Notes under the pieces: generated by a model
Seen by the model: the letters and a program-made list of their open reading frames with translations, nothing else
Databases searched by the model: none
Told to the model about the DNA's origin: nothing
Source of the DNA: Bacteroidales bacterium
GTDB lineage: Bacteria; Bacteroidota; Bacteroidia; Bacteroidales; FEN-979
DNA: 64,000 nt
Assembly (NCBI GenBank): GCA_963682005.1
Contig: OY820914.1
Span: forward strand, 3,908,145 to 3,972,144
Direction of reading: 5' to 3'
Part shown: positions 1 through 64,000 of the stretch, in pieces
Numbering within the stretch: the first letter of the stretch is position 1
Layout of the letters: each line of letters begins with the position of its first letter
Program-made: the position numbers and the translations under genes

Positions 1-489
1 GGCATACATATATGCATAGTCGGGCATGGTCTGATGAAATGCGGTATCGAACACACCAACCTGCGGAACATCCGGCAGGAGGTGCTGCATGGCAAGCACA
101 CCTTTCAGGTTGGCCGGGTTGTGCAGCGGTGCGAGCTGGATACACCATTTGATATCTTTTATGGTATCATCATTGATCAGGGTGCTTTCCTTGAAATGCT
201 CCCCGCCGTGAGCGATGCGGTGTCCTACTGCATTGATCTCTGAAAGGCTTGTAATGCAGCCGTGCTCCTTACTGATCAGGACTCCAAGGATATATTCGAT
301 CCCGATCTGGTGGTCGATCACTTCACCTTCCAGCCTCACCTTGTCACCATTTTGGTTTTCGTTTCTGAGGAATGAACCTTTAAGTCCGACCTTTTCAACG
401 ATGCCTTTGGCAAGCACCAGTTGCTTTTCAATATTAAACAGTTGATATTTTATGGATGAGCTTCCGCAATTCAAAACGAGTATATTCAT
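1..489 (-). CDS. ackA: acetate kinase, N-terminal part (gene runs off the left window edge)
   Basis: Absent from the ORF track because it is open at the edge. My minus-strand translation from the ATG at 489-487 gives MNILVLNCGSSSIKYQLF...HRIAHGGE...LAPLHNPANL...VFDTAFHQTMP, the classic acetate/propionate kinase N-terminus. Confidence 0.85.
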   Translation of the reverse strand, partial: MNILVLNCGSSSIKYQLFNIEKQLVLAKGIVEKVGLKGSFLRNENQNGDKVRLEGEVIDHQIGIEYILGVLISKEHGCITSLSEINAVGHRIAHGGEHFKESTLINDDTIKDIKWCIQLAPLHNPANLKGVLAMQHLLPDVPQVGVFDTAFHQTMPDYAYMYA

Positions 490-534
490 ATGGACATTTT
501 TTTTCGACTATTAATAAACTTGTAAACCGGATGA

Positions 535-1500
535 TTAGCAACAGGTGTCTTCAACGATCTTATTGCCTTCCTTGTCATATTCATAGAATCCGGCACCGGT
601 AAGCCTGCCAAGTTTGTTGGCACGGACCATTTTCTTGATCATGGGAGAAGCGATATACCTTGAAAGGCCAAATTCTCCGTAGAGATTTTCCATCCAGCGA
701 AGGATCTTGTCGAGACCCACTTTATCGGCAAACTCAAAGGGACCTAATGGCATGTTGAAACATGCACGCATGGTCAGGTCGATGTTTTCCATCGAACTGA
801 CACCTTCCATCAGGGTTTCGCAGGCTTCATTGAGCAATACAACGAAAAGCCGGACACTGATCAGTCCTGGTGACTCGATAACCGGAATTGCAATTTTATC
901 AAGCAATTTCACAAATTTCATCACTTTCTCATAGGCATCATCGCTGGTATAAAGACCTTTGGCGATTTCTACAACGCTAGCACCGGGTGCTGTTGTTGAG
1001 ATATGCAAACTGACGCAACGTTCATTGTGTTCAAGTTCTGAGGACATCTCAGTGACAACGAGGGTCGAAGAATTTGTTGCAATGATGCAATTCAGGCTTA
1101 CGTGTTTTTCGATCTTTTTAAATACGTCTTTGCGAATCTCGAGACTCGGCTCACGCTGCTTTGATTTTATTGCTTCGATCACGAGTTCACAGTCGTGGAA
1201 ATCTTTGTAATCGACGGTGCCTTTTATCCTGGAAAGGATGGCAGTCTTCTCACTGGGAGTAAGCCCCCAATGGTTTATCTCATTATCCAGCCCTTTTGAA
1301 ATTTCATCCAGTGAATGAAGGATCAGCTCTTCGGACAGTTCAAGAAAAATAATTTCAATTCCGTGTTTTGAAGCAGTAATCGCTAATTCCTGTCCTACGG
1401 TGCCACAACCGACGATCCCGACTTTTGAGAACAGGACTGTCGGACGCGCTTGTTTGCTCAGCCCATATTTTTCAATGGGTTCAATAATAATTTCTGCCAT
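535..1500 (-). CDS. 3-hydroxyacyl-CoA (3-hydroxybutyryl-CoA) dehydrogenase family protein
   Basis: 321-aa ORF. It has an N-terminal Rossmann motif (VGIVGCGTVGQELA) and a C-terminal 3HCDH-like segment (GPFEFADKVGLD, GRLTGAGFYEY). Confidence 0.8.
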   Translation of the reverse strand: MAEIIIEPIEKYGLSKQARPTVLFSKVGIVGCGTVGQELAITASKHGIEIIFLELSEELILHSLDEISKGLDNEINHWGLTPSEKTAILSRIKGTVDYKDFHDCELVIEAIKSKQREPSLEIRKDVFKKIEKHVSLNCIIATNSSTLVVTEMSSELEHNERCVSLHISTTAPGASVVEIAKGLYTSDDAYEKVMKFVKLLDKIAIPVIESPGLISVRLFVVLLNEACETLMEGVSSMENIDLTMRACFNMPLGPFEFADKVGLDKILRWMENLYGEFGLSRYIASPMIKKMVRANKLGRLTGAGFYEYDKEGNKIVEDTCC

Positions 1501-1604
1501 TTTTTCAGATTTATGTTGGAGTAAGTTTCAGATTGATCTTTGAGGCGGCAAAATTACTGGATTTAATTCATTGTTCAAAGAATAACAATAGAAAAAAAAC
1601 CGGT

Positions 1605-1991
1605 TTACATTTCCATCATTGCATCCACCTCTTCACGGGAGATCCTCGTCCAGTCGGGATCACTGAATTGGTTACCATCCCAGGAAAATGTAACCAGGTC
1701 AAAGGTTTCTCCATAGAAGGTGAGCTTGCTTCTCAGATCGGGGGAATGCTCAATAAAAAGGAGGTCTTCAGGTGATGCATTGATCTGGGTCAGGAGTTGG
1801 GTTGCCAGTGAGGCGATGCAATCTGTTATCGCTGTTCCGGGGTTCTGACGATAGATCTCGGTAATGATCACAAGGGTTTTTCCATCCTTACGGTGGATCG
1901 TCCGCAAACCGCATTTCGAGGGACTATCCCATAAACCCTTGAAATCGAAATAGGAATTCATGTAGTTTGTGAATTCGGGATTTATTTCCAT
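1605..1991 (-). CDS. hypothetical protein
   Basis: 128-aa ORF in line with its neighbours. I recognise no motif. Confidence 0.45.
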   Translation of the reverse strand: MEINPEFTNYMNSYFDFKGLWDSPSKCGLRTIHRKDGKTLVIITEIYRQNPGTAITDCIASLATQLLTQINASPEDLLFIEHSPDLRSKLTFYGETFDLVTFSWDGNQFSDPDWTRISREEVDAMMEM

Positions 1992-2044
1992 AATTAGTTG
2001 ATGAACTGATGAGTTGATGAGCTGACGAACTCAAAAATACTTCT

Positions 2045-3319
2045 TTATTCTTTTTCGTTGTTTACTTTTTTTCCGAAACTTTCGTTGACGAGGTCGCGGC
2101 GACGGGGGGCATAGGTGCCATCTTCAAGTTCCCGCTGCATCACTGTGCTTAACATATTGAACATCTTCTGGGTCTGCGGTTCATCTTTATAAAAGGTATC
2201 CCAGGCATAATGAAAGAGTTCTTCCAGCTTTTCCGCGGTCATGTGTTTTGGATGATACACGACTTTCCCGGCATTGTAATGATCCCAGTCATGGTCAAAG
2301 ATCCTGTTTTGCTTCCGCAGGTCTGCATAGGCCTTAGTATGAGGGAAAGGTGCAAGAACCGTGAATTCGGCGAGATCGAGGTCGATTTCAAGCAGGAAAT
2401 CGATCAGGCGGCGGATATCATCTTCTGTCTGGTTATCAAGCCCGAGAAGTATTGTTCCTTCCACGGCGATTCCGTAGTCATGGTATTGTTTGATGCGGTT
2501 CCGTATAAAATCCGACGTATCGAATACTGCCTGGTAAACATACCATGCACCTGCTTGAGCAGCGAGATCCAGCACTTCAGGCTTGTCTTCAATGGTATGG
2601 CTGACCCATTTCTTCTTCAGCGGGATCATCGCCCGGAAAAGTTCTTTCTCCCACTCCGTATCCAGGGCCAGGGAGTTGTCAACGATGAACAGCCGGTTAT
2701 TATCCATCTGTGACAGTTCCTCAACGACCCTGTCGATGGGTCTTGGACGGAATCCGCGTCCTCCAAGATAACGTACAGCACACGGATAGCAATCGTATAT
2801 GCAGCCACGGGAAGCATGGAACAGGTCGACCATCCTGAATCCCTTGTGGTAATAAAGATCTTTCTTCAGGATATCCCTTCTGGCAGGGCCGATCAGTGAC
2901 ATTTCCGGAGGATTGTTCAGGAAGTTATAGATTTTCTGAAGGTTTCCCGCCTGAAAATCTTTAAAAACCTTGTCGAGCCGTCCTTCCACTTCTCCAAGGA
3001 ATACGGAGTCAGCATGAAGAAGCGTCTCCTCAGCATGAAGCATCGTAGAAATCCCTCCGAATATCACTTTTTTCCCAAGGTTCCTGTACATATCAGCAAT
3101 CGCCCAACCGCGTTTCACCTGGGTGGTAAGCATCATGGAAATCCCCACGAGATCCGGTGAATCGTCAACAATAAGCTCTTCTACATTTTCGTCCGTAAAA
3201 TCGACTTCCACATTTTCAGGCAGAGCAGCTGCCATTACCACCGGTCCATGAGGTGGAAGATTAAAGATGGTTTGTCCTTCCAGTTTTTCCCAACGCGGGT
3301 ATATCAGTTTAAATTTCAT
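2045..3319 (-). CDS. B12-binding domain-containing radical SAM protein (rSAM-1)
   Basis: CxxxCxxC motif in SRGCIYDCYPC, preceded by a B12-binding-like Rossmann segment (PDLVGISMM...VIFGG). The probable start is MKFKLIYPRW at 3319, giving a TAATG 1-nt overlap with the upstream stop; the track ORF extends to 3352. Confidence 0.8.
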   Translation of the reverse strand: MKFKLIYPRWEKLEGQTIFNLPPHGPVVMAAALPENVEVDFTDENVEELIVDDSPDLVGISMMLTTQVKRGWAIADMYRNLGKKVIFGGISTMLHAEETLLHADSVFLGEVEGRLDKVFKDFQAGNLQKIYNFLNNPPEMSLIGPARRDILKKDLYYHKGFRMVDLFHASRGCIYDCYPCAVRYLGGRGFRPRPIDRVVEELSQMDNNRLFIVDNSLALDTEWEKELFRAMIPLKKKWVSHTIEDKPEVLDLAAQAGAWYVYQAVFDTSDFIRNRIKQYHDYGIAVEGTILLGLDNQTEDDIRRLIDFLLEIDLDLAEFTVLAPFPHTKAYADLRKQNRIFDHDWDHYNAGKVVYHPKHMTAEKLEELFHYAWDTFYKDEPQTQKMFNMLSTVMQRELEDGTYAPRRRDLVNESFGKKVNNEKE

Positions 3320-5031
3320 TAATGCTGTTTTCGTTTTACCTTGATGATGCAATCGCTGAGTTCTGAGATGATCCTGTTTTTTTCGCTCTGCCGCGGAACA
3401 TTCTTTTCCAGTGCTTTCCGGTAGTAACGAATGCTGCTGTCAGGCATATCCCTTGACTGGTAATATTCTCCGGTGAGGGAATAAACTTCAAAATACCCAG
3501 GATTGGTATCAATGAATTCATGAATAAAAGAACTGGTCAATGGCCCGCTGCTTTTTGACATGGCAGCAGATGATACTATTTTCCTCATTTCCCTGAATCT
3601 CCGGAAATGCTTGTAATTTGCAGAAGTAAGAAATGAATCTCCGGGAATGGAAAGCTCCCGTTCAGTGATTTCCATCTTATGTTCCAACCCTGCAAAGGTA
3701 TGAATAATTTTTTTCAGGTCATAACAGAGGTATGGCCCCAGTTGCCATGGGTCAGTGGAAACCCAGACAAGGAGCTTTTCAGGCTGGAAGATCACCGAAT
3801 GATGACAGATCAGCTGGTTGATGGCCTTTTCATTGCCCATTCCAAGGTCTTCATGATTCAGCCCCGACTGATCCCGAAGGATCTCTGCCATTTCAGGAAT
3901 TCCCAGCACTTTTTTACCGGAGATATCCTGAATAACTTTTTTGAACCGGTAGCCGGATGCATTCTCCCGCAGATCCTTGATATTTGCCGGAAGTGAGGAA
4001 TATTTCCCGGACTGGAAATGGTTTGTACAAACGATGTGATCCGAATGCGGGTCGACAATTTCCATGCCCCTGGTGGTTTTCTCAATGATAACGGCTTTGT
4101 TGTCAGAAGCTGAACCGATAAGAATGGATTCGGAGACGAATGTTTCCCGTTTCCCTGCAATGGCAGATGCTTCGCCGATGTTTTTTGCGTATTGCAATAT
4201 TTCACGGGCAAGGATCGAAATGGGTGTCCTGGCAGAGAAAGGAATATCAGACCTGGCTGCGTTTATCGTGACAGTGAGGCCCTTTTCATTCATTCCCGAA
4301 ACAGCACCGATCATTGCAGGCCAGGTGATCATTATAAACGGGTACCCTTCCTCCGGTTTTTCAAAGCAAATGATCTTTGTTTCTGCGAATTGATCGCCAA
4401 CATAGAAATCAAAATTCCGGCCGATCAGAAGGGAAGAATCGACAGTTTTCCCAGACCAGACCCCGAATGATGTACAGCCAACAAGGCCGAGGTTCTGCAC
4501 CATATGACCGATATCATGGGCAGAATGGTAATTCAGCATGCGCTGGTAATTTGTTCCAAGGGATGAAAATTTCCCCGATGCCGATAATGAGATCCCATAG
4601 ATCTCCTGCCTGTATTCTTCTGTGAAATACTTGTCAAGGTCCCTGTTGAACCAATAAACAAACTGTTTAAGGAATCCAAGGTAAACACCGGAAGGAACGA
4701 GTTCCCGGATCCTGGCAAGAAAAGCGATCTCCTGTTTTTCGATCAGCGGCTTGCACAATTTTCCGTTAATGACGCCTCTTTCAAAAGGTTTTCCTTCAAG
4801 ATACATTTCCCACAGGCCATTTGAATTTTTCTTCAGCCAGTTTTCTTCACAACGATAAAAATCCGGCTCGGGGTTTTCCGTTTTAAGGCGAATGGAAGAC
4901 AAATCACTTATCTCTGGCGGATTTACACGGATGGCAAAATGGAACCATACCATGAACAGAATGATCAGACATGCCAGAATACCAAGCAAACCAGGCAGCC
5001 TTCTCCGTCTTCTTTTGCCTTTGTCAGTCAT
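3319..5031 (-). CDS. C45-family / Ntn-hydrolase-fold acyltransferase-hydrolase-like protein with N-terminal membrane anchor and TPR-like tail
   Basis: 570 aa. It has an N-terminal basic plus hydrophobic segment (KRRRRLPGLLGILACLIILFMVWF). The Ntn-type block GLVGCTSFGVW...LIGRNFDF...ITWPAMIGAVSGMNEKGLTVTINA resembles the C45 / acyl-CoA:6-APA acyltransferase family. The C-terminus (YYQSRDMPDSSIRYYRKALE) is TPR-like. Confidence 0.55.
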   Translation of the reverse strand: MTDKGKRRRRRLPGLLGILACLIILFMVWFHFAIRVNPPEISDLSSIRLKTENPEPDFYRCEENWLKKNSNGLWEMYLEGKPFERGVINGKLCKPLIEKQEIAFLARIRELVPSGVYLGFLKQFVYWFNRDLDKYFTEEYRQEIYGISLSASGKFSSLGTNYQRMLNYHSAHDIGHMVQNLGLVGCTSFGVWSGKTVDSSLLIGRNFDFYVGDQFAETKIICFEKPEEGYPFIMITWPAMIGAVSGMNEKGLTVTINAARSDIPFSARTPISILAREILQYAKNIGEASAIAGKRETFVSESILIGSASDNKAVIIEKTTRGMEIVDPHSDHIVCTNHFQSGKYSSLPANIKDLRENASGYRFKKVIQDISGKKVLGIPEMAEILRDQSGLNHEDLGMGNEKAINQLICHHSVIFQPEKLLVWVSTDPWQLGPYLCYDLKKIIHTFAGLEHKMEITERELSIPGDSFLTSANYKHFRRFREMRKIVSSAAMSKSSGPLTSSFIHEFIDTNPGYFEVYSLTGEYYQSRDMPDSSIRYYRKALEKNVPRQSEKNRIISELSDCIIKVKRKQH

Positions 5032-6532
5032 TCTTTATCTTTTTAAGAAGATACTCTAACCCGATCAATTCACTGCATGTCTGAACTGCACCGATCGTAA
5101 CGCCAAGTACCCCGTGAAGATTGGTGTTCTGCCCCGTAAAAAAGAGTCCCGGGATCTTTGTTCTCGGAAGAACGATTGTTTCCAACGGATGATTGAAATC
5201 CTTCTGAATGCCATACATCGAACCTTCAGGGGTTCCTGTATAATCGCGCCAGGTAAGGGGAGAGGCTGCATCAATGCTTTTTAAGCATGCCCTGATACCT
5301 GGGAATTTATGTTCAACAAGATCCAGGAGTAGTTCCGTTTTCTTTTCCTTCCATTCATTATAGGACCGGCCCCTGCTTCCAACAATCGTTTTATCCCATG
5401 TCCTGACCTCGTTGAAGTCCATGTATGTCATTATTATGGCTGACTTTGCATATTCATTCATTCCTGAGTATGCTGGAGTATGAAGCATATAAAAGGAAGG
5501 CCAGATCCGGGCTGACCGGGCTGACCAGACATCATAACTTGTATGAAAATAGAAATTGTGATCAAGGTTTTTAAAACTGTTCTCTTTAAAAACAAGATAT
5601 AATGAGAAGGATGAGATGGTGTTCCCGAAATTTATCATTCTCCCTGACCAGGACTTTCTTACAGGGATCCCGTCGAACATGCTGATGGTGGCCGAAGGAT
5701 GGATATCCGAGATCAGGCGTTCTGCCTGGAAATTCAGACCGTCTCTGGTTATGGCTGTGAAAGTATCGTTCCCGAACCTGATCTTTGAAACTTCTTGTTT
5801 TGTAAGAAGCTGTCCGCCGTTTGATAAGATCTGATTTACCAATATCGTGGCCATCCTGTTACTTCCATCAACAGGACGCCATGCACCGGAGATAAATGAA
5901 TGATTGACCAGAGCGGCGATGTAGAGGGGTGTTTTATCACGTTCTCCTGCGTAAAGGAAATTGTTGCCGGCAAGGACGGATGAAAGGTGGCCCCTCTCCC
6001 CGGCCCCCTCCCCAAAAAGGGAGGGGGAATTAAGGTTCTGGTAGTATTTGAGGGCGGATTGATCTTTATATTGATTTTCTGAGTGGTTTCCAGGGATCTC
6101 AAGGTTATACAGCGGAAATGATCTGCTTATCTCCTGCAATTTATTTGTATAGGATCGCAATGATCCTTCCTGGTCAGGAAAGAAGGGGAGAAGTTGCTCT
6201 GTGAAGTTGTCAAATCCCATTGCAATGGGGTATTCAATATCATTGAATGAGATGACGTCAAATCCGTCAGGGTTCATTCGCCTGAACAATTCTTTGCCGG
6301 TAAGGCCAAAATAGCTGAAATACCTGTGAAGTACCTCGCCTTCATCCAATCCGCCAATATAGTGGACACCGGTATCGAACTCAACACCGTTTCGAATGAA
6401 CGTCTGCAGACACCCGCCTGGTTGGTGATGTTTCTCAAGGATGCAAACACTCATTCCTTCCCTGCTCAGGATGGCACCGCATAGCAATCCTCCCAATCCG
6501 CTACCGATTATGATAACATCGGATTTCATCAT
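5024..6532 (-). CDS. FAD-dependent oxidoreductase, phytoene desaturase (CrtI)-like
   Basis: 502 aa with an N-terminal dinucleotide-binding motif (VIIIGSGLGGLLCGAILS...EKHHQPGG). It has an ATGA overlap with the upstream gene and an 8-nt overlap with the downstream gene. Confidence 0.75.
   Translation of the reverse strand: MMKSDVIIIGSGLGGLLCGAILSREGMSVCILEKHHQPGGCLQTFIRNGVEFDTGVHYIGGLDEGEVLHRYFSYFGLTGKELFRRMNPDGFDVISFNDIEYPIAMGFDNFTEQLLPFFPDQEGSLRSYTNKLQEISRSFPLYNLEIPGNHSENQYKDQSALKYYQNLNSPSLFGEGAGERGHLSSVLAGNNFLYAGERDKTPLYIAALVNHSFISGAWRPVDGSNRMATILVNQILSNGGQLLTKQEVSKIRFGNDTFTAITRDGLNFQAERLISDIHPSATISMFDGIPVRKSWSGRMINFGNTISSFSLYLVFKENSFKNLDHNFYFHTSYDVWSARSARIWPSFYMLHTPAYSGMNEYAKSAIIMTYMDFNEVRTWDKTIVGSRGRSYNEWKEKKTELLLDLVEHKFPGIRACLKSIDAASPLTWRDYTGTPEGSMYGIQKDFNHPLETIVLPRTKIPGLFFTGQNTNLHGVLGVTIGAVQTCSELIGLEYLLKKIKND
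5991..6032. repeat. REP-like G/C hairpin element lying in frame inside the CrtI-like CDS
   Basis: Reads cccctctccccggccccctccccaaaaagggagggggaatt. There is a 9-bp stem (6004-6012 pairs with 6019-6027) and a 6-nt loop. It encodes SPSLFGEGAGERGH on the minus strand and resembles the inner hairpin of the 19181-19243 element. Confidence 0.65.
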
Positions 6533-9500
6533 GGACGGATAATTATAAGAATGTTGGACGTCAGTTTATTGTCGTCGATCACTTCAATATTCAGGTTAAA
6601 TTCATCAACAACCCTCCTGATCATTTCCTGGGAAGTGAAATAGAGTGACCCGGAATCCTCAATTGTTTTGTTGAATCCCGACCTGGTAGAAAAGAATTCG
6701 GTCAGCCGGGTACCTGCATGGCGTTCCTTCTTTGACTGATCTGCATCACGGATGATGATCACCCCATTCTTCTTCAGATTGGTCATACAGGATCGCAACA
6801 GCTTTTCCTGTTCCGGTTCAGGAAGGTAATGCAGAATATCAGACATCAGGAAAGCGTCTTGTGAAATGACAGGATATTTGGTGATATCACAGGAAATAAA
6901 CGTGATCCGGTCATTCTTCGCATAACAATTATTTGCAACAGCAATTTTCTCCGGATCATAGTCAATTGCGGTGATCATACGGTCTTTGGAGGTAAAAGCC
7001 AGGATGTATGAGATGTAACCGTAACCACATCCGATATCGAGAATATCACCTTTTCGCGGCATGAGTGAATCAATGACACGATAATTCTTTTCCAGCCTCA
7101 TCTTGATCTTTACGTACCATTCAAGAACCGGCCCTTTAAAGATGTAATTCAGAGCGATCATTCTTCTGTAATAATCCGGTGTTCCCATCTCTGATCTGAA
7201 TTCATCATAGAGATGTATATAATGTTGCCGCCAGCCTCTTGTTTTCTCAGATACAGTGGTTCCAAAACGGGTATCATCCCAGGCCACCCTCGGTTGTATC
7301 TTCATGTACAACCCATTGGGCTTTCCCCAGAAAACCCCCCGGGGAAGGAAATCGCCTGAGCCAAAGACCACGATAGGTAATATATCCACCTTCAGTTTTT
7401 CCGAAAGATAGAAGGCGCCACGATGAAACCTCCTGATATTATGGTCATCCGAACGATGTCCTTCAGGAAAGATCAGGATCGAATAACCATCCGCCACAAT
7501 GTCCTTCAGTTTATCCATAATTGCATCGATCCCTTCATCAGCATTGAAATAACTTGCCATCCTTGCGATCGGACCAAATACAGGTGACTTATAGACCCAT
7601 GCCGTGGTCAGGATGATGATCTTCGGATACAACCTGAGGAATGCAGGAGTTTCGATAAGAGACTGGTGATTGCTGATAATGATAGCCGGTTTTACAAAGT
7701 CTTCACCCAGTGGATTCAGGAGCTTTCGTTCTATCGGGAAAGTAAATGCTATGTATGCTCTACAGAGCATTGAAAAGGTCTTGTGGAAAATGTATTGCTT
7801 GCGTTTCTTCGGGACAGGTAACAAAATGAAGATCAGCGAACCGAAGATAACCATGATGACAGAGATCAAAACGATATTTCCCCATGTGACAAAGGTTTTA
7901 ACGACGATCCGGGCGGTGATGGGAAAGATGCCCTGGCGTTGCCTGTCAAGAAGGAAAAGATTCATCAGCCATGGTTGGATCGTAAATGAAATGACCACAA
8001 CAGAAGTTATTCCTACAACGGAAATCAGCGCGATTGAATTCAGTGCGGGATGACGCGCAAAAAACAAGGCTCCAACCCCGATTAGCGTTGTAATGGCGGA
8101 GAGGAAGATGGATGTTTTATAGGTTGTGAGCTCAGAAAGGCCATATTTTGAATTATGGAGAAGTCCGCGCATCATGAGGATGCTGTAATCCACCCCAAGG
8201 CCAAAAATGAAGGAGGAGATAATGATGTTGATGATATTGAAACGGATATCAAATGCTCCCATAAAACCCAGCGTGATCACCCAGCTGAGGAACATTGGCA
8301 GAGCTGCGATAAGGCCTAACTCAATCCTTCCGAAGGACAAAATGAGCAGCAACGATACAAAGATCATGGAAAGCCTCACCAGGAGATCAAAATCATGCCT
8401 GACATTTTCAACAAGACGATCGGAGATGAGTTGCCTGTCGAACACAACAAGGTTCGGATGACCGGAAAATGCGCTGCTGACCAGTTCCTTTTTTTCCCCG
8501 GGGACTTTGATAATCGTGGAGATCATGGTCATTTCGGGGGTTTCATTGATCCACTCGGCCAGGAATCTTATTTTAACCCTGTTAGTCTCCTGAACATTCA
8601 TGGGACTGAATTTCCTGTAAAGAAGATCCATCACCGGGTTGAATGCGGATTCCCTGAATTTGTATTTTTTTCCCGTTTCAATCAGCCGCTTCCGGAGGTT
8701 GTCTTTTCGCTCAGGAGTCCAGAATTGCTCCCAACGGTTCAATCGTTTAGCTTGAACAGAATCCGATGGAAGCATGAGGCCAACGGCGGATTGTTGAACC
8801 AGGAATTTCCCGTCATTGACCGATCGGACATAAAACTCATTCTTTTCATGGTTTTTCAAAACGGAGGCCAAATCTTTCCCTGTGGAAACAAGGTAAACAT
8901 TTTTCATCGAGGCATTGTTGAGCCTGTCGAGGTTTCTCTCTCCCTTTCGCAATTCATCCGTCATGTAATTGATGGACATCATATTTTTCTCAAATCCGGT
9001 TTTCCGTATCAGGAATAATCCACCTGCAGTGAGAAGAAGAATAATCGTGATCAGGCCATACTTTTTTTCAAAGTGAACAGACACAATACTATTAATGATC
9101 TCTGTCCTCCCGGGATTGTCTGAGAAATCCCTTTTGTCAAGGAAGTGAGGGAGAAGCACAAGGGCAAAGAATGCGGCCCCTGCAACGCTTAAGCTGGCAA
9201 ACCATCCCAGGTCATGCAGAACGCCGGATTTCAGAAAGACAAGACAAATGAATGCTGCAGCAGATGTCAGGAAACAGAGGAAAATCGTAAGCGACATTTC
9301 TTCGAGGGTGGCTTCAATATCATGCGTCTTCCTGAAATGATTAATAATATAAAGTGCATAATCCACGATCAGACCCAGGATCACCGTGCCGATCCCGAGA
9401 GCGATGGCGGATATTGTTCCTTTGGTGATATACATAATTGACAAGGCAAATGCACCGCCGAAAAGAGCCGGCAGGAATCCCAGCAAAGGGTATTTAATGC

Positions 9501-10380
9501 TCTTGAAATACCAGGCAAGGAGCAGGATGATAAGCCCGATGGAAATTGAAAACGTGATGGTAATATCCTTTTTTAACCGGTCCGCATTCGCTGATGCAAC
9601 GGCAATGCTTCCAAAATATTCACCTTTGACCTGCCCGTTCGACTCTTCGGACATCGTGCTGAGGATTGAACCGACACCTTTGATCAATTTCCCGTTCCGT
9701 TTCGACTCGCTTGCGGGATTTGCTGAGGTGATGAATATCAGCAGGTTTTTCCGGTCACTGGTCATGATGTATCCGTCTTCGATCACGAAATTATCACCCG
9801 ATGCAAGAGTTCTCATTTTCTGCAATGGGATCATCGTAAATCCAAGCGGATCCTTAACAAGGACATTTTTTAGTGCAAAACTCGCCGGAGAAACAAGCAT
9901 CCTGTAATTGTTACGCATCGTTTTCTCAATGGAATCGGGCAAGAGCGATTTTTCAATCTGCCGATAATCTTCATCGGTTAAATAAATGGGAAGATGATCA
10001 TAAAAAAAGTTGAAATAATAAGCCATCAATGTATCAGGGATGGCGCCGGTCACAGATTTAATGGTCGAGGAATCAAACGCGGAGGATAATTTACCGGTAA
10101 AACTGGCTGCAGCATCTATCAAACGGCGGGGGTCGGCAGGTGCATTGGTATCAGCCTGGTAGAGGCGAACGACAAGCTTATCAAAAAATTTAAAATGATG
10201 CACGACATATTCAAAGTGATCATGATTACCATTACTGATCCTCTCCCCTGAAATATTCTCCTCAAACGTGATCCGTGATGCAAGAATGATCATTCCGGCC
10301 AGAAGCGAGATGCAAAAGACAAGGAATGTAATCCTGTGCCTTTTGAAAAACCTGTATACCCGGATGAAAAAATTTGACAT
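6529..10380 (-). CDS. three-domain fusion: MMPL/RND-type membrane exporter + PlsC-type acyltransferase + SAM-dependent methyltransferase
   Basis: 1283 aa. Residues ~1-810 contain two multi-TM bundles typical of MMPL. Residues ~860-1060 carry acyltransferase motifs (SNHQSLIETP and FPEGHRS). Residues ~1090-1283 carry methyltransferase motif I (ILDIGCGYGYISYILA). Confidence 0.75.
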   Translation of the reverse strand: MSNFFIRVYRFFKRHRITFLVFCISLLAGMIILASRITFEENISGERISNGNHDHFEYVVHHFKFFDKLVVRLYQADTNAPADPRRLIDAAASFTGKLSSAFDSSTIKSVTGAIPDTLMAYYFNFFYDHLPIYLTDEDYRQIEKSLLPDSIEKTMRNNYRMLVSPASFALKNVLVKDPLGFTMIPLQKMRTLASGDNFVIEDGYIMTSDRKNLLIFITSANPASESKRNGKLIKGVGSILSTMSEESNGQVKGEYFGSIAVASANADRLKKDITITFSISIGLIILLLAWYFKSIKYPLLGFLPALFGGAFALSIMYITKGTISAIALGIGTVILGLIVDYALYIINHFRKTHDIEATLEEMSLTIFLCFLTSAAAFICLVFLKSGVLHDLGWFASLSVAGAAFFALVLLPHFLDKRDFSDNPGRTEIINSIVSVHFEKKYGLITIILLLTAGGLFLIRKTGFEKNMMSINYMTDELRKGERNLDRLNNASMKNVYLVSTGKDLASVLKNHEKNEFYVRSVNDGKFLVQQSAVGLMLPSDSVQAKRLNRWEQFWTPERKDNLRKRLIETGKKYKFRESAFNPVMDLLYRKFSPMNVQETNRVKIRFLAEWINETPEMTMISTIIKVPGEKKELVSSAFSGHPNLVVFDRQLISDRLVENVRHDFDLLVRLSMIFVSLLLILSFGRIELGLIAALPMFLSWVITLGFMGAFDIRFNIINIIISSFIFGLGVDYSILMMRGLLHNSKYGLSELTTYKTSIFLSAITTLIGVGALFFARHPALNSIALISVVGITSVVVISFTIQPWLMNLFLLDRQRQGIFPITARIVVKTFVTWGNIVLISVIMVIFGSLIFILLPVPKKRKQYIFHKTFSMLCRAYIAFTFPIERKLLNPLGEDFVKPAIIISNHQSLIETPAFLRLYPKIIILTTAWVYKSPVFGPIARMASYFNADEGIDAIMDKLKDIVADGYSILIFPEGHRSDDHNIRRFHRGAFYLSEKLKVDILPIVVFGSGDFLPRGVFWGKPNGLYMKIQPRVAWDDTRFGTTVSEKTRGWRQHYIHLYDEFRSEMGTPDYYRRMIALNYIFKGPVLEWYVKIKMRLEKNYRVIDSLMPRKGDILDIGCGYGYISYILAFTSKDRMITAIDYDPEKIAVANNCYAKNDRITFISCDITKYPVISQDAFLMSDILHYLPEPEQEKLLRSCMTNLKKNGVIIIRDADQSKKERHAGTRLTEFFSTRSGFNKTIEDSGSLYFTSQEMIRRVVDEFNLNIEVIDDNKLTSNILIIIRP

Positions 10381-10390
10381 GCAGATCTGT

Positions 10391-11608
10391 TTACTTTATG
10401 GATCCTGATTGTTCCTGAGCCGTGACGTTATGTTTTTTCCTGAAAATTGTGAGTAAAATGTATGAAGCCGTTCCGCCTGCAGTTGCAAGGCAGATACCGA
10501 AAAAAGCACTGCCGATAAGGTATTGCAGAAGATTTTCCTTCACCCAGTGCATTGAAAAGCCGGGGTTATACTGAACCTCCGGGCCATGGGACCCAAGTAA
10601 AAATCCGCCAAAAATATAACTCAGAAAAAGAATCACCGGCAACAAAGGAGGAATGCTTATGTTCGATGCAGCAATCGTCACGAATTTATTTAATTTGAAG
10701 AGATGAGCTGTGCCAAATGCAATCATCATCTGCCATCCCCAGACAGGTGTGACCCCGATAAACAATCCGATGGCCACTGAAAAAGCAAGCCGCATATTCG
10801 AATCTTTGCTCTCGAGGACATGATCCCGGATGAATTGCCTGATCGATTTCTTCCGGATCTCTTTTAAGAATTGGACAGGTCTTACCCATAGAAGCGCTAT
10901 AAAAACCAGAAGTGTGTTCAGGATGCTTATCCTTGTGAAATCCCGGAATTTCCGGAAATGGGAGACCCGTTCATCTTTTGGTGCATAGTAGACATTGACA
11001 GGCAAGGCCAGTATTCTGATCCCTTTCCAGGCAGCCCTGACAAGCACTTCCACCTCGAACTCGAATTTCCTGGTATAAAATTTAACGTCTTTCAACAGGG
11101 CTATCGGGTATAAACGGTAACCTGACTGAACATCCGGGATCTTCAATCCTGTTTCAACCTTGTACCAGAAGATGGAGAACTTGTGCCCGAAACTGCTGGT
11201 TCCCGGAACATCGGACTGATCCATATTCCTTGCACCCACGATAAGAGAATCGGGGTCCTTTTCAATCCAGTCGATGAATGCAGGAAGATCAGCCGGAAAA
11301 TGCTGGCCATCCGAATCGATGGTGATCGCATAGCGAAATCCTTTTTTTACCGCAAAGCTGAATGCATTGCGAAGGGCCATTCCCTTTCCCATGTTTTCAG
11401 GATGTGTGAGGATATGGAGGCGCCTGAATTTTTCGAGAATTACGGGCGTATTGTCGGTGGAGCCGTCATTGACAATGATGATATCGTTCGTATAGTTTTC
11501 CACATCCCGAATGACCATTTCCAGCGTTTTGTCATTATTATAGGTTGGAATGATGACACAACACTTCTGTTCCGAGAATTTTTTTCTGATCCCTGTAAAA
11601 TCGTGCAT
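10391..11608 (-). CDS. family 2 glycosyltransferase fused to a C-terminal membrane (DUF2062-like) domain
   Basis: GT2 signature CCVIIPTYNNDKTL...IIIVNDGSTDNT...ITIDSDGQH, followed by hydrophobic C-terminal helices. I trimmed the start to MHDFTG (ATG at 11608); the 542-aa track ORF reads through an intergenic tandem repeat. Confidence 0.75.
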   Translation of the reverse strand: MHDFTGIRKKFSEQKCCVIIPTYNNDKTLEMVIRDVENYTNDIIIVNDGSTDNTPVILEKFRRLHILTHPENMGKGMALRNAFSFAVKKGFRYAITIDSDGQHFPADLPAFIDWIEKDPDSLIVGARNMDQSDVPGTSSFGHKFSIFWYKVETGLKIPDVQSGYRLYPIALLKDVKFYTRKFEFEVEVLVRAAWKGIRILALPVNVYYAPKDERVSHFRKFRDFTRISILNTLLVFIALLWVRPVQFLKEIRKKSIRQFIRDHVLESKDSNMRLAFSVAIGLFIGVTPVWGWQMMIAFGTAHLFKLNKFVTIAASNISIPPLLPVILFLSYIFGGFLLGSHGPEVQYNPGFSMHWVKENLLQYLIGSAFFGICLATAGGTASYILLTIFRKKHNVTAQEQSGSIK

Positions 11609-11639
11609 TTCAGAAGTTGGAGGATGATATGAATGAAGA

Positions 11640-11647
11640 CAAAAGTA
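11640..11647 (-). promoter_or_regulatory. candidate Bacteroidetes -7 box (TActTTTG) for the GT2 operon
   Basis: The minus strand reads TACTTTTG, matching TAnnTTTG. It lies 32 nt upstream of the ATG at 11608, and only a near-match -33 (TTTC) lies 17 nt further upstream. Confidence 0.3.
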
Positions 11648-11678
11648 CGAATTTTCTGCTAATGGAAAGTGAAGAGAA

Positions 11679-11712
11679 GCTGGATGCTGGATGCTGGATG
11701 CTGGATGCTGGA
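11679..11712. repeat. tandem heptamer array GCTGGAT x ~4.9
   Basis: Direct reading: gctggatgctggatgctggatgctggatgctgga. The reverse complement CCAGCATCCAGC occurs at 11786-11797. Confidence 0.9.
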
Positions 11713-11830
11713 GTATAATATTTTGGCAAGTTAACGATATTTGTTTTTGGACACACACAAATCCCAATACCCGAAACACACACAACCAGCATCCAGCTTC
11801 GCCAATTAAGATTATTAGTATTTTTGCCGG

Positions 11831-13171
11831 GTGAAGATCCTCCTGATAAACCCGCCGCGTTCGCCGGAAAACAATATCCTGAAATTCGCCCCGGAGGCGG
11901 CAAAACAATTTATCCATAAGAAACTGATCGGTCCCCCGCTGGGATTGCTCACCATTGCTGCTGCTGTAAAAGATCATGATGTAACAGTCTTTGATTCGAA
12001 AGGGGAGTATGATCTTCATCCGGATGGACCTTCCCTGGAATTACTGGTGAAAGGACTTCTGGAAAAGCACAAACCAGATATCGTCGGAGTGACGATCATC
12101 ACCTCTGAGTTTGATCTTTCGCTTGAGATTTTTCGTGTTGTAAAAGAATATGACCCGGGGATTCTCACGGTAGCCGGGGGATTGCATGCCACACTCTGCC
12201 CGAAGGATTTTGCGGAGACACCCGTGGATGTGACAATCCCCGGCCAGTGCGCCCACATTTTCAGAGAGGTTGTCATTACGGCTGAAAGCAAAAAGGATCT
12301 TGCAATGGTGCCGGGGATTCTTCTTAATACAGATAATGGCTTTACAAAAACAAATGGAACTGCAAGGCCGTTTGATCATTCCGATGCCGGCTTCCTGAAA
12401 ATTGACAGGCGTTTCCTGGATAAGTGGATCGGCACATACAAAGTCGGGAACAGCCCTTTTCCTTCCACGTATGTTTACACTTCCCTGGGTTGTCCTTATA
12501 AATGTACATTCTGCTCGATCTGGACACAGTTTAAAGGAAAATATTATCAGCGTGATGTGGAGAGTCTCATCGAAGAGCTGAAATCGATCGATGAATACCC
12601 GGTTGTGCGGTTTGCAGATGCCAATACAGTGGTTGACTTTGATTTCATGAACCTCCTGTTCGACCGGATCGTTGAGGAAGGGATCAAAAAGACTTTTATC
12701 ATGGATATCCGTGCCGATGTGGTGGTTCAGCAACCTGCGCTCATCGAGAAATTCGCAAAGGCCGGATTGAAAGTCGTGATCTGCGGGTTTGAATCGTTCC
12801 GGGACAGTGAACTGAAAAAATACAATAAGTCATCACCGGCAAGGTATAACCAGGAAGCCATCGGCATCTTTGAGAAGAATGGCATCTTGGTCCGGGGAAA
12901 TTATGTGATACCGAATGATTACACCGCGGATGACTTTAAGGCACTGGCTGACTATTCCGCTGCGAACCCCGTGGTATATGCAGGATATACAATTTTAACA
13001 CCCATGCCGGGAACGGTCTATTATAACCAGGTCAGGCACCAGATCGTGGATCACGATTACCGGAAATACAATTTTTTTAATTCCGTGATGAAGACCGTAA
13101 TCCCGCATGATGAGTTTCATGAAATGGTCGGGGGACTTTGGCTGATCAAGAAAGGGAAAGACGTTATATAA
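11831..13171 (+). CDS. B12-binding domain-containing radical SAM protein (rSAM-2)
   Basis: 446 aa with a GTG start (MKILLINPP). It has a B12-binding-like N-terminus (PDIVGVTII) and CxxxCxxC in SLGCPYKCTFCSIW. Confidence 0.8.
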   Translation: MKILLINPPRSPENNILKFAPEAAKQFIHKKLIGPPLGLLTIAAAVKDHDVTVFDSKGEYDLHPDGPSLELLVKGLLEKHKPDIVGVTIITSEFDLSLEIFRVVKEYDPGILTVAGGLHATLCPKDFAETPVDVTIPGQCAHIFREVVITAESKKDLAMVPGILLNTDNGFTKTNGTARPFDHSDAGFLKIDRRFLDKWIGTYKVGNSPFPSTYVYTSLGCPYKCTFCSIWTQFKGKYYQRDVESLIEELKSIDEYPVVRFADANTVVDFDFMNLLFDRIVEEGIKKTFIMDIRADVVVQQPALIEKFAKAGLKVVICGFESFRDSELKKYNKSSPARYNQEAIGIFEKNGILVRGNYVIPNDYTADDFKALADYSAANPVVYAGYTILTPMPGTVYYNQVRHQIVDHDYRKYNFFNSVMKTVIPHDEFHEMVGGLWLIKKGKDVI

Positions 13172-13172
13172 T

Positions 13173-13205
13173 GAATATTGAACATTGAATATTGAACATT
13201 GAATA
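13173..13205. repeat. tandem array GAATATT/GAACATT (14-nt unit x ~2.3)
   Basis: Direct reading immediately after the TAA stop at 13169-13171. A related ggaatattgaatcttga precedes the next start codon. Confidence 0.85.
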
Positions 13206-13382
13206 GAGAAAATAAAGTCCAATCTGAAAAGCTCTGTTTACCACAAAGGCGCAAACCTGCCTGCTGGCGGGCAGGAACGCTAAAAATGAACTCATTGTAT
13301 CAAATTATTTGCGTCTTGGCGTCTTAGCGGTAAAGTTTTAAAAATCACTTTTCGGAGTAAACGCAACATGGAATATTGAATC

Positions 13383-14810
13383 TTGAAAAGAATTCTCCTG
13401 GTAAATACGAACATTGAAAAGATGCCGTACCCGGTGCCGCCGCTGGGATTGTGTTTACTGGCGTCGAGCCTTGAAAGTGACTATGAGGTAAAGATCTATG
13501 ACGGGGTGTTTGATGAAGGAAGGTCCTTGGTTGATGTTGTTAAAGAATTCAATCCCGATTATATCGGGTTCAGCATCCGGAATGTCGATGATATTGTTGC
13601 AGACCGAAAGGTGTTCTACATCGACAGGATCATCTCTGATTTTATAAACCCTGTAAGGAACTGCACAAATGTCCCGCTGATCATTGGCGGAAGCGGATTC
13701 AGCATGTTCCCGGAGGAGCTGATGGAAATGACGGGAGTAGATTATGGGATAGCGGGAGAGGGGGAGAAACTAATGATGGCTCTGATCTACTCACTCAACC
13801 AGGGGGTGCAGCCTCCAACTAGCCCGCAGATCCTGGTGAAAGGGCAGAAGAATCCGGGAATATCGACAAGTGTTTCCTTCCTCGAACTTTCCGGGATGAA
13901 ATTATCCGAGATCGACCGGCATATCGATTTTACGCCATACAAACAGCGCGGTGCCTATTCAATCCAGACAAAGCGCGGGTGTTCCCACGGGTGCATTTAC
14001 TGCACATACCCTGTTGTTGAAGGTTCCTGCTTCCGGATGCGTGATCCGTATGAGATCGCGTGTGAAATTGAGGCAGCAGCCAAAAGGCTGGGCGATGTGA
14101 TGTTTGAATTCGTGGATTCGACGTTCAACGATCCGAAAGGACATGCGGAAGCGATTTGCAGGGAGATCATAAAAATGAAGCTGAAGGTGAGGCTGCGCAC
14201 CATGGGAATAAACCCGGGGCACAGCAGCAGGGAGCTTTTTCAGTTGATGATCGATGCAGGATTTACCCAGATCGATGCAACCCCCGACAGCGCTTCGCCG
14301 AAAGTGATGAAAAACCTGGGCAAAGGATTCAACCTGGAAGAGACCCGGCGCATGGCTGACCTGATCAGGGAATTCAACCTCCCGACGATGTGGTTCTTTC
14401 TATTCGGCGGGCCGGGAGAGGATGAGGTCACTTTTGCTGAAACACTTGATTTCATTGACCAATTTGTCAACCCGGATGACCTGGTTTATATGACAGCCGG
14501 CCTCCGGATCTATCCACAGACACCCTTATACAATATCGCCTTAAAGGAAGGAAAGATCACTGCAGCGCAGTCGATCCTGAATCCGCCGGCTTATTATTTC
14601 CCCGACCGGTTGCCAAAAGAAAAGCTTGATTCCCTGATTGAAATTGCGGCCCGGACACGGCCAAACTGCCTTCCGGCAAATTCGACCACCCCGCCGGAGG
14701 AGATGAGGAAAGAGGCATTTATCCTGCGCCAGCAGGAAAACCTCACGGAACCTATGTTCAGAACGCTCCTCAGGATCAGGAAACGGTGGATTGCAGAAGG
14801 AAGATTGTGA
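13383..14810 (+). CDS. B12-binding domain-containing radical SAM protein (rSAM-3), paralog of rSAM-5
   Basis: 475 aa with a TTG start. It carries PDYIGFSIRNVDD and QTKRGCSHGCIYCTYP (CxxxCxxC). Its signature is very similar to that of the 40659-42026 product. Confidence 0.8.
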   Translation: MKRILLVNTNIEKMPYPVPPLGLCLLASSLESDYEVKIYDGVFDEGRSLVDVVKEFNPDYIGFSIRNVDDIVADRKVFYIDRIISDFINPVRNCTNVPLIIGGSGFSMFPEELMEMTGVDYGIAGEGEKLMMALIYSLNQGVQPPTSPQILVKGQKNPGISTSVSFLELSGMKLSEIDRHIDFTPYKQRGAYSIQTKRGCSHGCIYCTYPVVEGSCFRMRDPYEIACEIEAAAKRLGDVMFEFVDSTFNDPKGHAEAICREIIKMKLKVRLRTMGINPGHSSRELFQLMIDAGFTQIDATPDSASPKVMKNLGKGFNLEETRRMADLIREFNLPTMWFFLFGGPGEDEVTFAETLDFIDQFVNPDDLVYMTAGLRIYPQTPLYNIALKEGKITAAQSILNPPAYYFPDRLPKEKLDSLIEIAARTRPNCLPANSTTPPEEMRKEAFILRQQENLTEPMFRTLLRIRKRWIAEGRL

Positions 14811-14820
14811 ATAAAAGCTG

Positions 14821-14870
14821 GCTGTGCCTGAACTCTGTGTCCTCTGTGCCTTCCCTGTGACCTCTGTGGT
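14821..14870. repeat. CTCTGTG-family repeat block containing a dispersed 18-mer
   Basis: Reads gctgtgcctgaactctgtgtcctctgtgccttccctgtgacctctgtgg, between convergent gene ends. The 18-mer at 14842-14859 is the reverse complement of 17359-17376. Confidence 0.8.
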
Positions 14871-14880
14871 AAAGATAAAT

Positions 14881-15294
14881 TTACAGTTGAACGGTATTCT
14901 TAGGTTGCATGTCGGTCTCAAGACTCCAGATCGTTGCATTGCCATGTACCAGGCGGAAAACCGCCATCAGCTTGAACCCGGTTTGTTCGATCCAGCTCTT
15001 CAGAAATGGCCTTGCCTCAAGGATCTCTTTCTTCAGATCGATGTCTTTATCCAGGTTTTCCACAGTCCCTGATATTCTTACCTGGAAATCATCCTTGTGA
15101 AAACAAAGCTCTACCAAAGGATTCAATGATAACTGCCGGTAAAGGTCCTTGGATTTCGCGGTCATGAAATAGATGCCGGTATCGTCGGCCTTGTGCAGCA
15201 TGAGTGTCCGCACATGAGGGATGTTCCCGTCGGTCGTTGCCAACTGGAAGGAGGGGTTTTCTGTCAGGAATTTTAGTATCTCTTTTTTTGTCAT
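14881..15294 (-). CDS. pyridoxamine 5'-phosphate oxidase-like FMN-binding family protein
   Basis: About 137 aa from MTKKEILKFL. The pattern ...ATTDGNIPHVRTLML...YFMTAKSKDLYRQL..NP.VELCF is typical of the PNPOx-like/general-stress-26 fold. The start is trimmed from the track's 15309. Confidence 0.55.
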   Translation of the reverse strand: MTKKEILKFLTENPSFQLATTDGNIPHVRTLMLHKADDTGIYFMTAKSKDLYRQLSLNPLVELCFHKDDFQVRISGTVENLDKDIDLKKEILEARPFLKSWIEQTGFKLMAVFRLVHGNATIWSLETDMQPKNTVQL

Positions 15295-15373
15295 TTTTCT
15301 ATAGCACACGGATTACGCGGATCAGGCGGATTTACACGGATAAGCTTATAAGCGATAATCCGCAAAATCCGCG

Positions 15374-16288
15374 TTATCCGCGTTCCAATAAGTTAATAAC
15401 CGGGAAGAAGTCGGAATTTCCTTCCACGAATTTAGCATTTTTTGCAAGGTTTCGACAGGGACCGCATTCAATAAATGTTTTTACCCCCGATTCCTGCAGC
15501 TTTAGTTGTGTTTTATACCAGTTCAGCCGGGTATAAAGATTCCTTACGAATTCATGAGCCAGGGCTTCCTTTGTAATGATCATAACCTGGTCAACCAGCG
15601 AAATGATCCTCACGGATGGTTCTTTGATGGCAATGTTTCCTGCGATGAACTTTTCGAATCGTGCGGCCGTTCCGGCTAACAACCGTGAATGGTACGGAAC
15701 CGAAACCCTTAGCATCACCGTATTCAGCGCTCCTTCGTTTTTTGCCGTTTCCATCAGCTCAGAAATCTCCTTATGGTTTCCTGATAGTACGAATGAATAG
15801 GCGCTGTTCTGATTCGTGATCTCAATGGAAGGGAAACTTTTGGAGATCATTTCTTCAAGGTCTGACTGGCTTAATCCAAGGATGGCGGCCATCCCGAACT
15901 TCGTTTCACCGATAATTTCCAGGATTGACGAATAGGCTTCCCTGATAAGCAATAATCCGTCTTCAAAGGAGATCGCACCAGCCTGGAAGGCAGCAGCATA
16001 GATTCCCATGCTGTAACCGGCGCTGTATGCGGGAAAGATGTTCTTTTCCTTCAGTAATTGTGAATAACTGCATCCGAGGATATCGGAAATATACTGGGTT
16101 CGGAGTTCTTCCTCCAGAAAATCATTTGAAGCAGGGTGGAACGATGTCAGTGCCGGATCAACGGTCTTTGCGGCAATGGTAAGAAAGTTACGGAATATCG
16201 CGCCGAAATCCTTGTCACGGCCGAGAAGATCATCCGGATAATCGTTGACGAAGGCAGGAAATATAAAGGCTATGGGTTGTGTAAGCAC
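15374..16288 (-). CDS. ACP S-malonyltransferase (FabD)-like acyltransferase
   Basis: 304 aa with a GxSxG nucleophile elbow (AGYSMGIYAA). It starts with AFIFPAFVN-type residues and has VSVPYHS, as in malonyl-CoA:ACP transacylases. Confidence 0.7.
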   Translation of the reverse strand: MLTQPIAFIFPAFVNDYPDDLLGRDKDFGAIFRNFLTIAAKTVDPALTSFHPASNDFLEEELRTQYISDILGCSYSQLLKEKNIFPAYSAGYSMGIYAAAFQAGAISFEDGLLLIREAYSSILEIIGETKFGMAAILGLSQSDLEEMISKSFPSIEITNQNSAYSFVLSGNHKEISELMETAKNEGALNTVMLRVSVPYHSRLLAGTAARFEKFIAGNIAIKEPSVRIISLVDQVMIITKEALAHEFVRNLYTRLNWYKTQLKLQESGVKTFIECGPCRNLAKNAKFVEGNSDFFPVINLLERG

Positions 16289-16302
16289 CGAACCGTTTAT
16301 GT

Positions 16303-16605
16303 TCAGAGTTCCAGTAATTTATTTTCGTGTTCAATAATGAGCATCTGCATGTCGATCAGTTCGCCGATGGTTTGAACAGGATGCTTGATGGCATACTTGC
16401 CGATCGTTTTCAGTTCAATATCGAGGGTGTATTTTTTCTTGAAGATCTCGATCAGTTCCAGGAACATCAGCGAATCCCCGTCAAGATCCTTGATTATATT
16501 GGACTGATCATTCAATGATGAGAGTTCAACTTCACATTCATCTGCAAAAAATTTATATACGATCTCTTTGACTTCCTGCCGTGTGTTTTCCGTAATTGTA
16601 GCCAT
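16303..16605 (-). CDS. acyl carrier protein
   Basis: 100 aa with the phosphopantetheine attachment motif DLDGDSLMFLELI. Confidence 0.75.
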   Translation of the reverse strand: MATITENTRQEVKEIVYKFFADECEVELSSLNDQSNIIKDLDGDSLMFLELIEIFKKKYTLDIELKTIGKYAIKHPVQTIGELIDMQMLIIEHENKLLEL

Positions 16606-16656
16606 TCCTGATATTTATTTTGGGGTTATCTGATCTGCAAAAATACACTATTTTAT

Positions 16657-16700
16657 TTTTCACTCTTAACTTTTCACTCTTCACTTTTCACTCTTCACTT
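16657..16700. repeat. tandem 14-nt unit TTTTCACTCTTCAC x ~3
   Basis: Direct reading: ttttcactcttaacttttcactcttcacttttcactcttcactt. Confidence 0.85.
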
Positions 16701-16856
16701 GTAATTGGCTTTCAAATCTAAAATCCAAAATGGCAATATCTAAAAATATTCAGGATTTTGGATTTTACCATTTTACCATTTAAAACGGGTCAGCCAAAAA
16801 ATCAACCGCAAAGGCGCCCGAAGGTCGTCACTAAGGCGCTCAAAGGCGCATCTTCT

Positions 16857-16896
16857 CATTTTACATTTTGCATTTTGCATTTTGCATTTTGCATTT
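16857..16896. repeat. tandem heptamer array GCATTTT x ~5.5
   Basis: Direct reading: cattttacattttgcattttgcattttgcattttgcattt. Confidence 0.9.
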
Positions 16897-17407
16897 GATA
16901 TGCCTGTATCCTTCCTGTATGCTTCCTGTATGCAAATTCTGAACAAATCATTCTGAAGGTGCTCAATAGATGATTCTGAAAACCCTAATACTGACTTCAT
17001 TGGCAAACAATTTTCAATCAAATATTTGGGAAAACTAAATGTTAAGCATATGCCTTCGGGCTTACACCTGGAGTTTTTCATTATACATTGGAGGTCAATG
17101 GTAAGTTAAGCGGTGTTAAAAAGATGATTGTGATGGAATGATTTGAATTTACCCTGTTGGATTTTCCCACCCTTTCATCGGGGAATTCATCAGGAAGAAA
17201 ATATAATTACACGCGGAAGAAAATTAATTTCATGCGGGTGTAATTTTCAAAGTAAGTATTGAATAGAATTCCTGCATTTTGCATTATGCACTCCTGCATT
17301 GAAAAGGCCGCCAGCCAGGCTCCGTGACTCTGTGGTAAAAAAAACTCAACACGGAGAACACAGGGAAGGCACAGAGTTCACAGAGGTATTGTACCCAATG
17401 TGTTCTT

Positions 17408-18625
17408 CTAATGATATTTCCTGAAAACCAGCGTGGCATTGTGCCCGCCGAAACCGAAGGAGTTTGACAGGGCAACATTGATTTCTTTGGACCTGGATTG
17501 GTTCGGCACATAATCGAGGTCGAGATCGGGATCGGGATGATCCAGGTTGATGGTGGGCGTGAGGATGCTGTTTTTCATGCTCATGATGGTGATGATGCTT
17601 TCGATCGCCCCTGCAGCGCCGATCGTATGGCCGATCATCGATTTTGATGATGAAACCGGGATGTGGTACGCTTTTTCACCAAATACCCTCTTGATGGCGA
17701 GGGTTTCATAACGGTCGTTGAGTTCTGTGGAGGTGCCGTGCGCATTGATGTAATCGACATCATCGGTCGTGATTCCTGCATTTTTCAGGGCTTTCTCCAT
17801 CGTGAAAGCCATTCCTTCGCCGTCCTTCAGCGGGGCCATGATATTGTATCCCTCGCTGCTGAAGGCATAGCCGGCAATTTCAGCATGGATCTCTGCATTT
17901 CTCCTCTTTGCGGATTCTTCCGATTCCAGGATCAGGATCCCGGCTCCTTCACCGATCACAAAACCGTCGCGGTCGGCGGAGAAGGGCCTGCTTGCTTTTT
18001 CGGGATGATCATTCTGAACGGAAAGGGCATAAAGGGCATTGAACCCGGCGATTTCCTCGGCATTGATGATGGAGTCGGCGCCGCCAACGATTACAATATC
18101 CAGCATACCTGAACGGATCATTTCATAGCCAAGTCCGATCGCATAGGCGGAAGAGGCGCAGGCGGTGTTGACCACGAAATTCGGCCCGAACAGCTGGTAT
18201 TCCAGTGATATCCAGGCCGACATCGAATTGGTCATGCTCTTAAAGATCGTATTCTGAATGGTGGTATCCTTTTCTGAGGTTGAGTTGCCTGTATTGACAA
18301 CCCCAAGGATTACGCCACAACGGGTTTTATCCACTGTTTCAAAATCCAGTCCGCTGTATTTTATTGCATCCCGCGTGCAGGTAAAGCACATTTTCGTGAC
18401 CCTGGTCATCTGGCTTCCGGCGCGTTTCTTAATGTACTGTTTCGAATAGGCCTCGAAATCCGGCGATACTTCACCTGCAATGCGGGTAATGCTGTTTGAA
18501 GCATCAAACAGAGAGATCTGCTTAATTCCGCTTTTCCCCATGACCAGACCTTCCCAATTTGTGGTTAAATCAAGTCCGAGGGAAGAGATGATATTCATTC
18601 CCGTTACTACAACTTTTTGCTGCAT
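17408..18625 (-). CDS. beta-ketoacyl-ACP synthase II-like ketosynthase (KS-E)
   Basis: 405 aa with a full Cys-His-His set: NTACASSAYAIG, NAHGTSTELND, SMIGHTIGAAG. The C-terminus NSFGFGGHNATLVF is typical. Confidence 0.9.
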   Translation of the reverse strand: MQQKVVVTGMNIISSLGLDLTTNWEGLVMGKSGIKQISLFDASNSITRIAGEVSPDFEAYSKQYIKKRAGSQMTRVTKMCFTCTRDAIKYSGLDFETVDKTRCGVILGVVNTGNSTSEKDTTIQNTIFKSMTNSMSAWISLEYQLFGPNFVVNTACASSAYAIGLGYEMIRSGMLDIVIVGGADSIINAEEIAGFNALYALSVQNDHPEKASRPFSADRDGFVIGEGAGILILESEESAKRRNAEIHAEIAGYAFSSEGYNIMAPLKDGEGMAFTMEKALKNAGITTDDVDYINAHGTSTELNDRYETLAIKRVFGEKAYHIPVSSSKSMIGHTIGAAGAIESIITIMSMKNSILTPTINLDHPDPDLDLDYVPNQSRSKEINVALSNSFGFGGHNATLVFRKYH

Positions 18626-18656
18626 AGGTTTTGGGACAGATAAAGGTTTGCGCTCT

Positions 18657-19049
18657 CTATTTCTTTTTCAGGGAATTTGCCCAGTTGCCGATGGTGACAA
18701 CCTGTGCCGGTGTCAATACGGCATCCGGATGGCTTTCCTTGAACTTCTTAGGCGGCATTTTACCACCGTTGACCATTTTAAACATGGAAGCAGCCTTGGA
18801 AGCCTGCTTAGCCGCATCATACGTTTCCCACTTCGTGAAATTAACATGGGATGCTGCCATTCCGTTCCCGCCTGTTGAATGACAGGTAAAGCATGAATTC
18901 TGAACGATCTTGTTTATACTATCAGGTAAAGCAATCCCTTTGGCGGGATCATTTTTTGTCTGACTGATTGCTTTCCCTGGCATCAACACCAACACCACAG
19001 CCATTGAGATCAACGCAACAACTGCAACTAATGCGTACTTCTTTTTCAT
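18657..19049 (-). CDS. secreted heme-binding (c-type, CxxCH) domain protein
   Basis: 130 aa with a signal peptide (MKKKYALVAVVALISMAVVLV) and a single CFTCH motif followed by ...MPPKKF, as in small haem-binding domain proteins. Confidence 0.6.
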   Translation of the reverse strand: MKKKYALVAVVALISMAVVLVLMPGKAISQTKNDPAKGIALPDSINKIVQNSCFTCHSTGGNGMAASHVNFTKWETYDAAKQASKAASMFKMVNGGKMPPKKFKESHPDAVLTPAQVVTIGNWANSLKKK

Positions 19050-19180
19050 ACTTTTTCTGATGATTAGTCTTCCTAAAAAATTATAGATTGCAAAAATACA
19101 AAATCTGGTAGGAAAGAAAAAGTCTATTCCTACTTTGATGTGCTTGAAAAAGAAAGAACTTTATAATGATCTGCTTAGCA

Positions 19181-19243
19181 TACCCACCCCTCAAATCCCC
19201 TCCCTACCATTAGGGAGGGGAAGACCGAAGGTCGGGGTGGGTA
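19181..19243. repeat. compound REP-like palindromic element
   Basis: The outer stem TACCCACCCC/GGGGTGGGTA encloses the hairpins CCCCTCCC-N8-GGGAGGGG and GACC-gaa-GGTC. The motif GAAGGTCGGGGT is shared with the RAYT right flank at 48028-48039. Confidence 0.7.
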
Positions 19244-19266
19244 CGATGGGGCCAAGGCATGCCTTT

Positions 19267-20313
19267 TCAGGAAACAATATCCAGCGGACCATTGTCAATG
19301 CCAAAATACTCCCTGATCGCATCGTTTAGGTCCTGGATGTTGCATTTGGATTGGGCTGCGAACCTTTTTACGGCGGAGATGTAGGTAAAGGAAAGCCGTT
19401 TCCTGATCTCTTCATCGACCGGGTCATTATCAAGGACGCGACCCCGTTCGGATGTCCCCTGCTCGGGCGGATAAGAAAAAAATCCTTCTGAAGCTTTCAT
19501 CCCTGTTTTTCCTTCCGAGACCATCTTTTCGAGATGATGGATCAGCGGCAGATAATAATCCTTGTGCGGATAGGTGCGGACATAGTTTTTAACCGAAGCG
19601 AGCATGATATCGATACCGACGCTGTCCATGAATTCAAATGCGCCGGTCGGGAAAAAATACTTCCTCACAATACGGTCCATCTCCCGGAACGAATGGTTTT
19701 CCTGTGTTGCGATGAGGAAGGCTTCATTCTGGAAATCCAGGAAGATCCGGTTCAGGATGTGCCCGTCCTTTTCGTTTAAGATCATGTATTTCCGGTTTAT
19801 CGCCTGAAGGAATTTCTCAACTGTCTCCTGTGTTTGCCAGGAGGTATCATCGGTAACGATGAATTCGACGATATTTTTCAGCGCGACCGGATAGAAAAAA
19901 TGAAGGCCGATAAAACTCCGTTTCCGGATACAGGCAGGAAGCAGTTCACAGGGATTTACCGATGAAGAGCTGGTGGCGAGGATGGTACTGACCGGTACGA
20001 TGGGATCGATCGCCTTGAAAAGCCTGCGTTTCAGACTTGCGTTTTCGAATATTGTCTCGATGATTAGTTCACAAGTAGCCAGTTCAGCAATGTCTTTTGT
20101 AATTGTGACCTCTTTCTGAAGCGTTTCAAACCTCGACTGGCTGACCAGGTTATTGTCCAGTGAACGTTTGATCTTTTTCAGAAAAGTTTTACGGATCTTG
20201 TCAATATCAGCCTCCTGGCTGCAGATCCATACCAGGGTGAAATCAAAATCCAAAAGGTAATAAAACAGGTTGGTACCCATTTTGCCTTCGCCGATTATTC
20301 CTATGTTCTTCAT
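19267..20313 (-). CDS. 3-hydroxyacyl-CoA dehydrogenase family protein
   Basis: Rossmann motif IGIIGEGKMGTNLF with a 3HCDH-like core (HFFYPVALKNIVE). The start is trimmed to MKNIGIIG (20313) because the track's first 7 codons lie in a heptamer repeat. Confidence 0.65.
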   Translation of the reverse strand: MKNIGIIGEGKMGTNLFYYLLDFDFTLVWICSQEADIDKIRKTFLKKIKRSLDNNLVSQSRFETLQKEVTITKDIAELATCELIIETIFENASLKRRLFKAIDPIVPVSTILATSSSSVNPCELLPACIRKRSFIGLHFFYPVALKNIVEFIVTDDTSWQTQETVEKFLQAINRKYMILNEKDGHILNRIFLDFQNEAFLIATQENHSFREMDRIVRKYFFPTGAFEFMDSVGIDIMLASVKNYVRTYPHKDYYLPLIHHLEKMVSEGKTGMKASEGFFSYPPEQGTSERGRVLDNDPVDEEIRKRLSFTYISAVKRFAAQSKCNIQDLNDAIREYFGIDNGPLDIVS

Positions 20314-20319
20314 GTTATC

Positions 20320-20389
20320 AAATCCAAAATCCAAAATCTAAAGTCTAAAATCTAAAGTCAAAAGTCAAAAGTCAAAAGTTAAAAGTCAA
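20320..20389. repeat. tandem heptamer array AAAATCC/AAAGTCA family x ~10
   Basis: Direct reading: aaatccaaaatccaaaatctaaagtctaaaatctaaagtcaaaagtcaaaagtcaaaagttaaaagtcaa. Confidence 0.9.
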
Positions 20390-20400
20390 CTAAACTTATT

Positions 20401-20430
20401 ATCCCGCATCCCGCATCGCGCATCCCGCAT
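20401..20430. repeat. tandem heptamer array CCCGCAT x ~4
   Basis: Reads atcccgcatcccgcatcgcgcatcccgcat and abuts the stop codon of rSAM-4 (20431). The same unit occurs at 51665-51699. Confidence 0.9.
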
Positions 20431-21975
20431 CTAGGTTCCAGCATCCCTCAACGGTCCCTCATCATGTTCTTTTACGATCTCGCGGTATTTCTCCATATTC
20501 TTTTTATGGTCGAGAATATGACGGTGATAGCCGAGCATGGAGAGCATGAAACCAAGTCCTTTGTCGATGGCGATCTTCTTTTCACGGATCAGTCCGAAGA
20601 TGAACCGGAACAATTTTCTTCGTTCGGGATCGGATGATATTACAAACTCTTTGAACGTGATCCACGATAATCTCGCTTTAAGAAATAGAGAAATATCTCC
20701 TCCTTTGCGTGTGAAAGCCCCGCTGCTGAAAAGTTGTTCGGCTTTAGGCCTTATGTTTTTGAAATCATAGAAACGTGCGATCGTTTCCATGTATTTTTCA
20801 AAGATATCAACCTGTGAAAGATTCTTGTAATGAACCGTCGGGAAATGGCCGACACCCAATTCGGGGTCACAATGCAGCAACCTGCCTTCGTCCTTCAGTC
20901 TTTTATGAAGTTCTGTCCCCGGCGGGGCGGCAAGCAGATGCAGGTTGACATTCGACAGGTCCATTTTCATTGTGAAGTCGAAGATATCGTCAAAAGCCTG
21001 GAGTTTATCATGATCAAAACCAACAACGAATGAGGCATTGATATGGATCCCGGCTGCGTGGATCTTCCGGATGGCGGGTTCGTAGATCGTCGCTTCCTTG
21101 TTATGAAGCTTATTGCTTTCACCAAGGCTTTCGGGGTTCAGCGATTCAAAACCGATGAGGATGTTGAAGCAGCCGGCATCGGCCATGAGTTCCAGCAATT
21201 CCTCATCATTGGCCACATCCAGGCTGCTCATGCAACCCCAGGAAATATTGAGGGGCTTGATGGCCTTCATAAGTTCCTTCGCGTATTTCTTGTTGATGGT
21301 CAGGTTATCATCGACAAAGAAAAAATAGGAGGATGGTGCTGCTTTTATCTCTTCCACCACATTTTCAATGGTGCGGTAGCGCATTTTTCTTCCGAAGATC
21401 TTTGAAACAAGGCAGAAATCGCAGTTGAACGGGCATCCCCTCGAAACCTGGATACCAACCTGGAAGATTTTTTTCATGCTGACAAGGTCCCAGCGGGGCG
21501 GTTTCTGGCTTTTGTACGGTACAGCAATATCAGACCTGTAAACGGGCTTCATATTTCCCTGTTCAAAATCCGAAAGGCATTCTTCCCACAATCCTTCCGC
21601 TTCTCCAACCACCACTGCATCGGCGTGCTTAAGTGATTCTTCCGTTGTGAACGAAGCGTATGGTCCGCCCAGGACGACTTTGACACCTTTTGACCGGTAA
21701 TGATCCGAAAGCTCGTAGGCCCGCGTTATCGTCGCAGCGAGGGTTGTGATCCCGATGATATCCGGTATTTCATTGGCAGGAAGATCCTCAATTTCTTCGT
21801 CAAAGATCTTGATATCGTAATGATCAGGCGTAAGGGAAGCGATGGTTGGGAGCGCCAAAGGGATCATCAGCCGCTTCTTCCCGAACATCTTCGCCAGCTC
21901 ATTGTGGGCCGGGTAGTTGATGTACTTCTGTTTCGGACTGATCAGGAACAGGCTGTATCTCTTTCTGTTAATCAC
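20431..21975 (-). CDS. B12-binding domain-containing radical SAM protein (rSAM-4)
   Basis: 514 aa. It has a B12-binding-like N-terminus (PDIIGITTL...VVLGGPY) and CxxxCxxC in SRGCPFNCDFCLVS. Confidence 0.8.
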   Translation of the reverse strand: MINRKRYSLFLISPKQKYINYPAHNELAKMFGKKRLMIPLALPTIASLTPDHYDIKIFDEEIEDLPANEIPDIIGITTLAATITRAYELSDHYRSKGVKVVLGGPYASFTTEESLKHADAVVVGEAEGLWEECLSDFEQGNMKPVYRSDIAVPYKSQKPPRWDLVSMKKIFQVGIQVSRGCPFNCDFCLVSKIFGRKMRYRTIENVVEEIKAAPSSYFFFVDDNLTINKKYAKELMKAIKPLNISWGCMSSLDVANDEELLELMADAGCFNILIGFESLNPESLGESNKLHNKEATIYEPAIRKIHAAGIHINASFVVGFDHDKLQAFDDIFDFTMKMDLSNVNLHLLAAPPGTELHKRLKDEGRLLHCDPELGVGHFPTVHYKNLSQVDIFEKYMETIARFYDFKNIRPKAEQLFSSGAFTRKGGDISLFLKARLSWITFKEFVISSDPERRKLFRFIFGLIREKKIAIDKGLGFMLSMLGYHRHILDHKKNMEKYREIVKEHDEGPLRDAGT

Positions 21976-21982
21976 CTTCTTT

Positions 21983-22010
21983 AATTACGAATTACGGATT
22001 ACGAATTACG
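21983..22010. repeat. tandem heptamer array AATTACG x 4
   Basis: Reads aattacgaattacggattacgaattacg, 8 nt upstream of the rSAM-4 start. A TTYTCAT x5 array follows at 22021-22055. Confidence 0.9.
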
Positions 22011-22044
22011 AAAGTTTAATTTTTCATTTTTCATTCTTCATTCC

Positions 22045-23196
22045 TCATTCTTCATTGTAAATTATCGAATAGCCTGCCTGCATGAACTTGCTGACTTCAG
22101 TCACAAAACTCAGTATAAGGTCACCATTGTTGAGTTTTTCTTCCTTCCTGATCTTATCTAAGCACAGGAAAGCCATTGGCGGACCGATGTAGCCCATCGT
22201 CGACATTTTTGTATAGAGCGTATTCCTTGAGATGCCAAGTGTTTCGCACTCATCCATCACAAGTTCAGTGATATGCTTTGAGGGAAAGTTAACCTGGAAG
22301 AAGCGGAGCGATGAAAGATCGATCTGGTATTTCGCGATCATCCGCTGTAATCCTTTCAGAAATACAGATCCGTCCGGTTCGTGAAAATTAGCACGAAGTT
22401 CCTCCTGGAACATCTGGGCAAGGTGATGATAGCCTTTCTCAAATTCCTCTTTCGGGTTCATCCAGTAGGAGGGCCGCCTGTTTCCCATGGCTGAGGGCTT
22501 TTTCCCCCCGATGGATTCGGTATAGACATGGTCAATAAAAAGACCGGTCCTGTCATTGTCTTCTGCTTTCAATACCAGCGCAGCGGCCCCGTCGCTTAAA
22601 AAATAGCGAAGGAAAAGTTCTTCTTTCTTTATTAAAGGCTGGTTGTAATATTCCGCCACAAGTTCAGACGAAGACATATTGGAGGAAATGACAAGTGCAT
22701 TTTTATACCGGCCGTTCCTGACCAGGTCATGGGCGAGAAGAAGCGCTTTGTAAGCTGAGGTGCAATTGGCATGAATGGAAAACTCCCCACATTGTTCAAT
22801 CCCAAGTTTCTCCTGGATCCGTACGGAAGCTGTAGGCATCTGGTCCTGGTGGGCGCTGCCGTAAACGATAAGCTCGACTTCATCCGGCTTCATTTGTGCA
22901 TCATCCAGCGCTTTCAGTGCTGCCTTTACCGACATACTCACATTGTCTTCGGTGAACTGCCTTGTAACAGGATCGATTGCAAAATGATAATATTCCACAT
23001 CCAGCATTTCTTTCATCAAAGGCCGTATGCGCTGTTCCCAGTTCCTGATCTTCAATGGCGCATCCTTCACCTCGCCTAAGTAATCATAGAGGTTTTCCAA
23101 CGGAATGGCCGACCCGGGAAGGTAGGTTCCGGTACCCGCCAGCCTGATGAATATCCTGTTATCAATTGTGTTTTTCGTGTTCACCTTATCCCGCAA
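22045..23196 (-). CDS. thiolase-fold KAS III (FabH)-like condensing enzyme
   Basis: 383 aa. It has a FabH-like N-terminus (LAGTGTYLPGSAIPLENL) and a candidate nucleophile in HANCTSAYKALLLA. Assignment within the thiolase superfamily (FabH, DarB or type III PKS-like) cannot be made by eye. Confidence 0.6.
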   Translation of the reverse strand: MRDKVNTKNTIDNRIFIRLAGTGTYLPGSAIPLENLYDYLGEVKDAPLKIRNWEQRIRPLMKEMLDVEYYHFAIDPVTRQFTEDNVSMSVKAALKALDDAQMKPDEVELIVYGSAHQDQMPTASVRIQEKLGIEQCGEFSIHANCTSAYKALLLAHDLVRNGRYKNALVISSNMSSSELVAEYYNQPLIKKEELFLRYFLSDGAAALVLKAEDNDRTGLFIDHVYTESIGGKKPSAMGNRRPSYWMNPKEEFEKGYHHLAQMFQEELRANFHEPDGSVFLKGLQRMIAKYQIDLSSLRFFQVNFPSKHITELVMDECETLGISRNTLYTKMSTMGYIGPPMAFLCLDKIRKEEKLNNGDLILSFVTEVSKFMQAGYSIIYNEE

Positions 23197-23863
23197 GTTG
23201 TTTCAGATACAATTTTGATTTTTCCTTTATATATCCGGATGAGATCTTCTGTATAAATCCAACGGCGGATTCCACTATTTGTTTCTTTGGAACAATTCGG
23301 TCAACCAGTCCGTATTCAAATGCATCTGATGCAGGAAAAGCATTTCCTCTCAATACCATCTCCATTGCCCGGGCTTTTCCGCAGGTTTTTGATGCCCTGG
23401 AGATCCCGCCGATCCCTGGTATCAGGTTATAGGTTGTTTCAGGGAGGGCAAAAACGGAATCTTCCCCGCAAAACCTGAAATGACTGAAAAGTGCCAGTTC
23501 CAGGGCCGATCCGAGGCAAACCCCGCGGATAGCCGAAATGACCGGTATTTCAAGTGCTTCCATGGAAAGAAAGGTATGATAATTTTTATCCAGGAATGCG
23601 GCAAGTTCCACCTGTTTTCCCGATGAATCAACCTGGGATTCATTTTTTACCAGGGATAGCAGTTGCGACAAATCAGCCCCGGCTGAAAAATGCCTTCCCT
23701 GGCCGCTGATCACAAGCCCCCTGAGATCCTTCATCTTTTGGATCTTCTCCATTATCTGGCCAAACTCGGAAAAGAACTCAAGTGTCATCTTATTCGATGG
23801 CGGTTGATCAAGGACAAGACTTCCTATATTGTTTGTTATAGAGAAAGAGATCGTGTTATACAA
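23186..23863 (-). CDS. enoyl-CoA hydratase/isomerase (crotonase) family protein
   Basis: 225 aa with the crotonase oxyanion motif ISGQGRHFSAGADL and AIRGVCLGSALELAL. Confidence 0.75.
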   Translation of the reverse strand: MYNTISFSITNNIGSLVLDQPPSNKMTLEFFSEFGQIMEKIQKMKDLRGLVISGQGRHFSAGADLSQLLSLVKNESQVDSSGKQVELAAFLDKNYHTFLSMEALEIPVISAIRGVCLGSALELALFSHFRFCGEDSVFALPETTYNLIPGIGGISRASKTCGKARAMEMVLRGNAFPASDAFEYGLVDRIVPKKQIVESAVGFIQKISSGYIKEKSKLYLKQLAG

Positions 23864-23871
23864 TGAACTTT

Positions 23872-23899
23872 AATTATGAATTATGAGTTTGAATTATGA
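23872..23899. repeat. AATTATG-family tandem repeat
   Basis: Reads aattatgaattatgagtttgaattatga. A near-identical string occurs at 51607-51641 and a shorter copy near 43403. Confidence 0.85.
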
Positions 23900-23956
23900 T
23901 TCCAATGGTTTTATTACTCTGTCACACCATTACCCTTATCGCCTTGTAACCCCTGA

Positions 23957-24712
23957 CTAATGTACCCCCCTGGATTTCGCTTCAATTGACGCAAGCTCGC
24001 AAAACATCCGGGTTTCTTCCTTCATCGATTCTGAGAACGAGATTTTACGGGCGTTTGAGAAAGCCTGCATGACACAGTGTATCACTTTATGCAATTTCCC
24101 ATCGGTCATTTTATTCAGCAGAGAGGTGGAGTATTCCATTAAACCATCACTTGCGACAATGTGGTCAATGATCTTCATTTCCAGCGCTTCTTTTGCATCG
24201 ATCATATCACCTTCCATCACCATCTTCATTGAATTCAAAAGGGATGTTCTTTCCATGATCCTGACCGTACCTCCCAGCCCCGGGATCAGTCCCCAGTTTG
24301 ACTCTGGAAAGGCAAACAATGCATTGTGGCTGCAGATCCTGATGTGACAGGCGAGGGCGATCTCAAGTCCGGCGCCGAAACAAATTCCTTTAATAACTGC
24401 AAAAACGGGAATGTCGATATTTTCAAGATAATCGAGTAGTTCTTTCCCCCGGCTCATCATCCTGAACATCTCCTCATGATCAAGTGCCATAGAAAAAAGC
24501 CCGTCCAGGTTTGCACCTCCTGAAAAATGGCGCCCGGTTCCTGTTATGATCAACCCTTTCAATTCTTCCTTTTCCTTCCAGTTCCTGAGGACGTCAACAG
24601 AAATAAATTCGGGACCTGTGAGGTAATTTTCCGGAGGATTGTCGAGTATAACAGTTCCGATCGAGTTGTTTACCTCCAGCTTTATATTCTTTAATGGTTC
24701 AGTCATGGACAT
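23957..24712 (-). CDS. enoyl-CoA hydratase/isomerase (crotonase) family protein
   Basis: 251 aa with ITGTGRHFSGGANL and VIKGICFGAGLEIALACH. Confidence 0.75.
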   Translation of the reverse strand: MSMTEPLKNIKLEVNNSIGTVILDNPPENYLTGPEFISVDVLRNWKEKEELKGLIITGTGRHFSGGANLDGLFSMALDHEEMFRMMSRGKELLDYLENIDIPVFAVIKGICFGAGLEIALACHIRICSHNALFAFPESNWGLIPGLGGTVRIMERTSLLNSMKMVMEGDMIDAKEALEMKIIDHIVASDGLMEYSTSLLNKMTDGKLHKVIHCVMQAFSNARKISFSESMKEETRMFCELASIEAKSRGVH

Positions 24713-24715
24713 GTT

Positions 24716-25102
24716 TTATTCTGAAGGAAAAAGAAACCCGGGTAGATCCATTGGTGATTTATTTCTGTCGATCAGCAGGGTTTTTATGGTCGCCCTTGCA
24801 TTTGCAAGGCCAGTTGCTGTATTTCTGATCTTGTGATGGAAGACCAGGAAGGGTTCTTTCTTTTCATAACTTGTTTCTACCACCAGTTCTTCCAGAAGGC
24901 AGGACTCACGCATATACCGGATGGTTGTCTCAATCACAACAAGCATCCAGCCATTCTCCCTGAAATGATCAAGGATGCCGAGGTTCTGCATCACTTCCCA
25001 TCTTGCCTGTTCAAGATACTGAAGGTAAACGGCGTTATTGACATGCCCGTATGAATCGAGCTCATAGCCCCTGACTTGCAACCTGGTCTCAAATTTTCTC
25101 AT
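24716..25102 (-). CDS. 4HBT/YbgC-type acyl-CoA (acyl-ACP) thioesterase
   Basis: 128 aa with a hotdog thioesterase signature: VRGYELDSYGHVNNAVYLQYLEQAR. Confidence 0.7.
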   Translation of the reverse strand: MRKFETRLQVRGYELDSYGHVNNAVYLQYLEQARWEVMQNLGILDHFRENGWMLVVIETTIRYMRESCLLEELVVETSYEKKEPFLVFHHKIRNTATGLANARATIKTLLIDRNKSPMDLPGFLFPSE

Positions 25103-25533
25103 CGGAAAATACCTTTGAATTTGATAAACACCAGGTCACCTTTGGAGATCGTAGCTGAAACGTCCCATTGGTCCACAGTTTTCATTTTTATGGTCAGCTT
25201 CACATTAACATCAGGATTTGCCTTCGGGCTGATCATGTTCAGGAACTTGATGTTGTCCGAGGATGCCAGGGTGATATCTTTTTCCACGATACCGCTGACA
25301 AGCTCCTTAATGATCTCAACCTGGCAAACGCCTGGAACAACAGGGTTTCCCGGGAAATGGCCTTCAAATACAGGATGATCACGGTTCAGCCCGATCGAAA
25401 ATGAATATTCCGATATAGGAGGAAATCCAATTCCCCCAGTTTCCCTTACAGGTGAAGCAAAACGTATCTTATAAAAGTTATCCTTTAGCAATAGGTTCCT
25501 GATGAAAAAGAGAATGAAAAAGTCAGGGTGCAA
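25099..25533 (-). CDS. FabZ/FabA-like hotdog 3-hydroxyacyl-ACP dehydratase
   Basis: Catalytic-region motif HPVFEGHFPGNPVVPGVCQVE. The true start may be the TTG at 25491 (LKDNFYKI). Confidence 0.7.
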   Translation of the reverse strand: MHPDFFILFFIRNLLLKDNFYKIRFASPVRETGGIGFPPISEYSFSIGLNRDHPVFEGHFPGNPVVPGVCQVEIIKELVSGIVEKDITLASSDNIKFLNMISPKANPDVNVKLTIKMKTVDQWDVSATISKGDLVFIKFKGIFR

Positions 25534-25563
25534 AATTAAGAAAAAAAGAGGTGCCCTGAACGC

Positions 25564-26220
25564 TTAATCAACCAGGTAGGTCATAAGGATGCTGAGCTTG
25601 ATCTTTGGATTGAGAATGCTGATCTTTGCCGGGATCCGGCTGTTGTTCCTGTAATCCGGGTGGATGACCGTCTTCGACATGAACCCGCCTGATGATTTAA
25701 TTTCCCTGATCATTCGTGAATCATTTATCACAAGGTAATAAAAGGTACCCATGGTTGATTTTACTTTGTATTCAAAGGTTGTAGCGTCCGTGTTCTTGAT
25801 AAAGGTTATCTTCCGGATCAGTTTTTCATGCCCGAGGATCAGCGCAAAATCTTTCCTGAGTAACGACAGCAGCATTTTCTTGTTCATGGAAGGGAATATG
25901 TAATGGACAATGAAATTACCTTTCAGAAATTCAAAATCAAAAAAGCGCATCCCCATTTCATTGGCATAAATGATCCTCGTCGAGGTATCGCCCATGTGTT
26001 TTATCATCAGGACGCCGCTTAGACGGTGCTTTCCGATATCCAGGTTCATCCTGAACAACCCCTTCTGAAAAGTATCGGGAAAAACGGGATTCCAGTATCC
26101 TGAAGAACCTTTATTGACAGGAGGTTCGGCAATGGGTGTGGTCTGACCTTTTACATTCGTCCAGAGCAGGAAAAGGAAAAGGCTATTTAAAATTAAATTT
26201 CTCATCCGGAATGGGTTCAT
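25564..26220 (-). CDS. hypothetical secreted protein
   Basis: 218 aa with a signal peptide (LILNSLFLFLLWTNVKGQ). I recognise no catalytic motif. It sits between the LolA-like and dehydratase genes. Confidence 0.45.
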   Translation of the reverse strand: MNPFRMRNLILNSLFLFLLWTNVKGQTTPIAEPPVNKGSSGYWNPVFPDTFQKGLFRMNLDIGKHRLSGVLMIKHMGDTSTRIIYANEMGMRFFDFEFLKGNFIVHYIFPSMNKKMLLSLLRKDFALILGHEKLIRKITFIKNTDATTFEYKVKSTMGTFYYLVINDSRMIREIKSSGGFMSKTVIHPDYRNNSRIPAKISILNPKIKLSILMTYLVD

Positions 26221-26833
26221 TCAATTTCTTTTCCAAAAAGTCAATTTTTGTATAGTCGCCTGAAGATTCACGCATTTCAAGTCGCGATACTGTATAATCC
26301 AGCTTGTCGAAATAGATCCAGATTTCATCAAGAAACTGCTTCAAGCCTGGTAAAACGGGCTTCAGCTTAACCAGGAAATTCCGGCTGCTTTCAAAATAGG
26401 CCGGCTTGAAATTTTTATCATCGGACAATAGCGTTCCTTGTATGGATCCGATCATGATCCTGTTGATCTCAGCGAAAAGTTTGTTGGAATGGACATCAAA
26501 CTGGTTTGCTTTTGTCTCATCCTTGATAAAGATCTTGTCATCCCTGAAAATGATCAGGTAGGTGAACGGATCTGTGTATTCCCACCTGAGTTTTTTCTCT
26601 TTTTTGAACAGGAAATTCCCTTTGGAAATGATCTTTTCAGAGATAACGCTCAGGTTCTTTTCCTGGATGAAATTACTGGTAACTGATGAAACCTGCTTCG
26701 TGGCCTGCCCCAGCTGATGCCTGAACTCATCGGTTTTTTTCATCTCGATGAACTTTTCCTGCGAAATGCAGAGTGCCGGGACCAGGAGTGCCAGTGAAAG
26801 CAATCCAAATCGGATCCTGTGAAAGTTTTTCAT
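26183..26833 (-). CDS. LolA-like outer-membrane lipoprotein carrier family protein
   Basis: Signal/lipobox-like N-terminus (LALLVPALCISQ) and a LolA-type pattern (FIQEKNLSVISEKIISKGNFLFKKEKKLRWEY..P....IIF.DDKIFI.D). The start is trimmed to MKNFHRIRF at 26833. Confidence 0.6.
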   Translation of the reverse strand: MKNFHRIRFGLLSLALLVPALCISQEKFIEMKKTDEFRHQLGQATKQVSSVTSNFIQEKNLSVISEKIISKGNFLFKKEKKLRWEYTDPFTYLIIFRDDKIFIKDETKANQFDVHSNKLFAEINRIMIGSIQGTLLSDDKNFKPAYFESSRNFLVKLKPVLPGLKQFLDEIWIYFDKLDYTVSRLEMRESSGDYTKIDFLEKKLNEPIPDEKFNFK

Positions 26834-26834
26834 G

Positions 26835-27626
26835 TCAATTCGGTTCATTAGTTGCCAGGTAAGGATTGATAAAAGGTATCTCATCAAGACCTATCACGGA
26901 ATAACCAGTTTCTTCAAGGTAAACAAGAAATTTTGATAAAACGGCGGGCGTTGATTCCAAACAATCATGAAGCAAGATAATATCGCCAGGTTTCAAATTT
27001 CTTTTCAGCCGGGACAATGTTTTCTCCGGGTTCCTGGTAACCGTATCCAGACTTCGGTTGCTGAATCCGATGACCTGGTAATCCATATTCTTAAGGGTCT
27101 TTTTCAACAGGGGATTGATTACACCAAAAGGCGGTCTGAACAGGTTGGGCTTCTTCCCGATAATTTCTGAAATTCGCCGGTCCGTCTCTTCAAGCTCATT
27201 TTTCATTCTTTCAACGGGAAAAAAATCAAACCAGTTGGAATGCGAGAAACTGTGATTTCCGGTAAGTTGTCCCTCGGCATCCATCCGCCGGATAAGTTCT
27301 TCGTTCCCGCTTATCTTATTCCCGATTAAGAAAAATGAAGCTTTGCCGTGCCCTTTGAGAATGTCGAGTATCTGTGGTGTGATCACTGGATCAGGACCAT
27401 CATCAAACGTAAGAAAGACCTTCTTTTCCGTGGTTTTAAGGTTGCAGAAAACATTCATATAATAACCACTCCGGATTAAAAATGAGAAAGCTACGGAAAC
27501 AAAAAAATAGAGGGAACCCAGGATGATGTAAAAGGCGGGGTGAACAGGATAGCCTGAAACCCGGGCCAGTACCAGGATTAACAGAAGAAAGAAAAATGTA
27601 ACCGTAACTGTTCGTGAGTTGATCAT
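26835..27626 (-). CDS. polysaccharide deacetylase (NodB homology) family protein with N-terminal TM helices
   Basis: NodB motifs (LTFDDGPDP, NHSFSHSNW, ILLHD) plus two N-terminal hydrophobic helices. Confidence 0.75.
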   Translation of the reverse strand: MINSRTVTVTFFFLLLILVLARVSGYPVHPAFYIILGSLYFFVSVAFSFLIRSGYYMNVFCNLKTTEKKVFLTFDDGPDPVITPQILDILKGHGKASFFLIGNKISGNEELIRRMDAEGQLTGNHSFSHSNWFDFFPVERMKNELEETDRRISEIIGKKPNLFRPPFGVINPLLKKTLKNMDYQVIGFSNRSLDTVTRNPEKTLSRLKRNLKPGDIILLHDCLESTPAVLSKFLVYLEETGYSVIGLDEIPFINPYLATNEPN

Positions 27627-28700
27627 TTAAGCCTGGCTGATGAGCATTAAGGAATGATCCAATTTCTGATAGTGATTATACAAAAGAATATTTTTTAACT
27701 TTCCGGGCTTTTGCTCGTTCAATAAAACAACCGGAGGAATTTCCCGTGACTTCATGATCCTGGCGGCAAGCCACATTGAAAATGCGGATGCTGTCATGTA
27801 ATCTCCGCAAAGATGTTTGTAATACGCTATTGCGGTTTCGGGGAACATGGACCCGCTAATGCGATGATAGATCCGGTCACCTGAGGGATCCCCGTTCAAT
27901 CCGAGAATGACCAGGTCAATATCCCCTGATGCAATGCCTGAACGGTCGATAAATTCTTGTACCCGTGACAGTATCTCATCATCACCTGAAGGATTGAAGA
28001 AGGTTTCAACAGATATCACTTTGGCATATGTATTTTCGCCCTGACGATCAGCAAGAAGAAAAAATACCGAGCCTTGTCCTGCAATTGACCCCCTGGTTTT
28101 ATCATCAAGAAGACTCAGTTGTGGTGTCGGCTTTCGTTTCCAGTGGCCAAGCCGTTCCATAATGCCGAAGGAGTTTTTTGTCATTTCATCAATCCCTCCG
28201 AGCAGAACTGTCGAAGACTGGTCCATCCTGATCCGGATCATTGCATCGGTCAGGGCGCCTTCAAACGATATCCCCCGGTTGACAAAAGTGAAATTGTAAT
28301 TATGACATTTGAGCAGGAGTGCGATCTGTGCACTGACTGTGTTATGGGTAGACTGAATGAATGATGTAGGAGTGAGGAATTCCTCGTTGTTCTGGATCAT
28401 TGCGCTGAGGAATTTTTCCGTATCCTCGATGCAACCAAGCCCTGTTCCTGTGATGATGGCATCCGGCATCAGGCAGGCTGCATCGGTAAGACAGATCTTT
28501 GATGACGCAATCCCCATCTTGATGATCCTGCTCATTCTCCTCACCAGGTCACCGCTGATGTAATCCTTGTAATTCGGGTCCTGGCATTTCAACTGGTTCG
28601 ACGGCTCATTGACCAGTTCATCAAGGAACTTTAGGTTGTCGAAGGTTTTTTGTGGTGTAATGGCACCCAGGCCATTGATGTATATGTTTTTCTGATTCAC
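27627..28700 (-). CDS. ketosynthase-like chain-length-factor-type protein lacking the active-site Cys (CLF-D)
   Basis: 357 aa with a thiolase-fold layout but IQSTHNTVSAQIAL where a KS has the xACxS Cys. It is a paralog of the 30103-31161 product. Confidence 0.65.
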   Translation of the reverse strand: MNQKNIYINGLGAITPQKTFDNLKFLDELVNEPSNQLKCQDPNYKDYISGDLVRRMSRIIKMGIASSKICLTDAACLMPDAIITGTGLGCIEDTEKFLSAMIQNNEEFLTPTSFIQSTHNTVSAQIALLLKCHNYNFTFVNRGISFEGALTDAMIRIRMDQSSTVLLGGIDEMTKNSFGIMERLGHWKRKPTPQLSLLDDKTRGSIAGQGSVFFLLADRQGENTYAKVISVETFFNPSGDDEILSRVQEFIDRSGIASGDIDLVILGLNGDPSGDRIYHRISGSMFPETAIAYYKHLCGDYMTASAFSMWLAARIMKSREIPPVVLLNEQKPGKLKNILLYNHYQKLDHSLMLISQA

Positions 28701-28810
28701 TTTCGGGAAAATAATGGTCAGGTTTGCTTTGTTCGTTTCTTATATTTTTCTTAACCGCCGAGGCGCGGAGGTGCAAAAGGTAGCCTGAATTGGTCTTACG
28801 GCTTTGCACC

Positions 28811-30031
28811 TCAAAGGTACTGTTCATATTTTGAAAAAATGAGCGTAGAATTATTTCCCCCGAATCCGAACGAATTCGACAGGACATTCCTGACTTCCAC
28901 TTCCCTCCGGAGTTTTATTTCCGGCTGAATATGCAATTCCTTCATCGGTGTGGTGAAATTCAGGTTGGGGAAGATCAGTCCATGTTTAATGGCCAGAACA
29001 GAAAGCACCGCTTCAATACCACCGGCAGCCCCGAGCGTATGACCGGTATATCCTTTGGTAGAACTGAAAGGTGGCACATGTTGCCCAAACAGTCGTTCGA
29101 TGGCAATGCCTTCAGAAAGATCGTTATTCTGTGTCCCCGTACCATGAACGTTGATGTAATCAATCATCCCGGGCTCAAATCCGCTCATTTCAAGGGCTCC
29201 TTTCATGGCCAGGAAGGCCCCTTCACCATCTGGCGAGGATGCGGTCTGGTGATAGGCATCGTTAGCATTGGCATAGCCGGTGAGTTCGCACAGAATGGTT
29301 TTGTTCTCCCTCAAAACGATCTCTTCCGGTTCAAGAACGACAAATGCTGCACCTTCTCCCAGGGTCAGCCCGGCACGGGTATCATCAAACGGCCGGCAAT
29401 GGTTCCTGTCGAGGATCATCAGTGTATTGAATCCGTTCATGGTGAATTTGGTGACTGCATCAGTGCCTCCTGCAACCACGCGGTCAAGCATGCCTGCCCT
29501 GATCAGCTGCGCACCGTACATGATCGAATTGGCCGATGATGAACAGGCAGTACTAATTGTCGTGATGAAGTCCTTCAGGCCCGTGTATTCAGCAATGCGG
29601 GTTGTGCTGTCACCGCAGTCATGGTTCACGATATCGATCAGCCTCCCTTTCTTCTGATCCCTGAGAAATTCCTGGTAAAATCCTTCACTGCGGTCCATTC
29701 CCCCGACCGTGGTAGCAGAGACGAGGCCTGTCCTGTAAGTCCTGGTGTCGTTGATTCCTGCAGACTTCAGTGCTTCTGCGGCTGCGATCATACCGAGAAG
29801 AGATGTCCGGGTGAGGTTTCTTTTCCCGGTCATTCCTGTCATTGCCAATAATTCCGGGTTGCTTTTTTTTACTTCTGCAAGCGGAAATTTACCCCGATGG
29901 ATCGTATCGAACAATGTGATCTGGCCAATCCCTGTTTTCTCTCTTGCCAGAGAATCCAGTGTTTCCCTGGTATCATTTCCTATGGAAGAGATCATCCCGA
30001 TCCCTGTAATAAAGATCCTTTTTGTCATCAA
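28811..30031 (-). CDS. beta-ketoacyl-ACP synthase (KS-D)
   Basis: 406 aa with STACSSSANSIMYGA, NVHGTGTQNND, GYTGHTLGAAG and NSFGFGGNNSTLIF. Confidence 0.9.
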   Translation of the reverse strand: MMTKRIFITGIGMISSIGNDTRETLDSLAREKTGIGQITLFDTIHRGKFPLAEVKKSNPELLAMTGMTGKRNLTRTSLLGMIAAAEALKSAGINDTRTYRTGLVSATTVGGMDRSEGFYQEFLRDQKKGRLIDIVNHDCGDSTTRIAEYTGLKDFITTISTACSSSANSIMYGAQLIRAGMLDRVVAGGTDAVTKFTMNGFNTLMILDRNHCRPFDDTRAGLTLGEGAAFVVLEPEEIVLRENKTILCELTGYANANDAYHQTASSPDGEGAFLAMKGALEMSGFEPGMIDYINVHGTGTQNNDLSEGIAIERLFGQHVPPFSSTKGYTGHTLGAAGGIEAVLSVLAIKHGLIFPNLNFTTPMKELHIQPEIKLRREVEVRNVLSNSFGFGGNNSTLIFSKYEQYL

Positions 30032-30102
30032 TTAATATTTGTTGTCACATACAGACTCAGGTGACTTTTGCAAAGGTAGAGGAAAATTTCAAAGGAAAAT
30101 TG

Positions 30103-31161
30103 TCAGGCAGAAACCAGGATCAGGGAATGGTTGATGTTCCGGTAGTGATTGTATATAAGGATGTTCCTCACAGGTTTAACAGTGTTGTTCCTGAGGACCA
30201 GGGACTGAGGAACTTTCTGCCTCCGGAGAATATTGGCTGCAAGCCAGAGGGCAAATGATGTTGATGTATGATATTCGCCGCATAAATGTTTGAAGTAACC
30301 AAGTGTTTTATTCCCGAAAAGCTCCTTTGAGATGACAGAATAGATTGGATCGAATTCATCGTCCCCGTTAATCCCAGCAAGGAGGATGTCCACATCACCG
30401 GGTTCAAGTCGGGCCCGTGAAAGAAAATCAATGATTGTATCTTTAATTTCTGCCGTATTTTCGGGCTTATAAAAAGTAGTAAGCGATGAGACCCTGGCAT
30501 ACGTTTGAGCATTCCTGGTATCCGAAAGGATGAAATAACCGGCACCTTCACCGGCTAATGCGCCTTTCGACGGGTGATCCAGCAGGTGCAGATTGTTAAA
30601 TGGCTTTATTTTCCAGTGGCCAAGCCGGCGGATCAGCGTCAGGTGATTCAGCGACATTTCATCGATCCCCCCGACCAGGACATTATGGGCTATTTGTTCC
30701 TCCAGCTGCATCAGCGCATCCAGGAGACCGCTTTCGAAGGAGATGGAACGGTGCGTGTATGTCGAGTTGTAACCGTGGCATTTCAGGTTGATGGCGATCT
30801 GGGAGCTGATCGTGTTGTATGTTGACTGCATGAAAGGGGTAGGGTTGAAAAGAACCGCGTCATCGTGGATGTGCGAAAGGATCTGTTCTGTATCTTCAAC
30901 ACTTCCCAGCCCTGTTCCTGTGATGATCGCATCCGGCATCTCAATTCCTGCATCATTGAGGCAGAGTTTTGCCGATGTAATTCCCATTTTGATCAGCCGG
31001 CTGAGCCTTCGTGCAAGCAACGGGTTGATATATTCCTTGTAATTCGGTTCAACGCAACGCAGGTAATCTGCATCATACTCCATGATCTTTTCAAGGAAAA
31101 CCTTCGGATCCAGTGTTTCCTGGGGAGAGATCATGCCGATGCCGTTGATGTATGCGTTCAT
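30103..31161 (-). CDS. ketosynthase-like chain-length-factor-type protein lacking the active-site Cys (CLF-C)
   Basis: 352 aa with MQSTYNTISSQIAI at the position of the KS Cys. It is collinear with the 27627-28700 product. Confidence 0.65.
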   Translation of the reverse strand: MNAYINGIGMISPQETLDPKVFLEKIMEYDADYLRCVEPNYKEYINPLLARRLSRLIKMGITSAKLCLNDAGIEMPDAIITGTGLGSVEDTEQILSHIHDDAVLFNPTPFMQSTYNTISSQIAINLKCHGYNSTYTHRSISFESGLLDALMQLEEQIAHNVLVGGIDEMSLNHLTLIRRLGHWKIKPFNNLHLLDHPSKGALAGEGAGYFILSDTRNAQTYARVSSLTTFYKPENTAEIKDTIIDFLSRARLEPGDVDILLAGINGDDEFDPIYSVISKELFGNKTLGYFKHLCGEYHTSTSFALWLAANILRRQKVPQSLVLRNNTVKPVRNILIYNHYRNINHSLILVSA

Positions 31162-31186
31162 ATAATTGATCTGCCTGGCTGATGAA

Positions 31187-32392
31187 TTATCGTTCTGCTT
31201 TTTTAAAAATGAGACTTGTATCGTTCCCGCCGAAACCGAATGAATTCGTCATCACATGTGTCAGATGAACATTGGTCTGCAGTTCAGTTACAGGACGGAA
31301 ACTAAGTTCCTTCATGGGTTCATGGTAGTTCAGGTTAGGAAGTACCATCTCCTCCAAGAGGCAAAGGATGGTCAGGATCGATTCAATAGATCCTGCAGCA
31401 CTTGTGGTGTGTCCGGTAAACGGTTTCGTGGAACTGATCAGGGGAACTGCCGGTAAAAAAAGTTTTTCAATCGCGTTTCCCTCTGCAATATCATTATTGT
31501 CGGTACCTGTGCCGTGGGCATTGATGTAATCAATGTCGCCGGGCTCCAGTCCGCACATGTCAAGCGCTTTTTTCATTGCAATATAAGCACCGATGCCGTC
31601 AGGGGAGGATGCCGTCTGGTGATAGGCTTCGCAAGCATTACCCCATCCGATCAGTTCGCAGAGAACGGGCTTGTTTGCCGATTTCACACTTTCTTCGGAT
31701 TCCAGGATAAGATAGCCGGCACCTTCACCAAGTGTGATTCCATTCCTGTTGGCGTCGAACGGTCTGCAAGGTTCCTTGTCCAGTATCTTCAGCGAATTGA
31801 ATCCTTTCAGATGGAATTTTGTCAATGATTCGGTACCTCCGGCTACAACGCGGTCAAGCATTCCCAGCCTGATCATCCGGGCAGCCATGAGAATGGAATT
31901 GGCGGAAGAGGAGCAGGCAGTGCTGATCGTGGTCATGAAATCCCTGATGCCAAGGATATCAGCTATCTTCTGGGTGCTGTCCGCGCAATCATAAGTGTCA
32001 ATGTATAGATTCCTGCTGTCGTTCGTGAGAAAATCCTGGTAATAGAGTTCGCATTTATCCATGCCACCCACCGTTGTTGCAGAGACCAGTCCTGTCCGAA
32101 TCCCCGGAATGTGTTTCATTCCTGCATTTTTCCAGGCCTCCTGTGCCGCAATGATTCCGAGCAGGGCATTTCGCGAAAAGCCTTCCCGGAATGGAATACC
32201 TGCAAGCCTGAAAAGCTCGGTTTCCGTGCATTTAACCTCGCAAACCGGGATATTTTCCTTTAACTGGTGCAGCCGGATCGAAATGGCTCCGATGCCCGAC
32301 CTGGATTGTAAAAGAGAGGTTTTTGTTTCCAGGAGGTTAGTACCGATCCCTGAGATGATCCCAATGCCTGTAACAAAAATCCGACGGGGCAT
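31187..32392 (-). CDS. beta-ketoacyl-ACP synthase (KS-C)
   Basis: 401 aa with STACSSSANSILMAA, NAHGTGTDNND, FTGHTTSAAG and NSFGFGGNDTSLIF. Confidence 0.9.
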   Translation of the reverse strand: MPRRIFVTGIGIISGIGTNLLETKTSLLQSRSGIGAISIRLHQLKENIPVCEVKCTETELFRLAGIPFREGFSRNALLGIIAAQEAWKNAGMKHIPGIRTGLVSATTVGGMDKCELYYQDFLTNDSRNLYIDTYDCADSTQKIADILGIRDFMTTISTACSSSANSILMAARMIRLGMLDRVVAGGTESLTKFHLKGFNSLKILDKEPCRPFDANRNGITLGEGAGYLILESEESVKSANKPVLCELIGWGNACEAYHQTASSPDGIGAYIAMKKALDMCGLEPGDIDYINAHGTGTDNNDIAEGNAIEKLFLPAVPLISSTKPFTGHTTSAAGSIESILTILCLLEEMVLPNLNYHEPMKELSFRPVTELQTNVHLTHVMTNSFGFGGNDTSLIFKKAER

Positions 32393-32395
32393 TCA

Positions 32396-32653
32396 TTAAG
32401 ATTTTTTGTGCTCAGTGATGTATTCCGCCATCGTCCTGATGGAGAAAAAGATCTTCTTGCCATCTTTCGGATCCTCGATCTTGATCCCGTAATTCTTTTC
32501 CAGGAGTACGATCAGTTCAAGTGCATCGATGGAATCGAGGCCCAAACCTTCCCCGAATAGGGGAGAATCAGGGTTTATATCATCAACAGAGATATCTTCA
32601 AGGTTGAGTTGTTCAATTACCTCTTTCTTTAGTTTGTTAATCAGTTCATCCAT
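32396..32653 (-). CDS. acyl carrier protein
   Basis: 85 aa with the motif GLGLDSIDALELIV. Confidence 0.8.
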   Translation of the reverse strand: MDELINKLKKEVIEQLNLEDISVDDINPDSPLFGEGLGLDSIDALELIVLLEKNYGIKIEDPKDGKKIFFSIRTMAEYITEHKKS

Positions 32654-32656
32654 ATG

Positions 32657-33346
32657 TTAATTTCCTTTATTTAATGAGTAGAGCTGAGACAGCGTTTGTA
32701 TTGTAAATTCCTGATATTGATCAGGGTTTTCATTCCTGTTCTCCAACTGGCTTCTTTTTTCAGCCAGGACCAGAAATGACTCAAAAGATTCATTCATTAG
32801 TTCGATCCTCCCGCAAAGACAAGCATCCGCCCGGTCATTCCTGAATAAAAAGTCTGCATGATCAAAGAGCAGACCGGGTTCAAACTTTTCGCTTACAAAG
32901 AACGCATTTTCACCTTTGATCCTGTTCCTGATGCAGATCTCACCGATCAGGATGTTCGGTAATGTATAAACAAATACAGAAGGGCTTGGATAATAATTAC
33001 TTTTATCCCTGATGGTTTCGAAATATTCTGTATCCGTATCCAGACTCGAACTCGAATTACTTATGATGACGCTCACTCTTTCATTCGGGTACAAGTCTGA
33101 CACCCTTCTCTCCCTAAAAACCATTTCTGCAGTAAGGAATCCAAGTTTGCTCAGGTTATCCATTTTATAAAATTTCGGATAACTGATCTGTTCCTGTTTG
33201 AAGAGTGCTTTTATTCGGGCTGCAAAATTAATAAAATTTTCTGTAAGAACCTTTTTATCACCGTTTATGATGAGAAGGTTTTCTGTAAGGGAGCACCAGC
33301 CTGTAATACAGGAATCTGCCATCCTGTTTTCATTCTGAATTGTCAT
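32657..33346 (-). CDS. short KS-N-terminal-like protein, no catalytic Cys evident (possible partner of KS-B)
   Basis: About 230 aa from MTIQNENRM (the track ORF overlaps the upstream KS). The segment FYKMDNLSKLGFLTAEMVF is analogous to the ARRLSRLIKMGI segment of the CLF-like proteins. The assignment is weak. Confidence 0.4.
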   Translation of the reverse strand: MTIQNENRMADSCITGWCSLTENLLIINGDKKVLTENFINFAARIKALFKQEQISYPKFYKMDNLSKLGFLTAEMVFRERRVSDLYPNERVSVIISNSSSSLDTDTEYFETIRDKSNYYPSPSVFVYTLPNILIGEICIRNRIKGENAFFVSEKFEPGLLFDHADFLFRNDRADACLCGRIELMNESFESFLVLAEKRSQLENRNENPDQYQEFTIQTLSQLYSLNKGN

Positions 33347-33353
33347 GTCTGCA

Positions 33354-34532
33354 TTACATTTTTTGAAACACGAGTGCGGCATTGCAACCTCCGAATCCTG
33401 AAGCGGTCTTGACCACATTTCTGACTGGGGTCTTTCTGTTTTCATTTAGGACATTCAGTGGATCTTCTGCCATTGGATCACTGAATCCTGCGGAGGCGAT
33501 CAGCAAGTCATTTGCCATGGAGCGCACAGATGCAATCGATTCGAGCATTCCGGCGGCACCAAGTGTGTGCCCCCAATACCCCTTGAAACTGTTGACCGGC
33601 GTCTGGCCGAAACCTGACCGTACCAATGCCTTTGTTTCCATTTCGTCATTATAAACAGTTGCCGTACCATGTGCGGATATAAAATCAATCTGGGATGGCA
33701 ACAAGCCTGATTCGGTTAAGGCATTCCTGATGGCAATGGAAAGTTCTTCACCGGTCCGTGAAGGCCCGGAGATGTGATTGGCATCATTGCTTGTCGCAAA
33801 ACCCTCAATGGTAAGCGGATGGGTGACATACGAAGGTTCCCGGGTTGTAAGGATCATGGTGCCGCACCCTTCACCGAGGGACAACCCATTGTGGGAAATG
33901 TCGAAAGGCCTGCATGGTTCCGGGCTCAGTGCCTGAAACGACTGGAATCCTGAAATGACGAATCTCGAAAGAATATCTCCGCCGGTCACAATTGCATTCT
34001 CGTATTTTCCCGAACGAAGGTAACGGAAAGCCGTACCGATTGCGACCGATCCTGAGATGCATGCGTTGGAAATGATCACCGGCGGATGGTGGAGGTTAAA
34101 AAAATTGCTGATCACATCGCCTGACTTCCAGAGGTAAAGCCTGTCGCGGCTGAAAAGATCTTTATTTTCAGCTTCAAGAAGATCGATATTCCCCTTTGTT
34201 GTCGAAATGATAAGGATAGTTCGGGGGTCGGAAAATGAAAAATCCGTTTGCCCGATTGCATCACAAATAGAAAGGATGAAAAGCTTCTCCATCCGGGTAT
34301 AGGCTTCACCAATAAGATCCGGACGGGTAGCATTAACGAGTGTGACGAAATTCTCCTCGAGCAAGGTTGAATTGACAATGGAAAGCGGTAATGGGAGAGG
34401 CGTAAATCCAGGATTATCTGACACCTTCAACCCTGATCTGTTTTCCGAAAGGCTGACCATGTTCTCGTCAGTAGAAAAGCCCAGGGAGGTGATCATGTTA
34501 TCGGATGCTACAAAAACCTTTTTCATGCTCAA
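33354..34532 (-). CDS. beta-ketoacyl-ACP synthase (KS-B)
   Basis: 392 aa with SNACISGSVAIGTA, SAHGTATVYND, GYWGHTLGAAG and ASGFGGCNAALVF. Confidence 0.85.
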   Translation of the reverse strand: MSMKKVFVASDNMITSLGFSTDENMVSLSENRSGLKVSDNPGFTPLPLPLSIVNSTLLEENFVTLVNATRPDLIGEAYTRMEKLFILSICDAIGQTDFSFSDPRTILIISTTKGNIDLLEAENKDLFSRDRLYLWKSGDVISNFFNLHHPPVIISNACISGSVAIGTAFRYLRSGKYENAIVTGGDILSRFVISGFQSFQALSPEPCRPFDISHNGLSLGEGCGTMILTTREPSYVTHPLTIEGFATSNDANHISGPSRTGEELSIAIRNALTESGLLPSQIDFISAHGTATVYNDEMETKALVRSGFGQTPVNSFKGYWGHTLGAAGMLESIASVRSMANDLLIASAGFSDPMAEDPLNVLNENRKTPVRNVVKTASGFGGCNAALVFQKM

Positions 34533-34539
34533 TGTCCCT

Positions 34540-34956
34540 TCATATGATCCCCCATTTCTTCTTCCAGCCTATGTAAAATTCAGGAGAAGTAAGCAAAAGC
34601 TCACCCTCAGGTGTCAGAAAAACCTGGGTTGAACTGCCGGTAGCCATAAGCTCATGGTCCGATTTGCGGAAAATCCTGTATTCAAAAACGATCTTCGCGG
34701 CATCCGTATTGATGTATGTTGTTTCAACAACAGCTTCATCACCATAAACAAGGGGCCTCTTATAATCACAATTGACTTTAACGATCGGGATCATTATTTT
34801 GTGTTTATAAACATCAAGGTATCCGAGGTTATACTTCAAACCGAATGCTTCACGGCCGTCTTCAAAGTACTTAATGTAATTCCCGTGCCAGACGATCTTC
34901 ATGGAGTCAACTTCGCCGAACCTCACTTTGATCCCGATGGTGTCAGTCAATAACAT
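34540..34956 (-). CDS. 4HBT-type acyl-CoA/acyl-ACP thioesterase
   Basis: 138 aa with VRFGEVDSMKIVWHGNYIKYFEDGREAF. Confidence 0.7.
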   Translation of the reverse strand: MLLTDTIGIKVRFGEVDSMKIVWHGNYIKYFEDGREAFGLKYNLGYLDVYKHKIMIPIVKVNCDYKRPLVYGDEAVVETTYINTDAAKIVFEYRIFRKSDHELMATGSSTQVFLTPEGELLLTSPEFYIGWKKKWGII

Positions 34957-34957
34957 A

Positions 34958-36259
34958 TTACTTTTTTAATGGACTTTTAAACTGCCTGTAAATCGCTGTG
35001 ATGATGACGGTCACAAGGAAGAATAAAAGGAGTTTGAATATTTCCGGAAATATATTGACAATGCTTCCACCGCGGAGGAATATGCTATAATAGCCGTTTA
35101 TAGCCCAGTTCAGGGGGCTTAATGTAGCTACATGCCTCATAAACTCAGGCATCAGGTAGATCGGAACCCACAATCCGCCCATGGCAGCCAGAATTATGAT
35201 CGACACCGAACCGAAGGCCGCCGCCTGCTGGTGGGTACTTGCCACAGTTCCGACGAGCATTCCGTAACCCAGAGCGGCAAGAGCGGTAACAATGGAAACA
35301 ATGGTCAGCGAGAAAAGCTGGCCGCCGATATCCAGCATGGGGATATGGAACAGCGGGAGGATGAAGATACCGGAAAGAATCATCAGTGCAGACTGGATCA
35401 TGCACACGATAAAGTACACTCCCGCTTTGGCAAGCAGAAGATTCATATAGGATACGGGCATAACCAGCAACCGGAAAAGGCTGCCTTCCTCGCGTTCTTT
35501 GATCATGCTGCTCGTAAGCGGAATGACAATAAAAAACATGGCAAAGATGGTCCATGCCGGAACGTTGTGCTGAACCGTATTCGGGGCTTCAGAGATTTCC
35601 TGGTACCTAGGATAGACCTCTTTAAAGGCGAGGGCGTCCTTATACTCCAGAACCGGGGGTTTGAACGTTGGGAACTGGTTCGCAATCTCCTGGTTAAAGC
35701 TTTTAAAGATCATTTCAGTTTCAACCTTATAATGATATTCACGAATAGAACTGATCACTGCATTCTTGAAAGAGGAACGGATGGCCGGATCAAAATAGAA
35801 GGTAATGGAATCAGCTTGTTTTAATGGAATATCCTTGAGCAGCCCTGCATTGAACAACCCGAAGCCGGCCAGAGTTTTTGCAACCATGAGTCTTACATTT
35901 GACCGGATCGTTTGTGTCACACCCGCAGGAATAACGATACCGATCACAAACTGACCGCGTTTGACGGCTTCCCTGACCGATTCTTCTGTAGCAGGTTTTG
36001 ATTCAATACTATCATAAATGGTAAAGAAATTAGAGTCGCGAAGGCCGTTCCTGATTTTTAGTCCAAGACTGTCGTTGTCTGTATTAACAAATACTATCGG
36101 CACCTTTGATTCATGAACAAGCGAATTCCATCCGTTTTCCTGGAGCAGCGACATGAGTACGACCAGGAACATCGGCATGGCAAATAAAACGATCATCCCT
36201 GCCCGGTCGCGCAACAGCAACAACCATTCTTTTTTTACTGCTGAGAAATATTTGAACAT
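34958..36259 (-). CDS. ABC-2 type transporter permease
   Basis: 433 aa. It has an N-terminal TM helix, a large extracytoplasmic loop and a C-terminal bundle of ~5 TM helices, which is the typical ABC-2 layout. Its cognate ATPase lies upstream. Confidence 0.7.
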   Translation of the reverse strand: MFKYFSAVKKEWLLLLRDRAGMIVLFAMPMFLVVLMSLLQENGWNSLVHESKVPIVFVNTDNDSLGLKIRNGLRDSNFFTIYDSIESKPATEESVREAVKRGQFVIGIVIPAGVTQTIRSNVRLMVAKTLAGFGLFNAGLLKDIPLKQADSITFYFDPAIRSSFKNAVISSIREYHYKVETEMIFKSFNQEIANQFPTFKPPVLEYKDALAFKEVYPRYQEISEAPNTVQHNVPAWTIFAMFFIVIPLTSSMIKEREEGSLFRLLVMPVSYMNLLLAKAGVYFIVCMIQSALMILSGIFILPLFHIPMLDIGGQLFSLTIVSIVTALAALGYGMLVGTVASTHQQAAAFGSVSIIILAAMGGLWVPIYLMPEFMRHVATLSPLNWAINGYYSIFLRGGSIVNIFPEIFKLLLFFLVTVIITAIYRQFKSPLKK

Positions 36260-36319
36260 TTATCCGGAGTATATTTTCAACGTTTATTTTTTACTTCAGG
36301 TTCTGGCTTTCCGTTAACC

Positions 36320-36380
36320 GTCATTCCCGCGAAAGCGGGAACAGGCTGCAGGCTGCAGGCTACAGGCTACAGGCTACAGG
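36320..36380. repeat. composite element: 23-nt hairpin GTCATTCCCGCGAAAGCGGGAAC followed by CAGGCTR x ~5.5
   Basis: Direct reading. An identical 23-mer occurs at 47228-47250 next to a second CAGGCTR array. Confidence 0.9.
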
Positions 36381-36422
36381 ATTGTATGTTCATAATTTTG
36401 GTTAGGAATCATTTCCATTAAA

Positions 36423-36453
36423 ATTCGCAATTCGTAATTCGTCATTCGTAATT
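36423..36453. repeat. tandem heptamer array ATTCGTA x ~4.4 (reverse complement of the AATTACG family)
   Basis: Reads attcgcaattcgtaattcgtcattcgtaatt, ending 3 nt from the ABC ATPase stop codon. Confidence 0.9.
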
Positions 36454-36456
36454 AAT

Positions 36457-37209
36457 TTAATCTCTCAGTTCTTTTCCCGTCAAATGAAGGAACAGGTTTT
36501 CAAGATTCTTGAACTCAGGCCGTTCTGCAACAAGTTCTTTTGGATTACCAATGGAAATGATCGTTCCCCGGTCGATGATCGCAACCCGTGAACACAGGTT
36601 TTCTGCTTCTTCCATATAATGGGATGTATAGATGATCGTTGTTCCCACTTTGTTGATCTCGTGAAGAAAATTGAGGATCACGATCCTTGACTGGACATCA
36701 ATGCCCACGGTCGGTTCATCGAGGAAAAGCACTTTGGGGTCATGGAGCAACCCTGCGATCAGGTTGACTCTCCGTTTCATTCCCCCCGAAAAAGTTCCCA
36801 CCTTTTTATTGGCATAGCGCTCAAGACCAAAGGTTCTGAGCCTTTCCATGATCTTATCGCGCAGGGACTTTCCGCGGAGATTGTACATGTTCCCGAAGAA
36901 CGTAAGGTTCTCCATTGCAGTCAGGGAAGGGTAGAGCGCAACATCCTGCGGAACTGTCCCGATAATCTTCTTGATCGAGTGAAGATCTGCCCTGATATCC
37001 AGGCCATCGATGGTTACAGACCCTTCGCCTGGTGGAAATAAACCGCACAGGATGGAAATGGTGGTGGTTTTTCCGGCTCCGTTGGGGCCCAGAAGTCCGA
37101 AAATCTCGTTTGGGAAAATATCAAGCGAAATAGATCTTAAAGCGGGTTCATCGGCACCCTGGTATGTTTTTGAAAGATCCTTGATCCGGATAAGGGGTGA
37201 ATTCTCCAT
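36457..37209 (-). CDS. ABC transporter ATP-binding protein
   Basis: Walker A (GLLGPNGAGKTTT), ABC signature (FSGGMKRRV) and Walker B (LFLDEPT). Confidence 0.9.
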   Translation of the reverse strand: MENSPLIRIKDLSKTYQGADEPALRSISLDIFPNEIFGLLGPNGAGKTTTISILCGLFPPGEGSVTIDGLDIRADLHSIKKIIGTVPQDVALYPSLTAMENLTFFGNMYNLRGKSLRDKIMERLRTFGLERYANKKVGTFSGGMKRRVNLIAGLLHDPKVLFLDEPTVGIDVQSRIVILNFLHEINKVGTTIIYTSHYMEEAENLCSRVAIIDRGTIISIGNPKELVAERPEFKNLENLFLHLTGKELRD

Positions 37210-37211
37210 GA

Positions 37212-38228
37212 TCAGAATTGAACGGTTTTTAGTTTCTTGTAAACGGCCTCTTCCATATCGGCGATCTCAAGCATCAGATTGCCCAGTTTACCATAATCTT
37301 CCTCGGGTTTCGAGCGGTTTTTGCAATTTCTTGCTCCGACATAGGTGAATTCCCTCCATTTATTCGCTGTCTTTCCCATCATATCTGAAGCCGCAAGGAG
37401 GTCACTGCTGTTGTACTTTTCCCCGACTTCTTTCAGGAATGCACCGTAGATATAGCGAAATCCGGCTCCGCCAGTACCAAAATCCTCAGCCATCCTGATG
37501 ACCTGGCCCACATAGAATGCTGCTTTATCGTTTCCGTGCTTTTTCGGCCATTTTTTCATATCCCGGGCCATCCATCGGATTCCTTTTACACCGATCAGCG
37601 GAAAAGGTACGCCGATCATATCGTACACCGTCCTTTTAATTCCTTTTATAATGGCGGGTTTAAAGTCGACTTCTTTATTGACCTTGGTGATCCAGTACAT
37701 TTTTCCCTTCGGGGCAAACGCACCTTTAGCATAACGGACACGCAAAAGATCGTCGTAGCTTATCAACTGGGGATGTTCCATGACCGTATCGCTGACATGA
37801 TACATGTTTCCTTCCTTGCCAAATGCGACAAGGTTATGCATATTATAATGCTGACGGTATTCGGGGGGAAAAAATGTAAGCTGGAATACACCAACCTGCA
37901 TGCCTGTCGGGATCCCGTTCATGAGGTTCCTGTCAAGCATTTCCATGGCTTCCTTCGGATCTTTAAAGCTTTTCACAACCGTGGCTTCCGCCCCGAGATT
38001 GGTGGTAGAGCGCTTGAATACCATGTTCGGGAAATTCCGGAACGACATCATCGGGGCGAACATTATTTTCAGGAATGGAATATAGCTGAAAAATAACCCG
38101 TTGCCGATCCCGAATGCCATCGGTTCAGACATTTCAAGACCATGAAATTTGAAAAGGTTTGAAGTGGCCCCGCTTTCGCAATGGCCTGCCTGGCGATGCG
38201 TATAATTAATCAGATATTTATCATTCAT
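37212..38228 (-). CDS. BtrH N-terminal domain-like (papain-fold Cys/His) protein, copy 1
   Basis: 338 aa. The N-terminal HRQAGHCESGATSNL matches my memory of the BtrH_N/DUF4872 family. The blocks FFPPEYRQHYNMHN and PFPLIGVKGIRW are conserved, and it is ~55% identical by eye to the 38788-39789 product. Confidence 0.55.
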   Translation of the reverse strand: MNDKYLINYTHRQAGHCESGATSNLFKFHGLEMSEPMAFGIGNGLFFSYIPFLKIMFAPMMSFRNFPNMVFKRSTTNLGAEATVVKSFKDPKEAMEMLDRNLMNGIPTGMQVGVFQLTFFPPEYRQHYNMHNLVAFGKEGNMYHVSDTVMEHPQLISYDDLLRVRYAKGAFAPKGKMYWITKVNKEVDFKPAIIKGIKRTVYDMIGVPFPLIGVKGIRWMARDMKKWPKKHGNDKAAFYVGQVIRMAEDFGTGGAGFRYIYGAFLKEVGEKYNSSDLLAASDMMGKTANKWREFTYVGARNCKNRSKPEEDYGKLGNLMLEIADMEEAVYKKLKTVQF

Positions 38229-38243
38229 TCGTTATACATTTTA

Positions 38244-38645
38244 TTAATCTACAATTTTTAACTGGTCAACAGTAATATTAAAAGCTTCGGCATATTTCTG
38301 GAGGGTCTTCTCATTCAACCGGTTGAAGACACCAGGTTTAAAATGTCGTTTCACCCTCCAAAGTCCAATCCCGGAAATAATGGAAAGGTTCAATGGGTCC
38401 AGCAGGTTCTTTTCCATGTAATAAACGATCGGGCTGGCCGTTCCGCTCTTGACTTTTTGCCGGGCTTCTTCCGCGCGTTCCTTAAAATGGTCCCATGCCT
38501 GTTGCAGGACGACTCTGTCAGCTTCACCGTGAAAACCTACGCTTTGTTCATAATCGCCCTTTTCAGCGTATGAATAGAACAATTCACGGTACTGTCCGAA
38601 GTTTTGGTCTTTATAAACAGGGTTATCTTTGTTATCCATAGACAT
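38244..38645 (-). CDS. small conserved protein with possible C-terminal HTH, copy 1
   Basis: 133 aa. It is a paralog of the 39812-40225 product, sharing RELFYS...SP..YYMEK.L....L....G...WRVKRH.KP.VF..L. Confidence 0.5.
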   Translation of the reverse strand: MSMDNKDNPVYKDQNFGQYRELFYSYAEKGDYEQSVGFHGEADRVVLQQAWDHFKERAEEARQKVKSGTASPIVYYMEKNLLDPLNLSIISGIGLWRVKRHFKPGVFNRLNEKTLQKYAEAFNITVDQLKIVD

Positions 38646-38787
38646 TCCTATATAATTAGATTTATGATATTATTGAAATCTTTTGCGAAAGTAATGAAAA
38701 AAGTGTTAGGGTTTGCAGAAGCTTTCTGGTTCCGGAATACCAGGAAGAGCAACATTCTCCAGCTGTCATTATCATACATTGCAATAA

Positions 38788-39789
38788 TTATTTGATCTTC
38801 CCGAGCTTTTTAAAGATCACCTCTTCTTTATCAGCGCAATCAAGCAGGATATCCGCAAGAAAGTCATAGGATTCTTCAGGCTTTCCCCTTTTCTTGCAAT
38901 TCCTTGACCCAAGATACGAAAAATCACGCCACCTGTTTGCATTTTTTCCCATTTCAATGGCCATTTCTTTCAACCAGTCCTGCTGCAAAACACCCGCTGC
39001 TTCATCGAGGAATGCCCCATAGATAAAGCGAAATCCTGCGCCTGCTGTACCAACCTCTTCCTCCATGCGTAGTACCTGTCCCAGGTAATAAGAGGCTTTT
39101 TCATCTCCGTATTTTTTTTGCCAGTTCCTCATCTGCCTGGACAAATACCTGATTCCTTTCACCCCGATCAATGGGAACGGTACTTCTGTCATATTATAAG
39201 CGGTCTTTTTGATCCCTTTTATGATGGCAGTCCTGATATCCGGGTTTTCAGGAAAAGAATAAGGGAAGTACATGCGTCCTTTCGGGGCGAATGGTCCTTT
39301 TGCGAACCTGACGCGCATCAGGTCCTGGTAACTGATCGTCACCGGTTTCTCGACCACCGTATCGCTGATGTAATAATGCCCGTTCTCCTTTCCGTAAACG
39401 ACCATGTTATGCATGTTGTAATGCATCCTGTATTCTGGCGGAAAGAAAGGAAGATGGAATGTTCCCACCTGCAGTCCGACGGGAAATCCTTTTCCAAGGG
39501 TCTGGTCAAGCAGATCCATCGCCTTCTCAGGATCACGGAAATGATGGATCTGGCTCTTAACGCCTAATTGCCTTGTCGCCCTGCTGAACACCATCCCCGG
39601 CCATACCCTGAATGAGGTGACAGGGGCATGCTGCATTTTGAGGAACGGGAGATAACTGAAGAACAAACCGGCACCGATCCCAAAAACCAGTGGTTCGCTG
39701 ATGCTGATTTTATGATAGTGCAACAAGTTTGAAGTTACACCGCTTTCACAGTGCCCGGCCTGCCGGTGCTCGAAGTCCATTTTTATCAT
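38788..39789 (-). CDS. BtrH N-terminal domain-like (papain-fold Cys/His) protein, copy 2
   Basis: 333 aa with HRQAGHCESGVTSNL, FFPPEYRMHYNMHN and PFPLIGVKGIRY. Confidence 0.55.
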   Translation of the reverse strand: MIKMDFEHRQAGHCESGVTSNLLHYHKISISEPLVFGIGAGLFFSYLPFLKMQHAPVTSFRVWPGMVFSRATRQLGVKSQIHHFRDPEKAMDLLDQTLGKGFPVGLQVGTFHLPFFPPEYRMHYNMHNMVVYGKENGHYYISDTVVEKPVTISYQDLMRVRFAKGPFAPKGRMYFPYSFPENPDIRTAIIKGIKKTAYNMTEVPFPLIGVKGIRYLSRQMRNWQKKYGDEKASYYLGQVLRMEEEVGTAGAGFRFIYGAFLDEAAGVLQQDWLKEMAIEMGKNANRWRDFSYLGSRNCKKRGKPEESYDFLADILLDCADKEEVIFKKLGKIK

Positions 39790-39811
39790 TTATGCCTTTC
39801 TTTTTCCAGAG

Positions 39812-40225
39812 TTATTTTACCAAAAATCCCGGTGTTACGAGTTCTTCCGGGGTAACATCAAAGATTGATGCATAATTCAGGATCACGTTGGGCTTAAGCT
39901 TCGAAAACACCTTTGGTTTCAGGTGCCGCTTTACCCTCCATTTCATGAATCCCGAATAATCAGCCAGGGTAGGCAGTTCCATCAGGTGTTTTTCCATATA
40001 ATAGGCGAGGGGACTCAATTCGCCCTCCTTTATCTTTTGTATCACATTGTTGATCCTCTCCTCGGCAACTTCCCAGCTTTGCTTTATGATCACCTGGTTG
40101 GCGCTGTACTGGTAACCCACACGCTTTGTGTAATTCCCATTCTCATCAAACGAATAAAAAAGTTCCCTGTTGTTCCTGTAAATGAGATCTTCATCAGAAG
40201 TACCCGAGCCGTTTTGTTCCTTCAT
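39812..40225 (-). CDS. small conserved protein with possible C-terminal HTH, copy 2
   Basis: 137 aa; a paralog of the 38244-38645 product. Confidence 0.5.
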   Translation of the reverse strand: MKEQNGSGTSDEDLIYRNNRELFYSFDENGNYTKRVGYQYSANQVIIKQSWEVAEERINNVIQKIKEGELSPLAYYMEKHLMELPTLADYSGFMKWRVKRHLKPKVFSKLKPNVILNYASIFDVTPEELVTPGFLVK

Positions 40226-40239
40226 ACTTGTTTCCGGTG

Positions 40240-40680
40240 CTAATTCTTGATTAAAAATATTCTTAATTCACATTCCGCAAGGATGCGATCTTCTGAAGTA
40301 ACCTTTGCGGAAACAATGGTGGCGTCAAAAACCTCGTTTGTGACAACTGTTTCTGTCAGCAATTTGTCCCCGGATTTGGGCAGTTCATGGATCCGGAGAT
40401 TTTTGATCCCTCCGATAAAACCTAGCTGTGGCTCCCTTTTTTCCAGGTCGGCAGCATAACCTGCTCCGGCAGCTGCTGTCTGGGCCATATTCTCGATCAG
40501 CCCGGGTTCGCGTAATCTGCCTTTTTCAAAGAAAATATTGTTTTCTCTGACAGTCATGGAAGTCACCGTCAGCTTGCCTTCGACCCGTACAAGCTCATCA
40601 ATCATAACCATCGGATCCCGTTGGGGAATAAAACGGTCCATATCACTTCTTTCAGCGATTACCTTTTCAAATGATGCCAT
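40240..40680 (-). CDS. hotdog-fold dehydratase-like protein
   Basis: 146 aa with IPQRDPMVMIDELV...EPGLIENMAQTAAAG...GFIGGIKNLRI, as in the FabZ-like dehydratases of aryl-polyene clusters. Confidence 0.6.
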   Translation of the reverse strand: MASFEKVIAERSDMDRFIPQRDPMVMIDELVRVEGKLTVTSMTVRENNIFFEKGRLREPGLIENMAQTAAAGAGYAADLEKREPQLGFIGGIKNLRIHELPKSGDKLLTETVVTNEVFDATIVSAKVTSEDRILAECELRIFLIKN

Positions 40681-42026
40681 AATGATCCTTTTCTGTTTCG
40701 TTTTCGCATCCTGTTCATGGCTGTAACAACATCCTCGTCAGGGAATACCCATCTGCGACCAGTCGCATCTGCCCGTTCCTTAAGGGTTTTGTAATCAATT
40801 CCTTTGGCAAGGTAATAGGCAGGCTCAAGTAAGTCATCACCAGGAGTGATAACCCCTTCTTCCGAAGCCAGGTCAAAAAGTCTTGTCCCGGGATAGATCC
40901 TCATCCCGATGTATGGAAAAAATACCGTGTTCTCAAACTTTTTGGAGTTCTCAAATCCTTCATTGACCGAATCTTCTGTCTCACCATATCCGCCAAGGAT
41001 AAGGAAATGAGAGTAATAGATCCCAACTTTGTTGCACAGATCGGAGACTTCCAGAACTTCTTCCATGGTAAAATGCTTCCCGTAATGCTTTAACGTTGAA
41101 TCGGAAAGGGATTCCGTGCCGAATTCAATATGTGTCAGTCCAGCAGCGAAGAACAGCCGGAGTGTCTCTTCATCCAGGTCATGCGGTGAAAAATAGGCGC
41201 CCCATTTGATCTGCAGGCCTCTTGAAATCATCTTCTCTGCAAGCTCCTGGTTGAATTTCTTGTTGATGTTGAAAACCGAGTCCGTGAAAAATACATGGTC
41301 GATATTTTTCTTAAAATAGAGTTCAGCCAGCGTATCAATGATTTTATCCGGATCAAGCGTTCTCACTTTTGTTCCTTCGATCACAGGATAGGTGCAGTAA
41401 ATGCATTTATGCGGACATCCCCGTTTGGTCTGAACATTCATCATTCCGCTCTTATTCCAGTAAAAGTCGATGAGACTTTTCTCAAAGTTAAGATCAAGTT
41501 GTTTCAGGAATGTTTTTCTGGGATTCAGGATGATCTCCTGGCCGTTGCTGTAAACAAGGCCCTGAATGTGCGTATAGTCTTCCTTTCTGATCAGGCAGGT
41601 AATTAGCTTTGACAGGCTTTCCTCGCCCTCTCCATAGATTCCGAAATCGGGCTGAAGGTACCCGAACAGTTTTTTCGGAAAAATGGAGAATGCCGAACCA
41701 CCTATAATGAGCGTTGTTTGAACAGTGCTCCTGACGGTATCCATGATCTTCTTATAATCATGGATGAATATGTTCCTGGACATGGAATCCACATCATCAA
41801 TATTCCGGAAGGAGATCCCCGTAAAATCAGGGGACCATGAGGTAAGCACGTCCCTGAATGAAGCGTTGGATTCAAGATTAAAGTCAAAGATCCTGATCTC
41901 AAGATCCGGCATCGAGGAAGAAAGATAGGAGTGAAGATAGGAAATACCTAACGGGTAAACCGGGTATGGAACAGCAAATTTGTTAGCTGAGACAAGCAGA
42001 AGTTTATATTTCCTATCTGATTTCAC
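40659..42026 (-). CDS. B12-binding domain-containing radical SAM protein (rSAM-5), paralog of rSAM-3
   Basis: 455 aa with PDFTGISFRNIDD and QTKRGCPHKCIYCTYP (CxxxCxxC). Confidence 0.8.
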   Translation of the reverse strand: MKSDRKYKLLLVSANKFAVPYPVYPLGISYLHSYLSSSMPDLEIRIFDFNLESNASFRDVLTSWSPDFTGISFRNIDDVDSMSRNIFIHDYKKIMDTVRSTVQTTLIIGGSAFSIFPKKLFGYLQPDFGIYGEGEESLSKLITCLIRKEDYTHIQGLVYSNGQEIILNPRKTFLKQLDLNFEKSLIDFYWNKSGMMNVQTKRGCPHKCIYCTYPVIEGTKVRTLDPDKIIDTLAELYFKKNIDHVFFTDSVFNINKKFNQELAEKMISRGLQIKWGAYFSPHDLDEETLRLFFAAGLTHIEFGTESLSDSTLKHYGKHFTMEEVLEVSDLCNKVGIYYSHFLILGGYGETEDSVNEGFENSKKFENTVFFPYIGMRIYPGTRLFDLASEEGVITPGDDLLEPAYYLAKGIDYKTLKERADATGRRWVFPDEDVVTAMNRMRKRNRKGSLWHHLKR

Positions 42027-42934
42027 TTGGTTTGATTTTGAGTTGATGCAGGTTTCTGCCAGAAATCATAATAGTTATACCACTGAAGCGGATATTTCTT
42101 TACGATCCTTTCAAATGCTTTTGCATATTCGGTGACCGCTTCCCTCAGATATAATTCGCGTTTTTTCAGGTTCCCTGAAAACGGGACGGTCATTAACGGA
42201 GTCGCATAAAAATGATAGTGCGTCCGGGTGTCCTTAACAGCAAAAACATATGAGACCGGTACGTTGAAATGTGCAGCCATGTTAACAGGACCAACCGGGA
42301 ACGGAGCTGATTTCCCAAGGAAATCAACCATGATTGTTTTGTTCCCTTCGATGAACCTGTCGCCATGCATGGCAATGATCTCCCCCTTTTCCAATGCGTT
42401 CCTGATATCATTCAGATGAGAGAAATCTTCACGTATGATGATGAAATTGACGCTTCTCTTGACCAGTACATCTGACAGAAATCCTTTGATCTGCTGGTGC
42501 TCTGCATCAAAAAGGATGATGTTGATCCGTTTCTCAAGCCGGTTGAGCAGTTGCCCGGCGATTTCCCAGTTCCCGATATGGCCGCTGATCAGGAATCCAC
42601 CCTTGTCGATCTGCCTTAAGTATTCCTCGCCTTCAAAATCAAATGTAAACTTATTCTGAAACCCGGCGAGCATCGCGATCTTGTCAATCAGTACCTGGCC
42701 AAAGTTGAAGTAATTCCGATAAACGCTGGCAAATGAAGCAATAGGACTCCTTTTAATCATCCTCCGGTAAAACTGATATGAACTATTAAATGATTTCGGG
42801 GAAGAAACCATGAAATATGCAACTACGAAATAAAGGAGGAAATAAGCGAAAGGGATACCTGGATACCGGATTATCCAGATAAAGATTTTATATCCAATGA
42901 CACCGCCGCGGGTTTTTCCTTTCCATGAGGACAT
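42023..42934 (-). CDS. LpxL/HtrB-type lysophospholipid (lipid A late) acyltransferase family protein
   Basis: 303 aa with an N-terminal TM helix and the HxxxxE-type motif ISGHIGNWEIAG, typical of LpxL-like acyltransferases. Confidence 0.7.
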   Translation of the reverse strand: MSSWKGKTRGGVIGYKIFIWIIRYPGIPFAYFLLYFVVAYFMVSSPKSFNSSYQFYRRMIKRSPIASFASVYRNYFNFGQVLIDKIAMLAGFQNKFTFDFEGEEYLRQIDKGGFLISGHIGNWEIAGQLLNRLEKRINIILFDAEHQQIKGFLSDVLVKRSVNFIIIREDFSHLNDIRNALEKGEIIAMHGDRFIEGNKTIMVDFLGKSAPFPVGPVNMAAHFNVPVSYVFAVKDTRTHYHFYATPLMTVPFSGNLKKRELYLREAVTEYAKAFERIVKKYPLQWYNYYDFWQKPASTQNQTK

Positions 42935-42940
42935 CCTGGT

Positions 42941-43213
42941 TTAGCTTGGATAGATTTTGTGAATGATAAACTGGTGAAAATCCCCCAGGGTCCTGATCTC
43001 ACCCATCTCTTCGGCCTTCATTTTGAAACCGAAATTCTTTTCAATGATCACAAACAGGTCGACAAAATCAAGACTGTCAATCCCGAGGTCTTTTTTCAAT
43101 TCGGCAGCAGGAAGTAATTCATTTTCCTCGATCTCGATCTCGTCGATCAGGAGTTGATTGATTTTCCTGATTATTTCGTCATTTTGCATAAATGCTGTCG
43201 TTTGAATGAGCAA
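42941..43213 (-). CDS. acyl carrier protein
   Basis: Motif DLGIDSLDFVDLFV. The true start may be the internal ATG at 43189 (MQNDEIIRK). Confidence 0.75.
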   Translation of the reverse strand: MLIQTTAFMQNDEIIRKINQLLIDEIEIEENELLPAAELKKDLGIDSLDFVDLFVIIEKNFGFKMKAEEMGEIRTLGDFHQFIIHKIYPS

Positions 43214-43263
43214 AAATACTAATTTTTTTTGAGATAATACGCAGGGAAAAACACTTGCTTTCT

Positions 43264-43295
43264 AATTACGGATTACGAATTACGGATTACGAATT
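43264..43295. repeat. tandem heptamer array AATTACG/GATTACG x ~4.5
   Basis: Direct reading: aattacggattacgaattacggattacgaatt. Confidence 0.9.
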
Positions 43296-43446
43296 TACTG
43301 GAAATCAGTGCAGATAAAGGTTCCCGTTTTTACAACAGCGACCACCGGGAAGGCACAGAGATCACAGGTATCGGATGATATTATGCATTCCTTCAATTTG
43401 CATTATGAATTATGAAGTGCTGCAAAAGGGGAGGTGGAAGGAGGTT

Positions 43447-44664
43447 TCAGACTTTCCGGATGATCAGCGATGAGTTCGTTCCGCCGAAACCGAAGGAATT
43501 GGAAAGGAAAGCCCTGATATCGAAAAGAGTTGTTTCACGCGCGATATTAAGTTTTCCGGTGATCTCATCCGTATTTTCAAGGTTGATGTTCGGGGCGATA
43601 AATGAATTGTTCATCATCAGGGTGGAATAGACCACTTCGCTGGCGCCTCCCATCCACATTTCATGACCTGTCATCGATTTTGTGCTGCTGACCAGAGGTT
43701 TGGTCTGTCCGAAGACCTGGTAGATCGCCTGGGCTTCGTTACTGTCGCCGGAAGGGGTGGATGTGGCATGTGCATTCACATAATCGATCAGTGAAGGGTC
43801 AATGCCGGCATCTTTCAGCGACATGATCATGGCCCGTGCAGGACCGTCAACATTTGGAAGAGAAATATGTTCCCCATTTGAAGAGAATCCATAACCGATG
43901 ACTTCCCCATAAATATGAGCACCGCGTTTCATGGCTGATTCATAGCTTTCAAGAATCACTGTTGCAGCTCCGCCGCTGGGAACAAGGCCGTCGCGGTCGC
44001 GGTCGAATGGCCGTGATGCTTTTGTCGGTTCTGATTCACGGATGGAAAATGCATTCAGGGCATCAAAGCTGGCAGTCGCTTCCGGGTTGATCTCCTGCGC
44101 ACCGCCGCAGATGATCGTTTCCTGCAAGCCCTGGCGGATTAACAGGTAGCCAAGTCCGATGGCATGTGAACCGCTGGCACAGGCACCGCTGACAGTGAAA
44201 TTGACACCCTTCAGCTTGAATATGACAGACAAATTCATGGAAACAGTTGAATTCATCGACTGGAAAATATATCCCGACCCGATCATCATGCTGTCCTTTT
44301 TTGCACGAAGGATATCAACGGATTCAACAACCGGTAATGCAGAACTATCATTGCCGTAAATGATCCCTACTTCCCTGTTTTCAAGAAAGGACTCATCAAT
44401 AAAGGCAGTTTTCAGGGCTTCAACAGTGGAAACATAGGCATATTCACCCTGGACGGGCAGCCCGATCCGCATCCGGCGGTCGAGGATCCCTTTCAATACA
44501 GGTTTTTCCACCATTCCGGTAAGTGCCGAGCGAAATCCCATCTCTTTCCTCACCGGGTCAAAAATTATCCCCGATCTTCCTTCGTACAATGATTTTTTAA
44601 CATCCTCAAGATTTTTTCCAAGGACAGAATAGATACCCATTCCTGTGATAACGACGCGATTCAT
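43447..44664 (-). CDS. beta-ketoacyl-ACP synthase (KS-A, FabB/F-like)
   Basis: 405 aa with SGACASGSHAIGLG, NAHATSTPSGD, MTGHEMWMGG and NSFGFGGTNSSLII. Confidence 0.9.
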   Translation of the reverse strand: MNRVVITGMGIYSVLGKNLEDVKKSLYEGRSGIIFDPVRKEMGFRSALTGMVEKPVLKGILDRRMRIGLPVQGEYAYVSTVEALKTAFIDESFLENREVGIIYGNDSSALPVVESVDILRAKKDSMMIGSGYIFQSMNSTVSMNLSVIFKLKGVNFTVSGACASGSHAIGLGYLLIRQGLQETIICGGAQEINPEATASFDALNAFSIRESEPTKASRPFDRDRDGLVPSGGAATVILESYESAMKRGAHIYGEVIGYGFSSNGEHISLPNVDGPARAMIMSLKDAGIDPSLIDYVNAHATSTPSGDSNEAQAIYQVFGQTKPLVSSTKSMTGHEMWMGGASEVVYSTLMMNNSFIAPNINLENTDEITGKLNIARETTLFDIRAFLSNSFGFGGTNSSLIIRKV

Positions 44665-44707
44665 CTTCCCGTGTGCGCAGTTGGTTAGTAATTCATTGGT
44701 TTATGAT

Positions 44708-44728
44708 GCTGGTTGCTGGATGCTGGAT
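44708..44728. repeat. tandem heptamer array GCTGGWT x 3
   Basis: Reads gctggttgctggatgctggat; the same unit as 11679-11712. Confidence 0.85.
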
Positions 44729-44736
44729 ATATACCC

Positions 44737-44767
44737 ATTCGTAATTCGTAATTCGTAATTCGTAATT
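44737..44767. repeat. tandem heptamer array ATTCGTA x ~4.4
   Basis: Reads attcgtaattcgtaattcgtaattcgtaatt and runs into the FabG stop codon at 44766-44768. Confidence 0.9.
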
Positions 44768-45494
44768 AAGTGTAGAGCCCTCCATTAACACTTATGACAG
44801 TCCCGGTGATATAAGACGCTTTTTCCGATGCCAGAAATCCGACAACTTCGGCAACTTCTGCCGGTTCACCGAACCTGTTCATAGGTATCATGGCTTTAAG
44901 TTCTTTCTCATTCAATCCTTCTGTCATATCGGTCCTGATAAAACCTGGTGCAACGGCATTTACAGTGACATTCTTTTTTGCCACTTCCTGGGCCATTGCT
45001 TTGGTGGCCCCGATCACCCCTGCCTTAGCGGCAGAATAATTGGCCTGACCCGGCAATCCCTTCAATCCCGATAACGAAACCACATTGATGATCCTTCCGA
45101 ACCTGGCAAGCAGCATATCTTTGATCAGCAAGCGGGTTGTGTAAAGAAAACTGTTGAGGTTCGTATTGATCACATCAAACCATTCCTCATCTTTCATCCA
45201 CATGACCAGTGCATCCTTCCGGATCCCTGCATTGTTCACGAGTATGGAGATCGATTTTCCTTCATTCCGTGCAATCCAGCCATTGATGGCGGTTTCCACT
45301 TCATCCTTCTTTGAAACATCGAACATGAGCAATTCCCCATCACTTCCAAGTTCACGGACCATTTCAAGCGTTTTCATTGCTTCATCCTGTCCTGAACGGA
45401 AATTGATCAGGATGTGATACCCCATTTCTGCAAGCTTTATACTGATGGCCCGGCCAATCCCCCTTGAACCTCCTGTCACAAGTGCGTATTTCAT
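44766..45494 (-). CDS. fabG: 3-oxoacyl-ACP reductase (SDR, FabG-type)
   Basis: 242 aa with TGGSRGIGRAI, NNAG, catalytic YSAAKAG and PGFIRTDM. Confidence 0.9.
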   Translation of the reverse strand: MKYALVTGGSRGIGRAISIKLAEMGYHILINFRSGQDEAMKTLEMVRELGSDGELLMFDVSKKDEVETAINGWIARNEGKSISILVNNAGIRKDALVMWMKDEEWFDVINTNLNSFLYTTRLLIKDMLLARFGRIINVVSLSGLKGLPGQANYSAAKAGVIGATKAMAQEVAKKNVTVNAVAPGFIRTDMTEGLNEKELKAMIPMNRFGEPAEVAEVVGFLASEKASYITGTVISVNGGLYT

Positions 45495-45536
45495 CTGGTA
45501 ATAGTTGATTATAGTAGTGGTTGCATTGAACGTTTC

Positions 45537-47090
45537 TTACTCTTCGATCGAGAATTGCGGCTTATTCTCCATAATATATAGCTCGATATTCCGGATATCC
45601 TTGTATTTGATCGAATCTTCGGTGAATTTGGGTACGATCTTCCTGAGATCATCGTATTTGCTCAGCGAATAGGTTGAAAGACGATCCTTGATATTAAGGT
45701 AGTCGATAGCCTGAAGGATCGAGATCATTTCGATGGCAAGCACCTGGTAGGTATTGTCGATGATCTTCTTCGCCAGCAGGGCCGCGTTGGTCCCCATGCT
45801 GACAATATCCTGGTTATCGTTATTGTTTGTGATACTATGGATATACATCGGGAAAGAAAGGGTCTGATTCTCAGCCACAGTTGAAACGGCCGTGAACTGA
45901 ACTCCCTGCATTCCGAGGTTAAGTCCGAGTTTGCCCAGGTTTACGAACGGGGGCAGCTTCTCATTCAGCTTCGGGTTCATCAGGTAATTGAGCTGCCTTT
46001 CTGCAAGCATTGACAGCTTGGTTATCGCGATCTTGAGTTTATCCATTTCCAGCGCAACATAATCCCCGTGGAAATTGCCCCCGTGATATACATTGTGATG
46101 TTCACCATCGATGATCGGGTTGTCGCTGGTAGAATTCACTTCATTCATCAGCACATGGGTGGTGTAGAAGATCGTGTCGAGCACCGGACCGAGAACTTGT
46201 GGAACACAGCGGAGTGAGTAATATTCTTGCACTTTATGCTTGAACACTTCCACATCCACTGTATTATCGTTGTTGTAAAGGTGATCAGCTCTCCGGCGGA
46301 TCAGATGACTGTCTTTCAGGATAAATTTCATCGTCCTTGCCACCTGCCGCTGACCATGATGTGACTTGGCCCTGTTTAGCCCGTCGGAGAAATGGTCGTC
46401 GTAAGATTCAACGATCTCTGTGATCATCGAAGATGCAAGCGTAGACCAGTCAAGAAGGTTACGGGCATGAATGGTATTGATCATCCCGATGCCTGTCATG
46501 GCCGAGGTTCCGTTGATCAGCCCAAGCCCTTCACGGATATGCATTTTGATCGGGACAAGGCCCGTTTCTGCAAATACTTCATTGGTTGGCCGGAGCTCTC
46601 CGTTGTATGTCACTTCTCCCTCCCCGATAAGATTTAAAGCCAGGTGTGCAAGCTGCACCAGATCACCACTTGCACCTACACCGCCATGTTCGGGGATGTA
46701 AGGATAGATGTCGCGGTTGATCATCTCTTTAAGCAGTTCAACCACTTCCGGGTGGATCCCGGATTTGGCCTGCACAAGTGTGTTCAGCCGGGCAAGCATG
46801 GTAGCTTTGGCATAAATATCCGGAAGGGGGCTGCCGCATCCGGCTGCATGACTGCGGATCAGGTTGTATTGTAATTCAAGCTCCTTGTTATTGTTGATCT
46901 TGAACTGGGCCATAGGTCCCAGTCCGGTATTGATCCCATAGATAACTTTCCCTTTTGCAAATTCTTTCAGGAATTCAAAATCCTCTGAAACTTTCCTACG
47001 GGCTTCTATATCGATATCAACTTTCTCGCCTTCAAATAATATCTTAAAAAAATCTCCTACAGTTAGTTTTCTGTTTCCAATAAGTATCAT
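45537..47090 (-). CDS. aromatic amino acid ammonia-lyase (MIO-dependent; HAL/TAL family, flexirubin-type TAL-like)
   Basis: 517 aa with the MIO-forming ASG in GGVGASGDLVQLAHL. Also present are YGINTGLGPMA, QEYYSLRCVPQVLGP and NQDIVSMG. From memory the overall sequence resembles the Flavobacterium tyrosine ammonia-lyase. Confidence 0.9.
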   Translation of the reverse strand: MILIGNRKLTVGDFFKILFEGEKVDIDIEARRKVSEDFEFLKEFAKGKVIYGINTGLGPMAQFKINNNKELELQYNLIRSHAAGCGSPLPDIYAKATMLARLNTLVQAKSGIHPEVVELLKEMINRDIYPYIPEHGGVGASGDLVQLAHLALNLIGEGEVTYNGELRPTNEVFAETGLVPIKMHIREGLGLINGTSAMTGIGMINTIHARNLLDWSTLASSMITEIVESYDDHFSDGLNRAKSHHGQRQVARTMKFILKDSHLIRRRADHLYNNDNTVDVEVFKHKVQEYYSLRCVPQVLGPVLDTIFYTTHVLMNEVNSTSDNPIIDGEHHNVYHGGNFHGDYVALEMDKLKIAITKLSMLAERQLNYLMNPKLNEKLPPFVNLGKLGLNLGMQGVQFTAVSTVAENQTLSFPMYIHSITNNNDNQDIVSMGTNAALLAKKIIDNTYQVLAIEMISILQAIDYLNIKDRLSTYSLSKYDDLRKIVPKFTEDSIKYKDIRNIELYIMENKPQFSIEE

Positions 47091-47155
47091 TCTATGTTCA
47101 GTTAAATTGCCGGAGGAATCTGCCTTATCATTCCGGTCCGGTTCGCTCCAATCAG

Positions 47156-47185
47156 CAAAGGTACATTTTTTTTGTGAAATGCAAA
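47156..47185 (-). promoter_or_regulatory. candidate Bacteroidetes promoter (TTTG-N18-TAccTTTG) for the ammonia-lyase-led operon
   Basis: The minus strand reads gcataTTTGcatttcacaaaaaaaatgTACCTTTGctg. This matches the -33 TTTG / -7 TAnnTTTG consensus described for Bacteroides promoters. The -7 box ends 66 nt upstream of the ATG at 47090. Confidence 0.4.
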
Positions 47186-47188
47186 TAT

Positions 47189-47250
47189 GCAGGCTGCAGG
47201 CTACAAGCTACAGGCTTTCGCCGTGCCGTCATTCCCGCGAAAGCGGGAAC
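47189..47250. repeat. composite element: CAGGCTR-type array x4 followed by the 23-nt hairpin GTCATTCCCGCGAAAGCGGGAAC
   Basis: Reads gcaggctgcaggctacaagctacaggct ... gtcattcccgcgaaagcgggaac. The order is opposite to the 36320-36380 copy. Confidence 0.9.
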
Positions 47251-47332
47251 GGGCTTCGGGCTTTATTAAGAAATAAATATAAAGTTAGTGTATTACCTTT
47301 TACAATCCCGGAAGATTAATGAGAAAAGAATT

Positions 47333-47467
47333 ATGAGTTACAAATCACTTGAAATCTGGAAAATTGCGGATGACCTGGTTATTAAGATCCATGAGATGAC
47401 GATTCAAAATCTGCCAAAATTTGAAATGAATGAAACAGGAAGCCTGATAAGAAGATCTATCAAATAA
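47333..47467 (+). pseudogene. N-terminal fragment of a four-helix-bundle (23S rRNA-IVS-type) protein gene
   Basis: MSYKSLEIWKIADDLVIKIHEMTIQNLPKFEMNETGSLIRRSIK* matches the usual start of this family (M.YK.LEVWK.A..L...IY..T..FPK.E...L..QLRR...S). It stops 14 nt before the RAYT left inverted repeat. Confidence 0.5.
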
Positions 47468-47480
47468 GAAAGACAATATG

Positions 47481-48042
47481 AATTACCCCGGCCTTCAGGC
47501 CGGGGGTTGACGAAGGTAAAAGCACCGGGCTTTAGCCCAAAAAAGAAGATCATGGGATATATAAAAATCTGGGTACATCTGGTCTGGACAACTAAAAACA
47601 GAGAACCCATTTTAACGTCTGAAATCAGAAAACAGATTTTCAATCATATAAGGGAAAATGCTGTTAATAAAGGTATTTATATTGATTTTCTAAATGGTTA
47701 TCTTGAGCATGTTCATTGCCTTGTCTCCCTTGGTTCTGGCCAGAATATCGATAAAATCCTGATGCTGTTAAAAGGCAAATCTTCATTCTGGATAAATAAA
47801 GCCAGAATCTTTCCGCAAAAGTTTGAATGACAGGATGAATACTTTGCAGTATCCGTAAGTCAATCTGCAGTTAGCAATGTCAGAGAATACATAAGAAAAC
47901 AAGAAGAACATCATCGGAAGTATTCCTTTGAGAAAGAGTATGAAGAGTTTATCAAAAAGTACGGCTTTGACAAACTGATTTCGGGCTAAAGCCCTTATTA
48001 AGCACGTCTATCTGAACCCCCGGCCTGAAGGTCGGGGTAATT
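47481..48042 (+). mobile_element. REP-flanked RAYT unit (IS200/IS605-like Y1 transposase between inverted REP hairpins)
   Basis: The left end AATTACCCCGGCCTTCAGGCCGGGGGTTGA (47481-47510) is the near-perfect reverse complement of the right end TGAACCCCCGGCCTGAAGGTCGGGGTAATT (48013-48042). There is an inner inverted pair GGGCTTTAGCCC (47527-47538) / GGGCTAAAGCCC (47983-47994). Confidence 0.65.
47552..47989 (+). pseudogene. REP-associated tyrosine transposase (IS200-like Y1 transposase) with in-frame TGA
   Basis: MGYIKIWVHLVWTTKNREPIL...LEHVHCLVSL (HUH motif) ...FPQKFE*QDEYFAVSVS...VREYIRKQEEHH (catalytic Tyr helix). The TGA at 47828-47830 sits where the family has a conserved Trp (FEW.DEY). 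The frame continues for 52 codons to the TAA at 47987-47989. Confidence 0.7.
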
Positions 48043-48312
48043 CAGAACTGGCATTAATTTCTGGTACGCATTATTGTGATAAGCCGAAAACTCTATCACT
48101 TCCTTCTGAAAATAAAGGAAGATTGTTGAAGAGAAAATATACTTGTATATCTCCGGTGATGTATATCCGCAGACGATAACTTTAGGGAAAGTAAATTCAT
48201 GGATGTTAACGAATCTTGTGAACAAGTGGCTCGCAGCATTTGATTTACCGGAAATTTCCTCGCTCCTCGTTTTGCGGATTATTAAAATTGCCTTACCTTT
48301 GCCCGCAGAATT

Positions 48313-48386
48313 GGCTCCGTGGCGTAACTGAATAGCGCATCTGACTACGGATCAGAAGGTTACAGGTTTGAATCCTGTCGGAGTCA
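48313..48386 (+). tRNA. tRNA-Arg(ACG): tRNA-Arg (anticodon ACG)
   Basis: Hand-folded cloverleaf. Acceptor stem GGCTCCG/CGGAGTC (one G-T pair), D stem GCGT/GCGC, anticodon stem TCTGA/TCAGA with loop CTACGGA, 5-nt variable loop, T stem ACAGG/CCTGT with loop TTTGAAT, discriminator A. No CCA is encoded. Confidence 0.85.
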
Positions 48387-48398
48387 CAAGACAAATGT

Positions 48399-48442
48399 AA
48401 AGTGCAAGGTGCAAAGTGTAACTAATTTGCACTTTGCACTTT
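48399..48442 (+). terminator. hairpin downstream of tRNA-Arg (possible intrinsic terminator)
   Basis: AAAGTGCAAGGTGCA pairs with TGCACTTTGCACTTT (one mismatch) across a 14-nt loop, followed by the T-rich ttcgtttta. Confidence 0.4.
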
Positions 48443-48941
48443 TCGTTTTACACGTTAGACTTCGAACTTTTCAATTTGCACCTTCCAAGGAATCTTTTGA
48501 CTGTCGTTTCAATGACTGATCACGAGTTTCCTGGTTTCTATGCCAGTCGTCGTTTCCATGCTCACATATAGATACCGCTGTGCAAAGAATACATTCATAA
48601 TCCATGGCAGCATCACCAGCAAGACTACATGATTTTTCATATTAATGTGAGTTTATCTTGTTTTCGATATACCATATATGTCTTTCAAATAACATAAGTG
48701 CGATCCATGCAAATACGTTACAGTGAGAAAAAATGAGAACTCCGTATTGTTGAGGAAGCGGAAGAATTGTCAGCTTTTAATCGCCCTATCTGGTCCCGTT
48801 GTAGACCCATGGTGAACCCATTCATCACCCGTCCAGGTTTTTCGTTTCATTCACAGGAATGATATGACAGGTTGGCAGTAGAAATTGTCAATGCTGCCTG
48901 TTGTTAAATTACATATTTATACGTTAATACTGATTTATTTG

Positions 48942-48949
48942 TATTTTTG
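48942..48949 (+). promoter_or_regulatory. candidate -7 box (TAttTTTG) upstream of the repeat-protein gene
   Basis: Exact TAnnTTTG match 36 nt upstream of the ATG at 48985. There is no good -33 TTTG at the expected spacing. Confidence 0.3.
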
Positions 48950-48984
48950 ATCTTGAATTCATTCGTAATAATAATCTTGATATC

Positions 48985-50241
48985 ATGAAAAGCAGAATTT
49001 TTTTCTTTTTGGTACTGGCGATGAGCATGTTTACTATTCCAGTCTTTTCTCAGACAGAAAGTAAAACAGCGAAAGATACCACATTATTGGGTCTGCCCGG
49101 AGACAATCTGGACCTTTATGCAGTATTGGAACTTTTTCAAAAGTCAAAGACCATTGAAGACTTTGAGAAATCGTTAAATGAAGAAAAGACAGGGATCAAT
49201 AACCTGGATCTTAATTTGGATGGGAAAGTTGATTTCATCAAGGTTGTAACAAAGAAAAATGGGGACGATTTTACATTTATTCTTCAGGTAGATGTGAGTA
49301 AGACGGAAAAGCAGGATGTCGCTGTTATCTTAGTTACAAAAGATAAGAATAAGAAAGTTTCGATACAGATTGTCGGCGACAAGGCATTGTACGGTAAGGA
49401 TTATATTGTCGAGCCAAAGCCGACTGCAACTCCGGCTGTTACTGCAAATCCAGGGTACACCGGTTCAGAACCGGTGACGGTGAATGTTCCGTCTTCAACC
49501 ACAGTTGTAGTTGTGGAATCGGCACCTATTGTGCAGTATGTTTATTCACCTGCGTATGTGCCCTACGTTCCGCCCTATTATTATGGATTCTATCCGCCTT
49601 ATTTTGCAGCATTTACTGTAATGGCTGTAAGTGTTTACCGTCACAATAATTATTATTACCATGGCGGCGGATATGGGTATGGTTATCATGGGAATACCAC
49701 AGTAATTCATAATACCAACAATTACAATAATTACAATAATTCGAGGAGCTCTTCCAATACTGTGAATCATAATAATGCGAATGGAAATTACAATCGGAAT
49801 AATGGATCAGCAGGTAATCGGCCTTCGACACAACCGGCGAACCGTCAGTCAGGAGGCGCTTCCCCCTCGACCCAGCCTGCAAACCGTCAGTCAGGAGGTG
49901 CTTCACCCTCAACCCAGCCTGCAAACCGTCAATCAGGAGGTGCTTCACCCTCAACCCAGCCTGCGAAACGTCAGTCAGGAGGTGCTTCACCCTCAACACA
50001 ACCCACAAACCGTCAATCAGGAGGCGTTTCACCTTCGACCCAGCAATCAAATCGTCAATCAAGTCCGTCATCAAATTCATATAACGGCCGTAATTCTAAT
50101 AGCGGAAGTCAAATGGGAGGCGGCAGTTCCAGAGGAGGAAGCAGTTATAGCGGAGGTAGTTCAAGAGGCGGAGGTGGTTATAGCGGAGGCGGCGGTTCAA
50201 GAGGTGGTGGAGGTTCCAGAGGCGGCGGAGGCAGACGATAA
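48985..50241 (+). CDS. secreted low-complexity protein with EF-hand-like loop, Tyr/Pro-rich segment, 14-aa tandem repeats and Gly/Arg/Ser tail
   Basis: 418 aa. It has a signal peptide (MKSRIFFFLVLAMSMFTIPVFSQ) and a DLNLDGKVDF Ca-loop-like motif. It also has YVPYVPPYYYGFYPPYF, five or more copies of PSTQPANRQSGGAS, and a GGSSRGGGGYSGGGGSRGGGGSRGGGGRR tail. Confidence 0.7.
   Translation: MKSRIFFFLVLAMSMFTIPVFSQTESKTAKDTTLLGLPGDNLDLYAVLELFQKSKTIEDFEKSLNEEKTGINNLDLNLDGKVDFIKVVTKKNGDDFTFILQVDVSKTEKQDVAVILVTKDKNKKVSIQIVGDKALYGKDYIVEPKPTATPAVTANPGYTGSEPVTVNVPSSTTVVVVESAPIVQYVYSPAYVPYVPPYYYGFYPPYFAAFTVMAVSVYRHNNYYYHGGGYGYGYHGNTTVIHNTNNYNNYNNSRSSSNTVNHNNANGNYNRNNGSAGNRPSTQPANRQSGGASPSTQPANRQSGGASPSTQPANRQSGGASPSTQPAKRQSGGASPSTQPTNRQSGGVSPSTQQSNRQSSPSSNSYNGRNSNSGSQMGGGSSRGGSSYSGGSSRGGGGYSGGGGSRGGGGSRGGGGRR
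49822..50070 (+). repeat. 42-bp in-frame tandem repeat, ~5.9 copies
   Basis: Unit ccctcaacccagcctgcaaaccgtcagtcaggaggtgcttca. The central copies differ by 2-3 nt and the edge copies are more diverged. Confidence 0.9.
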
Positions 50242-50276
50242 TAACCGTTGCCAACGGTAAATTGATCGCAAAAAAA

Positions 50277-50304
50277 AGAAGCTACCCTGTGAAGTATAGC
50301 TTCT
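50277..50304. terminator. bidirectional intrinsic terminator between convergent genes
   Basis: 8-bp stem AGAAGCTA/TAGCTTCT with a 12-nt loop, flanked by an A-run upstream and a T-run downstream. Confidence 0.55.
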
Positions 50305-50327
50305 TTTTTATTTATACGATATCAATT

Positions 50328-50813
50328 TTATTCCAGCGGCCTGTCAGAGGTACTCATATCTCTTAGACAGACATATTTCCCATCTCTTTTTACAAAAAGA
50401 CTCATATAGTTTCCTGAATTAATGATCGTGTTGGTAGAGTCAGCTACCTTATAATAGCCAACTTCAACGACTTGATTTCCTTCATCTGTTACAAAAACCT
50501 CATTGGTTGTAAACGAAAGTATATTGGATTTGGGAGAGGAACCAATGTTGGCTTTTAAATATTCAACAATTGCTGCTTTGCCTACCAATGGAGCCCTGTT
50601 TTGCGAGAAGGATGTTGCATCATCAGCATAATAGCCTATGTTTTTCATCTCACGGGCATTATACGTCGCAGCAAACTCATCTTCCTTGGCCTGAATTTCC
50701 TTTTTAATCTGGTCCGTGTCAACAGCCACGGTTTCTGCTTTCTTTGGACTACAGGCGATTAGTAATGAAACAGCATAAATCAATAATGCTCCGGTTATAA
50801 CCTTGTTTTTCAT
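50328..50813 (-). CDS. SnoaL-like / DUF4440 (NTF2-fold) lipoprotein
   Basis: 161 aa with a lipobox (LLIACS). The pattern IKKEIQAKEDEFAATYNAREMKNIGYYADDATSF...APLVGKAAIVEYL is typical of the DUF4440 / ketosteroid-isomerase-like fold. Confidence 0.5.
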   Translation of the reverse strand: MKNKVITGALLIYAVSLLIACSPKKAETVAVDTDQIKKEIQAKEDEFAATYNAREMKNIGYYADDATSFSQNRAPLVGKAAIVEYLKANIGSSPKSNILSFTTNEVFVTDEGNQVVEVGYYKVADSTNTIINSGNYMSLFVKRDGKYVCLRDMSTSDRPLE

Positions 50814-50920
50814 ATTTTTTTGTTTTTAAATTATGTATTCGGGATTTAACCTGAAAAATAAAATTAAAATAAAAAACGACTGTTATCCTGAAATTATTCA
50901 AAAATATTTTACCGGCTCCT

Positions 50921-51547
50921 TCAATTTACTTTACCCAATCTGAATATCAGACCACCAGTAAAACCGAACTGGACCATGGATGAATACACGGTTGCACCGC
51001 CTCCGCCGCCACCCGTTCCCGCAAACATCGAGAAGCCTGCACCCTGGACCGGCAGATACATCTGGGCCTGCAACCGGATGCCGAAATTCTTTGCGAAATA
51101 GACTTTTGCACCACCGTTCATTCCGATTGAAAAGAACCATGTAGCTGTATAATCTTCCTTCGGGTCCATCAGGCATGCGCCAAGATTAAAGCCTACAAAG
51201 GGTGATACTGTTGGATTTACCCTGAAATTCTTGGTGAAACCAACCTGCATATAATTAATGCTCAAAGGAATCGACTGTGTAAACGGATTTCCATAATAGT
51301 AATATGCATTAACATCAGCTTTTGTATCGATCCTGTTGTAGATAAGATCAACGTCCATAACCCGGCTTACCCCGATACTGATCATCCCTCCGTACTGGGC
51401 ATTATCATGAAAATAGATATCCCCGCCATCAGCATTCATCCTGCTGGCGAAAACATAACCCCCGAAAGGTACGATTTCTACCGTCTGGGCTTTAACGAAT
51501 AACGTTGTAAAAAGTGCTGCAATAACAATGAGTAAAATCTTTTTCAT
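50921..51547 (-). CDS. outer-membrane beta-barrel protein (porin-family-like)
   Basis: Signal peptide (MKKILLIVIAALFTTLFVKAQ), alternating beta-strand pattern, Gly-rich loops. The start is trimmed from 51568. Confidence 0.5.
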   Translation of the reverse strand: MKKILLIVIAALFTTLFVKAQTVEIVPFGGYVFASRMNADGGDIYFHDNAQYGGMISIGVSRVMDVDLIYNRIDTKADVNAYYYYGNPFTQSIPLSINYMQVGFTKNFRVNPTVSPFVGFNLGACLMDPKEDYTATWFFSIGMNGGAKVYFAKNFGIRLQAQMYLPVQGAGFSMFAGTGGGGGGATVYSSMVQFGFTGGLIFRLGKVN

Positions 51548-51606
51548 AGTCTTCAGTTTTTTCGGCAAACATAAAAATAAAAACCAGAGAAATCAAATCT
51601 TTCAGG

Positions 51607-51641
51607 AATTATGAATTATGAGTTTGAGTTATGAATTATGA
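51607..51641. repeat. AATTATG-family tandem repeat
   Basis: Reads aattatgaattatgagtttgagttatgaattatga; compare 23872-23899. Confidence 0.85.
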
Positions 51642-51664
51642 TACAAATTGTTTCCTTAATCTCA

Positions 51665-51699
51665 CGCATCCCGCATCCCGTATCCCGCATCCCGCATCA
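51665..51699. repeat. tandem heptamer array CGCATCC (=CCCGCAT family) x 5
   Basis: Reads cgcatcccgcatcccgtatcccgcatcccgcatca and overlaps the TGA stop (51697-51699) of the M6 protease gene. Confidence 0.9.
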
Positions 51700-54318
51700 C
51701 TTATTAATGATCAGATCCCCATTTGTTACCACCGTTACGCCCGGAATCGTTGAAAATGTCGCCGACGGCTGGATCGTAACTGACTTTGCATTTACGGTCG
51801 ATGTTAATGTGCAGGTTCCGGAATTAATAATGATGTTGTCAAAGGAACCAGGAAGATATTGCGGCGTCCAGTTGGAAGTGGAAGTCCAATCCCCTGTTCC
51901 GTTCCAGGTCATTGTATTTTCAGTGATCGCAACATCGTCGAGGCATACGCCAAAGCTGAAGTTAGCCATTCCTTCAAAAGCAAGAAAATAGGTGGAAGAT
52001 GGATTCGGTATAAGAATCGATTCGGATTTCCACCCGATTACGTTCGATGTGTATGAAGCCAGGAGGGTCCAGTCATCATGGGGGGAAGACCGGTAATATA
52101 CCTTCATCTGGTCCTGGTAGGGAGCCCAGAATTCCTGCGAATGCCAGAACCGCAGGACAGGTGTATTCATACCCGACAAGTTCAGCGTCGGGCTGATCAT
52201 TCTCGTTACCGGATGTGTGTAATCGCCGATGAAAAGGATCGCATTGTACGAACCGGAATGGGCTGCAGACGGATGAGCTCCGCCGGTATATCCGCCATTC
52301 TGGAATTGCCAGTCAAGCGTTCCGGATTCATGCGATTGAGTCCAGCAATAGGGCATCGATCCTGTATGCTCAAAATCCTCGATCCATGGAAAAGTATTGA
52401 TAACGGTACAAAATGTGGTCGCTTGAGCAGTTACGCCGGGAGAATATGTAACCCCGGTCAGGATGGACCATATTTTATAGTAGCAAGTGGTATTCGGACT
52501 TAATGATGTATGGCTGTAAAGCGTATTTCCGCCATTATACATCACGGTTCCGCCTCCCGGAATGGAATTTCCGGCCGGATAGTTTGTCCCGTTGACCGGA
52601 GTCCCGAAAACACCGGTGGGACTGTATGCAAGGACCACAGGGTTATTGTATATGTTCTTCCCCCACGACACGTCGATCTGGCTTGTGTTTACGGCAGATG
52701 CCGTGAAATTTGAAGGATCAGTAGGAGGGGCGCAAGCGATGAAGCAAAAGGTGATTTCTTTTGTTGTATTATTCTCCGTTACGTTCGTAATCGGGTAATT
52801 TGTATTTGCTCCTGCCCATGAATGGGAATTCGGAGTGGTGGCATCGGTAAACGATGTAATAGAAGAAGTCCCGGGAAAAGGACAGGTGCTGCTGTTTATC
52901 GAACCGTATACAGAAGGCGGGTTTCCTGTCGCATTGGCACAAACAGGATACAAACCCTGGTGACTCCCGGCATTGATATCATTCGCATTCATGTGAGATG
53001 AAATGTAGTTCCCGTCAACATGATAGATCATCAGCCCGTGTCCCGGAATGGAAAGGTTAAAGCCCGTCTGCTGCCGGTTTTCACATAGGAAATATTCATT
53101 TGCTGTTGTCGTGTTGTACCGGAAAACATCTGTATAGGTCTGGATATTCCTTACAGTGGCAATCTGCTGGTAGGTCATCACGGTCGGATTGGTCCAGGTA
53201 AAGAATGTTTTGATCCAGGGATTCGGATGAGGAGGCTTGGAGCCGGATGGACTTCCGTTCCATGAGCCGCTGGCCATGACATCCCAGCTGCCGGTGCCAT
53301 TGTATTGCCCGTTGGTACTGTAATCCGTATCATAGAAATCAGGGGATCCCAGGTTATGCCCGAATTCATGACACATCACACCGATGTTTGTCATCGATGA
53401 AGTCCCTGATTTTTCAGGGATGGTCGTGTATTCTGTTACCTGGACTCCGTCGAAGGTACGTTGAGAAAGCGTGAAGCCTGCTGAAGCAAGATCCCAGCTG
53501 TGAGACCAGACATCAAGGGTGCTTCCTGATTCTTCCTGACCGCGGCCCTGGTGGGTGAGGCAAACTCCGTCTACAATCCCGTTCCCGTTGTTATCATAAA
53601 GGGCATAATTGACGCCTGCCTGCTGATCGGCGGCAACCACCGCATCATAAGCAAACTGTCCCCACATGGATTCAGGACCATAATAATCATGGGGATGCGA
53701 GAGCGTTACCCAAACGGTTACCGTCGTATTTACCGTGAGTAAGCCATACGATACCTCCAGGTAAAAATCCCTGAAACTCCCGCTGCTGTTATAATTCACC
53801 TGGTTCATCAGGTTATTGAAGTTCGTTTGTGTATACGTGGTTGACGTGTTTGAGAAATTTGCCATGATCATCAGGTGGGTGCGCACTCCGGTGGTTGGGA
53901 AGCCTCCCATCATCGTTGCATCGGAATTAGAATCCCTGTGAAGCAATTTTTTCATTTCCGTGATCTGCGGGTCACTGAATCTTAACCCTTTTGCGATTGT
54001 GGCAAGGAACTGAAGTTCTTCCTGGGTACGTAGTCCTTCAGCATGAACTCTTACGCCTGAGAAAATCAGTTGACCGTCATGTGAATGCTTTGCATACTCA
54101 TAAAACCCCTGCTTGTTGGAGAGGATGGTATATCCGTCAGGTGTTGCTGCCCAATGGACGAATTCGTCTCCCTGGTTGATGATGGTGATTACAGATCCGT
54201 CAGGTTGATGGTATTGTACAGGGTCAGGGTAGGCAATTACGGCTTCCGCTTTTTGCGTGAATACAATGTTTTGCAAGATCATCACGCAGGCAACTGCAAT
54301 CAGGAAAAGCTTTTTCAT
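51697..54318 (-). CDS. secreted M6-family (immune inhibitor A-like) zinc metalloprotease with FN3-like and lectin/MAM-like C-terminal module
   Basis: 873 aa with a signal peptide and the zinc motif VMCHEFGHNLGSPDFYD. The C-terminal ~335 aa are homologous to the C-terminus of the adjacent BNR protein. Confidence 0.75.
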   Translation of the reverse strand: MKKLFLIAVACVMILQNIVFTQKAEAVIAYPDPVQYHQPDGSVITIINQGDEFVHWAATPDGYTILSNKQGFYEYAKHSHDGQLIFSGVRVHAEGLRTQEELQFLATIAKGLRFSDPQITEMKKLLHRDSNSDATMMGGFPTTGVRTHLMIMANFSNTSTTYTQTNFNNLMNQVNYNSSGSFRDFYLEVSYGLLTVNTTVTVWVTLSHPHDYYGPESMWGQFAYDAVVAADQQAGVNYALYDNNGNGIVDGVCLTHQGRGQEESGSTLDVWSHSWDLASAGFTLSQRTFDGVQVTEYTTIPEKSGTSSMTNIGVMCHEFGHNLGSPDFYDTDYSTNGQYNGTGSWDVMASGSWNGSPSGSKPPHPNPWIKTFFTWTNPTVMTYQQIATVRNIQTYTDVFRYNTTTANEYFLCENRQQTGFNLSIPGHGLMIYHVDGNYISSHMNANDINAGSHQGLYPVCANATGNPPSVYGSINSSTCPFPGTSSITSFTDATTPNSHSWAGANTNYPITNVTENNTTKEITFCFIACAPPTDPSNFTASAVNTSQIDVSWGKNIYNNPVVLAYSPTGVFGTPVNGTNYPAGNSIPGGGTVMYNGGNTLYSHTSLSPNTTCYYKIWSILTGVTYSPGVTAQATTFCTVINTFPWIEDFEHTGSMPYCWTQSHESGTLDWQFQNGGYTGGAHPSAAHSGSYNAILFIGDYTHPVTRMISPTLNLSGMNTPVLRFWHSQEFWAPYQDQMKVYYRSSPHDDWTLLASYTSNVIGWKSESILIPNPSSTYFLAFEGMANFSFGVCLDDVAITENTMTWNGTGDWTSTSNWTPQYLPGSFDNIIINSGTCTLTSTVNAKSVTIQPSATFSTIPGVTVVTNGDLIINK

Positions 54319-54424
54319 AGGGTTATCAGTTAGATTTGGAGATCATTTCTGATCGTGTTTCAAATATGGTGTTCAGTAATTCGTTGCAAAATGTTGTTTG
54401 GATCTTCCTATAAAATCTTTTATG

Positions 54425-57400
54425 CTATTTATAAATGATGAAATCACCCTCCGTGGTGATTATGGTGGACGGGCTTGTTGTTAGTATTGCCCCCGGCTTG
54501 ATCGAGATCGATTTCGTTGTCAGGGTAGTGGATGATGTACAGTTTCCTGAATTAATGACGACATTATCGAATGAACCCGGAATGAACGGAGGTGTCCAGT
54601 TATTGTAAGTAGTCCAGTCGCCTGTACCGTTCCAGGTCAGGGTATTTGAAGTGACTGCAATATCATCGATGCTTATTCCATAACCATAATTGGCCGCGCC
54701 TTCAAAAGCAATGTAATACACAGGTGACGGATTCGGCAGCAGGAGCGATTCACATTTCCAGGAAGAAATACTTGAAGTGTAACTGGCCAGGAGATTCCAT
54801 GAGCCAGTGGCAGAAGTCCTGTAATAGACCGACAGGTTGTCCTGATCGCCAGACCATACCTCCTGTGCATGCCAGAAGCGGAGGACAGGGCTTGTTAGCC
54901 CCGACAGGTTGATCGGCGGGCTGACCAGTTTTGTGACCGGGTGGGTATAATTTCCGATATAAAGCGTTGCATTGTAAGATCCCGTATGGGCAGTGGATGG
55001 ATGAGAACCGCCCGTATAGCCACCGTTCTGGCAGATCCAGCTTGTTGTTCCGGATTCATAGACCTGGGACCAGCAGGCAGGAGCAGCCCCGCTGTTCTCA
55101 AACCCTTCAAACCATGGGAATGTGCTGACAATGCTGCAGAATGTTGTTGCACTGGATGAAGATCCCATTGAGTACTGGATGGAAGAGTTATAAGACCATA
55201 TCTTATAATAATAGGTGGAATTGACATTCAACCCGGTGTGGTTGAACGATGTACTTGATCCGTTAACAAGAATTGTTCCTCCGCCGGGCAAAGAAGAACC
55301 AACATTATAGGATGTTCCGTTTACAGGTGTTCCGAAGGTGTTTGTGGTATTGTATGCAAGGATGACATTATTGTTGGAGGGATTTTTTGTCCAGGCGAGG
55401 TCTATCTCGGAGGAACTTACCGGTGCTGCCGCAAAATTTGAGGGATTGATCACACCCATTTCAATAAGGTCGCTCGACCATAAACCTCGACCGTATGTTG
55501 CAGCCTTCAGCTTTGAAGTGGCATAACTGCTGCCATAATAGATCTCGAGTTCCCTGACATCGACTACGGGCATTCCGGTATTGAACGGAATCCAGTCGGA
55601 CAGGGATGCATCCTTGTAAAAAATACCCGTCTCATTGGAGACATACAAGCCTTCATTGCTGTTCTTGTCATAAACCAGGCTGTTTGTATAAATGGACGGT
55701 AATGTTCCGGAGATGTTTGTCCAGGTGATTCCTTTGTCGGTAGATTTGAAGACATAATAGCCAGCTGTGGCATAAACTATATTTGCATTTGTCGGATGGG
55801 CTTCCAGATCAGTTGGGGTCGATCCGCCCGGAAGGGTGCAGGTTGTCCATGCGGGAGTTGCTGCCGTGCTATTATCGCTTCGTTTCAGTGATCCGCTCCT
55901 TACCACATAAAGGATTTCCGTATTGGCGGGAGAGTTCTCGAGAACTGAACAGTTGGCGGTCTCACCGGTTGAAATTGCGGTCCATGAAGGCGTGGCTTTC
56001 ACAGTGGTGCATCGCCAGACATTTTTATACCCGATGAACATTGTATTGGGATTTGTTTCATGGAGAATGTAAGGAGTGACCCATCCGCCTGACTCCGTAA
56101 TACCGTTAGCGCCATTCGCCGCGATCGTGCTGTAATAACCTCCTGTTGATCTTCGGATATCGCCATAGTAAAGAGCTCCGTAACGATAATTGGCATCGGT
56201 ATAATCAATGATGCATTCCATTCCGTCGCCGCCGATCACCGTGGTAAATGCTGAACCGTTGTTGGAGGCGGTCCCGTTATCCTGGTAACCATTGATCACA
56301 ACAGCCTCGTTGGTTGCGCTCTGACCGATCTTATATACCTGGGCGATGGCGAGACCGCTTGATTTGTTTGTCCAGGTTGTTCCGCCGTTTGCGGTATAGT
56401 AAAGTCCTCCGTCGCATCCTGTATATAGACGGCCGTCGGCAGGATTCCAGTCCAGGCTGTGAATATCTGCATGAACAGCCGGTACGCTGCAGGAACCTAC
56501 CCAATGTGTGTTTATGCTGAAACTTGTGCCTCCGTTTGTTGATTTCCAGATATTGATCCCGCCAATAAAGATGTTGTTCACGTTCGCAGGATCAACTGCA
56601 ATACACAGGTCGTACCAGGCCTGGGTGCTGGTCCCGCTTCCGTCACATGCGTAATCCATCATGTTTGGGGATGTACATTGCGTGGTAAAGGTTAGCCCGC
56701 TGTCAGCCGATCGCAGGAGCCCCGAAAATGATCCGTTGGTCTGGCACAGATAGACATACGCAGCATTGTTCGCACTGACTCCGATAACCATGCGTGTTCC
56801 GGTTATGACCCCCGATGTGATCTGTGTCCACGAATCCCCGGTATTGGCTGATCTGTAGAAGCGGCCTCCTTCAGTGGAATAGACGATGGTTGGGTCGCCG
56901 GGTTTGAATTTAAGATCTTTATAATGACTGGTATTGGATGATTTCCGGGCCCATGTGGCGCCGCCATCCGAAGATTTGTAGATGCCGCTGCTGGTAGCAG
57001 CCAGCAAAATACTTGGATTTGAGGGATGGATCAGCATCATTCCGACGGTTACATTTCCCATGCCGGTATTTGATACACTCCAGGTGGCTCCGCCGTCTGT
57101 ACTTTTATAAATACCCATTCCGGGGGCATCTCCTGCATCCCGGTCGCCGGTACCTATCCATATCGTATTGGGATTTGAAGGATGGACAATGACCGCCGAA
57201 ACGCCAAGCGTCGGCATGGATGCGGAGAGGTTAGTCCAGCTTGTTCCTCCGTTGCTTGTTTTCCAGAAACCTCCTGAAGGCGAACCGATATAAAATGTAT
57301 TTGCATCTGTCGGATGAAACCCGACCGCGTTGATGCGTCCAAGCCCGTTTGGCTGACTTGTTGAATTCGATGGCAGGGCGACAGGTCCGATGATCGTCCA

Positions 57401-57751
57401 GTTCCCGCTGGCCGATTTCGGCTCATGGGTCTTCATATAGCTTTCATACTGGTCGCTGACAAAACCGGGTGCGGGAAGTTTCCCGTCAGCCTGAACCCTT
57501 GGACTATTGATGTACTCCCAGCGCTTGAATACTTTCCACCCGTCACCTTTCGAAGGAGTGCGGTTCTGCCAGTATTTTTCAAACGCACTTTTTGTTGAAC
57601 TAAATTTTGCATTCGGATCCTGCATCATCTGGATCCAATAAGGATAGGTTGCGGTGTCAACCGCTGCGGACTGGGATCTTGACTGGGACTTTATCTGGAT
57701 GAAAGATAATAGTAAAATAATAGTGAAGAGTAATGGTTTTATTCCATTCAT
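54425..57751 (-). CDS. secreted BNR/Asp-box repeat (sortilin/Ycf48-like beta-propeller) protein with shared C-terminal module
   Basis: 1108 aa with a signal peptide and at least 8 Asp-box motifs (SxDxGxTW: TSNGGTSWTN, STDGGATWSV, SSDGGATWAR, SANTGDSWTQ, STNGGTSFS, TANGGTTWTN, STDKGITWTN). Confidence 0.7.
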   Translation of the reverse strand: MNGIKPLLFTIILLLSFIQIKSQSRSQSAAVDTATYPYWIQMMQDPNAKFSSTKSAFEKYWQNRTPSKGDGWKVFKRWEYINSPRVQADGKLPAPGFVSDQYESYMKTHEPKSASGNWTIIGPVALPSNSTSQPNGLGRINAVGFHPTDANTFYIGSPSGGFWKTSNGGTSWTNLSASMPTLGVSAVIVHPSNPNTIWIGTGDRDAGDAPGMGIYKSTDGGATWSVSNTGMGNVTVGMMLIHPSNPSILLAATSSGIYKSSDGGATWARKSSNTSHYKDLKFKPGDPTIVYSTEGGRFYRSANTGDSWTQITSGVITGTRMVIGVSANNAAYVYLCQTNGSFSGLLRSADSGLTFTTQCTSPNMMDYACDGSGTSTQAWYDLCIAVDPANVNNIFIGGINIWKSTNGGTSFSINTHWVGSCSVPAVHADIHSLDWNPADGRLYTGCDGGLYYTANGGTTWTNKSSGLAIAQVYKIGQSATNEAVVINGYQDNGTASNNGSAFTTVIGGDGMECIIDYTDANYRYGALYYGDIRRSTGGYYSTIAANGANGITESGGWVTPYILHETNPNTMFIGYKNVWRCTTVKATPSWTAISTGETANCSVLENSPANTEILYVVRSGSLKRSDNSTAATPAWTTCTLPGGSTPTDLEAHPTNANIVYATAGYYVFKSTDKGITWTNISGTLPSIYTNSLVYDKNSNEGLYVSNETGIFYKDASLSDWIPFNTGMPVVDVRELEIYYGSSYATSKLKAATYGRGLWSSDLIEMGVINPSNFAAAPVSSSEIDLAWTKNPSNNNVILAYNTTNTFGTPVNGTSYNVGSSLPGGGTILVNGSSTSFNHTGLNVNSTYYYKIWSYNSSIQYSMGSSSSATTFCSIVSTFPWFEGFENSGAAPACWSQVYESGTTSWICQNGGYTGGSHPSTAHTGSYNATLYIGNYTHPVTKLVSPPINLSGLTSPVLRFWHAQEVWSGDQDNLSVYYRTSATGSWNLLASYTSSISSWKCESLLLPNPSPVYYIAFEGAANYGYGISIDDIAVTSNTLTWNGTGDWTTYNNWTPPFIPGSFDNVVINSGNCTSSTTLTTKSISIKPGAILTTSPSTIITTEGDFIIYK

Positions 57752-57906
57752 ATCGATTTGGTTTAGAATGAATCAGTAAGTCCATGATAAGGGTTGATCC
57801 ATGTATACATCAGAATATCAGGATGTAAATTTATAAAAAATTACGATAGAAAAGGCAAATGGTCCGGGAAAAATAACCCGTGCATTTAATTTTTACCTTT
57901 GCGGAC

Positions 57907-58188
57907 ATGGAGAATGATACGGGGAAAAAAGGAAAAAGTAAGTGGGTCAGGTATCTCGGTTTCGGTCTGATATTCCTGACATGGATCATCTGGGGTGTGA
58001 TCTTCCTGATCCCTTTCCTTCATCTTGGATTGAAAAAAGCGGCGATCGCAACAACGGTCCTCTTAATCGCCACAAATATTTTTTACCTTGGACTTTTTCT
58101 TGTCGGGAAAGAACTTGCAGAGAAGTTCAATATCCGGGGAAAGATAAAGGCCTGGATGATGAGGAGGAAATCAAAAGGCGGAGGATAG
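57907..58188 (+). CDS. small two-TM membrane protein (transporter-suffix-domain-like)
   Basis: About 93 aa from MENDTGKK with two hydrophobic helices (LGFGLIFLTWIIWGVIFLIPFL and AAIATTVLLIATNIFYLGLFLVG). The family name is from memory only. Confidence 0.4.
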   Translation: MENDTGKKGKSKWVRYLGFGLIFLTWIIWGVIFLIPFLHLGLKKAAIATTVLLIATNIFYLGLFLVGKELAEKFNIRGKIKAWMMRRKSKGGG

Positions 58189-58213
58189 TGAATAGTGAAT
58201 AGTGAATAGTGAA
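58186..58213. repeat. tandem heptamer array TAGTGAA x 4
   Basis: Reads tagtgaatagtgaatagtgaatagtgaa, starting at the TAG stop of the upstream gene. Confidence 0.9.
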
Positions 58214-58243
58214 CAGCGATTTAGGATTAAGGTCAATTAGAAA

Positions 58244-58681
58244 TTAGTCTTTTAATCCGCGTTTAATTGCGGGAAAAAATGAATTGATAATGTTTTTCGC
58301 CTCTTCAAGAGATTGATATTCCTTTACAAGGATACCGGGGCAGCCGGAGATCATGGCTGAAAGTTTCTTTCCTTCCTGATTTCGGTACAGACAAATGATC
58401 TTCTTTCCAAGGTCAAGTGCTTTGGCGATCTCAAAACCGACGCCGAGGCTTGGCGTTGAAACTTCGGCAACAACAAACTCAGAGGATGAGAGCCACTCAA
58501 GGTCACGTTCGAAGATTTCCCGGTCTGTCATGTTCTCCTCGCCGGAAGGGGTAAGCGCTGAACTACCTACATGTTCTGTGAGCACTTCACCGATTGTCTG
58601 AAGGTACCCGATGATCTGCCGGTAAATTTCCTTGTCATTCCGTCCGCCCCGGATCGAGCCTGCAAAATAGATCTTCTTCAT
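58244..58681 (-). CDS. nucleoside 2-deoxyribosyltransferase-fold protein, DNPH1 (2'-deoxynucleoside 5'-phosphate N-hydrolase)-like
   Basis: 145 aa. MKKIYFAGSIRGGRNDKEIYRQIIGYLQTIGEVLTEHVG closely parallels the DNPH1/Rcl N-terminus (IYFCGSIRGGR.D...Y..I...L...G.VLTEHV). Confidence 0.6.
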   Translation of the reverse strand: MKKIYFAGSIRGGRNDKEIYRQIIGYLQTIGEVLTEHVGSSALTPSGEENMTDREIFERDLEWLSSSEFVVAEVSTPSLGVGFEIAKALDLGKKIICLYRNQEGKKLSAMISGCPGILVKEYQSLEEAKNIINSFFPAIKRGLKD

Positions 58682-59430
58682 CTTTTCTTATTTTTTCCGT
58701 CAGAACGGGGGCCAGGCGCGGCATTTCTGCCAACCCGGCAAACTGCCACACAAATCCCGCAGATCCGCCTGTCGATCTTTAAATGGGTTCGCCCGAATTC
58801 AATGCATTGTTCCCTGCACCGGTAAGCGTTAAAAAAGACATCACGGTCAGTATGAATGTCCCATAACTGACCGGTTGCCGCGCCTGCCGGGCATTTTTCG
58901 ACACAAATAATACATTTGCCGCACCTGCTTTTTTCAATCGGTTCATCACCGAGCTTAATTTCGTGATTGATCAGGATGCTGGCAAGTCTTAATCTTGCCC
59001 CAAATTTTGTTGAAATAAAAAGATCCGTTTTGCCTATCCATCCAAGCCCGGCACGTGTTGCCACCATTTTATGGGAAACTTCGTACCTGAGATTGGGGAG
59101 AAGACGGTCAAAGGTTTCAGGATCCGTTGAGATGGTCGGTTTGACTGCCATCGCAAGGATCCCGCAATCTTTTAGTTCCGCTACGACATCTTCACAAACT
59201 GCCTGCAGCTTAAGGTTTATCTCCGTGAAATGGTCGAGGTATTCAAGGGTCGGAGCTTCCGTGATTTTGTCGATGATCTCATCATCCAGTTTGCATCCGA
59301 TCGAAATTCCATAGGGATATTCGCTGAATTTTTCATCCAAAAGCCCCCTGAGATCGGCAAAACCGAATATATACCTTTCTTCAGGGATTAAATGGCTTCT
59401 GAGAATTTTGCTCAAACCGGAATTTGTCAT
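58678..59430 (-). CDS. QueG/reductive-dehalogenase-superfamily 4Fe-4S protein (short, epoxyqueuosine-reductase-like)
   Basis: 250 aa with HKMVATRAGLGWIGKTDLFIS (QueG-like core) and two ferredoxin-type Cys clusters (CGKCIICVEKCP and CGICVAVC). It has an ATGA overlap with the downstream gene. Confidence 0.55.
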   Translation of the reverse strand: MTNSGLSKILRSHLIPEERYIFGFADLRGLLDEKFSEYPYGISIGCKLDDEIIDKITEAPTLEYLDHFTEINLKLQAVCEDVVAELKDCGILAMAVKPTISTDPETFDRLLPNLRYEVSHKMVATRAGLGWIGKTDLFISTKFGARLRLASILINHEIKLGDEPIEKSRCGKCIICVEKCPAGAATGQLWDIHTDRDVFFNAYRCREQCIEFGRTHLKIDRRICGICVAVCRVGRNAAPGPRSDGKNKKR

Positions 59431-59487
59431 GGGTCTTGATTCTACGTGAACATTAGGGTATTATGTTTCCATCACTCCATCACTTTA

Positions 59488-60162
59488 TCACTTTACCACC
59501 TTCTTTTTAAGCGAAGTGATCTTAAAGCTCAACCCGATATGTGTGCTCAGGTTGTTCCAGATATACTTTGTATTCCAATATGGATTGGAGATTCCCGGAT
59601 ACATGCCTGAAGTATGATAGCCTGCCTGAGAGATGACATAGTCCAGCGTATAATACAATCCAAATCGCCCTTCCGTATCAAAGAACAGGTTATAACCGAG
59701 TCCGATCACATTGTTGATATACATATCATTTTCTGTAAATGAGTTAAATAAAGTAGCCACCTGGGGATATCGGTCTCCTTTAAAACGCAGGTACTCGAAG
59801 GCATAATGAATGACCAGGTTTTCCCTCCCATAAACATCAAATACGTAAAACTTATAACCGGCGATAGCCCCGACACAGGAATTGAGCTTCTCTTCAGGAT
59901 ACGTACCATTATAGAACAAAGCATCGGTCTTTAACGGGTAAACAATTCCGGCAGAAAACTCATGCTTGCCTGTCCTGATGTATGGCGCAACATAAATTGC
60001 GCTCATGTATTTCTTGAGGTAATCCTTATTGGCAGGGAAGTTGGTAAAACCACCCGCCGTGATCCCAAACTCCTTCATCTCCTGGTCAGACTGGGAAAAA
60101 AGGTTTTTAGTGAGCCCGGTAATAACCAGGACTGAACAAAATACTGCAATGATTGTTTTCAT
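59488..60162 (-). CDS. hypothetical secreted / outer-membrane protein
   Basis: 224 aa with a signal peptide (MKTIIAVFCSVLVITGL) and a Tyr/Gly-rich alternating pattern suggestive of a beta-barrel. Confidence 0.45.
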   Translation of the reverse strand: MKTIIAVFCSVLVITGLTKNLFSQSDQEMKEFGITAGGFTNFPANKDYLKKYMSAIYVAPYIRTGKHEFSAGIVYPLKTDALFYNGTYPEEKLNSCVGAIAGYKFYVFDVYGRENLVIHYAFEYLRFKGDRYPQVATLFNSFTENDMYINNVIGLGYNLFFDTEGRFGLYYTLDYVISQAGYHTSGMYPGISNPYWNTKYIWNNLSTHIGLSFKITSLKKKVVK

Positions 60163-60346
60163 GGATCGGTTCTTTTATTATGTCTCTATATTGATTTATA
60201 CGATAATCAGCATAAACCATCCTTTCTGTGTGATAAAATTATTAAACATATCCGGATTTTCGATCTTTCTTCCTATATTTAATGCACTTTTTAACCACAA
60301 CCTTACCATTATCAGGACAACCCATAATATTCAAATACCAACGATC

Positions 60347-62563
60347 ATGAAAAGGAAAACATTACTCATTGCATTTCTGATCTGCATGATGGTTTCATTA
60401 ATAGCCATTTCAAACATGCAGGCGCAGACATTCCAGCTGAACGGCGATACCATAGACCTTATGCCGGGTATACCCGCAACGTATAACTTGTTGGCAAATG
60501 ATGTTATCCCACAGGGGGATTCCATTATTGCACAGGGAGGGAACAGTACGTTGGGATCCGTTACCGCTACCCATTCGGGAGGCAATTTTACTTTTACAGC
60601 CAACGCATCAGGCAATAATGTTGGAGCACCTGCATTACAACATGGAACTTACCGGGTCATTGATTTTACCCTGGATTCGATGGCAGTCGGCCAGCTGGTA
60701 TTCCGGATCCGGGACAGATCGTATGATTCTTTATACATGAACAACATCAATGCAAGGTTCAATGCCTGCGGAAATCATTTTGTGGGAATGAATTCGCCGC
60801 CAAAATTCGAGGTTCCAAAATTTTCCGGAAAGGCCACGATATTTTCAAATGCCCTTTGGATCGGCGGCCTGGATAATAATTCAACACTGCACCTGGCAGC
60901 TGAAAGGTACAGGCAAGGGCCGAATACTGCACCTGCATGGACAAAAGCAGACTACTGGCCGGGGCCGGTCATGGATTCGGCCGCCTATTCCATTAACCAG
61001 GATACCCTATGGAGCAGGATCTGGAACCTGAAAAAATCTGACATTGAATACCACAAAACCCACTATAATCAAACCGGGTATGTGCCCATTCCGGATATCC
61101 TCCAGTGGCCCGGTAACGGGAATGTTTCTCTCGGCCAGGCAACACAGCTGGCTCCGTATTTCGACCTGAACAATGACGGGCATTATAATGCGATGGATGG
61201 GGATTATCCACTGATCAGGGGTGACCAGGCACTATTTTTCATCTTCAACGACGACCGGAACTATCATTCGGAAAGCCAGGGTAACAAGCTGAAAGCCGAG
61301 ATCCACGGGATGGCCTATGTCTTCGACATACCCTCGGATTCAGCATTTTTCAATACCGTATTCCTGAATTACAAGATCTACAACAGGTCATCCTCGACCT
61401 ACTCAAATACGTATTTCGGACTGTTTACCGACCTTGATATCGGTTACTCAACCGATGATTATATCGGCTGTGATGTAAACCGGGGTTTTTATTATGGCTA
61501 TAACGGCACTCCCGTGGATGGAAACGGGCAGCCCGAAGCATATGGCGAACATCCTCCTGCGCAGGCCGTGACGATCCTGGGCGGCCCCCTCCTTGATCCT
61601 GATTCCAATGACAATCCTTCCTATAACGGGGACGGTATTTCTGGACCATCGTTTCATGGTAGCTGCGACATTGTTCCGTTGAACGGAACTTTTCTGGAAA
61701 TGAGTTACGGCATCGATACGAGCCAGACAGGCAATTTCCTCGTACGTTCCGAGGCCATCAATGGCGTGGGATTCGGAGACGGGATCGTGGATAATGAAAG
61801 AGCGGGAATGCAGCGATTTATTAAAACAAATAATGCAAACAGCGGTGTACCTGCTTATATGCAGGATCCGGCCTATGCCCTGGATTATTACCTGTGCCTG
61901 CAGGGACGCTGGAATGACAGCACAAGAATGTTTTACGGCGGAAATGGACATGCCGGCTTTGGTGGCTATGGGCCGGAATGTAATTTTATGTTCCCCGGAC
62001 TTTCTGACCTGTGTGACTGGGGAACTGCAGGGCAGATTCCGAATGGTCCAAAAGAATGGACGGAAAAAACGGCCGCCAACCCTCCCGGCGACAGGCGTGG
62101 TGTTTGCTCGATGGGGCCGGTGACATTCACCCCGGGGGCTGTCCAGGAGCTTGACATTGCTTTCACATTTGCAAGAGAGAATTCCGGCAGAGATACCGTA
62201 AGTTCATTGGCAAAACTTCTGAACATGACCGATGTGATAAAACATGCCTATGTCACGAATACCTTACCAAACGGGGAATCTTTCAATGACGTTTCAGGAA
62301 GGAATGAAATTTCCTCGCTGATTGTTTCTGTTTATCCGAACCCCGCAACAAACATGGTGACGATTGAAGCAGGGAAGACGTCGAAAGAAACAGCAACGGT
62401 CAGCCTGATAAGTACGGAAGGAGTAACGATGATGTCGAAAGTGATTCAGCCGGGCATGAAAAGCACCAAGATCGATGTCTCAGGTGTCCCACAGGGGATT
62501 TATATTATCAGCGTAAGGACGGATAAGGGAGCAGTGACGAAGAAGGTCTCGATAATCAGGTAG
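60347..62563 (+). CDS. T9SS-secreted protein with canonical type-A C-terminal sorting domain
   Basis: The start is trimmed to MKRKTLLIAFLICMMVSLIAISNMQAQ (signal peptide). The last ~80 aa (VYPNPATNMVTIEAG...GIYIISVRTDKGAVTKKVSIIR) match the Por/T9SS CTD pattern. An N-terminal YNLLANDVIPQGD motif is cadherin-like. Confidence 0.7.
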   Translation: MKRKTLLIAFLICMMVSLIAISNMQAQTFQLNGDTIDLMPGIPATYNLLANDVIPQGDSIIAQGGNSTLGSVTATHSGGNFTFTANASGNNVGAPALQHGTYRVIDFTLDSMAVGQLVFRIRDRSYDSLYMNNINARFNACGNHFVGMNSPPKFEVPKFSGKATIFSNALWIGGLDNNSTLHLAAERYRQGPNTAPAWTKADYWPGPVMDSAAYSINQDTLWSRIWNLKKSDIEYHKTHYNQTGYVPIPDILQWPGNGNVSLGQATQLAPYFDLNNDGHYNAMDGDYPLIRGDQALFFIFNDDRNYHSESQGNKLKAEIHGMAYVFDIPSDSAFFNTVFLNYKIYNRSSSTYSNTYFGLFTDLDIGYSTDDYIGCDVNRGFYYGYNGTPVDGNGQPEAYGEHPPAQAVTILGGPLLDPDSNDNPSYNGDGISGPSFHGSCDIVPLNGTFLEMSYGIDTSQTGNFLVRSEAINGVGFGDGIVDNERAGMQRFIKTNNANSGVPAYMQDPAYALDYYLCLQGRWNDSTRMFYGGNGHAGFGGYGPECNFMFPGLSDLCDWGTAGQIPNGPKEWTEKTAANPPGDRRGVCSMGPVTFTPGAVQELDIAFTFARENSGRDTVSSLAKLLNMTDVIKHAYVTNTLPNGESFNDVSGRNEISSLIVSVYPNPATNMVTIEAGKTSKETATVSLISTEGVTMMSKVIQPGMKSTKIDVSGVPQGIYIISVRTDKGAVTKKVSIIR

Positions 62564-62617
62564 ATTGGATAGTTGTAATCGTGCACGAGCCGTGATTGGT
62601 CTTTTCCGGAGAAAAGG

Positions 62618-63412
62618 TCAGTAATAACTGAATATGATGTTGTAATTGCCCGCCACCAATCCGGCTCCCCTGATCATCTCAGTGGTGACCCTGTTCATGG
62701 AATCATAGGTATAGGAAAAATTCGCGTATACCGGAATTGTGCTGTACATCGTCGATTTCCTGATCAGGTTGACGCTGGATAACCCGAAAAAAAGTTTCCC
62801 CATGTTCCTGTTCCCGATGGTATTGACCGAATTCGGGTAATATTCATAGGTCTCCGGAACCGAGGTTCCACCCGAAATGGAGATTCCAAGGGTTGCAAGG
62901 GTAATATTCCCGTCAGCGATCTGCCATGTCCACATCAACCATGATGTTGTATCTCCATGGAGATAGGATTTCTTTTCAGTCATAAACTTATCCACATTAT
63001 ATTTAAAGTTGGTTATCTGAGACATGGAGGAATCCCCGTTCTGACTGAACCCCCAATCCGTTTCTGTAACTGCAAGCCCTTGTGAATTCAGATCATAGAA
63101 ACTGATCCCATACTTTGTATTATCATGATTAAAAATCCGCTCGATAACCCTTCCCGGTGCGTATTCAAAGGTGTGTAAAATGGAATCCTGATCTGGGGGA
63201 TTATCGGCAATCATCCGTACCAGTCTGCCCTGGGCATCGTATTTATAGGATATCATTCCATGGTAGACTCCGGTCGTATCCGTGAATACCATGCTTTTAA
63301 CCAGGGATGAGGTTGGAGATACAGGAGAAGGGTCCTGATCTTCTTTGTTTTTTTTGCAACCTAAGTTGAATACGAGTGCTGTGATGAAGATCGCAAGGGT
63401 TAGTTTTTTCAT
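62618..63412 (-). CDS. lipoprotein, function unknown (YD-repeat-like segments)
   Basis: 264 aa with a lipobox (VFNLGC) and repeated YxYDxxGRL-type strings (YKYDAQGRLVRM, YTYDSMNRVTTE). Confidence 0.5.
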   Translation of the reverse strand: MKKLTLAIFITALVFNLGCKKNKEDQDPSPVSPTSSLVKSMVFTDTTGVYHGMISYKYDAQGRLVRMIADNPPDQDSILHTFEYAPGRVIERIFNHDNTKYGISFYDLNSQGLAVTETDWGFSQNGDSSMSQITNFKYNVDKFMTEKKSYLHGDTTSWLMWTWQIADGNITLATLGISISGGTSVPETYEYYPNSVNTIGNRNMGKLFFGLSSVNLIRKSTMYSTIPVYANFSYTYDSMNRVTTEMIRGAGLVAGNYNIIFSYY

Positions 63413-63428
63413 GGTTGACTGATCGCTA

Positions 63429-63962
63429 TTATCGTGTTTTCATTTTACCTGCCCCTGAATCGGGTTTATAGAACGAAGCCAGGTAAATACTGAAAATGAT
63501 TGAAGTTGCAAGCTGCATCAATAAGGGGGTTGTCACTAATCCCGAATCAATAATGAGGAGCTGAATAAGGAAGAACTTCAGGAGGTAATAAACCGCCTTG
63601 CTCAGGATAATGCTGGCAAATATGGCAGGGAAAAGATGTTTCATTCTTTTTGAAAGAAGGAAGAACAGAAATACGTTCAAGGTAAGTTCAACTGCAATCA
63701 GCATCATTTTTGGAACGACAGGGTGACCGGAAACAAGGAACGAAAAAACCGGCATCGATAAAGCAAGGAAATAAGCATTTGTCTTGCTTGAATGGACCAG
63801 CGAAATGATCAGGATAACCCGCATCGGTTCGACCAGGTAGAGCGGCAGGCTCAGCAGGTGAGTGATGGCCGGAACCAGGTAGATGAAGACCAATGCGAAA
63901 ATATCAATGATCGCTCCTTTTACTGTGTCTCTTTGAAATAGGGAATGAGAAATTGTATTCAT
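63429..63962 (-). CDS. integral membrane protein, function unknown
   Basis: 177 aa with ~5 predicted hydrophobic helices and no recognisable motif. Confidence 0.5.
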   Translation of the reverse strand: MNTISHSLFQRDTVKGAIIDIFALVFIYLVPAITHLLSLPLYLVEPMRVILIISLVHSSKTNAYFLALSMPVFSFLVSGHPVVPKMMLIAVELTLNVFLFFLLSKRMKHLFPAIFASIILSKAVYYLLKFFLIQLLIIDSGLVTTPLLMQLATSIIFSIYLASFYKPDSGAGKMKTR

Positions 63963-64000
63963 CCTTTTTATTGTTTAATGATTTTTATATCCTGTTTTCC

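Follow-up and report, generated by a model that had tools for sequence, protein, structure and literature searches.

The intergenic space of the 64-kb stretch of DNA analyzed here (the window), which belongs to an uncultured, Prolixibacteraceae-like member of the Bacteroidales, carries short tandem arrays, mostly with a 7-nt unit, which raises the question of what generates these arrays and whether anything reads them. Using Tandem Repeats Finder and our own period scan, we recovered all of the arrays listed in a preliminary description of this DNA, displaced by 0 to 3 nt. The arrays and associated elements are as follows (units are in the sense orientation where so marked).

1999..2031, unstranded: period-8 array of TGATGAAC, 4.1 copies, in a 53-nt intercistronic gap.
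11679..11712, unstranded: perfect GCTGGAT array, 4.9 copies, in the divergent region between a GT2 gene and a B12-rSAM gene; it falls in a spurious 5' extension of the ORF at 10391-12019.
11786..11799, unstranded: CCAGCATCCAGC, an inverted partial GCTGGAT copy; a long hairpin with the preceding array is possible (MFE -43.7 kcal/mol, z -4.9).
13172..13205, plus strand: TGAATAT/TGAACAT 14-nt super-unit, 2.4 copies, equal to 4.6 copies of a 7-mer (GAAYATT); it begins at the stop codon of the rSAM gene 11831-13171, and the sense strand is purine-rich.
16657..16700, minus strand: AGTGAAG/AGTGAAA, 5.9 copies, sense strand 83% purine, in the long noncoding stretch 16606-17407.
16857..16896, unstranded: GCATTTT, 5.7 copies, within the ORF at 16773-17081, which has no Pfam match and is probably not a gene.
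20320..20389, minus strand: TTGACTT, 5 copies, followed by AGATTTT/GGATTTT, 5 copies (sense; AAAGTCA/AAAATCC arrays), 35% purine; the pair reaches up to the start of a 3-hydroxyacyl-CoA dehydrogenase gene.
20401..20431, minus strand: GATGCGG (sense; equal to CCCGCAT), 4.4 copies, 68% purine, overlapping the stop codon of the rSAM gene 20431-21975.
21983..22012, minus strand: TTCGTAA (sense; AATTACG array), 4.3 copies, pyrimidine-rich, 7 nt upstream of the rSAM start.
22019..22056, minus strand: GAATGAA/GAAAAAT (sense; TTYTCAT array), 5.4 copies, 84% purine; the ORF at 22045-23196 terminates 12 nt inside it.
23872..23899, minus strand: TCATAAT (sense; AATTATG array), 4.1 copies, 8 nt upstream of a start codon.
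36341..36380, minus strand: CCTGTAG/CCTGCAG (sense; CAGGCTR array), 5.7 copies, adjoining the palindrome TTCCCGCTTTCGCGGGAA at 36324-36341.
36422..36453, minus strand: AATTACG (sense), 4.6 copies, 3 nt past the stop codon of the gene 36457-37209.
43264..43295, minus strand: TTCGTAA/TCCGTAA (sense), 4.6 copies, 50 nt upstream of the start of an ACP gene.
43402..43416, minus strand: short copy of TCATAAT, 2.1 copies.
44705..44728, minus strand: ATCCAGC (sense; GCTGGAT array), 3.4 copies, second array of the spacer from ketoreductase (KR) to ketosynthase (KS).
44737..44767, minus strand: perfect AATTACG array (sense), 4.4 copies, overlapping the TAA stop of the KR gene 44766-45494.
47190..47216, unstranded: CAGGCTR, 3.9 copies, in a divergent region, adjoining the second copy of the palindrome at 47232-47249.
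48399..48445, plus strand: AAAGTGC, 3 copies, with inverted TTTGCAC, 3 copies, directly after tRNA-Arg; the inverted pair is a terminator-like hairpin with a T-run (MFE -27.5 kcal/mol, z -6.2).
51606..51641, minus strand: TCATAAT (sense; AATTATG array), 5.3 copies, 42% purine, second array in its spacer.
51665..51698, minus strand: GATGCGG (sense), 4.9 copies, 71% purine, overlapping the stop codon of the M6 peptidase gene 51697-54318.
58185..58213, plus strand: perfect TGAATAG array (TAGTGAA array), 4.1 copies, overlapping the stop of the ORF at 57880-58188, in a convergent gap; top-strand purine 72%.
59468..59499, unstranded: ATCACTYY, period 8, 3.6 copies, spanning the 57-nt gap 59431-59487 and the stop-codon end of the ORF at 59488-60162.

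The window holds 16 to 18 period-7 arrays where 0.04 are expected. With a threshold of at least three copies, there are 16, against a mean of 0.04 and a maximum of 1 in 50 third-order Markov simulations, which confirms the enrichment over chance. Each of the periods 5, 6, and 8 to 15 yielded 0 to 2 arrays. Period-9 CTCYGTGNN elements are present, as is an IS200-like Y1 transposase fragment lying between inverted hairpins. The arrays occur both within and beyond the biosynthetic cluster of the window, match no Rfam family, and are almost wholly noncoding, as the preliminary description had proposed. Its statement that nearly every intergenic gap longer than about 60 bp contains an array was too strong, as a period-7 or period-8 array is found in about 12 to 13 of the 24 gaps of at least 60 nt; array-free gaps include 1501-1604, 19050-19266, 28701-28810, 30032-30102, 38646-38787, 54319-54424, and 57752-57879. 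The reported abutment or overlap with stop codons was borne out, at -12 to +3 nt for 20431, 36457, 44766, and 51697 and additionally for 22045, and from the coordinates for 13171 and 58188.

Chance or an assembly artifact, for which we found no supporting point, can be dismissed with near certainty. It is refuted by the Markov simulations, by an independent short-read assembly, and by the same phenomenon appearing in dozens of independent assemblies. Two short-read Logan contigs (L081 and L082, sample ERR12015701) are 100% identical to the window, and L082 covers the arrays at 20320-20431 from end to end. Both contigs end within other arrays, a behavior typical of multicopy repeats.

As had been noted, a small vocabulary of units is reused in both orientations. 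Ten pairs of arrays inside the window have identical units (0.31 expected), and 225 such pairs occur between genomes (20.6 expected). The trimer (AATTACG)3 was found in 64 IMG/VR stretches with GC contents of 0.36 to 0.67, including a Mu-like prophage of a Desulfobulbaceae/Geobacter-type host. The four AATTACG arrays of the window have 4.3 to 4.6 copies and the same ends but no shared flanks. On the other hand, one unusual 6-nt variant unit is found in both the array at 23872 and the array at 51606, whose upstream flanks also agree over about 20 nt, and both CAGGCTR arrays (36341 and 47190) adjoin the same 18-nt palindrome.

Within 1.74 Mb of related Bacteroidales loci, most of them from one operon, we counted 132 period-7 and 46 period-8 arrays, and no other period between 2 and 21 exceeded 14; the statistics on these loci are not phylogenetically independent. 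By comparison, 0.56 Mb from other phyla yielded five period-7 arrays, and arrays are almost absent from other phyla in which a homolog of this rSAM gene occurs. In the related loci that were sampled, 7- or 8-mer arrays are present in the matching operon spacers in about half of the cases. DNA outside ORFs makes up only 13.7% of the total, yet 70% of the arrays overlap ORFs by no more than 25%; the remainder lie mostly where an ORF is fused or spuriously extended at its 5' end. The numbers of arrays per 20 kb are overdispersed (mean 2.2, variance 7.2), with none in 18 of 48 loci and at least five in 8 of 48; the window has 5.6 per 20 kb. The arrays are also polymorphic in copy number: a CGCTTTT array differs by 42 nt, or six units, between two loci that are 98.9% identical (L117 and L118), and two 94% identical loci (L127 and L145) have unrelated arrays at one and the same spacer. 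Units drift between orthologous arrays, AATTACG in the window corresponding to AACTACG in L110, and ATCCAGC to ATCCAGT. The KR-to-KS junction measures up to 272 nt in L117 and only 1 to 5 nt in L084, L094, L126, and L133; because these relatives manage with so short a spacer at the same junction, individual arrays are dispensable.

The arrays furthermore show a clear polarity, being purine-rich and C-poor beside an upstream stop codon and pyrimidine-rich and G-poor beside a downstream start. Purine content is 0.62 near stops versus 0.38 near starts (p = 8e-9), and in 34 of 37 multiarray codirectional spacers the purine content drops from the first array to the last. This polarity is absent from array-free spacers, and stop codons within the units do not account for it. 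Arrays are rarer in convergent gaps (1/39 versus 63/376, p = 0.018). Spacers rich in arrays have less structure than those without (median z of +0.38 versus -0.66, p = 0.004), and the two arrays of one spacer do not pair with each other.

These data probably mark the arrays as slippage-generated, selection-filtered heptanucleotide long simple-sequence repeats of the same class as the STRR, GGGAATC-type, TAACTGA, and Geobacter elements. Their origin by DNA slippage seems fairly clear. Slipped-strand mispairing or unequal exchange of 7-nt, sometimes 8-nt, units would make and resize arrays in place, and whole arrays would homogenize and drift in concert, with fast turnover. They would persist only in noncoding spacers, where expansion by a nonmultiple of 3 is harmless, and would occupy these as far as the adjoining stop and start codons. 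Selection would then cause the polarity by filtering the surviving orientations according to position, such that the strand leaving the neighboring ORF 5' to 3' is purine-rich; the transcript would therefore carry purine-rich, C-poor sequence past a stop and pyrimidine-rich, G-poor sequence ahead of a start. Individual arrays would at most modulate the expression of internal cistrons, perhaps through poorly structured spacer RNA or, if two arrays are inverted, a hairpin, and a dedicated sequence-specific reader is presumably absent. The preliminary description favored a genome-wide system over random slippage. The arrays do characterize the genome and lineage as a whole and not a single locus, but the copy number differences between 99% identical strains and the full replacement at 94% identity fit slippage. 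Of the three roles it proposed, the best fit is with products of a replication or repair quirk. The monotonic fall in exact-run copy numbers from 2 to 8 also favors slippage. Counting against it are the narrowly centered array length (median of 34 nt, 4.7 copies), the array architecture kept at one junction over about 20% amino acid divergence, the uniform AATTACG arrays without shared flanks, the depletion in convergent gaps, and a polarity that is specific to arrays and independent of stop codons within units. Simple local slippage does not predict the reuse of identical units, also across phyla, nor does it account for the preference for 7 nt, periods 5 and 6 never going beyond three copies.

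Several of these observations would be expected if the arrays were functional RNA elements of polycistronic mRNAs, an explanation that we regard as unlikely. In this scenario, pyrimidine-rich, G-poor arrays abutting starts act as single-stranded landing sites for the OB-fold proteins bS1 or cold-shock proteins, with about one 6- to 7-nt unit per domain, and drive the Shine-Dalgarno-independent initiation of Bacteroidota, while purine-rich, C-poor arrays past stops prevent Rho loading on the untranslated spacer. The array-specific, position-dependent strand asymmetry, the low structure of array-rich spacers, the preference for codirectional over convergent gaps, and arrays coming within 0 to 5 nt of verified KS start codons all agree with it, and the typical 4 to 5 units would fit a multidomain OB-fold footprint. 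S1, Csp, and CsrA have been put forward as TAACTGA-repeat binders (PMC4679880), and deletion of heptamer repeats in Nostoc changed expression 1.5- to 2.9-fold (bioRxiv 10.1101/2022.06.06.494920). However, the same junction works in relatives with a 1- to 5-nt spacer, units and periods are highly variable and replaced between 94% identical strains, and array clusters are no less structured than their own shuffles (mean z of +0.12). Moreover, the polarity is dyad-symmetric, identical on either strand, and therefore alone is no proof of an RNA-level cause.

It is improbable that the arrays are dispersed short mobile or copy-paste elements, resized by slippage only after spreading between spacers through a dedicated enzyme (e.g., an IS200-like or REP-associated Y1 transposase acting on single-stranded DNA) or ectopic gene conversion. 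Identical units and copy numbers at nonorthologous loci, the shared variant unit and flank at 23872 and 51606, the palindrome beside both CAGGCTR arrays, the hairpin-flanked transposase fragment, and the same units in phage and prophage contigs of other phyla would suit such spreading, but arrays of one unit mostly have no flank in common, a target-site signature was not seen, and orthologous arrays evolve in place. Direct repeats without hairpins are not among the known substrates of Y1 transposases (IS200/IS605, REP-associated). Even less probable are DNA sites for one or a few global regulators, or phase-variable spacers resetting promoter geometry. The TTTG present in many start-proximal units may correspond to the core of Bacteroidota promoter motifs, and the 11679 array is situated in a divergent promoter region. 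Copy number is polymorphic among relatives, and very similar 3- to 5-unit elements of Geobacter metallireducens were annotated as putative global regulator sites (PMC2700814). Nevertheless, the majority of arrays are either intercistronic within one operon or overlap a stop codon, a 7-nt period gives no helical phasing, and the operon is kept where arrays are lost. Dozens of differing units, periods of both 7 and 8, and dispensability are difficult to square with sites for a single sequence-specific binding protein.

The preliminary description knew of no formal account of such arrays, but the class has been described several times. The short tandemly repeated repetitive (STRR) sequences of heterocystous cyanobacteria, reportedly described by Mazel et al. 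in 1990 and mentioned in PMC4692102, are likewise dispersed intergenic tandem heptanucleotides from a small unit set, albeit in another phylum, and no STRR1-3 units occur in tandem here. Contingency-locus (phase-variation) repeats, which act as on/off switches from within the ORFs or core promoters of surface or restriction genes, are similarly slippage-prone and vary in copy number from strain to strain; the present arrays, in contrast, lie between cistrons of biosynthetic operons, with no evident switch.

Among the closest parallels are the prokaryotic heptanucleotide long simple-sequence repeats (LSSR; Mrázek, Guo and Shah 2007), which, as summarized in PMC4679880 and PMC4692102, have strongly overrepresented tandem units of 5 to 11 nt with 7 nt dominant, a sporadic and lineage-specific distribution, and slippage as the proposed origin; such arrays are kept out of coding sequence, 7 not being divisible by 3. 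Prolixibacteraceae-like uncultured Bacteroidales are not among the LSSR lineages in these summaries, and here many unit families occur together, with a secondary period of 8 common in relatives. The GGGAATC repeats of Xanthomonas and GGGGAYT repeats of Nostoc (Rehm et al. 2015; PMC4692102) are also intergenic, prefer about four units, often overlap stop codons, form inverted pairs, and differ in length and sequence between related species. Their purine/G-rich strand has its 5' end at the nearest ORF, being the coding strand after stops and the noncoding strand before starts (PMC4692102). Unlike them, the units here are mostly A+T-rich and incapable of forming G-quadruplexes, with a G3 run only in ATGCGGG, and therefore the polarity common to both cannot be a G-quadruplex effect. 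The tandem hepta- and octanucleotide multicopy elements of Geobacter metallireducens (Aklujkar et al. 2009; PMC2700814) similarly comprise several coexisting classes of 3 to 5 units of 7 to 9 nt in dozens of copies, frequently paired on opposite strands, and were interpreted there as putative global regulator sites or regulatory RNAs. Their class TCTCCGTS[Y] resembles the CTCYGTGNN elements of the window, in which no Geobacter unit sequences occur in tandem. Finally, the TAACTGA direct repeats of Beggiatoaceae, Cyanobacteria, and a few Bacteroidetes (MacGregor 2015; PMC4679880) are intergenic heptamer arrays of 2 to 6 copies, often a few nucleotides upstream of starts, with spacers shorter in relatives without arrays and a unit common to several phyla without an evident transfer mechanism. 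That system has one dominant unit, which never occurs in tandem here, in contrast to the dozens of units that we found. With the Bacteroidales arrays, a repeat class known from bacteria since 1990 gains a further example.

Our data confirmed that the heptamer arrays of the window are a real feature, belonging to a described class, in a lineage without earlier documentation of it. Every array that the preliminary description had read from the sequence alone was recovered by Tandem Repeats Finder (TRF) to within 0-3 nt. The window holds about 16 to 18 period-7 arrays (16 with at least 3 copies by a period scan, 18 by TRF), and the neighboring periods 5, 6 and 8-15 contribute 0-2 arrays each in the same scan at the same threshold. 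The arrays are not random, as the 16 found by the period scan compare with a mean of 0.04 and a maximum of 1 in 50 third-order Markov simulations of the window. The claim that nearly every intergenic gap carries an array was too strong, and a period-7 or period-8 array is present in about 12 to 13 of the 24 gaps of at least 60 nt. The abutment of arrays on stop codons is seen at 20431, 22045, 36457, 44766 and 51697, where the distance from the ORF end to the array start is -12 to +3 nt, and holds likewise at 13171 and 58188. Two Logan short-read contigs (L081 and L082, from ERR12015701) are 100% identical to the window, and one of them, L082, crosses the arrays at 20320-20431 from end to end, so the arrays are no assembly artifact; both contigs break inside other arrays, as is expected of multi-copy repeats. 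For strain polymorphism within the window's own species, exact-protein look-ups returned these two window-identical contigs only, from one sample, one further query for a second strain gave no match, and the metagenome scan yielded neither a second strain nor any relative above 84% amino-acid identity.

The window has a G+C content of 45%, and its minus strand carries a long biosynthetic cluster with several ketosynthases, a DarB-like ketosynthase, an aromatic amino-acid ammonia-lyase, ACPs and four B12-binding radical-SAM (rSAM) enzymes, one of which matches TIGR04072. Near the cluster lie genes for an MMPL/acyltransferase/methyltransferase fusion and for a protein that bears a T9SS sorting domain. 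The genes are of Bacteroidales type (T9SS sorting domain, flexirubin/aryl-polyene-like cluster), the nearest genomes being uncultured Bacteroidales/Prolixibacteraceae MAGs with 73-75% amino-acid identity in the rSAM gene and the nearest metagenome contigs reaching at most 84% in the ketosynthase (KS). TRF was run on all fetched loci, namely, the window, related Bacteroidales loci and loci from other phyla with the same rSAM homolog.

Tandem arrays by period in all fetched loci (TRF)
Window, 64 kb: period 7, 18; period 8, 0; periods 9, 11 and 15, 1 each
Related Bacteroidales loci, 1.74 Mb: period 7, 132; period 8, 46; period 9, 14; every other period from 2 to 21, at most 6
Other phyla with the same rSAM homolog, 0.56 Mb: period 7, 5; period 8, 2; other periods, few

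The array load is lineage specific and patchy: among 48 loci of at least 18 kb, 18 carry no array and 8 have at least 5 per 20 kb (mean 2.2, variance 7.2; window 5.6), so that array propensity belongs to particular genomes of the clade and not to the operon. The arrays are located in non-coding DNA, 70% of those with period 7 or 8 having at most 25% ORF overlap in DNA of which only 13.7% is non-ORF. Most seemingly intragenic arrays fall within the initial few hundred bases of ORFs that were called too long, or within two-gene fusions called through a stop-free array, and the ORF around the array at 16857 has no Pfam match. By gap orientation, arrays are present in 17% of the co-directional, 9% of the divergent and 3% of the convergent gaps (1 of 39 for the last; Fisher p = 0.018 versus co-directional).

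The 800-nt gap between an ACP and a ketosynthase at 16606-17407 is without a convincing gene, the ORF within it at 16773-17081 having no Pfam match, and is dense with arrays of periods 7, 8, 10, 11, 14 and 21. Stop-free arrays (GCATCCN, TCCAGCA and CTGCCAA) let naive ORF callers lengthen genes upstream or fuse neighbors; the calls so affected include 10391-12019 and others in the window, 7461-10037 in the related locus L002 and 305-2812 in L147, and automatic annotations of such genomes may contain false N-terminal extensions and gene fusions. The ORF at 48985-50241 (418 aa, no Pfam or NCBIfam match) has in-frame 42/84-nt and 18-nt Gly/Ser-rich repeats at 49828-50231, which are coding and have no relation to the heptamer arrays.

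Between relatives, the arrays are polymorphic and turn over. A CGCTTTT array differs by 42 nt, equal to six units, between L117 and L118, two loci that are 98.9% identical, and the same spacer holds unrelated arrays (TTTCGCT versus ATTCAAT) in L127 and L145, whose flanks are 94% identical; unit drift together with a changed copy number separates L096 from L102 and L100 from L109. In about 70 genomes, the spacer from the ketoreductase (KR) stop to the KS start is as short as 1-5 nt in L084, L094, L126 and L133 and as long as 272 nt in L117, and long spacers usually combine a GAATNNN-type array on the stop side with one of TTTCRCY type, of period 7 or 8, on the start side. An architecture of (A[AT/AC]TACG)x4 followed by (ATCCAGY)x3 is common to the window and L110. 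Together, these comparisons show that the arrays are dispensable for the operon and long-lived as a spacer feature but unstable in unit and copy number, a pattern to be expected from slippage with concerted evolution. The distribution of exact-run copy numbers declines monotonically with rising copies, the median array has 4.7 copies and 34 nt, and no array of period 5 or 6 has more than 3 copies. No growth gradient along arrays was found when the degeneracy of units on the ORF side, taken as older, was compared with that on the other side (0.845 versus 0.844).

Pooled over all arrays, there is no sense-strand skew; a clear asymmetry appears only after splitting by position relative to ORFs.

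Sense-strand composition of arrays by position
Array at most 5 nt from the upstream stop: A 0.375, C 0.095, G 0.264, T 0.266; purine 0.62
Array at most 20 nt from the downstream start: A 0.279, C 0.214, G 0.119, T 0.388; purine 0.38

Purine content differs between stop-side and start-side arrays (Mann-Whitney p = 8e-9), and in 34 of 37 co-directional multi-array gaps (binomial p = 1e-7), or 42 of 46 multi-array gaps overall, the first array exceeds the last in purine content, the counts in all three comparisons not being phylogenetically independent. All five multi-array gaps of the window obey this order. Unit families take either orientation depending on the side, with AATTACG, GAATGAA, TGAATAT, TGAATAG and GATGCGG after stops in the window and CGTAATT and TCATAAT before starts. 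The polarity does not mirror general spacer composition, as array-free spacers are without asymmetry. Neither do stop codons lie behind the post-stop purine richness: a sense stop triplet occurs in 17 of 37 stop-adjacent units, at the chance level of about 47%, an antisense one occurs in 16 of 37, and the non-stop positions are still 68% purine. Pairing of purine and pyrimidine arrays to join stop and start was rejected as well, real pairs giving -7.1 and mismatched pairs -8.7 kcal/mol (p = 0.38). In the window, GGG is confined to two ATGCGGG arrays, outside which the repeats lack the at least 3 G per unit, in 4 units, of the G-quadruplex-forming class; the other units are A+T-rich and polar too, so the polarity is not a G-quadruplex effect in general. 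Since the purine-then-pyrimidine order is dyad-symmetric and thus the same on both strands, it does not discriminate between selection on mRNA and a DNA-level process, which may work inward from both ORF boundaries.

Some copies of the repeat vocabulary are arranged as inverted pairs. The stretch at 48313-48450 holds tRNA-Arg(ACG) and, directly after it, AAAGTGC x3 and TTTGCAC x3 with a T-run, which form a strong predicted hairpin (MFE -27.5 kcal/mol, z -6.2), a putative terminator-like structure built from the repeat vocabulary, and the GCTGGAT array at 11679 with its inverted partner at 11786 is also predicted to fold (MFE -43.7 kcal/mol, z -4.9). Rfam matches in the window are to tRNA only.

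The vocabulary itself is reused. Identical-unit pairs number 10 within the window, against 0.31 expected when letters are shuffled within units, and 225 between different genomes, against 20.6 expected; the sharing between genomes stems partly from orthologous spacers and partly not. The commonest units are AATTACG, AAATCGT, AATATTG, AGTTGGC and ATGCTGG; single-linkage clustering at one mismatch merges nearly all units into one cluster. Reuse extends to phage and prophage contigs of unrelated hosts: in heptamer-rich IMG/VR contigs with a G+C of 0.36-0.67, (AATTACG)3 is found in 64 stretches and (GCTGGAT)3 in 17, and many heptamer arrays lie on L192, L168, L184, L191, L197 and L240 (G+C 0.41-0.64). 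In the first five of these, (AATTACG)n often forms inverted pairs 10-18 nt apart that would fold into hairpins of ~30 bp, and L240 has (GCTGGAT)n plus further G+C-rich units. Inverted pairs in IMG/VR contigs run from purine-rich to pyrimidine-rich in 13 of 16 cases. L192 (IMGVR_UViG_3300020045_012626) has 12 arrays of AATTACG within 9.9 kb, most of them in inverted pairs. It is a Mu-like element related to Desulfobulbaceae/Geobacter prophages and encodes a Mu-type terminase with named relatives in Desulfobulbus, Desulfobacteraceae and Geobacter. Other repeated elements also occur in the window.

Further repeated elements of the window
36324-36341 and 47232-47249: 18-nt palindrome TTCCCGCTTTCGCGGGAA, each copy directly adjoining a CAGGCTR array
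14842-14859 (+), 17359-17376 (-) and 43343-43360 (-): intergenic copies of the period-9 element CTCTGTGCCTTCCCTGTG, with units CTCYGTGNN
17300-17390: CTCTGTGCCTTCCCTGTG followed by inverted CACAGAG/CACGGAG units, a possible hairpin
47507-47830: fragment of an IS200-like Y1 transposase (PF01797), with a probable frameshift beyond which the C-terminal part reaches ~48000
47486-47505 and 48018-48037: inverted hairpins CCCCGGCCTTCAGGCCGGGG flanking the Y1 transposase fragment
19050-19266: array-free spacer with the G/C-rich imperfect palindrome CCCACCCCGACCTTCGGTCTTCCCCTCCCTAATGGTAGGGAGGGGATTTGAGGGGTGGG

Because each TTCCCGCTTTCGCGGGAA copy adjoins a CAGGCTR array, array and palindrome act as one composite repeat, and the end of the short-read contig L082 inside CCCACCCCGACCTTCGGTCTTCCCCTCCCTAATGGTAGGGAGGGGATTTGAGGGGTGGG suggests another multi-copy element. 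The apparent site of the Y1 insertion is a truncated small ORF (~47345-47480) with the look of a four-helix bundle of the 23S-IVS type, and for the element at 47345-48040 both an IS200/IS605 identity and a REP-associated transposase unit are candidates.

Heptanucleotide arrays have been on record from scattered bacterial lineages since 1990, and to our knowledge there is no accepted explanation for the 7-nt period, the patchy distribution or any function. The preliminary description knew of no formal account of such arrays, a view that has to be withdrawn, as the class has been formally described (PMC4679880, PMC4692102, PMC2700814). The 2007 survey by Mrázek, as outlined in PMC4679880, found long simple-sequence repeats of 5-11 nt to be sporadic, with heptanucleotides the most abundant and polymerase slippage as the proposed origin. 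The arrays of the window and its relatives resemble that class, so far as this outline goes, in their head-to-tail units within the 5-11 nt range and dominant 7-nt period, their excess over what composition predicts, the confinement of non-multiple-of-3 periods to non-coding DNA and, in the relatives, a copy number unstable between close strains. MacGregor (2015) described TAACTGA arrays in Beggiatoaceae, Cyanobacteria and five Bacteroidetes, often immediately upstream of start codons and with shorter spacers in array-less relatives (PMC4679880). In the window, TAACTGA occurs as 11 single copies, none in tandem. The short tandemly repeated repetitive (STRR) sequences STRR1-3, with the units CCCCAGT, TTGGTCA and CAACAGT, belong to heterocystous cyanobacteria; the window has no tandem copies of these units, and its host, unlike theirs, is of Bacteroidales type. 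The GGGAATC/GGGGAYT arrays of Rehm et al. (2015) prefer about four units, are frequently inverted pairs and lie on the coding strand near stops, often overlapping the stop, and on the non-coding strand near starts (PMC4692102). The arrays studied here are alike in that the 5' end of their purine-rich strand lies at the ORF closest to them and stop overlap is frequent; GGGAATC, GGGGAYT and TTTTGAA are not tandem in the window. In Geobacter metallireducens, Aklujkar et al. (2009) reported several classes of 3-5 tandem hepta-, octa- or nonanucleotide units, often in opposite-strand pairs (PMC2700814). The units GGGACCG, GTTGCTYN, TCTCCGTS[Y] and MTYCTGA from that work are not tandem in the window, where only the looser CTCYGTGNN x2 at 14833 and 17368 resembles the paired TCTCCGTS[Y] class. 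In Nostoc, a preprint (bioRxiv 10.1101/2022.06.06.494920) reported TTTTGAA arrays, the same unit family as GTTTTGA/TTTGAAT of our dataset, upstream of starts and a 1.5-2.9-fold shift in expression upon heptamer-repeat deletion. Phase-variation contingency loci have their repeat within an ORF or core promoter; our arrays lie between cistrons or overlap stops, the array at 11679 in a divergent promoter region being the single exception by position. REP/BIME and CRISPR elements do not fit either, the units being contiguous and non-palindromic, with separate palindromes elsewhere in the window.

The best-supported account, and probably the correct one, is that heptanucleotide simple-sequence arrays would be generated and resized by slippage, tolerated in non-coding spacers only, filtered in their surviving orientation by position relative to ORFs and individually dispensable. 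Selection would then underlie the polarity, and the arrays would have no dedicated reader. Simple slippage leaves unaccounted for the sharp onset at 7 nt, the narrow lengths, the units recurring across phyla, the polarity and the depletion in convergent gaps, and these five features keep three rivals alive. A role at the RNA level, with arrays as platforms for OB-fold proteins or in Rho avoidance, is rather unlikely. In its favor, spacers rich in arrays show less structure than spacers without arrays when G+C is equal (median z +0.38 versus -0.66, p = 0.004); four spacers of the window have z values of +1.1, -1.6, +0.7 and +2.3. A copy-paste component in array spread is very unlikely. An unusual 6-nt variant unit and ~20 nt of flanking sequence are common to the two TCATAAT arrays of the window, so that some arrays, at least, are copies of one another; the four AATTACG arrays of the window, all of 4.3-4.6 copies with identical ends, sit at four different junctions with no common flanks. 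That the arrays are binding sites for a regulator, a role raised in the preliminary description, appears extremely doubtful.

It is also quite unlikely that a conserved polar mechanism common to phyla writes or reads the arrays; they do have a polarity independent of G-quadruplex potential, a narrow length distribution and units reused across phyla. In one version, templated or reiterative 3'-end extension at breaks or gaps in spacers may lay purine-rich 7-nt repeats from both sides, which, if true, would account for the abutment on ORFs, for cross-phylum units such as AATTACG and for an order from purine to pyrimidine that is dyad-symmetric. In the other, single-strand binders with the OB fold (bS1 or cold-shock proteins), at ~7 nt per domain and with 4-5 domains or units, may read the arrays as a code that, if true, would set translation and polarity of internal cistrons in hosts not using Shine-Dalgarno pairing.

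These findings do not establish a new biological system. What they add is a dense multi-unit example in Bacteroidota and, more modestly, the extension to A+T-rich units of the ORF-relative polarity reported for G-rich repeats, as well as evidence that AATTACG and other exact units turn up again on phage and prophage contigs whose hosts are unrelated. In practical terms, short-read assemblies break at the arrays and ORF callers are misled into spurious N-terminal extensions and gene fusions; the arrays would also serve well as strain-typing markers. Bacteroidota initiate translation without Shine-Dalgarno pairing, and this lineage, which does without Shine-Dalgarno-dependent initiation, would be a good setting for testing the heptamer-array phenomenon.

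Follow-up and report, generated by a model that had tools for sequence, protein, structure and literature searches.

A conserved six-gene module with a StlD/DarB-like condensing enzyme that may replace DarA/DarB in a flexirubin-type cluster of a Bacteroidales bacterium

The window analyzed here, 64,000 nucleotides of the genome of an anaerobic, uncultured-type Bacteroidales bacterium, contains a 47-kb flexirubin/aryl-polyene-type cluster with a TAL gene, KS/CLF pairs, LolA2 (216.7 bits; cut-off, 125) and LolB2 (102.5 bits; cut-off, 60) genes, and two DarG-DarH pairs. Within this cluster lies a widely conserved, uncharacterized module of six genes encoding, in this order, a 4HBT thioesterase, two crotonases, a KAS III-like protein (KAS3), a 3-hydroxyacyl-CoA dehydrogenase, and FabF. 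The module probably makes the fatty, hydroxyl-bearing partner of the pigment without the usual DarA/DarB pair. Our preferred reading, to which we give slightly less than an even chance, is that it is a self-sufficient head-to-head condensation/cyclization module acting in place of DarA/DarB. The unit is narrower than the block delimited in an earlier, sequence-only reading of this DNA, although every gene named there is a real minus-strand ORF of the family assigned to it, located where it had been placed. The features are as follows.

11831..14810, plus strand: two further B12-radical-SAM genes, which covary with ACP2/AT
14881..15309, minus strand: PNPOx-like FMN protein (PNPOx_N; PF01243, 51.6 bits), accessory
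15374..16288, minus strand: FabD/MdcH-like malonyl-type acyltransferase (AT; TIGR03131, 148 bits; TIGR00128, 133 bits; neither reaches its cut-off)
16303..16605, minus strand: dedicated acyl carrier protein ACP2 with a DSL motif (PF00550)
16606..17407, no strand: 802-bp low-complexity FabF-ACP spacer with six short tandem-repeat arrays
17408..18625, minus strand: FabF-like elongating KS, Cys-His-His intact (TIGR03150, 467.6 bits)
18657..19049, minus strand: secreted single-haem Haem_bd protein, accessory (PF14376, 61 bits; signal peptide, CFTCH)
19267..20334, minus strand: NAD-type 3-hydroxyacyl-CoA dehydrogenase family protein (3HCDH; PF02737, 124 bits; PF00725, 64 bits)
20431..21975, minus strand: B12-binding radical SAM protein, HpnJ/BchE/AprD4-like, no equivalog
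22045..23196, minus strand: KAS3, StlD/DarB-like thiolase-fold enzyme of a "Cys-x-Tyr" sister clade (motif HANCTSAYKAL)
23186..23863, minus strand: crotonase B, ECH_1, 225 amino acids, both catalytic Glu residues (PF00378, 129.3 bits; motif GQGRHFSAGADL)
23957..24712, minus strand: crotonase A, ECH_1, both catalytic Glu residues (PF00378, 122.6 bits; motif GTGRHFSGGANL)
24716..25102, minus strand: 4HBT_2 (YbgC/FadM-like) thioesterase, first gene of the module (PF13279, 64 bits)
25099..25533, minus strand: FabA/ApeI-like dehydratase (PF07977, 29 bits; PF22818, 27.5 bits)
37212..40225, minus strand: two tandem DarG-DarH pairs (BtrH-related acyltransferase; NF053550, NF053536)

The conservation of the module was assessed in the 41 related loci that span 20 kb or more, drawn from up to 80 species-level genomes. 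The order thioesterase-crotonase-crotonase-KAS3 is kept in all 41 of these (the thioesterase by itself is counted in 40), both crotonases are present in all 41, the dehydrogenase is present in 40, and FabF is present in 38. The arrangement is far from chance: the core order is retained through many rearrangements, stand-alone copies (which also include the thioesterase) among them, and the association is still present in relatives at 39 to 42% identity. The block is thus conserved beside the PKS core, as the sequence-only reading had supposed, and the synteny across related loci sets it apart from ordinary fatty-acid or butyrate metabolism. FadAB-type beta-oxidation and the butyrate Hbd-Crt route share with it the crotonase and 3HCDH families, with catalytic residues intact in the module; however, thiolase and acyl-CoA dehydrogenase are absent from the module, and its genes are co-inherited in a biosynthetic cluster with FabF, ACP, acyltransferase, and PPTase.

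The usual companions of the module are ACP, acyltransferase, and B12-radical-SAM genes. ACP2 and the acyltransferase occur together in 31/41 loci, in 28 of which radical-SAM genes are also present; eight loci have neither. A B12-radical-SAM gene adjoins KAS3 in 26 loci and is fused with the dehydrogenase into one ORF in 7, and the two further B12-radical-SAM genes are found in 23/41 and 17/41 loci. The stand-alone copies contain an AcpS-like gene but lack an ACP gene of their own; an AcpS-type PPTase is encoded within the module in relatives. The dedicated ACP, the malonyl-type acyltransferase, FabF, and this PPTase suggest that at least part of the chemistry is ACP bound, so the "CoA-level" description given earlier is uncertain. 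A COMT-type O-methyltransferase gene adjoins the module in 17 loci, and in other contexts UDPGT and sugar-nucleotide genes or a DarH acyltransferase gene do so. Since these neighboring tailoring genes all act on hydroxyls, a phenolic or enolic product would fit. The glycosylation and acylation contexts have parallels in bartolosides and flexirubin (PMC6836626).

Several genes of the block fall outside the conserved core. The PNPOx protein (4/41 loci) and the haem protein (14/41 loci, all close relatives with a window-like arrangement) are among them, and the role of oxidizing or aromatizing partners that had been proposed for them is not supported. The ApeI-like dehydratase, previously counted as a member, occurs in 16/41 loci (close relatives), only where KS/CLF and LolA genes adjoin; it travels with the aryl-polyene core and is part of it rather than of the module. 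The 802-bp gap between the FabF and ACP genes had been measured exactly; the spacer is genome specific, the equivalent junction in locus L002 being 42 nucleotides.

Catalytic residues are kept in all accessory enzymes of the module. These include the N-terminal ElDS..HvNn motif of the thioesterase with its Asp, the GxGxxG and G.HfF.P (His) motifs of the dehydrogenase, which would provide the keto/hydroxy redox step, and the AC.SS, AHGT, and GHT motifs of FabF. Among 67 orthologues of crotonase A, conservation of the G.GlEiaL and AfPE motifs reaches at least 97%, and the top PDB hits of this protein are ordinary hydratases. Crotonase B, for which 75 orthologues were compared, likewise conserves its Elal and lPE motifs, and its C-terminal helices are truncated (positions 3 to 192 of 251 of the PF00378 profile are covered). 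Both crotonase motifs quoted in the sequence-only reading exist, listed there in the reverse of the order of transcription. The crotonases, next to a thiolase-fold enzyme and an ACP, had been likened to a polyketide beta-branching cassette (HMGS, ECH1, and ECH2) that would branch the polyene or alkyl chain. Classification of the two proteins makes such a cassette very unlikely: both keep the two-Glu hydratase site, and neither has an ECH2-type decarboxylase site. Moreover, with the HMGS models KAS3 reaches only 36.8 and 28.7 bits (cut-offs, 244 and 360), and there is no HMGS among its 60 best PDB profile matches.

The nearest family of KAS3, according to HMM, profile, tree, and predicted fold, is StlD/DarB, ketosynthase-cyclases of the head-to-head type that act with the aromatase StlC/DarA in the pathways to dialkylresorcinols, bacterial stilbenes, flexirubin, arcuflavin, and bartolosides. 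The NCBIfam score for StlD/DarB (NF005293) is 115.6 bits, far below the cut-off of 450, against 76 for FabH. The profile matched StlD over its full length in the PDB (151 bits), followed by AbyA1 (131 bits), FabH (about 110 bits), and OleA (about 66 bits), and in Foldseek searches with the predicted fold StlD was the best hit (TM, 0.83 to 0.87) and AbyA1 the next. In an NJ tree, the KAS3 proteins form a compact, monophyletic clade, separate from DarB and sister to the C-H-N StlD/DarB clade. By these sequence comparisons, KAS3 is neither FabH nor HMGS, as had been suspected, nor a true DarB. The catalytic cysteine (Cys141) is conserved, whereas His302, Asn337, and Ser340 of StlD are replaced by Asn, Tyr, and Pro, respectively, and Glu154 of StlD, the proposed base, aligns with a variable Asn. 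All 83 orthologues have these replacements of His302 and Asn337 without variation, as does the clade as a whole, which has new invariant residues of its own (Glu134, Asn140, Lys146, Arg193, His253, His254, and Tyr332). Because these four StlD residues are lacking at the aligned positions, the chemistry of KAS3 may differ from that of DarB. His302 of StlD is reportedly dispensable for cyclohexanedione formation, and its loss in KAS3 would therefore be compatible with such chemistry.

The gene for KAS3 is tightly coupled to that for crotonase B, the stop codon of which lies within 1 to 11 nucleotides of the KAS3 start. The previously noted 11-nucleotide overlap applies to the TTG start at 23196; the database copy (P0001) starts at a GTG four codons later (gene 22045-23184), leaving a 1-nucleotide spacer, and this GTG at 23184 is the probable start. 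With either start the coupling is real, as relatives such as L002 overlap by 4 nucleotides.

KAS3 shares with dar clusters a flexirubin-type setting with DarG/DarH, an ABC transporter, ACP, and KS. However, the module has no aromatase DarA/StlC, and dar/stl loci do not have its obligatory partners, namely, the two crotonases, 3HCDH, FabF, and the 4HBT thioesterase. A search with a single inferred DarA query found no homologue in the 64 kb of the window or in 88 related loci, and no DarB-related gene besides KAS3 was found in the window or in 82 to 88 related loci. In locus L089 the canonical order DarA-DarB-DarG-DarH-ABC is present, as in Azoarcus (PMC3949708), and in the window the DarA-DarB slot upstream of DarG-DarH is empty. 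With KAS3 outside DarB and no DarA or second DarB-like gene found, a route to the second moiety different from DarAB, as proposed earlier, is the best reading. Cyanobacterial "DarA-less" DarB homologues, more distant than characterized DarB/StlD proteins (Nat Prod Rep 2019, PMC6836626), are likewise DarB relatives without an adjacent aromatase; the available text of that source describes them phylogenetically and reports no crotonase/3HCDH/FabF module or active-site replacement.

Three further readings must be weighed. The module might supply a starter unit or alkyl chain, with KAS3 priming the dedicated ACP, FabF elongating as in R1128-type type II PKS initiation, and the dehydrogenase and crotonases shaping a short or branched acyl/enoyl starter. 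Known initiation modules do have the layout KAS III-like protein, ACP, acyltransferase, and KS; the frequency of ACP2/AT agrees with it, and branches could come from B12-radical-SAM methylases. We consider this unlikely, however, since decarboxylative Claisen condensation requires a His and an Asn that are missing from KAS3, their replacement being clade-wide; an enoyl reductase is absent from the module, the nearest relatives of KAS3 are non-elongating ring formers, and the core occurs without ACP/AT in eight loci.

Still less probable is beta-oxidative shortening of TAL-derived p-coumaroyl-CoA to 4-hydroxybenzoate as the aryl-polyene starter, in which a crotonase would hydrate, the dehydrogenase oxidize, the thiolase-fold enzyme cleave, and the 4HBT thioesterase release. 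ECH, 3HCDH, a thiolase fold, and the 4-hydroxybenzoyl-CoA-thioesterase family are a classical beta-oxidative set, and TAL is encoded in the same cluster; among the genes of the window, none was recognized as a CoA ligase gene. However, in 18/41 loci neither TAL nor aryl-polyene genes lie within 10 kb of the module, the elongating FabF accompanies it, usually with ACP, acyltransferase, or AcpS, and KAS3 is StlD-like and not a Cys-His-Cys thiolase. Crotonase A, too, resembles ordinary hydratases more closely than it does hydroxycinnamoyl-CoA hydratase-lyase (99.7 bits; cut-off, 276). A similarly low probability attaches to KAS3 being a Cys-only acyltransferase that forms an ester or shuttles acyl groups without making a C-C bond, in the manner of CerJ and ChlB6, esterifying KAS III homologues. 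KAS3 has kept the Cys and lost the His-Asn pair, and flexirubins are esters, yet CerJ and DpsC are absent among the matches listed, which include StlD, AbyA1, CorB, and MxnB; two DarH acyltransferases are already encoded in the cluster, and the strict coupling to two crotonases, the dehydrogenase, and FabF would be left unexplained.

Head-to-head condensation and cyclization agrees with the nearest relatives of KAS3. AbyA1 (tetronate) and CorB/MxnB (pyrone), its second-best and later fold and sequence matches, are likewise KAS III-like enzymes that do not elongate but close a ring from two thioester-bound chains, although their similarity is lower (TM, 0.72 to 0.76), their partners (the glyceryl-ACP pathway; PKS/NRPS lines) differ, and their cluster hallmarks are absent here. 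An analogy of function only is offered by DpgA with DpgB/DpgD, a type III PKS and two crotonase-family dehydratases that form a resorcinol ring: a condensing enzyme and two crotonases yield an aromatic 1,3-diol without an oxidase. However, DpgA has a Cys-His-Asn triad, homology to the module is not evident beyond the superfamily, and the crotonases score 83 to 97 bits on the DpgD model (cut-off, 400). Several points speak against the cyclization reading: KAS3 stays below the StlD/DarB cut-off and lacks the StlD residues named above, the stand-alone copies are without an ACP of their own, the crotonase, 3HCDH, and 4HBT families usually act on CoA thioesters in catabolism, and conversion of a carboxy-cyclohexanedione to a resorcinol is a two-electron oxidation, with no conserved aromatase identified.

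In the favored cyclization reading, FabF, ACP2, and the acyltransferase would elongate a fatty-acyl primer, giving a 3-oxoacyl thioester, and the dehydrogenase and one crotonase would interconvert its 3-oxo, 3-hydroxy, and 2-enoyl forms. StlD requires a KS, KR, and DH, none of which is encoded near stlCDE (bioRxiv 10.1101/2022.10.20.513026); the module encodes a KS/KR/DH-like trio of this kind, and FabF, the dehydrogenase, and the crotonase would correspond to the enzymes that StlD borrows from FAS II. One partner chain would be loaded on Cys141 of the StlD-like enzyme, and the two thioester chains would be joined nondecarboxylatively into a six-membered cyclohexanedione, resorcinol/resorcylate, or pyrone ring. 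Dehydration or aromatization of a beta-hydroxy-thioester ring intermediate could fall to the second crotonase, and release of the product to the 4HBT thioesterase. The two DarG-DarH pairs at 37212-40225 (DarH, NF053550, 399.7 and 418.4 bits, cut-off 300; DarG family, NF053536, 126.9 and 119.1 bits, cut-off 70), overlooked in the sequence-only reading, are the likely users of this product. In the window, they would esterify its hydroxyl with the TAL-derived aryl polyene, whereas in other contexts the hydroxylated product would be O-methylated or glycosylated.

Every gene of the block named in the sequence-only reading was recovered on the minus strand by ORF listing and Pfam/NCBIfam scans, although the motifs of the two crotonases (ECHs) had been quoted in reversed order. 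In order of transcription, the block comprises the following features:

25099-25533, minus strand, ApeI/FabA-like dehydratase
24716-25102, minus strand, 4HBT_2 thioesterase (TE)
23957-24712, minus strand, crotonase A
23186-23863, minus strand, crotonase B
22045-23196, minus strand, KAS III-like protein (KAS3) with the motif HANCTSAYKAL
20431-21975, minus strand, B12-binding radical-SAM enzyme (rSAM)
19267-20334, minus strand, 3-hydroxyacyl-CoA dehydrogenase-family protein (3HCDH)
18657-19049, minus strand, Haem_bd protein with a signal peptide and CFTCH
17408-18625, minus strand, near-FabF ketosynthase
16606-17407, FabF-ACP gap of exactly 802 bp
16303-16605, minus strand, ACP (ACP2)
15374-16288, minus strand, FabD/MdcH-like acyltransferase (AT)
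14881-15309, minus strand, PNPOx-like protein

The proposed 11-nt overlap between crotonase B and KAS3 exists only with a TTG start; the database copy of KAS3 starts four codons later, the overlap is 4 nt in relatives, and an exact database look-up of the 383-aa TTG-start ORF gave no match. The 802-bp spacer consists of low-complexity DNA; it contains six short tandem-repeat arrays (periods 7 to 21) and a 102-aa ORF matching no family. Since the FabF-ACP2 junction spans only 42 nt in the related locus L002, the spacer was inserted or expanded specifically in this genome. Scanning the block for promoters and terminators gave background levels only.

The block is enclosed by one long minus-strand cluster extending from ~47090 down to at least 535. 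Reading downstream, the cluster starts with TAL (PF00221, 543 bits), KR, KS, and LpxL-type acyltransferase genes, followed by a TIGR04072 B12-rSAM gene, FabZ, and two tandem DarG-DarH pairs, and then by an ABC transporter, a thioesterase, KS, ACP, two KS/CLF pairs, a polysaccharide deacetylase, LolA2, and LolB2. Downstream of the block are two divergent B12-rSAM genes, GT2-DUF2062, an MMPL-acyltransferase-methyltransferase fusion, and, at the far end, a CrtI-like oxidoreductase, a C45 acyltransferase, the fifth rSAM, and a second 3HCDH. Because LolA2 (NF053544, 216.7 bits; cut-off, 125), LolB2 (NF053540, 102.5 bits; cut-off, 60), both DarH copies (NF053550, 399.7 and 418.4 bits; cut-off, 300), and both DarG copies (NF053536, 126.9 and 119.1 bits; cut-off, 70) exceed the curated NCBIfam flexirubin cut-offs, the cluster is of the flexirubin/aryl-polyene type rather than a generic type II PKS cluster.

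Several other features of the cluster were observed. The two DarG-DarH pairs are located at 37212-40225, DarH being a BtrH-related acyltransferase, whereas in canonical loci DarA-DarB is followed by only one pair; having two may reflect two acylations or two acceptors. Five B12-binding radical-SAM genes are found in this one lipid/pigment cluster (2045-3352, 11831-13171, 13383-14810, 20431-21975, and 40659-42026), of which only the last scores above an equivalog cut-off (TIGR04072, "lipid biosynthesis B12-binding/radical SAM," 423.8 bits), that of a family first noted beside ladderane-type genes. The fusion protein (6529-10380; 1,283 aa), in which an MMPL/HpnN-like RND transporter is joined to a PlsC-type acyltransferase and a SAM-methyltransferase domain, is conserved in relatives such as L002. 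The far end (535-1500 and 1605-6532) encodes the second, more canonical 3-hydroxybutyryl-CoA-dehydrogenase-like protein, the C45 autoproteolytic acyltransferase, the CrtI-like FAD oxidoreductase, and a 128-aa unknown protein. In the related loci L031, L052, L053, and L059, the region directly upstream of TE-ECH-ECH-KAS3 contains the gene for the 128-aa protein, the neighboring rSAM gene, and the C45 gene, accompanied by the CrtI-like gene in all of these except L053. A ~1.9-kb noncoding stretch beyond TAL, with a tRNA gene (48313-48386; Rfam, 60 bits), marks the upstream edge of the cluster; the Rfam scan identified this tRNA only and no riboswitch.

StlD/DarB was the nearest family of KAS3 in the HMM comparisons, but the scores remained far below the family thresholds (NF005293, 115.6 bits versus a cut-off of 450; DarB model NF053539, 89.3 bits versus 550), whereas the DarB of L089, a canonical DarA-DarB-DarG-DarH-ABC locus, scored 483.8 bits with NF005293. 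The scores for FabH (TIGR00747, 76 bits; cut-off, 292) and HMGS (NF003274, 36.8 bits; cut-off, 244; and TIGR01835, 28.7 bits; cut-off, 360) were also below the cut-offs, in agreement with the initial view that the motif of the condensing enzyme is not clearly either. In the PDB, StlD was the best and the sole full-length match (single sequence, E = 2e-16) and ranked first with a profile of the KAS3 clade (151 bits, E = 3e-43), followed by tetronate-forming AbyA1 and then FabH, PqsD, MxnB/CorB, and OleA; neither HMGS nor a type III PKS was among the 60 best matches of the profile. The fold predicted by AlphaFold (AF2; pLDDT, 90.6) is StlD-like, the top six Foldseek matches being StlD chains (TM, 0.83 to 0.87; E, about 1e-33) and the next one AbyA1. 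An exhaustive search of 1.84 billion representatives retrieved only 34 with an E value of <1e-30. In a neighbor-joining tree of 65 full-length representatives, StlD, and FabH, constructed without support values, KAS3 fell outside the StlD/DarB clade, in a monophyletic Cys-x-Tyr clade that is sister to the Cys-His-Asn clade of StlD/DarB.

The Cys-His-Asn triad of StlD (Cys126, His302, and Asn337) is not preserved in KAS3. The catalytic cysteine is retained (HANCTSAYK), but His302 is replaced by Asn (FQVNFPS) and Asn337 by Tyr (MGYIGPP); both replacements are invariant in 83 KAS3 orthologues, and the Gly-Tyr is found clade-wide. In addition, StlD Ser340 is replaced by Pro, and Glu154 aligns with a variable Asn. 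The phmmer, hmmsearch, and MAFFT alignments agreed on these changes; a sequence taken to be that of E. coli FabH served as an alignment anchor. The identity of His302 is fixed by the title of PDB entry 5gk2 ("H302A") and by the single-residue difference between 5gk0 and 5gk2, and in the StlD structure study His302 is reportedly dispensable for cyclohexanedione formation and Glu154 the proposed base. The KAS3 clade has an invariant polar set of its own: Glu134, Asn140, Lys146, Arg193, Asp198, His253, His254, Gln257, Tyr332, Glu363, Ser365, and Lys366. The loss of decarboxylation residues from KAS3 and the absence of an enoyl reductase argue against an initiation or starter module, which we regard as unlikely. 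That KAS3 acts as a Cys-only acyltransferase is more doubtful still, as its nearest relatives form C-C rings and DarH is already present.

In the window, FabZ and an rSAM gene occupy the position upstream of the first DarG gene, which in the canonical order DarA-DarB-DarG-DarH-ABC belongs to DarA-DarB; the gene order in Azoarcus is darA-darB-darD-darE (PMC3949708). A second DarB-like gene was found neither in the window nor in 82 loci. Since no Pfam or NCBIfam model matches the protein at the DarA position of L089, the absence of DarA rests on a single-sequence tblastn search with that protein, which yielded no match with an E value of <3 in the window or 88 loci. The combination of KAS3 clustering with DarB and an adjacent DarA was not observed, and within the window and these loci the initial statement that no DarA could be recognized held.

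ECH2-type crotonases are decarboxylases that lack the hydratase glutamates. Here, the two hydratase Glu motifs are present in each crotonase, with conservation of at least 97% among its orthologues (67 and 75 sequences), and the closest structural relatives of both proteins are ordinary enoyl-CoA hydratases; therefore, the pair does not fit ECH1/ECH2. Together with the lack of HMGS features in KAS3, the two-Glu sites make a beta-branching cassette (HMGS + ECH1 + ECH2), the analogy originally drawn, scarcely credible. The NAD fold and His motif of the dehydrogenase, the Cys-His-His of FabF, and the Asp of the thioesterase are intact. No Cys-His-Cys thiolase, acyl-CoA dehydrogenase, or enoyl reductase was identified at 14881-25533 or in the conserved module of related loci; a beta-oxidation or reverse beta-oxidation operon would be expected to have such enzymes beside its ECH and 3HCDH genes.

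Approximately 1,200 database proteins are related to KAS3 (E ≤ 1e-5), the best 120 of which show 72 to 100% identity. A genome-collection scan, with matches from up to 80 species-level genomes, gave 80 loci with KAS3, nearly all in metagenome-assembled genomes of uncultured Bacteroidales, Prolixibacteraceae, Draconibacterium, Lentimicrobiaceae, or Marinilabiliales from anoxic habitats; their sources include anoxic sediments, peat, digesters, and lake water. Among the loci of at least 20 kb (n = 41), TE-ECH-ECH-KAS3 occurs in this order in all 41, 3HCDH in 40, FabF in 38, ACP2 with the acyltransferase in 31, an rSAM adjoining KAS3 in 26, and the ApeI-like dehydratase in 16. On the basis of this pattern, the true unit is a six-gene core (TE, two ECHs, KAS3, 3HCDH, and FabF) to which ACP, AT, and rSAM are frequent additions. 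The haem and PNPOx-like proteins, previously considered candidate partners, were rejected as core partners because of their limited conservation (14/41 and 4/41 loci, respectively).

When all ORFs of these loci were clustered de novo, further neighbors emerged: AcpS-type PPTases within or next to the module, a distinct B12-rSAM upstream of the thioesterase (13 loci), and a COMT-type O-methyltransferase (17 loci). In seven loci (L021, L026, L033, L034, L037, L042 [11122-13698], and L046), rSAM and the dehydrogenase form a single 858-aa ORF, a Rosetta-stone link suggesting that the two act together. At least eight loci (L020, L025, L028, L029, L039, L041, L047, and L048) carry a stand-alone module with unrelated flanks, in which a divergently transcribed COMT-type O-methyltransferase gene lies beside TE-ECH-AcpS-ECH-KAS3-barrel-HCDH-FabF. 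The AcpS-like gene separates the crotonases, and the barrel, predicted to be an outer-membrane beta-barrel protein, comes after KAS3; genes for an ACP, an acyltransferase, an rSAM, or polyene formation were absent within 10 kb. More distant relatives have the arrangements KS-ACP-AcpS-KAS3-ECH...AT...rSAM (39% identity) and ECH-KAS3-rSAM-HCDH-FabF (42% identity; L085, 6568-12285), the latter followed by UDPGT, a HemG-like flavodoxin_5 protein, and sugar-nucleotide genes, which hint that the product is glycosylated and that an anaerobic dehydrogenase may be present. Because the six-gene core moves between contexts, housekeeping fatty-acid or butyrate metabolism is ruled out. Conversion of p-coumaroyl-CoA to 4-hydroxybenzoate by beta-oxidative shortening is also improbable, given the stand-alone copies, the association with FabF, ACP, and AcpS, and an active site in KAS3 that is not thiolase-like.

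According to PMC6836626, the carboxy-cyclohexanedione that StlD/DarB forms from a 3-oxoacyl and a 2-enoyl thioester is subsequently aromatized by DarA/StlC. For Photorhabdus StlD, the enoyl partner is made by a KS, a KR, and a DH of FAS II (bioRxiv 10.1101/2022.10.20.513026), as none of the three is encoded near stlCDE. In contrast, the module carries its own KS/KR/DH-like trio (FabF, 3HCDH, and a crotonase), as well as a releasing thioesterase and usually an ACP, an acyltransferase, and a PPTase. We therefore propose, with a little short of even confidence, that it is a self-sufficient head-to-head cyclization unit that substitutes for DarAB and provides a hydroxylated partner for DarG/DarH. 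The trio would supply CoA- or ACP-bound thioester partners, KAS3 would join the chains head-to-head into a ring (a dione, resorcinol/resorcylate, or pyrone), the thioesterase would release the product, and, in the window, DarG/DarH would acylate it. Aromatization could be due to the second crotonase, dehydrating an aldol-type intermediate from two 3-oxoacyl units, to the rSAM-dehydrogenase pair, or to the CrtI-like protein abutting the module in L031, L052, and L059. The neighboring COMT-type O-methyltransferases, UDPGT and sugar-nucleotide genes, and DarH acyltransferases fit a phenolic or enolic product. The original idea of a route other than DarAB thus survives in spirit, whereas the analogy with beta-branching and the partnership of the PNPOx and haem proteins do not.

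A more specific and rather doubtful possibility is that the remodeled StlD-like enzyme forms resorcinol-type lipid rings independently of oxygen in anaerobic Bacteroidales. KAS3 would join two 3-oxoacyl thioesters by aldol and Claisen reactions, and dehydration of a beta-hydroxy-thioester intermediate by a crotonase would aromatize the ring, making DarA-type oxidation unnecessary; alternatively, the B12-radical-SAM enzyme, which is joined to the dehydrogenase in the seven fusion loci, could perform an anaerobic dehydrogenation. If true, this would represent new thiolase/crotonase-pair chemistry and a new pigment and lipid family in anoxic habitats.

Flexirubin and dialkylresorcinol biosynthesis has so far been understood through DarA/DarB only, and full-text literature searches found no published description of the module, which is a new, widespread, and uncharacterized variant of the DarB/StlD-type system. 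A whole lineage of clusters, mostly in uncultured Bacteroidales, has DarG/DarH and polyene machinery without DarAB and, in its place, a fixed six-gene module around an StlD-like enzyme lacking the His-Asn pair. The stand-alone copies with an O-methyltransferase gene suggest that the module may also make free phenolic-type lipids. Knowing the product would establish a new branch of ring-forming enzymes with the thiolase fold, give an entry to the many co-clustered B12-radical-SAM enzymes, including the natural rSAM-dehydrogenase fusion, and account for the synthesis of the alcohol half of flexirubin-like pigments by anaerobes.

Follow-up and report, generated by a model that had tools for sequence, protein, structure and literature searches.

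Tandem DarG-DarH modules in a Bacteroidales gene cluster: candidate carrier-dependent transacylases, each with a putative HTH-fold partner

Flexirubins have long served as a chemotaxonomic marker for the Bacteroidota and, to our knowledge, the enzyme coupling the aryl-polyene acid to the phenolic lipid in these pigments has never been shown. The stretch of Bacteroidales DNA analysed here (64,000 nucleotides, hereafter the window) contains a gene cluster in which a small HTH-like protein and a larger BtrH-like protein are encoded side by side, twice in succession. This locus raises the question of what such a two-gene unit does, why the small protein accompanies the large one, and what the duplication means.

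Identity and organization of the duplicated pair

The four ORFs alternate small and BtrH-like proteins on the minus strand, exactly as read in the first-pass annotation, and the ABC ATPase start lies 2 nt past the last stop, as it had also proposed (Table 1). Sequence identity amounts to 56% between the two large proteins (331 aa, E 1e-147; ca. 55% had been estimated by eye) and to 44% between the two small ones (110 aa, E 4e-35), which is far beyond chance. The motifs initially picked out by eye were found in both members of each type, with HRQAGHCESG(V/A)TSNL and FFPPEYR.HYNMHN in the large proteins and RELFYS...SP..YYMEK...WRVKRH.KP.VF in the small ones.

Table 1. Coordinates of the tandem modules and of other cluster genes in the window
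Feature	Position	Strand	Description
DarG1	39812..40225	minus	ORF, 137 aa; small, putative partner protein; acidic N-terminal extension then Cro/C1-type HTH
DarG1 HTH domain, residues 72-130	39836..40012	minus	includes near-invariant, very basic 'recognition helix' KWRVKRHLKPK
DarH1	38788..39789	minus	ORF, 333 aa; papain-fold BtrH_N + helical DUF4872; T1 paralog
DarH1 Cys14 codon	39748..39750	minus	predicted acyl-accepting nucleophile
DarH1 triad partner codons	His127 39409-39411; Asp143 39361-39363	minus	
Inter-pair spacer	38646..38787	minus	142 nt, between DarH1 and DarG2
DarG2	38244..38645	minus	ORF, 133 aa; T2 paralog; HTH at 38256-38432
DarH2	37212..38228	minus	ORF, 338 aa; T2 paralog
DarH2 triad codons	Cys17 38178-38180; His131 37836-37838; Asp147 37788-37790	minus	
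ABC transporter ATPase, DarI equivalent	36457..37209	minus	Pfam ABC_tran; synteny
ABC-2 type permease, DarJ equivalent	34958..36259	minus	Pfam ABC2_membrane_3; synteny
ApeP-like hotdog protein	40240-40680	minus	ApeP-like assignment; upstream neighbour
TIGR04072	40659-42026	minus	'lipid biosynthesis B12-binding/radical SAM protein'; NCBIfam 423.8 bits, cut-off 360
LpxL-like acyltransferase	42023-42934		other candidate ester-forming enzyme
C45/Ntn FlxW-like protein	3319-5031		other candidate ester-forming enzyme
KSIII	22045-23196		sole one in window; 22% identical to DarB; 115.6 bits vs cut-off 450
4HBT/YbgC-type thioesterases, two	34540-34956 and 24716-25102		

A BtrH_N/DUF4872 match, set beforehand as the test of the family assignment, was strong in both large proteins. 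The two domains follow each other from N- to C-terminus, with BtrH_N (PF14399, gathering cut-off 29.7 bits) scoring 154.3 bits (E 3e-45) in DarH1 and 135.9 bits (E 1e-39) in DarH2, and DUF4872 (PF16169, cut-off 28 bits) scoring 176.5 bits (E 5e-52) and 165.3 bits (E 1e-48), respectively. Both proteins also pass the NCBIfam equivalog model NF053550 (DarH_acyl, 'BtrH-related acyltransferase DarH'; threshold 300 bits, whole protein), with 418.4 and 399.7 bits. The small proteins pass the subfamily model NF053536 (DarG_fam, 'DarG family dialkylresorcinol biosynthesis protein'; threshold 70 bits, whole protein), with 119.1 bits for DarG1 and 126.9 for DarG2. On the equivalog model NF053545 (flexirubin_DarG), their scores of 124.6 and 122.8 bits fall below the 170-bit cut-off, and the canonical DarG of Chitinophaga silvatica reaches 189.1 bits.

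The expectation that this module had not been described in flexirubin pathways did not hold. Proteins of the same two families are labelled darG and darH, followed by DarI and DarJ, in the dar cluster of C. pinensis; PMC12968099 tabulates these labels after Schoner et al. 2014, with Fjoh_1098/1097 (followed by Fjoh_1096/1095) as the F. johnsoniae counterparts. The Azoarcus sp. BH72 counterparts are darD/darE (PMC3949708). Since the labels date back to 2014, the module cannot be called undescribed; curated NCBIfam models exist for both families, and automatic annotation would recognise the gene pair under its existing names. Experimental work on any DarG or DarH was not found in the searchable literature.

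The dar clusters and the window share the order small protein, BtrH-like protein, ABC ATPase and ABC-2 permease, and the latter two genes follow DarH in nearly all 80 related loci. In contrast to the canonical dar clusters, the module is present here twice in tandem and encodes DarG proteins scoring around 124 bits on the flexirubin_DarG model. In addition, a search of the 64-kb window revealed no DarA-like ORF and no true DarB, and the TIGR04072 B12-radical-SAM and ApeP-like hotdog genes precede the module instead. The usual resorcinol genes are missing from this cluster, and several B12-radical-SAM genes are present. DarA and DarB occur in the KSIII-type loci, while the tandem clusters of Prolixibacteraceae-like Bacteroidales have a B12-radical-SAM gene in their place; the DarG-DarH module persists in clusters devoid of both. 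The first-pass count of three ACPs can be kept as three candidates in the window, two of them clear and the third weak.

The T1/T2 tandem is old and has been conserved within a clade (Prolixibacteraceae-like Bacteroidales), the duplication is not peculiar to the source genome, and both pairs derive from one old duplication of the whole module. Across ten tandem loci, the spacer between the pairs varies from 4 to 148 nt and has no alignable core, and no repeat or terminator signal was found in the 142-nt spacer of the window; not being conserved, it is probably a mere junction left by the old duplication. T1 and T2 DarH proteins differ by 23 positions fixed differently, including residues 18 and 23 beside the Cys, and the Cys-His-Asp triad is retained in both DarH1 and DarH2. 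Judging from these sequence patterns, both paralogs are probably active and distinct, and the two pairs probably differ in donor or acceptor specificity. In single-pair loci that are otherwise syntenic, the retained pair is either of T2 type or related to T1, indicating that the two copies are not both obligatory.

Active site and fold of DarH

The Cys and His proposed as catalytic from the conserved motifs were found in all homologous copies (Cys14, 96/96; His127, 96/96), and an Asp located 16 residues past the His completes the triad (Asp143, 95/96). The structural model of DarH1 (pLDDT 89.7, pTM 0.89) predicts a bipartite protein, with an alpha/beta region at residues 1-180 followed by an all-helical region at residues 185-329. 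Foldseek searches with this model returned whole-length matches to AziU3, CtaG and CcbD, with E-values from 1e-10 to 1e-7. The best structural matches were AziU3 (E 1e-10, TM 0.66-0.69), from the azinomycin aziridine-forming complex AziU3/AziU2, and the lincosamide condensation enzyme CcbD (E 8e-9), including a crystal with its PCP; the closthioamide enzyme CtaG (9QUZ and others) matched at E 5e-9 and TM 0.64-0.70.

CtaG acts by a ping-pong mechanism through an enzyme-bound intermediate, using Cys11, His128 and Asp144 (PMC12865890), a spacing nearly identical to that of the predicted DarH triad. CtaG differs from DarH in having only 12% sequence identity, in taking both donor and acceptor as PCP-bound substrates, in forming an amide, and in working alone. 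BtrH (butirosin) and AsbE (petrobactin) share with DarH the BtrH_N domain, the papain-like plus helical architecture, and the Cys-His-Asp triad; their donors are carrier-bound and their acceptors free (PMC12865890). Unlike DarH, whose product is predicted to be a lipid ester, they form amides on an aminoglycoside or a polyamine, and no DarG-like partner has been described for them. The AziU3/AziU2 pair is described as functionally unrelated to transacylation (PMC12865890). AziU3 was crystallised in complex with the separately encoded AziU2 (PDB titles), which provides a precedent for a DarG-like subunit, although a comparison of AziU2 with DarG detected no sequence similarity.

By analogy with these relatives, DarH most likely belongs to the BtrH/CtaG/AsbE/CcbD class of papain-fold transacylases that depend on a carrier protein. 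The ACP-dependent acyl transfer suggested by the first-pass annotation agrees with the closest solved folds and with the CtaG, BtrH and AsbE literature (PMC12865890); for the proteins of the window, we infer this activity and its substrates from their relatives.

DarG: a regulator fold tied to DarH

The HTH-like character first attributed to the small proteins is borne out by the structural comparisons. In the AlphaFold model of DarG1 (pLDDT 82.8), an acidic N-terminal part comprising a disordered segment (residues 1-15), a beta-hairpin (21-37) and a long helix (41-66) precedes a five-helix fold of the Cro/C1 (XRE) type at residues 72-130. This C-terminal domain superposes on SinR, C.AhdI and P22 c2 with an rmsd of 1.8-2.2 A over 57-60 residues (target-normalised TM 0.7-0.78), and on 434 Cro and HipB at about 2 A; CapH, DdrO, HppE and HEPD were also among the fold matches. 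Pfam HTH_26 was matched by 12/25 DarG family members (best E 4e-5), the two DarGs of the window having no Pfam match at E<=1. The best-conserved segment of the family is the canonical recognition helix, whose WRVKRHLKPK sequence is basic and nearly invariant. The pI is 9.5 for this basic HTH half and 4.5 for the acidic ACPs of the cluster.

In 76/77 evaluable loci of other genomes, DarG immediately precedes DarH, as anticipated if the pair were not restricted to the source genome, and this adjacency was also recovered when distant DarG proteins were used as starting queries. The distance from DarG stop to DarH start has a median of 1 nt and does not exceed 30 nt in 80/89 pairs, with 42 pairs overlapping; judged by this spacing, the two genes are usually translationally coupled. 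The 150 representatives listed included no DarG::DarH fusion. Both genes were amplified together on at least three separate occasions, namely in the T1/T2 tandem, a divergent pair (DIV) and a triple tandem (L084). The DarG tree is congruent with the DarH tree, and mirror-tree analyses gave r(G,H) 0.84, with a partial r of 0.81 when controlling for the ABC ATPase, a correlation as tight as that between ATPase and permease (r 0.78); together with the co-duplication, these values fit any cognate functional pairing, and not only a physical complex.

These observations bear on an alternative that makes DarG a conventional Cro/C1-type DNA-binding protein regulating the cluster and DarH an enzyme acting independently of it, the two being adjacent through co-regulation only. 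The bona fide DNA-binding fold, the HTH_26 matches and the basic, conserved recognition helix all speak for it and weigh against a partner role. Nevertheless, we regard this explanation as unlikely. Unlike Cro/C1 proteins, DarG carries the acidic hairpin and long helix, and its gene sits mid-operon, coupled to an enzyme gene and re-duplicated with every extra copy of it; a shared regulator would not need the resulting two to three copies per operon. DarG distances follow those of DarH much more closely than those of the neighbouring ABC genes, the DarG-transporter correlation vanishing once DarH is controlled for. In a low-power test on 19 loci, the only palindrome shared upstream of TAL, the first cluster gene, was a tRNA anticodon stem. 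Finally, XRE-like domains without DNA binding occur in enzymes such as HppE and HEPD, both found among the DarG matches.

Proposed role and implications for flexirubin-like pigments

Taken as a whole, the four genes can be read as two paralogous modules in which DarH is a carrier-dependent transacylase, DarG its cognate partner, and the product is passed to DarIJ, a reading that we consider on balance probable, if only just. An acyl chain on a cluster ACP, most likely the aryl-polyene acid and perhaps an alkyl chain as well, would be transferred from its phosphopantetheine thioester onto Cys14 of DarH1 (Cys17 of DarH2), with His127/Asp143 of DarH1 acting as the base. From there, the chain would esterify a hydroxyl group on a free lipid acceptor. 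In canonical clusters, DarA/DarB would supply this acceptor in the form of the dialkylresorcinol; in the cluster of the window, it would come from the B12-radical-SAM, hotdog and remote-KSIII enzymes. The very hydrophobic product would leave through the DarI/DarJ ABC-2 exporter encoded just downstream, towards LolA/LolB-like proteins. Each DarG would serve as a stoichiometric partner of its own DarH rather than as a classical repressor, its HTH fold being possibly re-used for protein contact, for instance in docking the acidic ACP or stabilising DarH. DarH is not the only candidate for ester formation, which weakens this proposal: the LpxL-like protein, the C45/Ntn FlxW-like protein and the FlxU-like protein, which contains a PlsC domain, are others in the same cluster, and FlxW was proposed for the coupling step by Schoner et al. 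2014.

The same triad would also suit a papain-like thioesterase that hydrolytically releases the acid from the ACP for export by DarIJ, with no ester being formed. The strict linkage of DarH to the exporter and its retention in clusters without DarA/DarB would fit such a role, but the characterised relatives of the DarH fold are all transferases, ligases or non-hydrolytic proteins (PMC12865890). The cluster already has two 4HBT/YbgC-type thioesterases, and we hold hydrolytic release to be distinctly improbable. A repressor-protease switch following the logic of ImmR/ImmA, CapH/CapP or DdrO/IrrE, in which DarH would cleave its cognate repressor on a signal, seems very unlikely indeed: an XRE-type protein does adjoin a protease-fold protein with 1:1 cognate co-evolution, but the mid-operon site, the multiple copies and the fixed exporter linkage do not fit, the CapH and DdrO matches merely reflect how common the XRE fold is, and known switches of this type rely on ImmA/IrrE-type metalloproteases, not on BtrH-like proteins. 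Hardly any credence can be given to a C39-like leader peptidase serving the adjacent transporter as in bacteriocin exporters, since, although BtrH_N and C39 peptidases are distant relatives and some homologs carry a precomputed Peptidase_C39_2 match, the C39 domain of PCAT1 is a weak hit of the DarH1 model (E 0.02 and TM 0.35 only, far from AziU3), the transporter is of the ABC-2 type with a separate ATPase rather than a PCAT, no precursor-peptide gene is present, and the context is wholly that of lipid/polyketide biosynthesis.

Returning to the transacylase-partner reading, a more specific version can be put forward as a tentative idea, possible rather than probable. Here, DarG would be a dedicated HTH-fold subunit rather than a transcription factor, bound 1:1 to its own DarH and serving, for instance, in the docking of the acidic acyl-ACP or in gating the hand-over to DarIJ. 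The two units (elsewhere three) would load different acyl chains onto an acceptor that is not a dialkylresorcinol and that B12-radical-SAM enzymes would produce.

These results do not overturn current ideas. The placement of DarH in a class of papain-like, carrier-dependent transacylases whose mechanism was recently solved for CtaG makes it an obvious and directly testable candidate for the coupling step. For enzymes of this class, an HTH-fold protein as an accessory subunit in strict 1:1 pairing would be a new arrangement, and a partner role for DarG would add another DNA-binding fold recruited to enzymology. The combination of duplicated modules, several B12-radical-SAM genes and the lack of DarA/DarB suggests that anaerobic Bacteroidales and Desulfobacterota have flexirubin-like lipids yet to be characterised. 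If true, DarH would be the long-missing ester-forming enzyme of flexirubin biosynthesis, and 1:1 DarG-DarH units acting on a non-dialkylresorcinol acceptor would define a class of flexirubin-like pigments that has not been described before.

Module identity and cluster context

The tandem module in the window, in which each of two small proteins (DarG1, DarG2) is paired with a larger papain-like protein (DarH1, DarH2), is a variant of the known and already named DarG/DarH module. Using NCBIfam (release of June 2026), DarH1 and DarH2 were assigned to the equivalog 'BtrH-related acyltransferase DarH' (418 and 400 bits; cut-off 300), and DarG1 and DarG2 to the 'DarG family dialkylresorcinol biosynthesis protein' (119 and 127 bits; cut-off 70). 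The pair also occurs in the flexirubin gene table of a 2026 taxonomic paper, given there as following Schoner et al. 2014, in which genes G (hypothetical), H (BtrH N-terminal domain), I (ABC ATPase) and J (ABC permease) correspond to Fjoh_1098 to Fjoh_1095 of F. johnsoniae (PMC12968099). In the Azoarcus arcuflavin cluster, darD (conserved hypothetical) and darE (BtrH-like peptidase) precede an ABC ATPase gene, and the names darG and darH designate other, unrelated genes (PMC3949708). Thus, the first-pass annotation was wrong in regarding this module as undescribed in flexirubin pathways. The polyene-resorcinol coupling enzyme proposed by Schoner et al. is FlxW, not DarH. Searchable literature yielded no functional or experimental study of DarG/DarH, and nothing on 'DUF4872' or Fjoh_1096-1098; two matches to Fjoh tags concerned only Fjoh_1102 (darB). 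Public sources attach no name to the four exact window proteins. New with respect to the canonical dar (flexirubin/dialkylresorcinol) cluster are the conserved tandem duplication (a triplication elsewhere), DarG copies falling below the cut-off of the equivalog 'flexirubin biosynthesis protein DarG' (about 124 bits each; cut-off 170), and a B12-radical-SAM chemistry in place of the resorcinol genes DarA/DarB.

The order, positions, strand, sizes and duplication of the four genes, first read from the sequence alone, were all borne out by the ORFs and by pairwise comparisons, with 56% identity between DarH1 and DarH2 (E 1e-147) and 44% over 110 residues between DarG1 and DarG2 (E 4e-35). In agreement with their proposed BtrH-like nature, both DarH proteins scored well over the cut-offs for Pfam BtrH_N and DUF4872; the same search gave no match for DarG1 or DarG2 on their own. 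The DarG1-DarH1, DarH1-DarG2 and DarG2-DarH2 gaps are 22, 142 and 15 nt, and the ABC ATPase gene begins 2 nt past the DarH2 stop. The 142-nt spacer is not conserved (4-148 nt across ten loci), and neither a repeat nor a terminator-like signal was found in it. Bacteroidota promoters depart from the sigma-70 consensus, which is partly why a sigma-70 scan of the spacer was uninformative.

The module belongs to one large flexirubin-like cluster encoding a TAL/HAL-type lyase (TAL, the first cluster gene), an SDR, several KS and KS/CLF-like pairs, two clear ACPs and one weak candidate, an LpxL-like acyltransferase, ApeP-like hotdog proteins, 4HBT thioesterases, a polysaccharide deacetylase, LolA, 'LolB2_flexi', a glycosyltransferase, an MMPL/PlsC/methyltransferase protein, a CrtI-like desaturase and a C45/Ntn protein. 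DarA is absent throughout the 64-kb window, and the sole KSIII shares 22% identity with DarB (116 bits, below the cut-off of 450). The cluster region also carries four B12-binding radical-SAM, two crotonase and two 3-hydroxyacyl-CoA dehydrogenase genes; one of the radical-SAM genes, of family TIGR04072 ('lipid biosynthesis B12-binding/radical SAM protein'; 424 bits with a cut-off of 360), lies together with a hotdog gene immediately before DarG1. The polyene is probably joined to a lipid other than a classical dialkylresorcinol. Past TAL, the genes are unrelated to the cluster; one of them encodes a T9SS substrate, in keeping with an origin in Bacteroidota.

Several repeats were also observed. 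An ORF without Pfam match past TAL contains coding tandem repeats and Gly-rich repeats, and many short tandem arrays with a 7-nt period (4-9 copies, the heptamer differing from site to site) are scattered over the window, mostly in intergenic regions and several within the operon. The ABC ATPase and permease genes are separated by an unusual 197 nt, filled by two of these arrays, and arrays of like kind were found in three related loci (L019, L061 and L012). These heptamer arrays are reminiscent of cyanobacterial STRR repeats.

Coordinates of the features in the window and in related loci from other genomes (L-numbers)
Feature	Position	Strand	Remarks
Flexirubin-like cluster	~535-47090	-	
3-Hydroxyacyl-CoA dehydrogenases	535-1500; 19267-20334		two genes
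B12-binding radical-SAM genes	2045-3352; 13383-14810 (+); 20431-21975; 40659-42026		four genes, two TIGR04072-like
KSIII	22045-23196		
Crotonases	23186-24712		two genes
DarH2	37212-38228	-	338 aa; clade T2
DarG2	38244-38645	-	133 aa; clade T2
DarH1	38788-39789	-	333 aa; clade T1
DarG1	39812-40225	-	137 aa; clade T1
tRNA-Arg(ACG)	48313-48387	+	
ORF without Pfam match	48985-50241	+	418 aa
Coding tandem repeats in this ORF	49828-50044		42/84 nt
Gly-rich repeats in this ORF	50116-50231		18 nt
Period-7 arrays	11679-11712, 13172-13203, 16659-16699, 16857-16896, 20320-20431, 21983-22056, 23872-23899, 36341-36380, 36422-36453, 43264-43295, 44705-44767, 47190-47216, 48399-48481, 51606-51698, 58185-58213		
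L034	8963-9403; 9956-10996	-; +	DarH without DarG
L038	1085-2604	-	divergent second pair
L083	423-1763		P0343, 446 aa
L084	712-4922		three tandem pairs

DarH residues and predicted fold

Among 96 DarH copies, Cys14 and His127 are invariant and Asp143 is present in 95, with a single Glu; the candidate Cys and His picked out by the first-pass annotation are therefore conserved in homologues. His13 is also invariant, and Gln10 is found in 74 copies only. In DarH2, the residues of the triad occupy positions 17, 131 and 147. The confident AlphaFold model (pLDDT 89.7, pTM 0.89) predicts an alpha/beta N-half and an all-helical C-half. Foldseek searches of the PDB matched this model over its whole length with AziU3 of the AziU3/U2 complex (E 1e-10, TM 0.66-0.69), CtaG (E 5e-9) and CcbD, including the CcbD-PCP domain complex (E 8e-9); the match to the C39 peptidase domain of PCAT1 had an E of 0.02 only. 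CtaG is a papain-like ligase with a Cys11/His128/Asp144 triad that operates by a ping-pong mechanism via an enzyme-bound intermediate; BtrH and AsbE, which are related to it in structure, use carrier-bound donors and free acceptors, and CcbD transfers an acyl group to an amino sugar from a donor held on a carrier (PMC12865890). Because the triad spacing of DarH is near-identical to that of CtaG and the genomic context is rich in ACPs, the best-supported reading is that DarH would function as an ACP-dependent transacylase.

Distribution and duplication history

Species-representative genomes scanned with a DarH alignment yielded at least 520 loci, the best 80 of which were analysed for pairing and synteny by HMM searches of six-frame ORFs. 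These 80 loci were distributed among Bacteroidota, including Bacteroidales (Prolixibacteraceae, Rikenellaceae, Lentimicrobiaceae), Chitinophaga and Chryseolinea, and Desulfobacterota (Syntrophaceae, Desulfobacterales). The pairing seen in the window recurs outside this genome, DarG being located immediately upstream of DarH in 76 of the 80 loci and the ABC ATPase and permease genes downstream in nearly all. DarH lies at a contig end in three of the remaining loci, and the fourth, L034, truly has no DarG. In this only evaluable locus without DarG before DarH, neighbouring ORFs are unrelated and the ABC genes are still downstream. A search begun from distant DarG proteins (33-38% identity) retrieved the same pairing. 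Between the DarG stop and the DarH start, the median spacing is 1 nt; 80 of 89 pairs are no more than 30 nt apart, and the genes of 42 pairs overlap.

Based on the genes upstream of DarG-DarH, two cluster types were found among the best 80 loci. The first carries DarA-DarB, with or without a hotdog gene, and comprises all 32 loci having DarA. The second, to which the window belongs, carries LpxL-like, TIGR04072 radical-SAM and hotdog genes and comprises all two-pair loci. The G-H-G-H tandem of the window occurs in at least nine of these 80 loci, with two further partial cases. Four loci (L038, L039, L047 and L056) possess an additional, strongly diverged pair whose transcription runs divergently from that of TAL; its DarH is just over the NCBIfam cut-off (317.5 vs 300 bits) and its DarG is under the family cut-off (55 vs 70 bits). 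L084, a metagenomic contig, harbours three tandem pairs followed by ABC genes; its DarH copies, all three with Cys, His and Asp, share 58-62% identity among themselves vs 40-45% with the window copies, and this triplication is independent of the window duplication. As a unit, DarG-DarH was amplified on at least three separate occasions.

Neighbour-joining trees built from 96 DarH and 90 DarG sequences agree with each other: first pairs form clade T1 and second pairs clade T2, and some single-pair loci group within T2 or beside T1. The duplication in the window is thus a single old one of the whole module, retained by a Prolixibacteraceae-like clade, some relatives having lost it. Twenty-three DarH positions are fixed differently between T1 and T2, including 18 and 23 by the nucleophile and 104, 110 and 114, a pattern compatible with diverged specificity.

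DarG as a probable partner of DarH and the proposed ester-forming step

The DarG model (pLDDT 82.8) has a disordered N-terminus followed by a beta-hairpin, then a long helix and, at residues 72-130, a five-helix domain with an XRE-like predicted fold. This domain superposes at about 2 A rmsd on SinR, C.AhdI, P22 c2, 434 Cro and others, as well as on the HTH-like domains of HppE and HEPD, which do not bind DNA. Since 12 of 25 family members individually match Pfam HTH_26 and the fold is of Cro/C1 type, the HTH-like character first suspected from the sequence is upheld. The DarG profile gave only one, non-significant match to PDB sequences, the uncharacterised 3fym (E 0.15), a RodZ-like HTH protein, which serves as a lead only. 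DarG is bipolar (N-half pI ~5.1, HTH half pI ~9.5), and the cluster ACPs have a pI of 4.5. Among 1.84 billion representatives, the profile retrieved 573 clusters, almost all of them separate proteins 125-155 aa long. No DarG::DarH fusion, sought as proof of a complex, was found among the 150 representatives listed out of 573, in which the one multi-domain match (P0343) has a DarG-like HTH at its C-terminus, fused to a non-B12 radical-SAM domain. The gene after P0343 is methyltransferase-like, not DarH, and P0343 itself may result from faulty gene calling or represent another use of the DarG domain.

A role of DarG as a classical DNA-binding regulator of the cluster would agree with its XRE-like fold and with the basic 'recognition helix' (KWRVKRHLKPK) that forms its most conserved segment, but the gene is located mid-operon, translationally coupled to DarH, and each extra DarH is accompanied by its own DarG. 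Moreover, a search for operator-like palindromes common to the regions upstream of TAL in 19 loci found none beyond a tRNA stem: the sole enriched palindrome, TCTGA-N7-TCAGA (7 loci), was rejected as an operator, as it coincides with the anticodon stem of tRNA-Arg(ACG), whose gene is conserved. This tRNA gene adjoins the TAL end of the window cluster, and eight related loci carry the same tRNA upstream of TAL. When 45 single-pair loci were put to a mirror-tree test, DarG and DarH co-evolved as tightly as the two ABC subunits (r = 0.84, and partial r 0.81 controlling for the ABC ATPase; ABC ATPase-permease, 0.78), and the correlation of DarG with the two ABC proteins disappears once DarH is controlled for (partial correlations -0.05 and -0.01). 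AziU3, the top structural match of DarH, was crystallised in complex with a separately encoded partner. Given its operon position, its co-amplification, the failure to find an operator upstream of TAL, the mirror-tree results and this precedent, DarG is more likely a cognate subunit or adaptor of DarH than a regulator, although it may nonetheless bind DNA.

As a transacylase, DarH would receive an acyl chain, most likely the aryl-polyene, from an ACP on Cys14 and transfer it to the hydroxyl of a lipid acceptor, giving an ester that would be passed on to the DarIJ exporter (ABC ATPase and ABC-2 permease) and then to LolA/LolB-like proteins. Other candidates for ester formation are the LpxL-like acyltransferase, the C45/Ntn protein and the PlsC domain of the cluster. 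With DarH as the transacylase, the two pairs may serve different donors or acceptors. Otherwise syntenic clusters with a T2-type or T1-related pair alone occur, so the two copies probably carry out one type of reaction on different substrates and not two successive steps that are both required. For the ester-forming step of flexirubin biosynthesis, the DarG/DarH module is a good and testable candidate, and the obligate HTH-fold partner of DarH is a potentially instructive feature.
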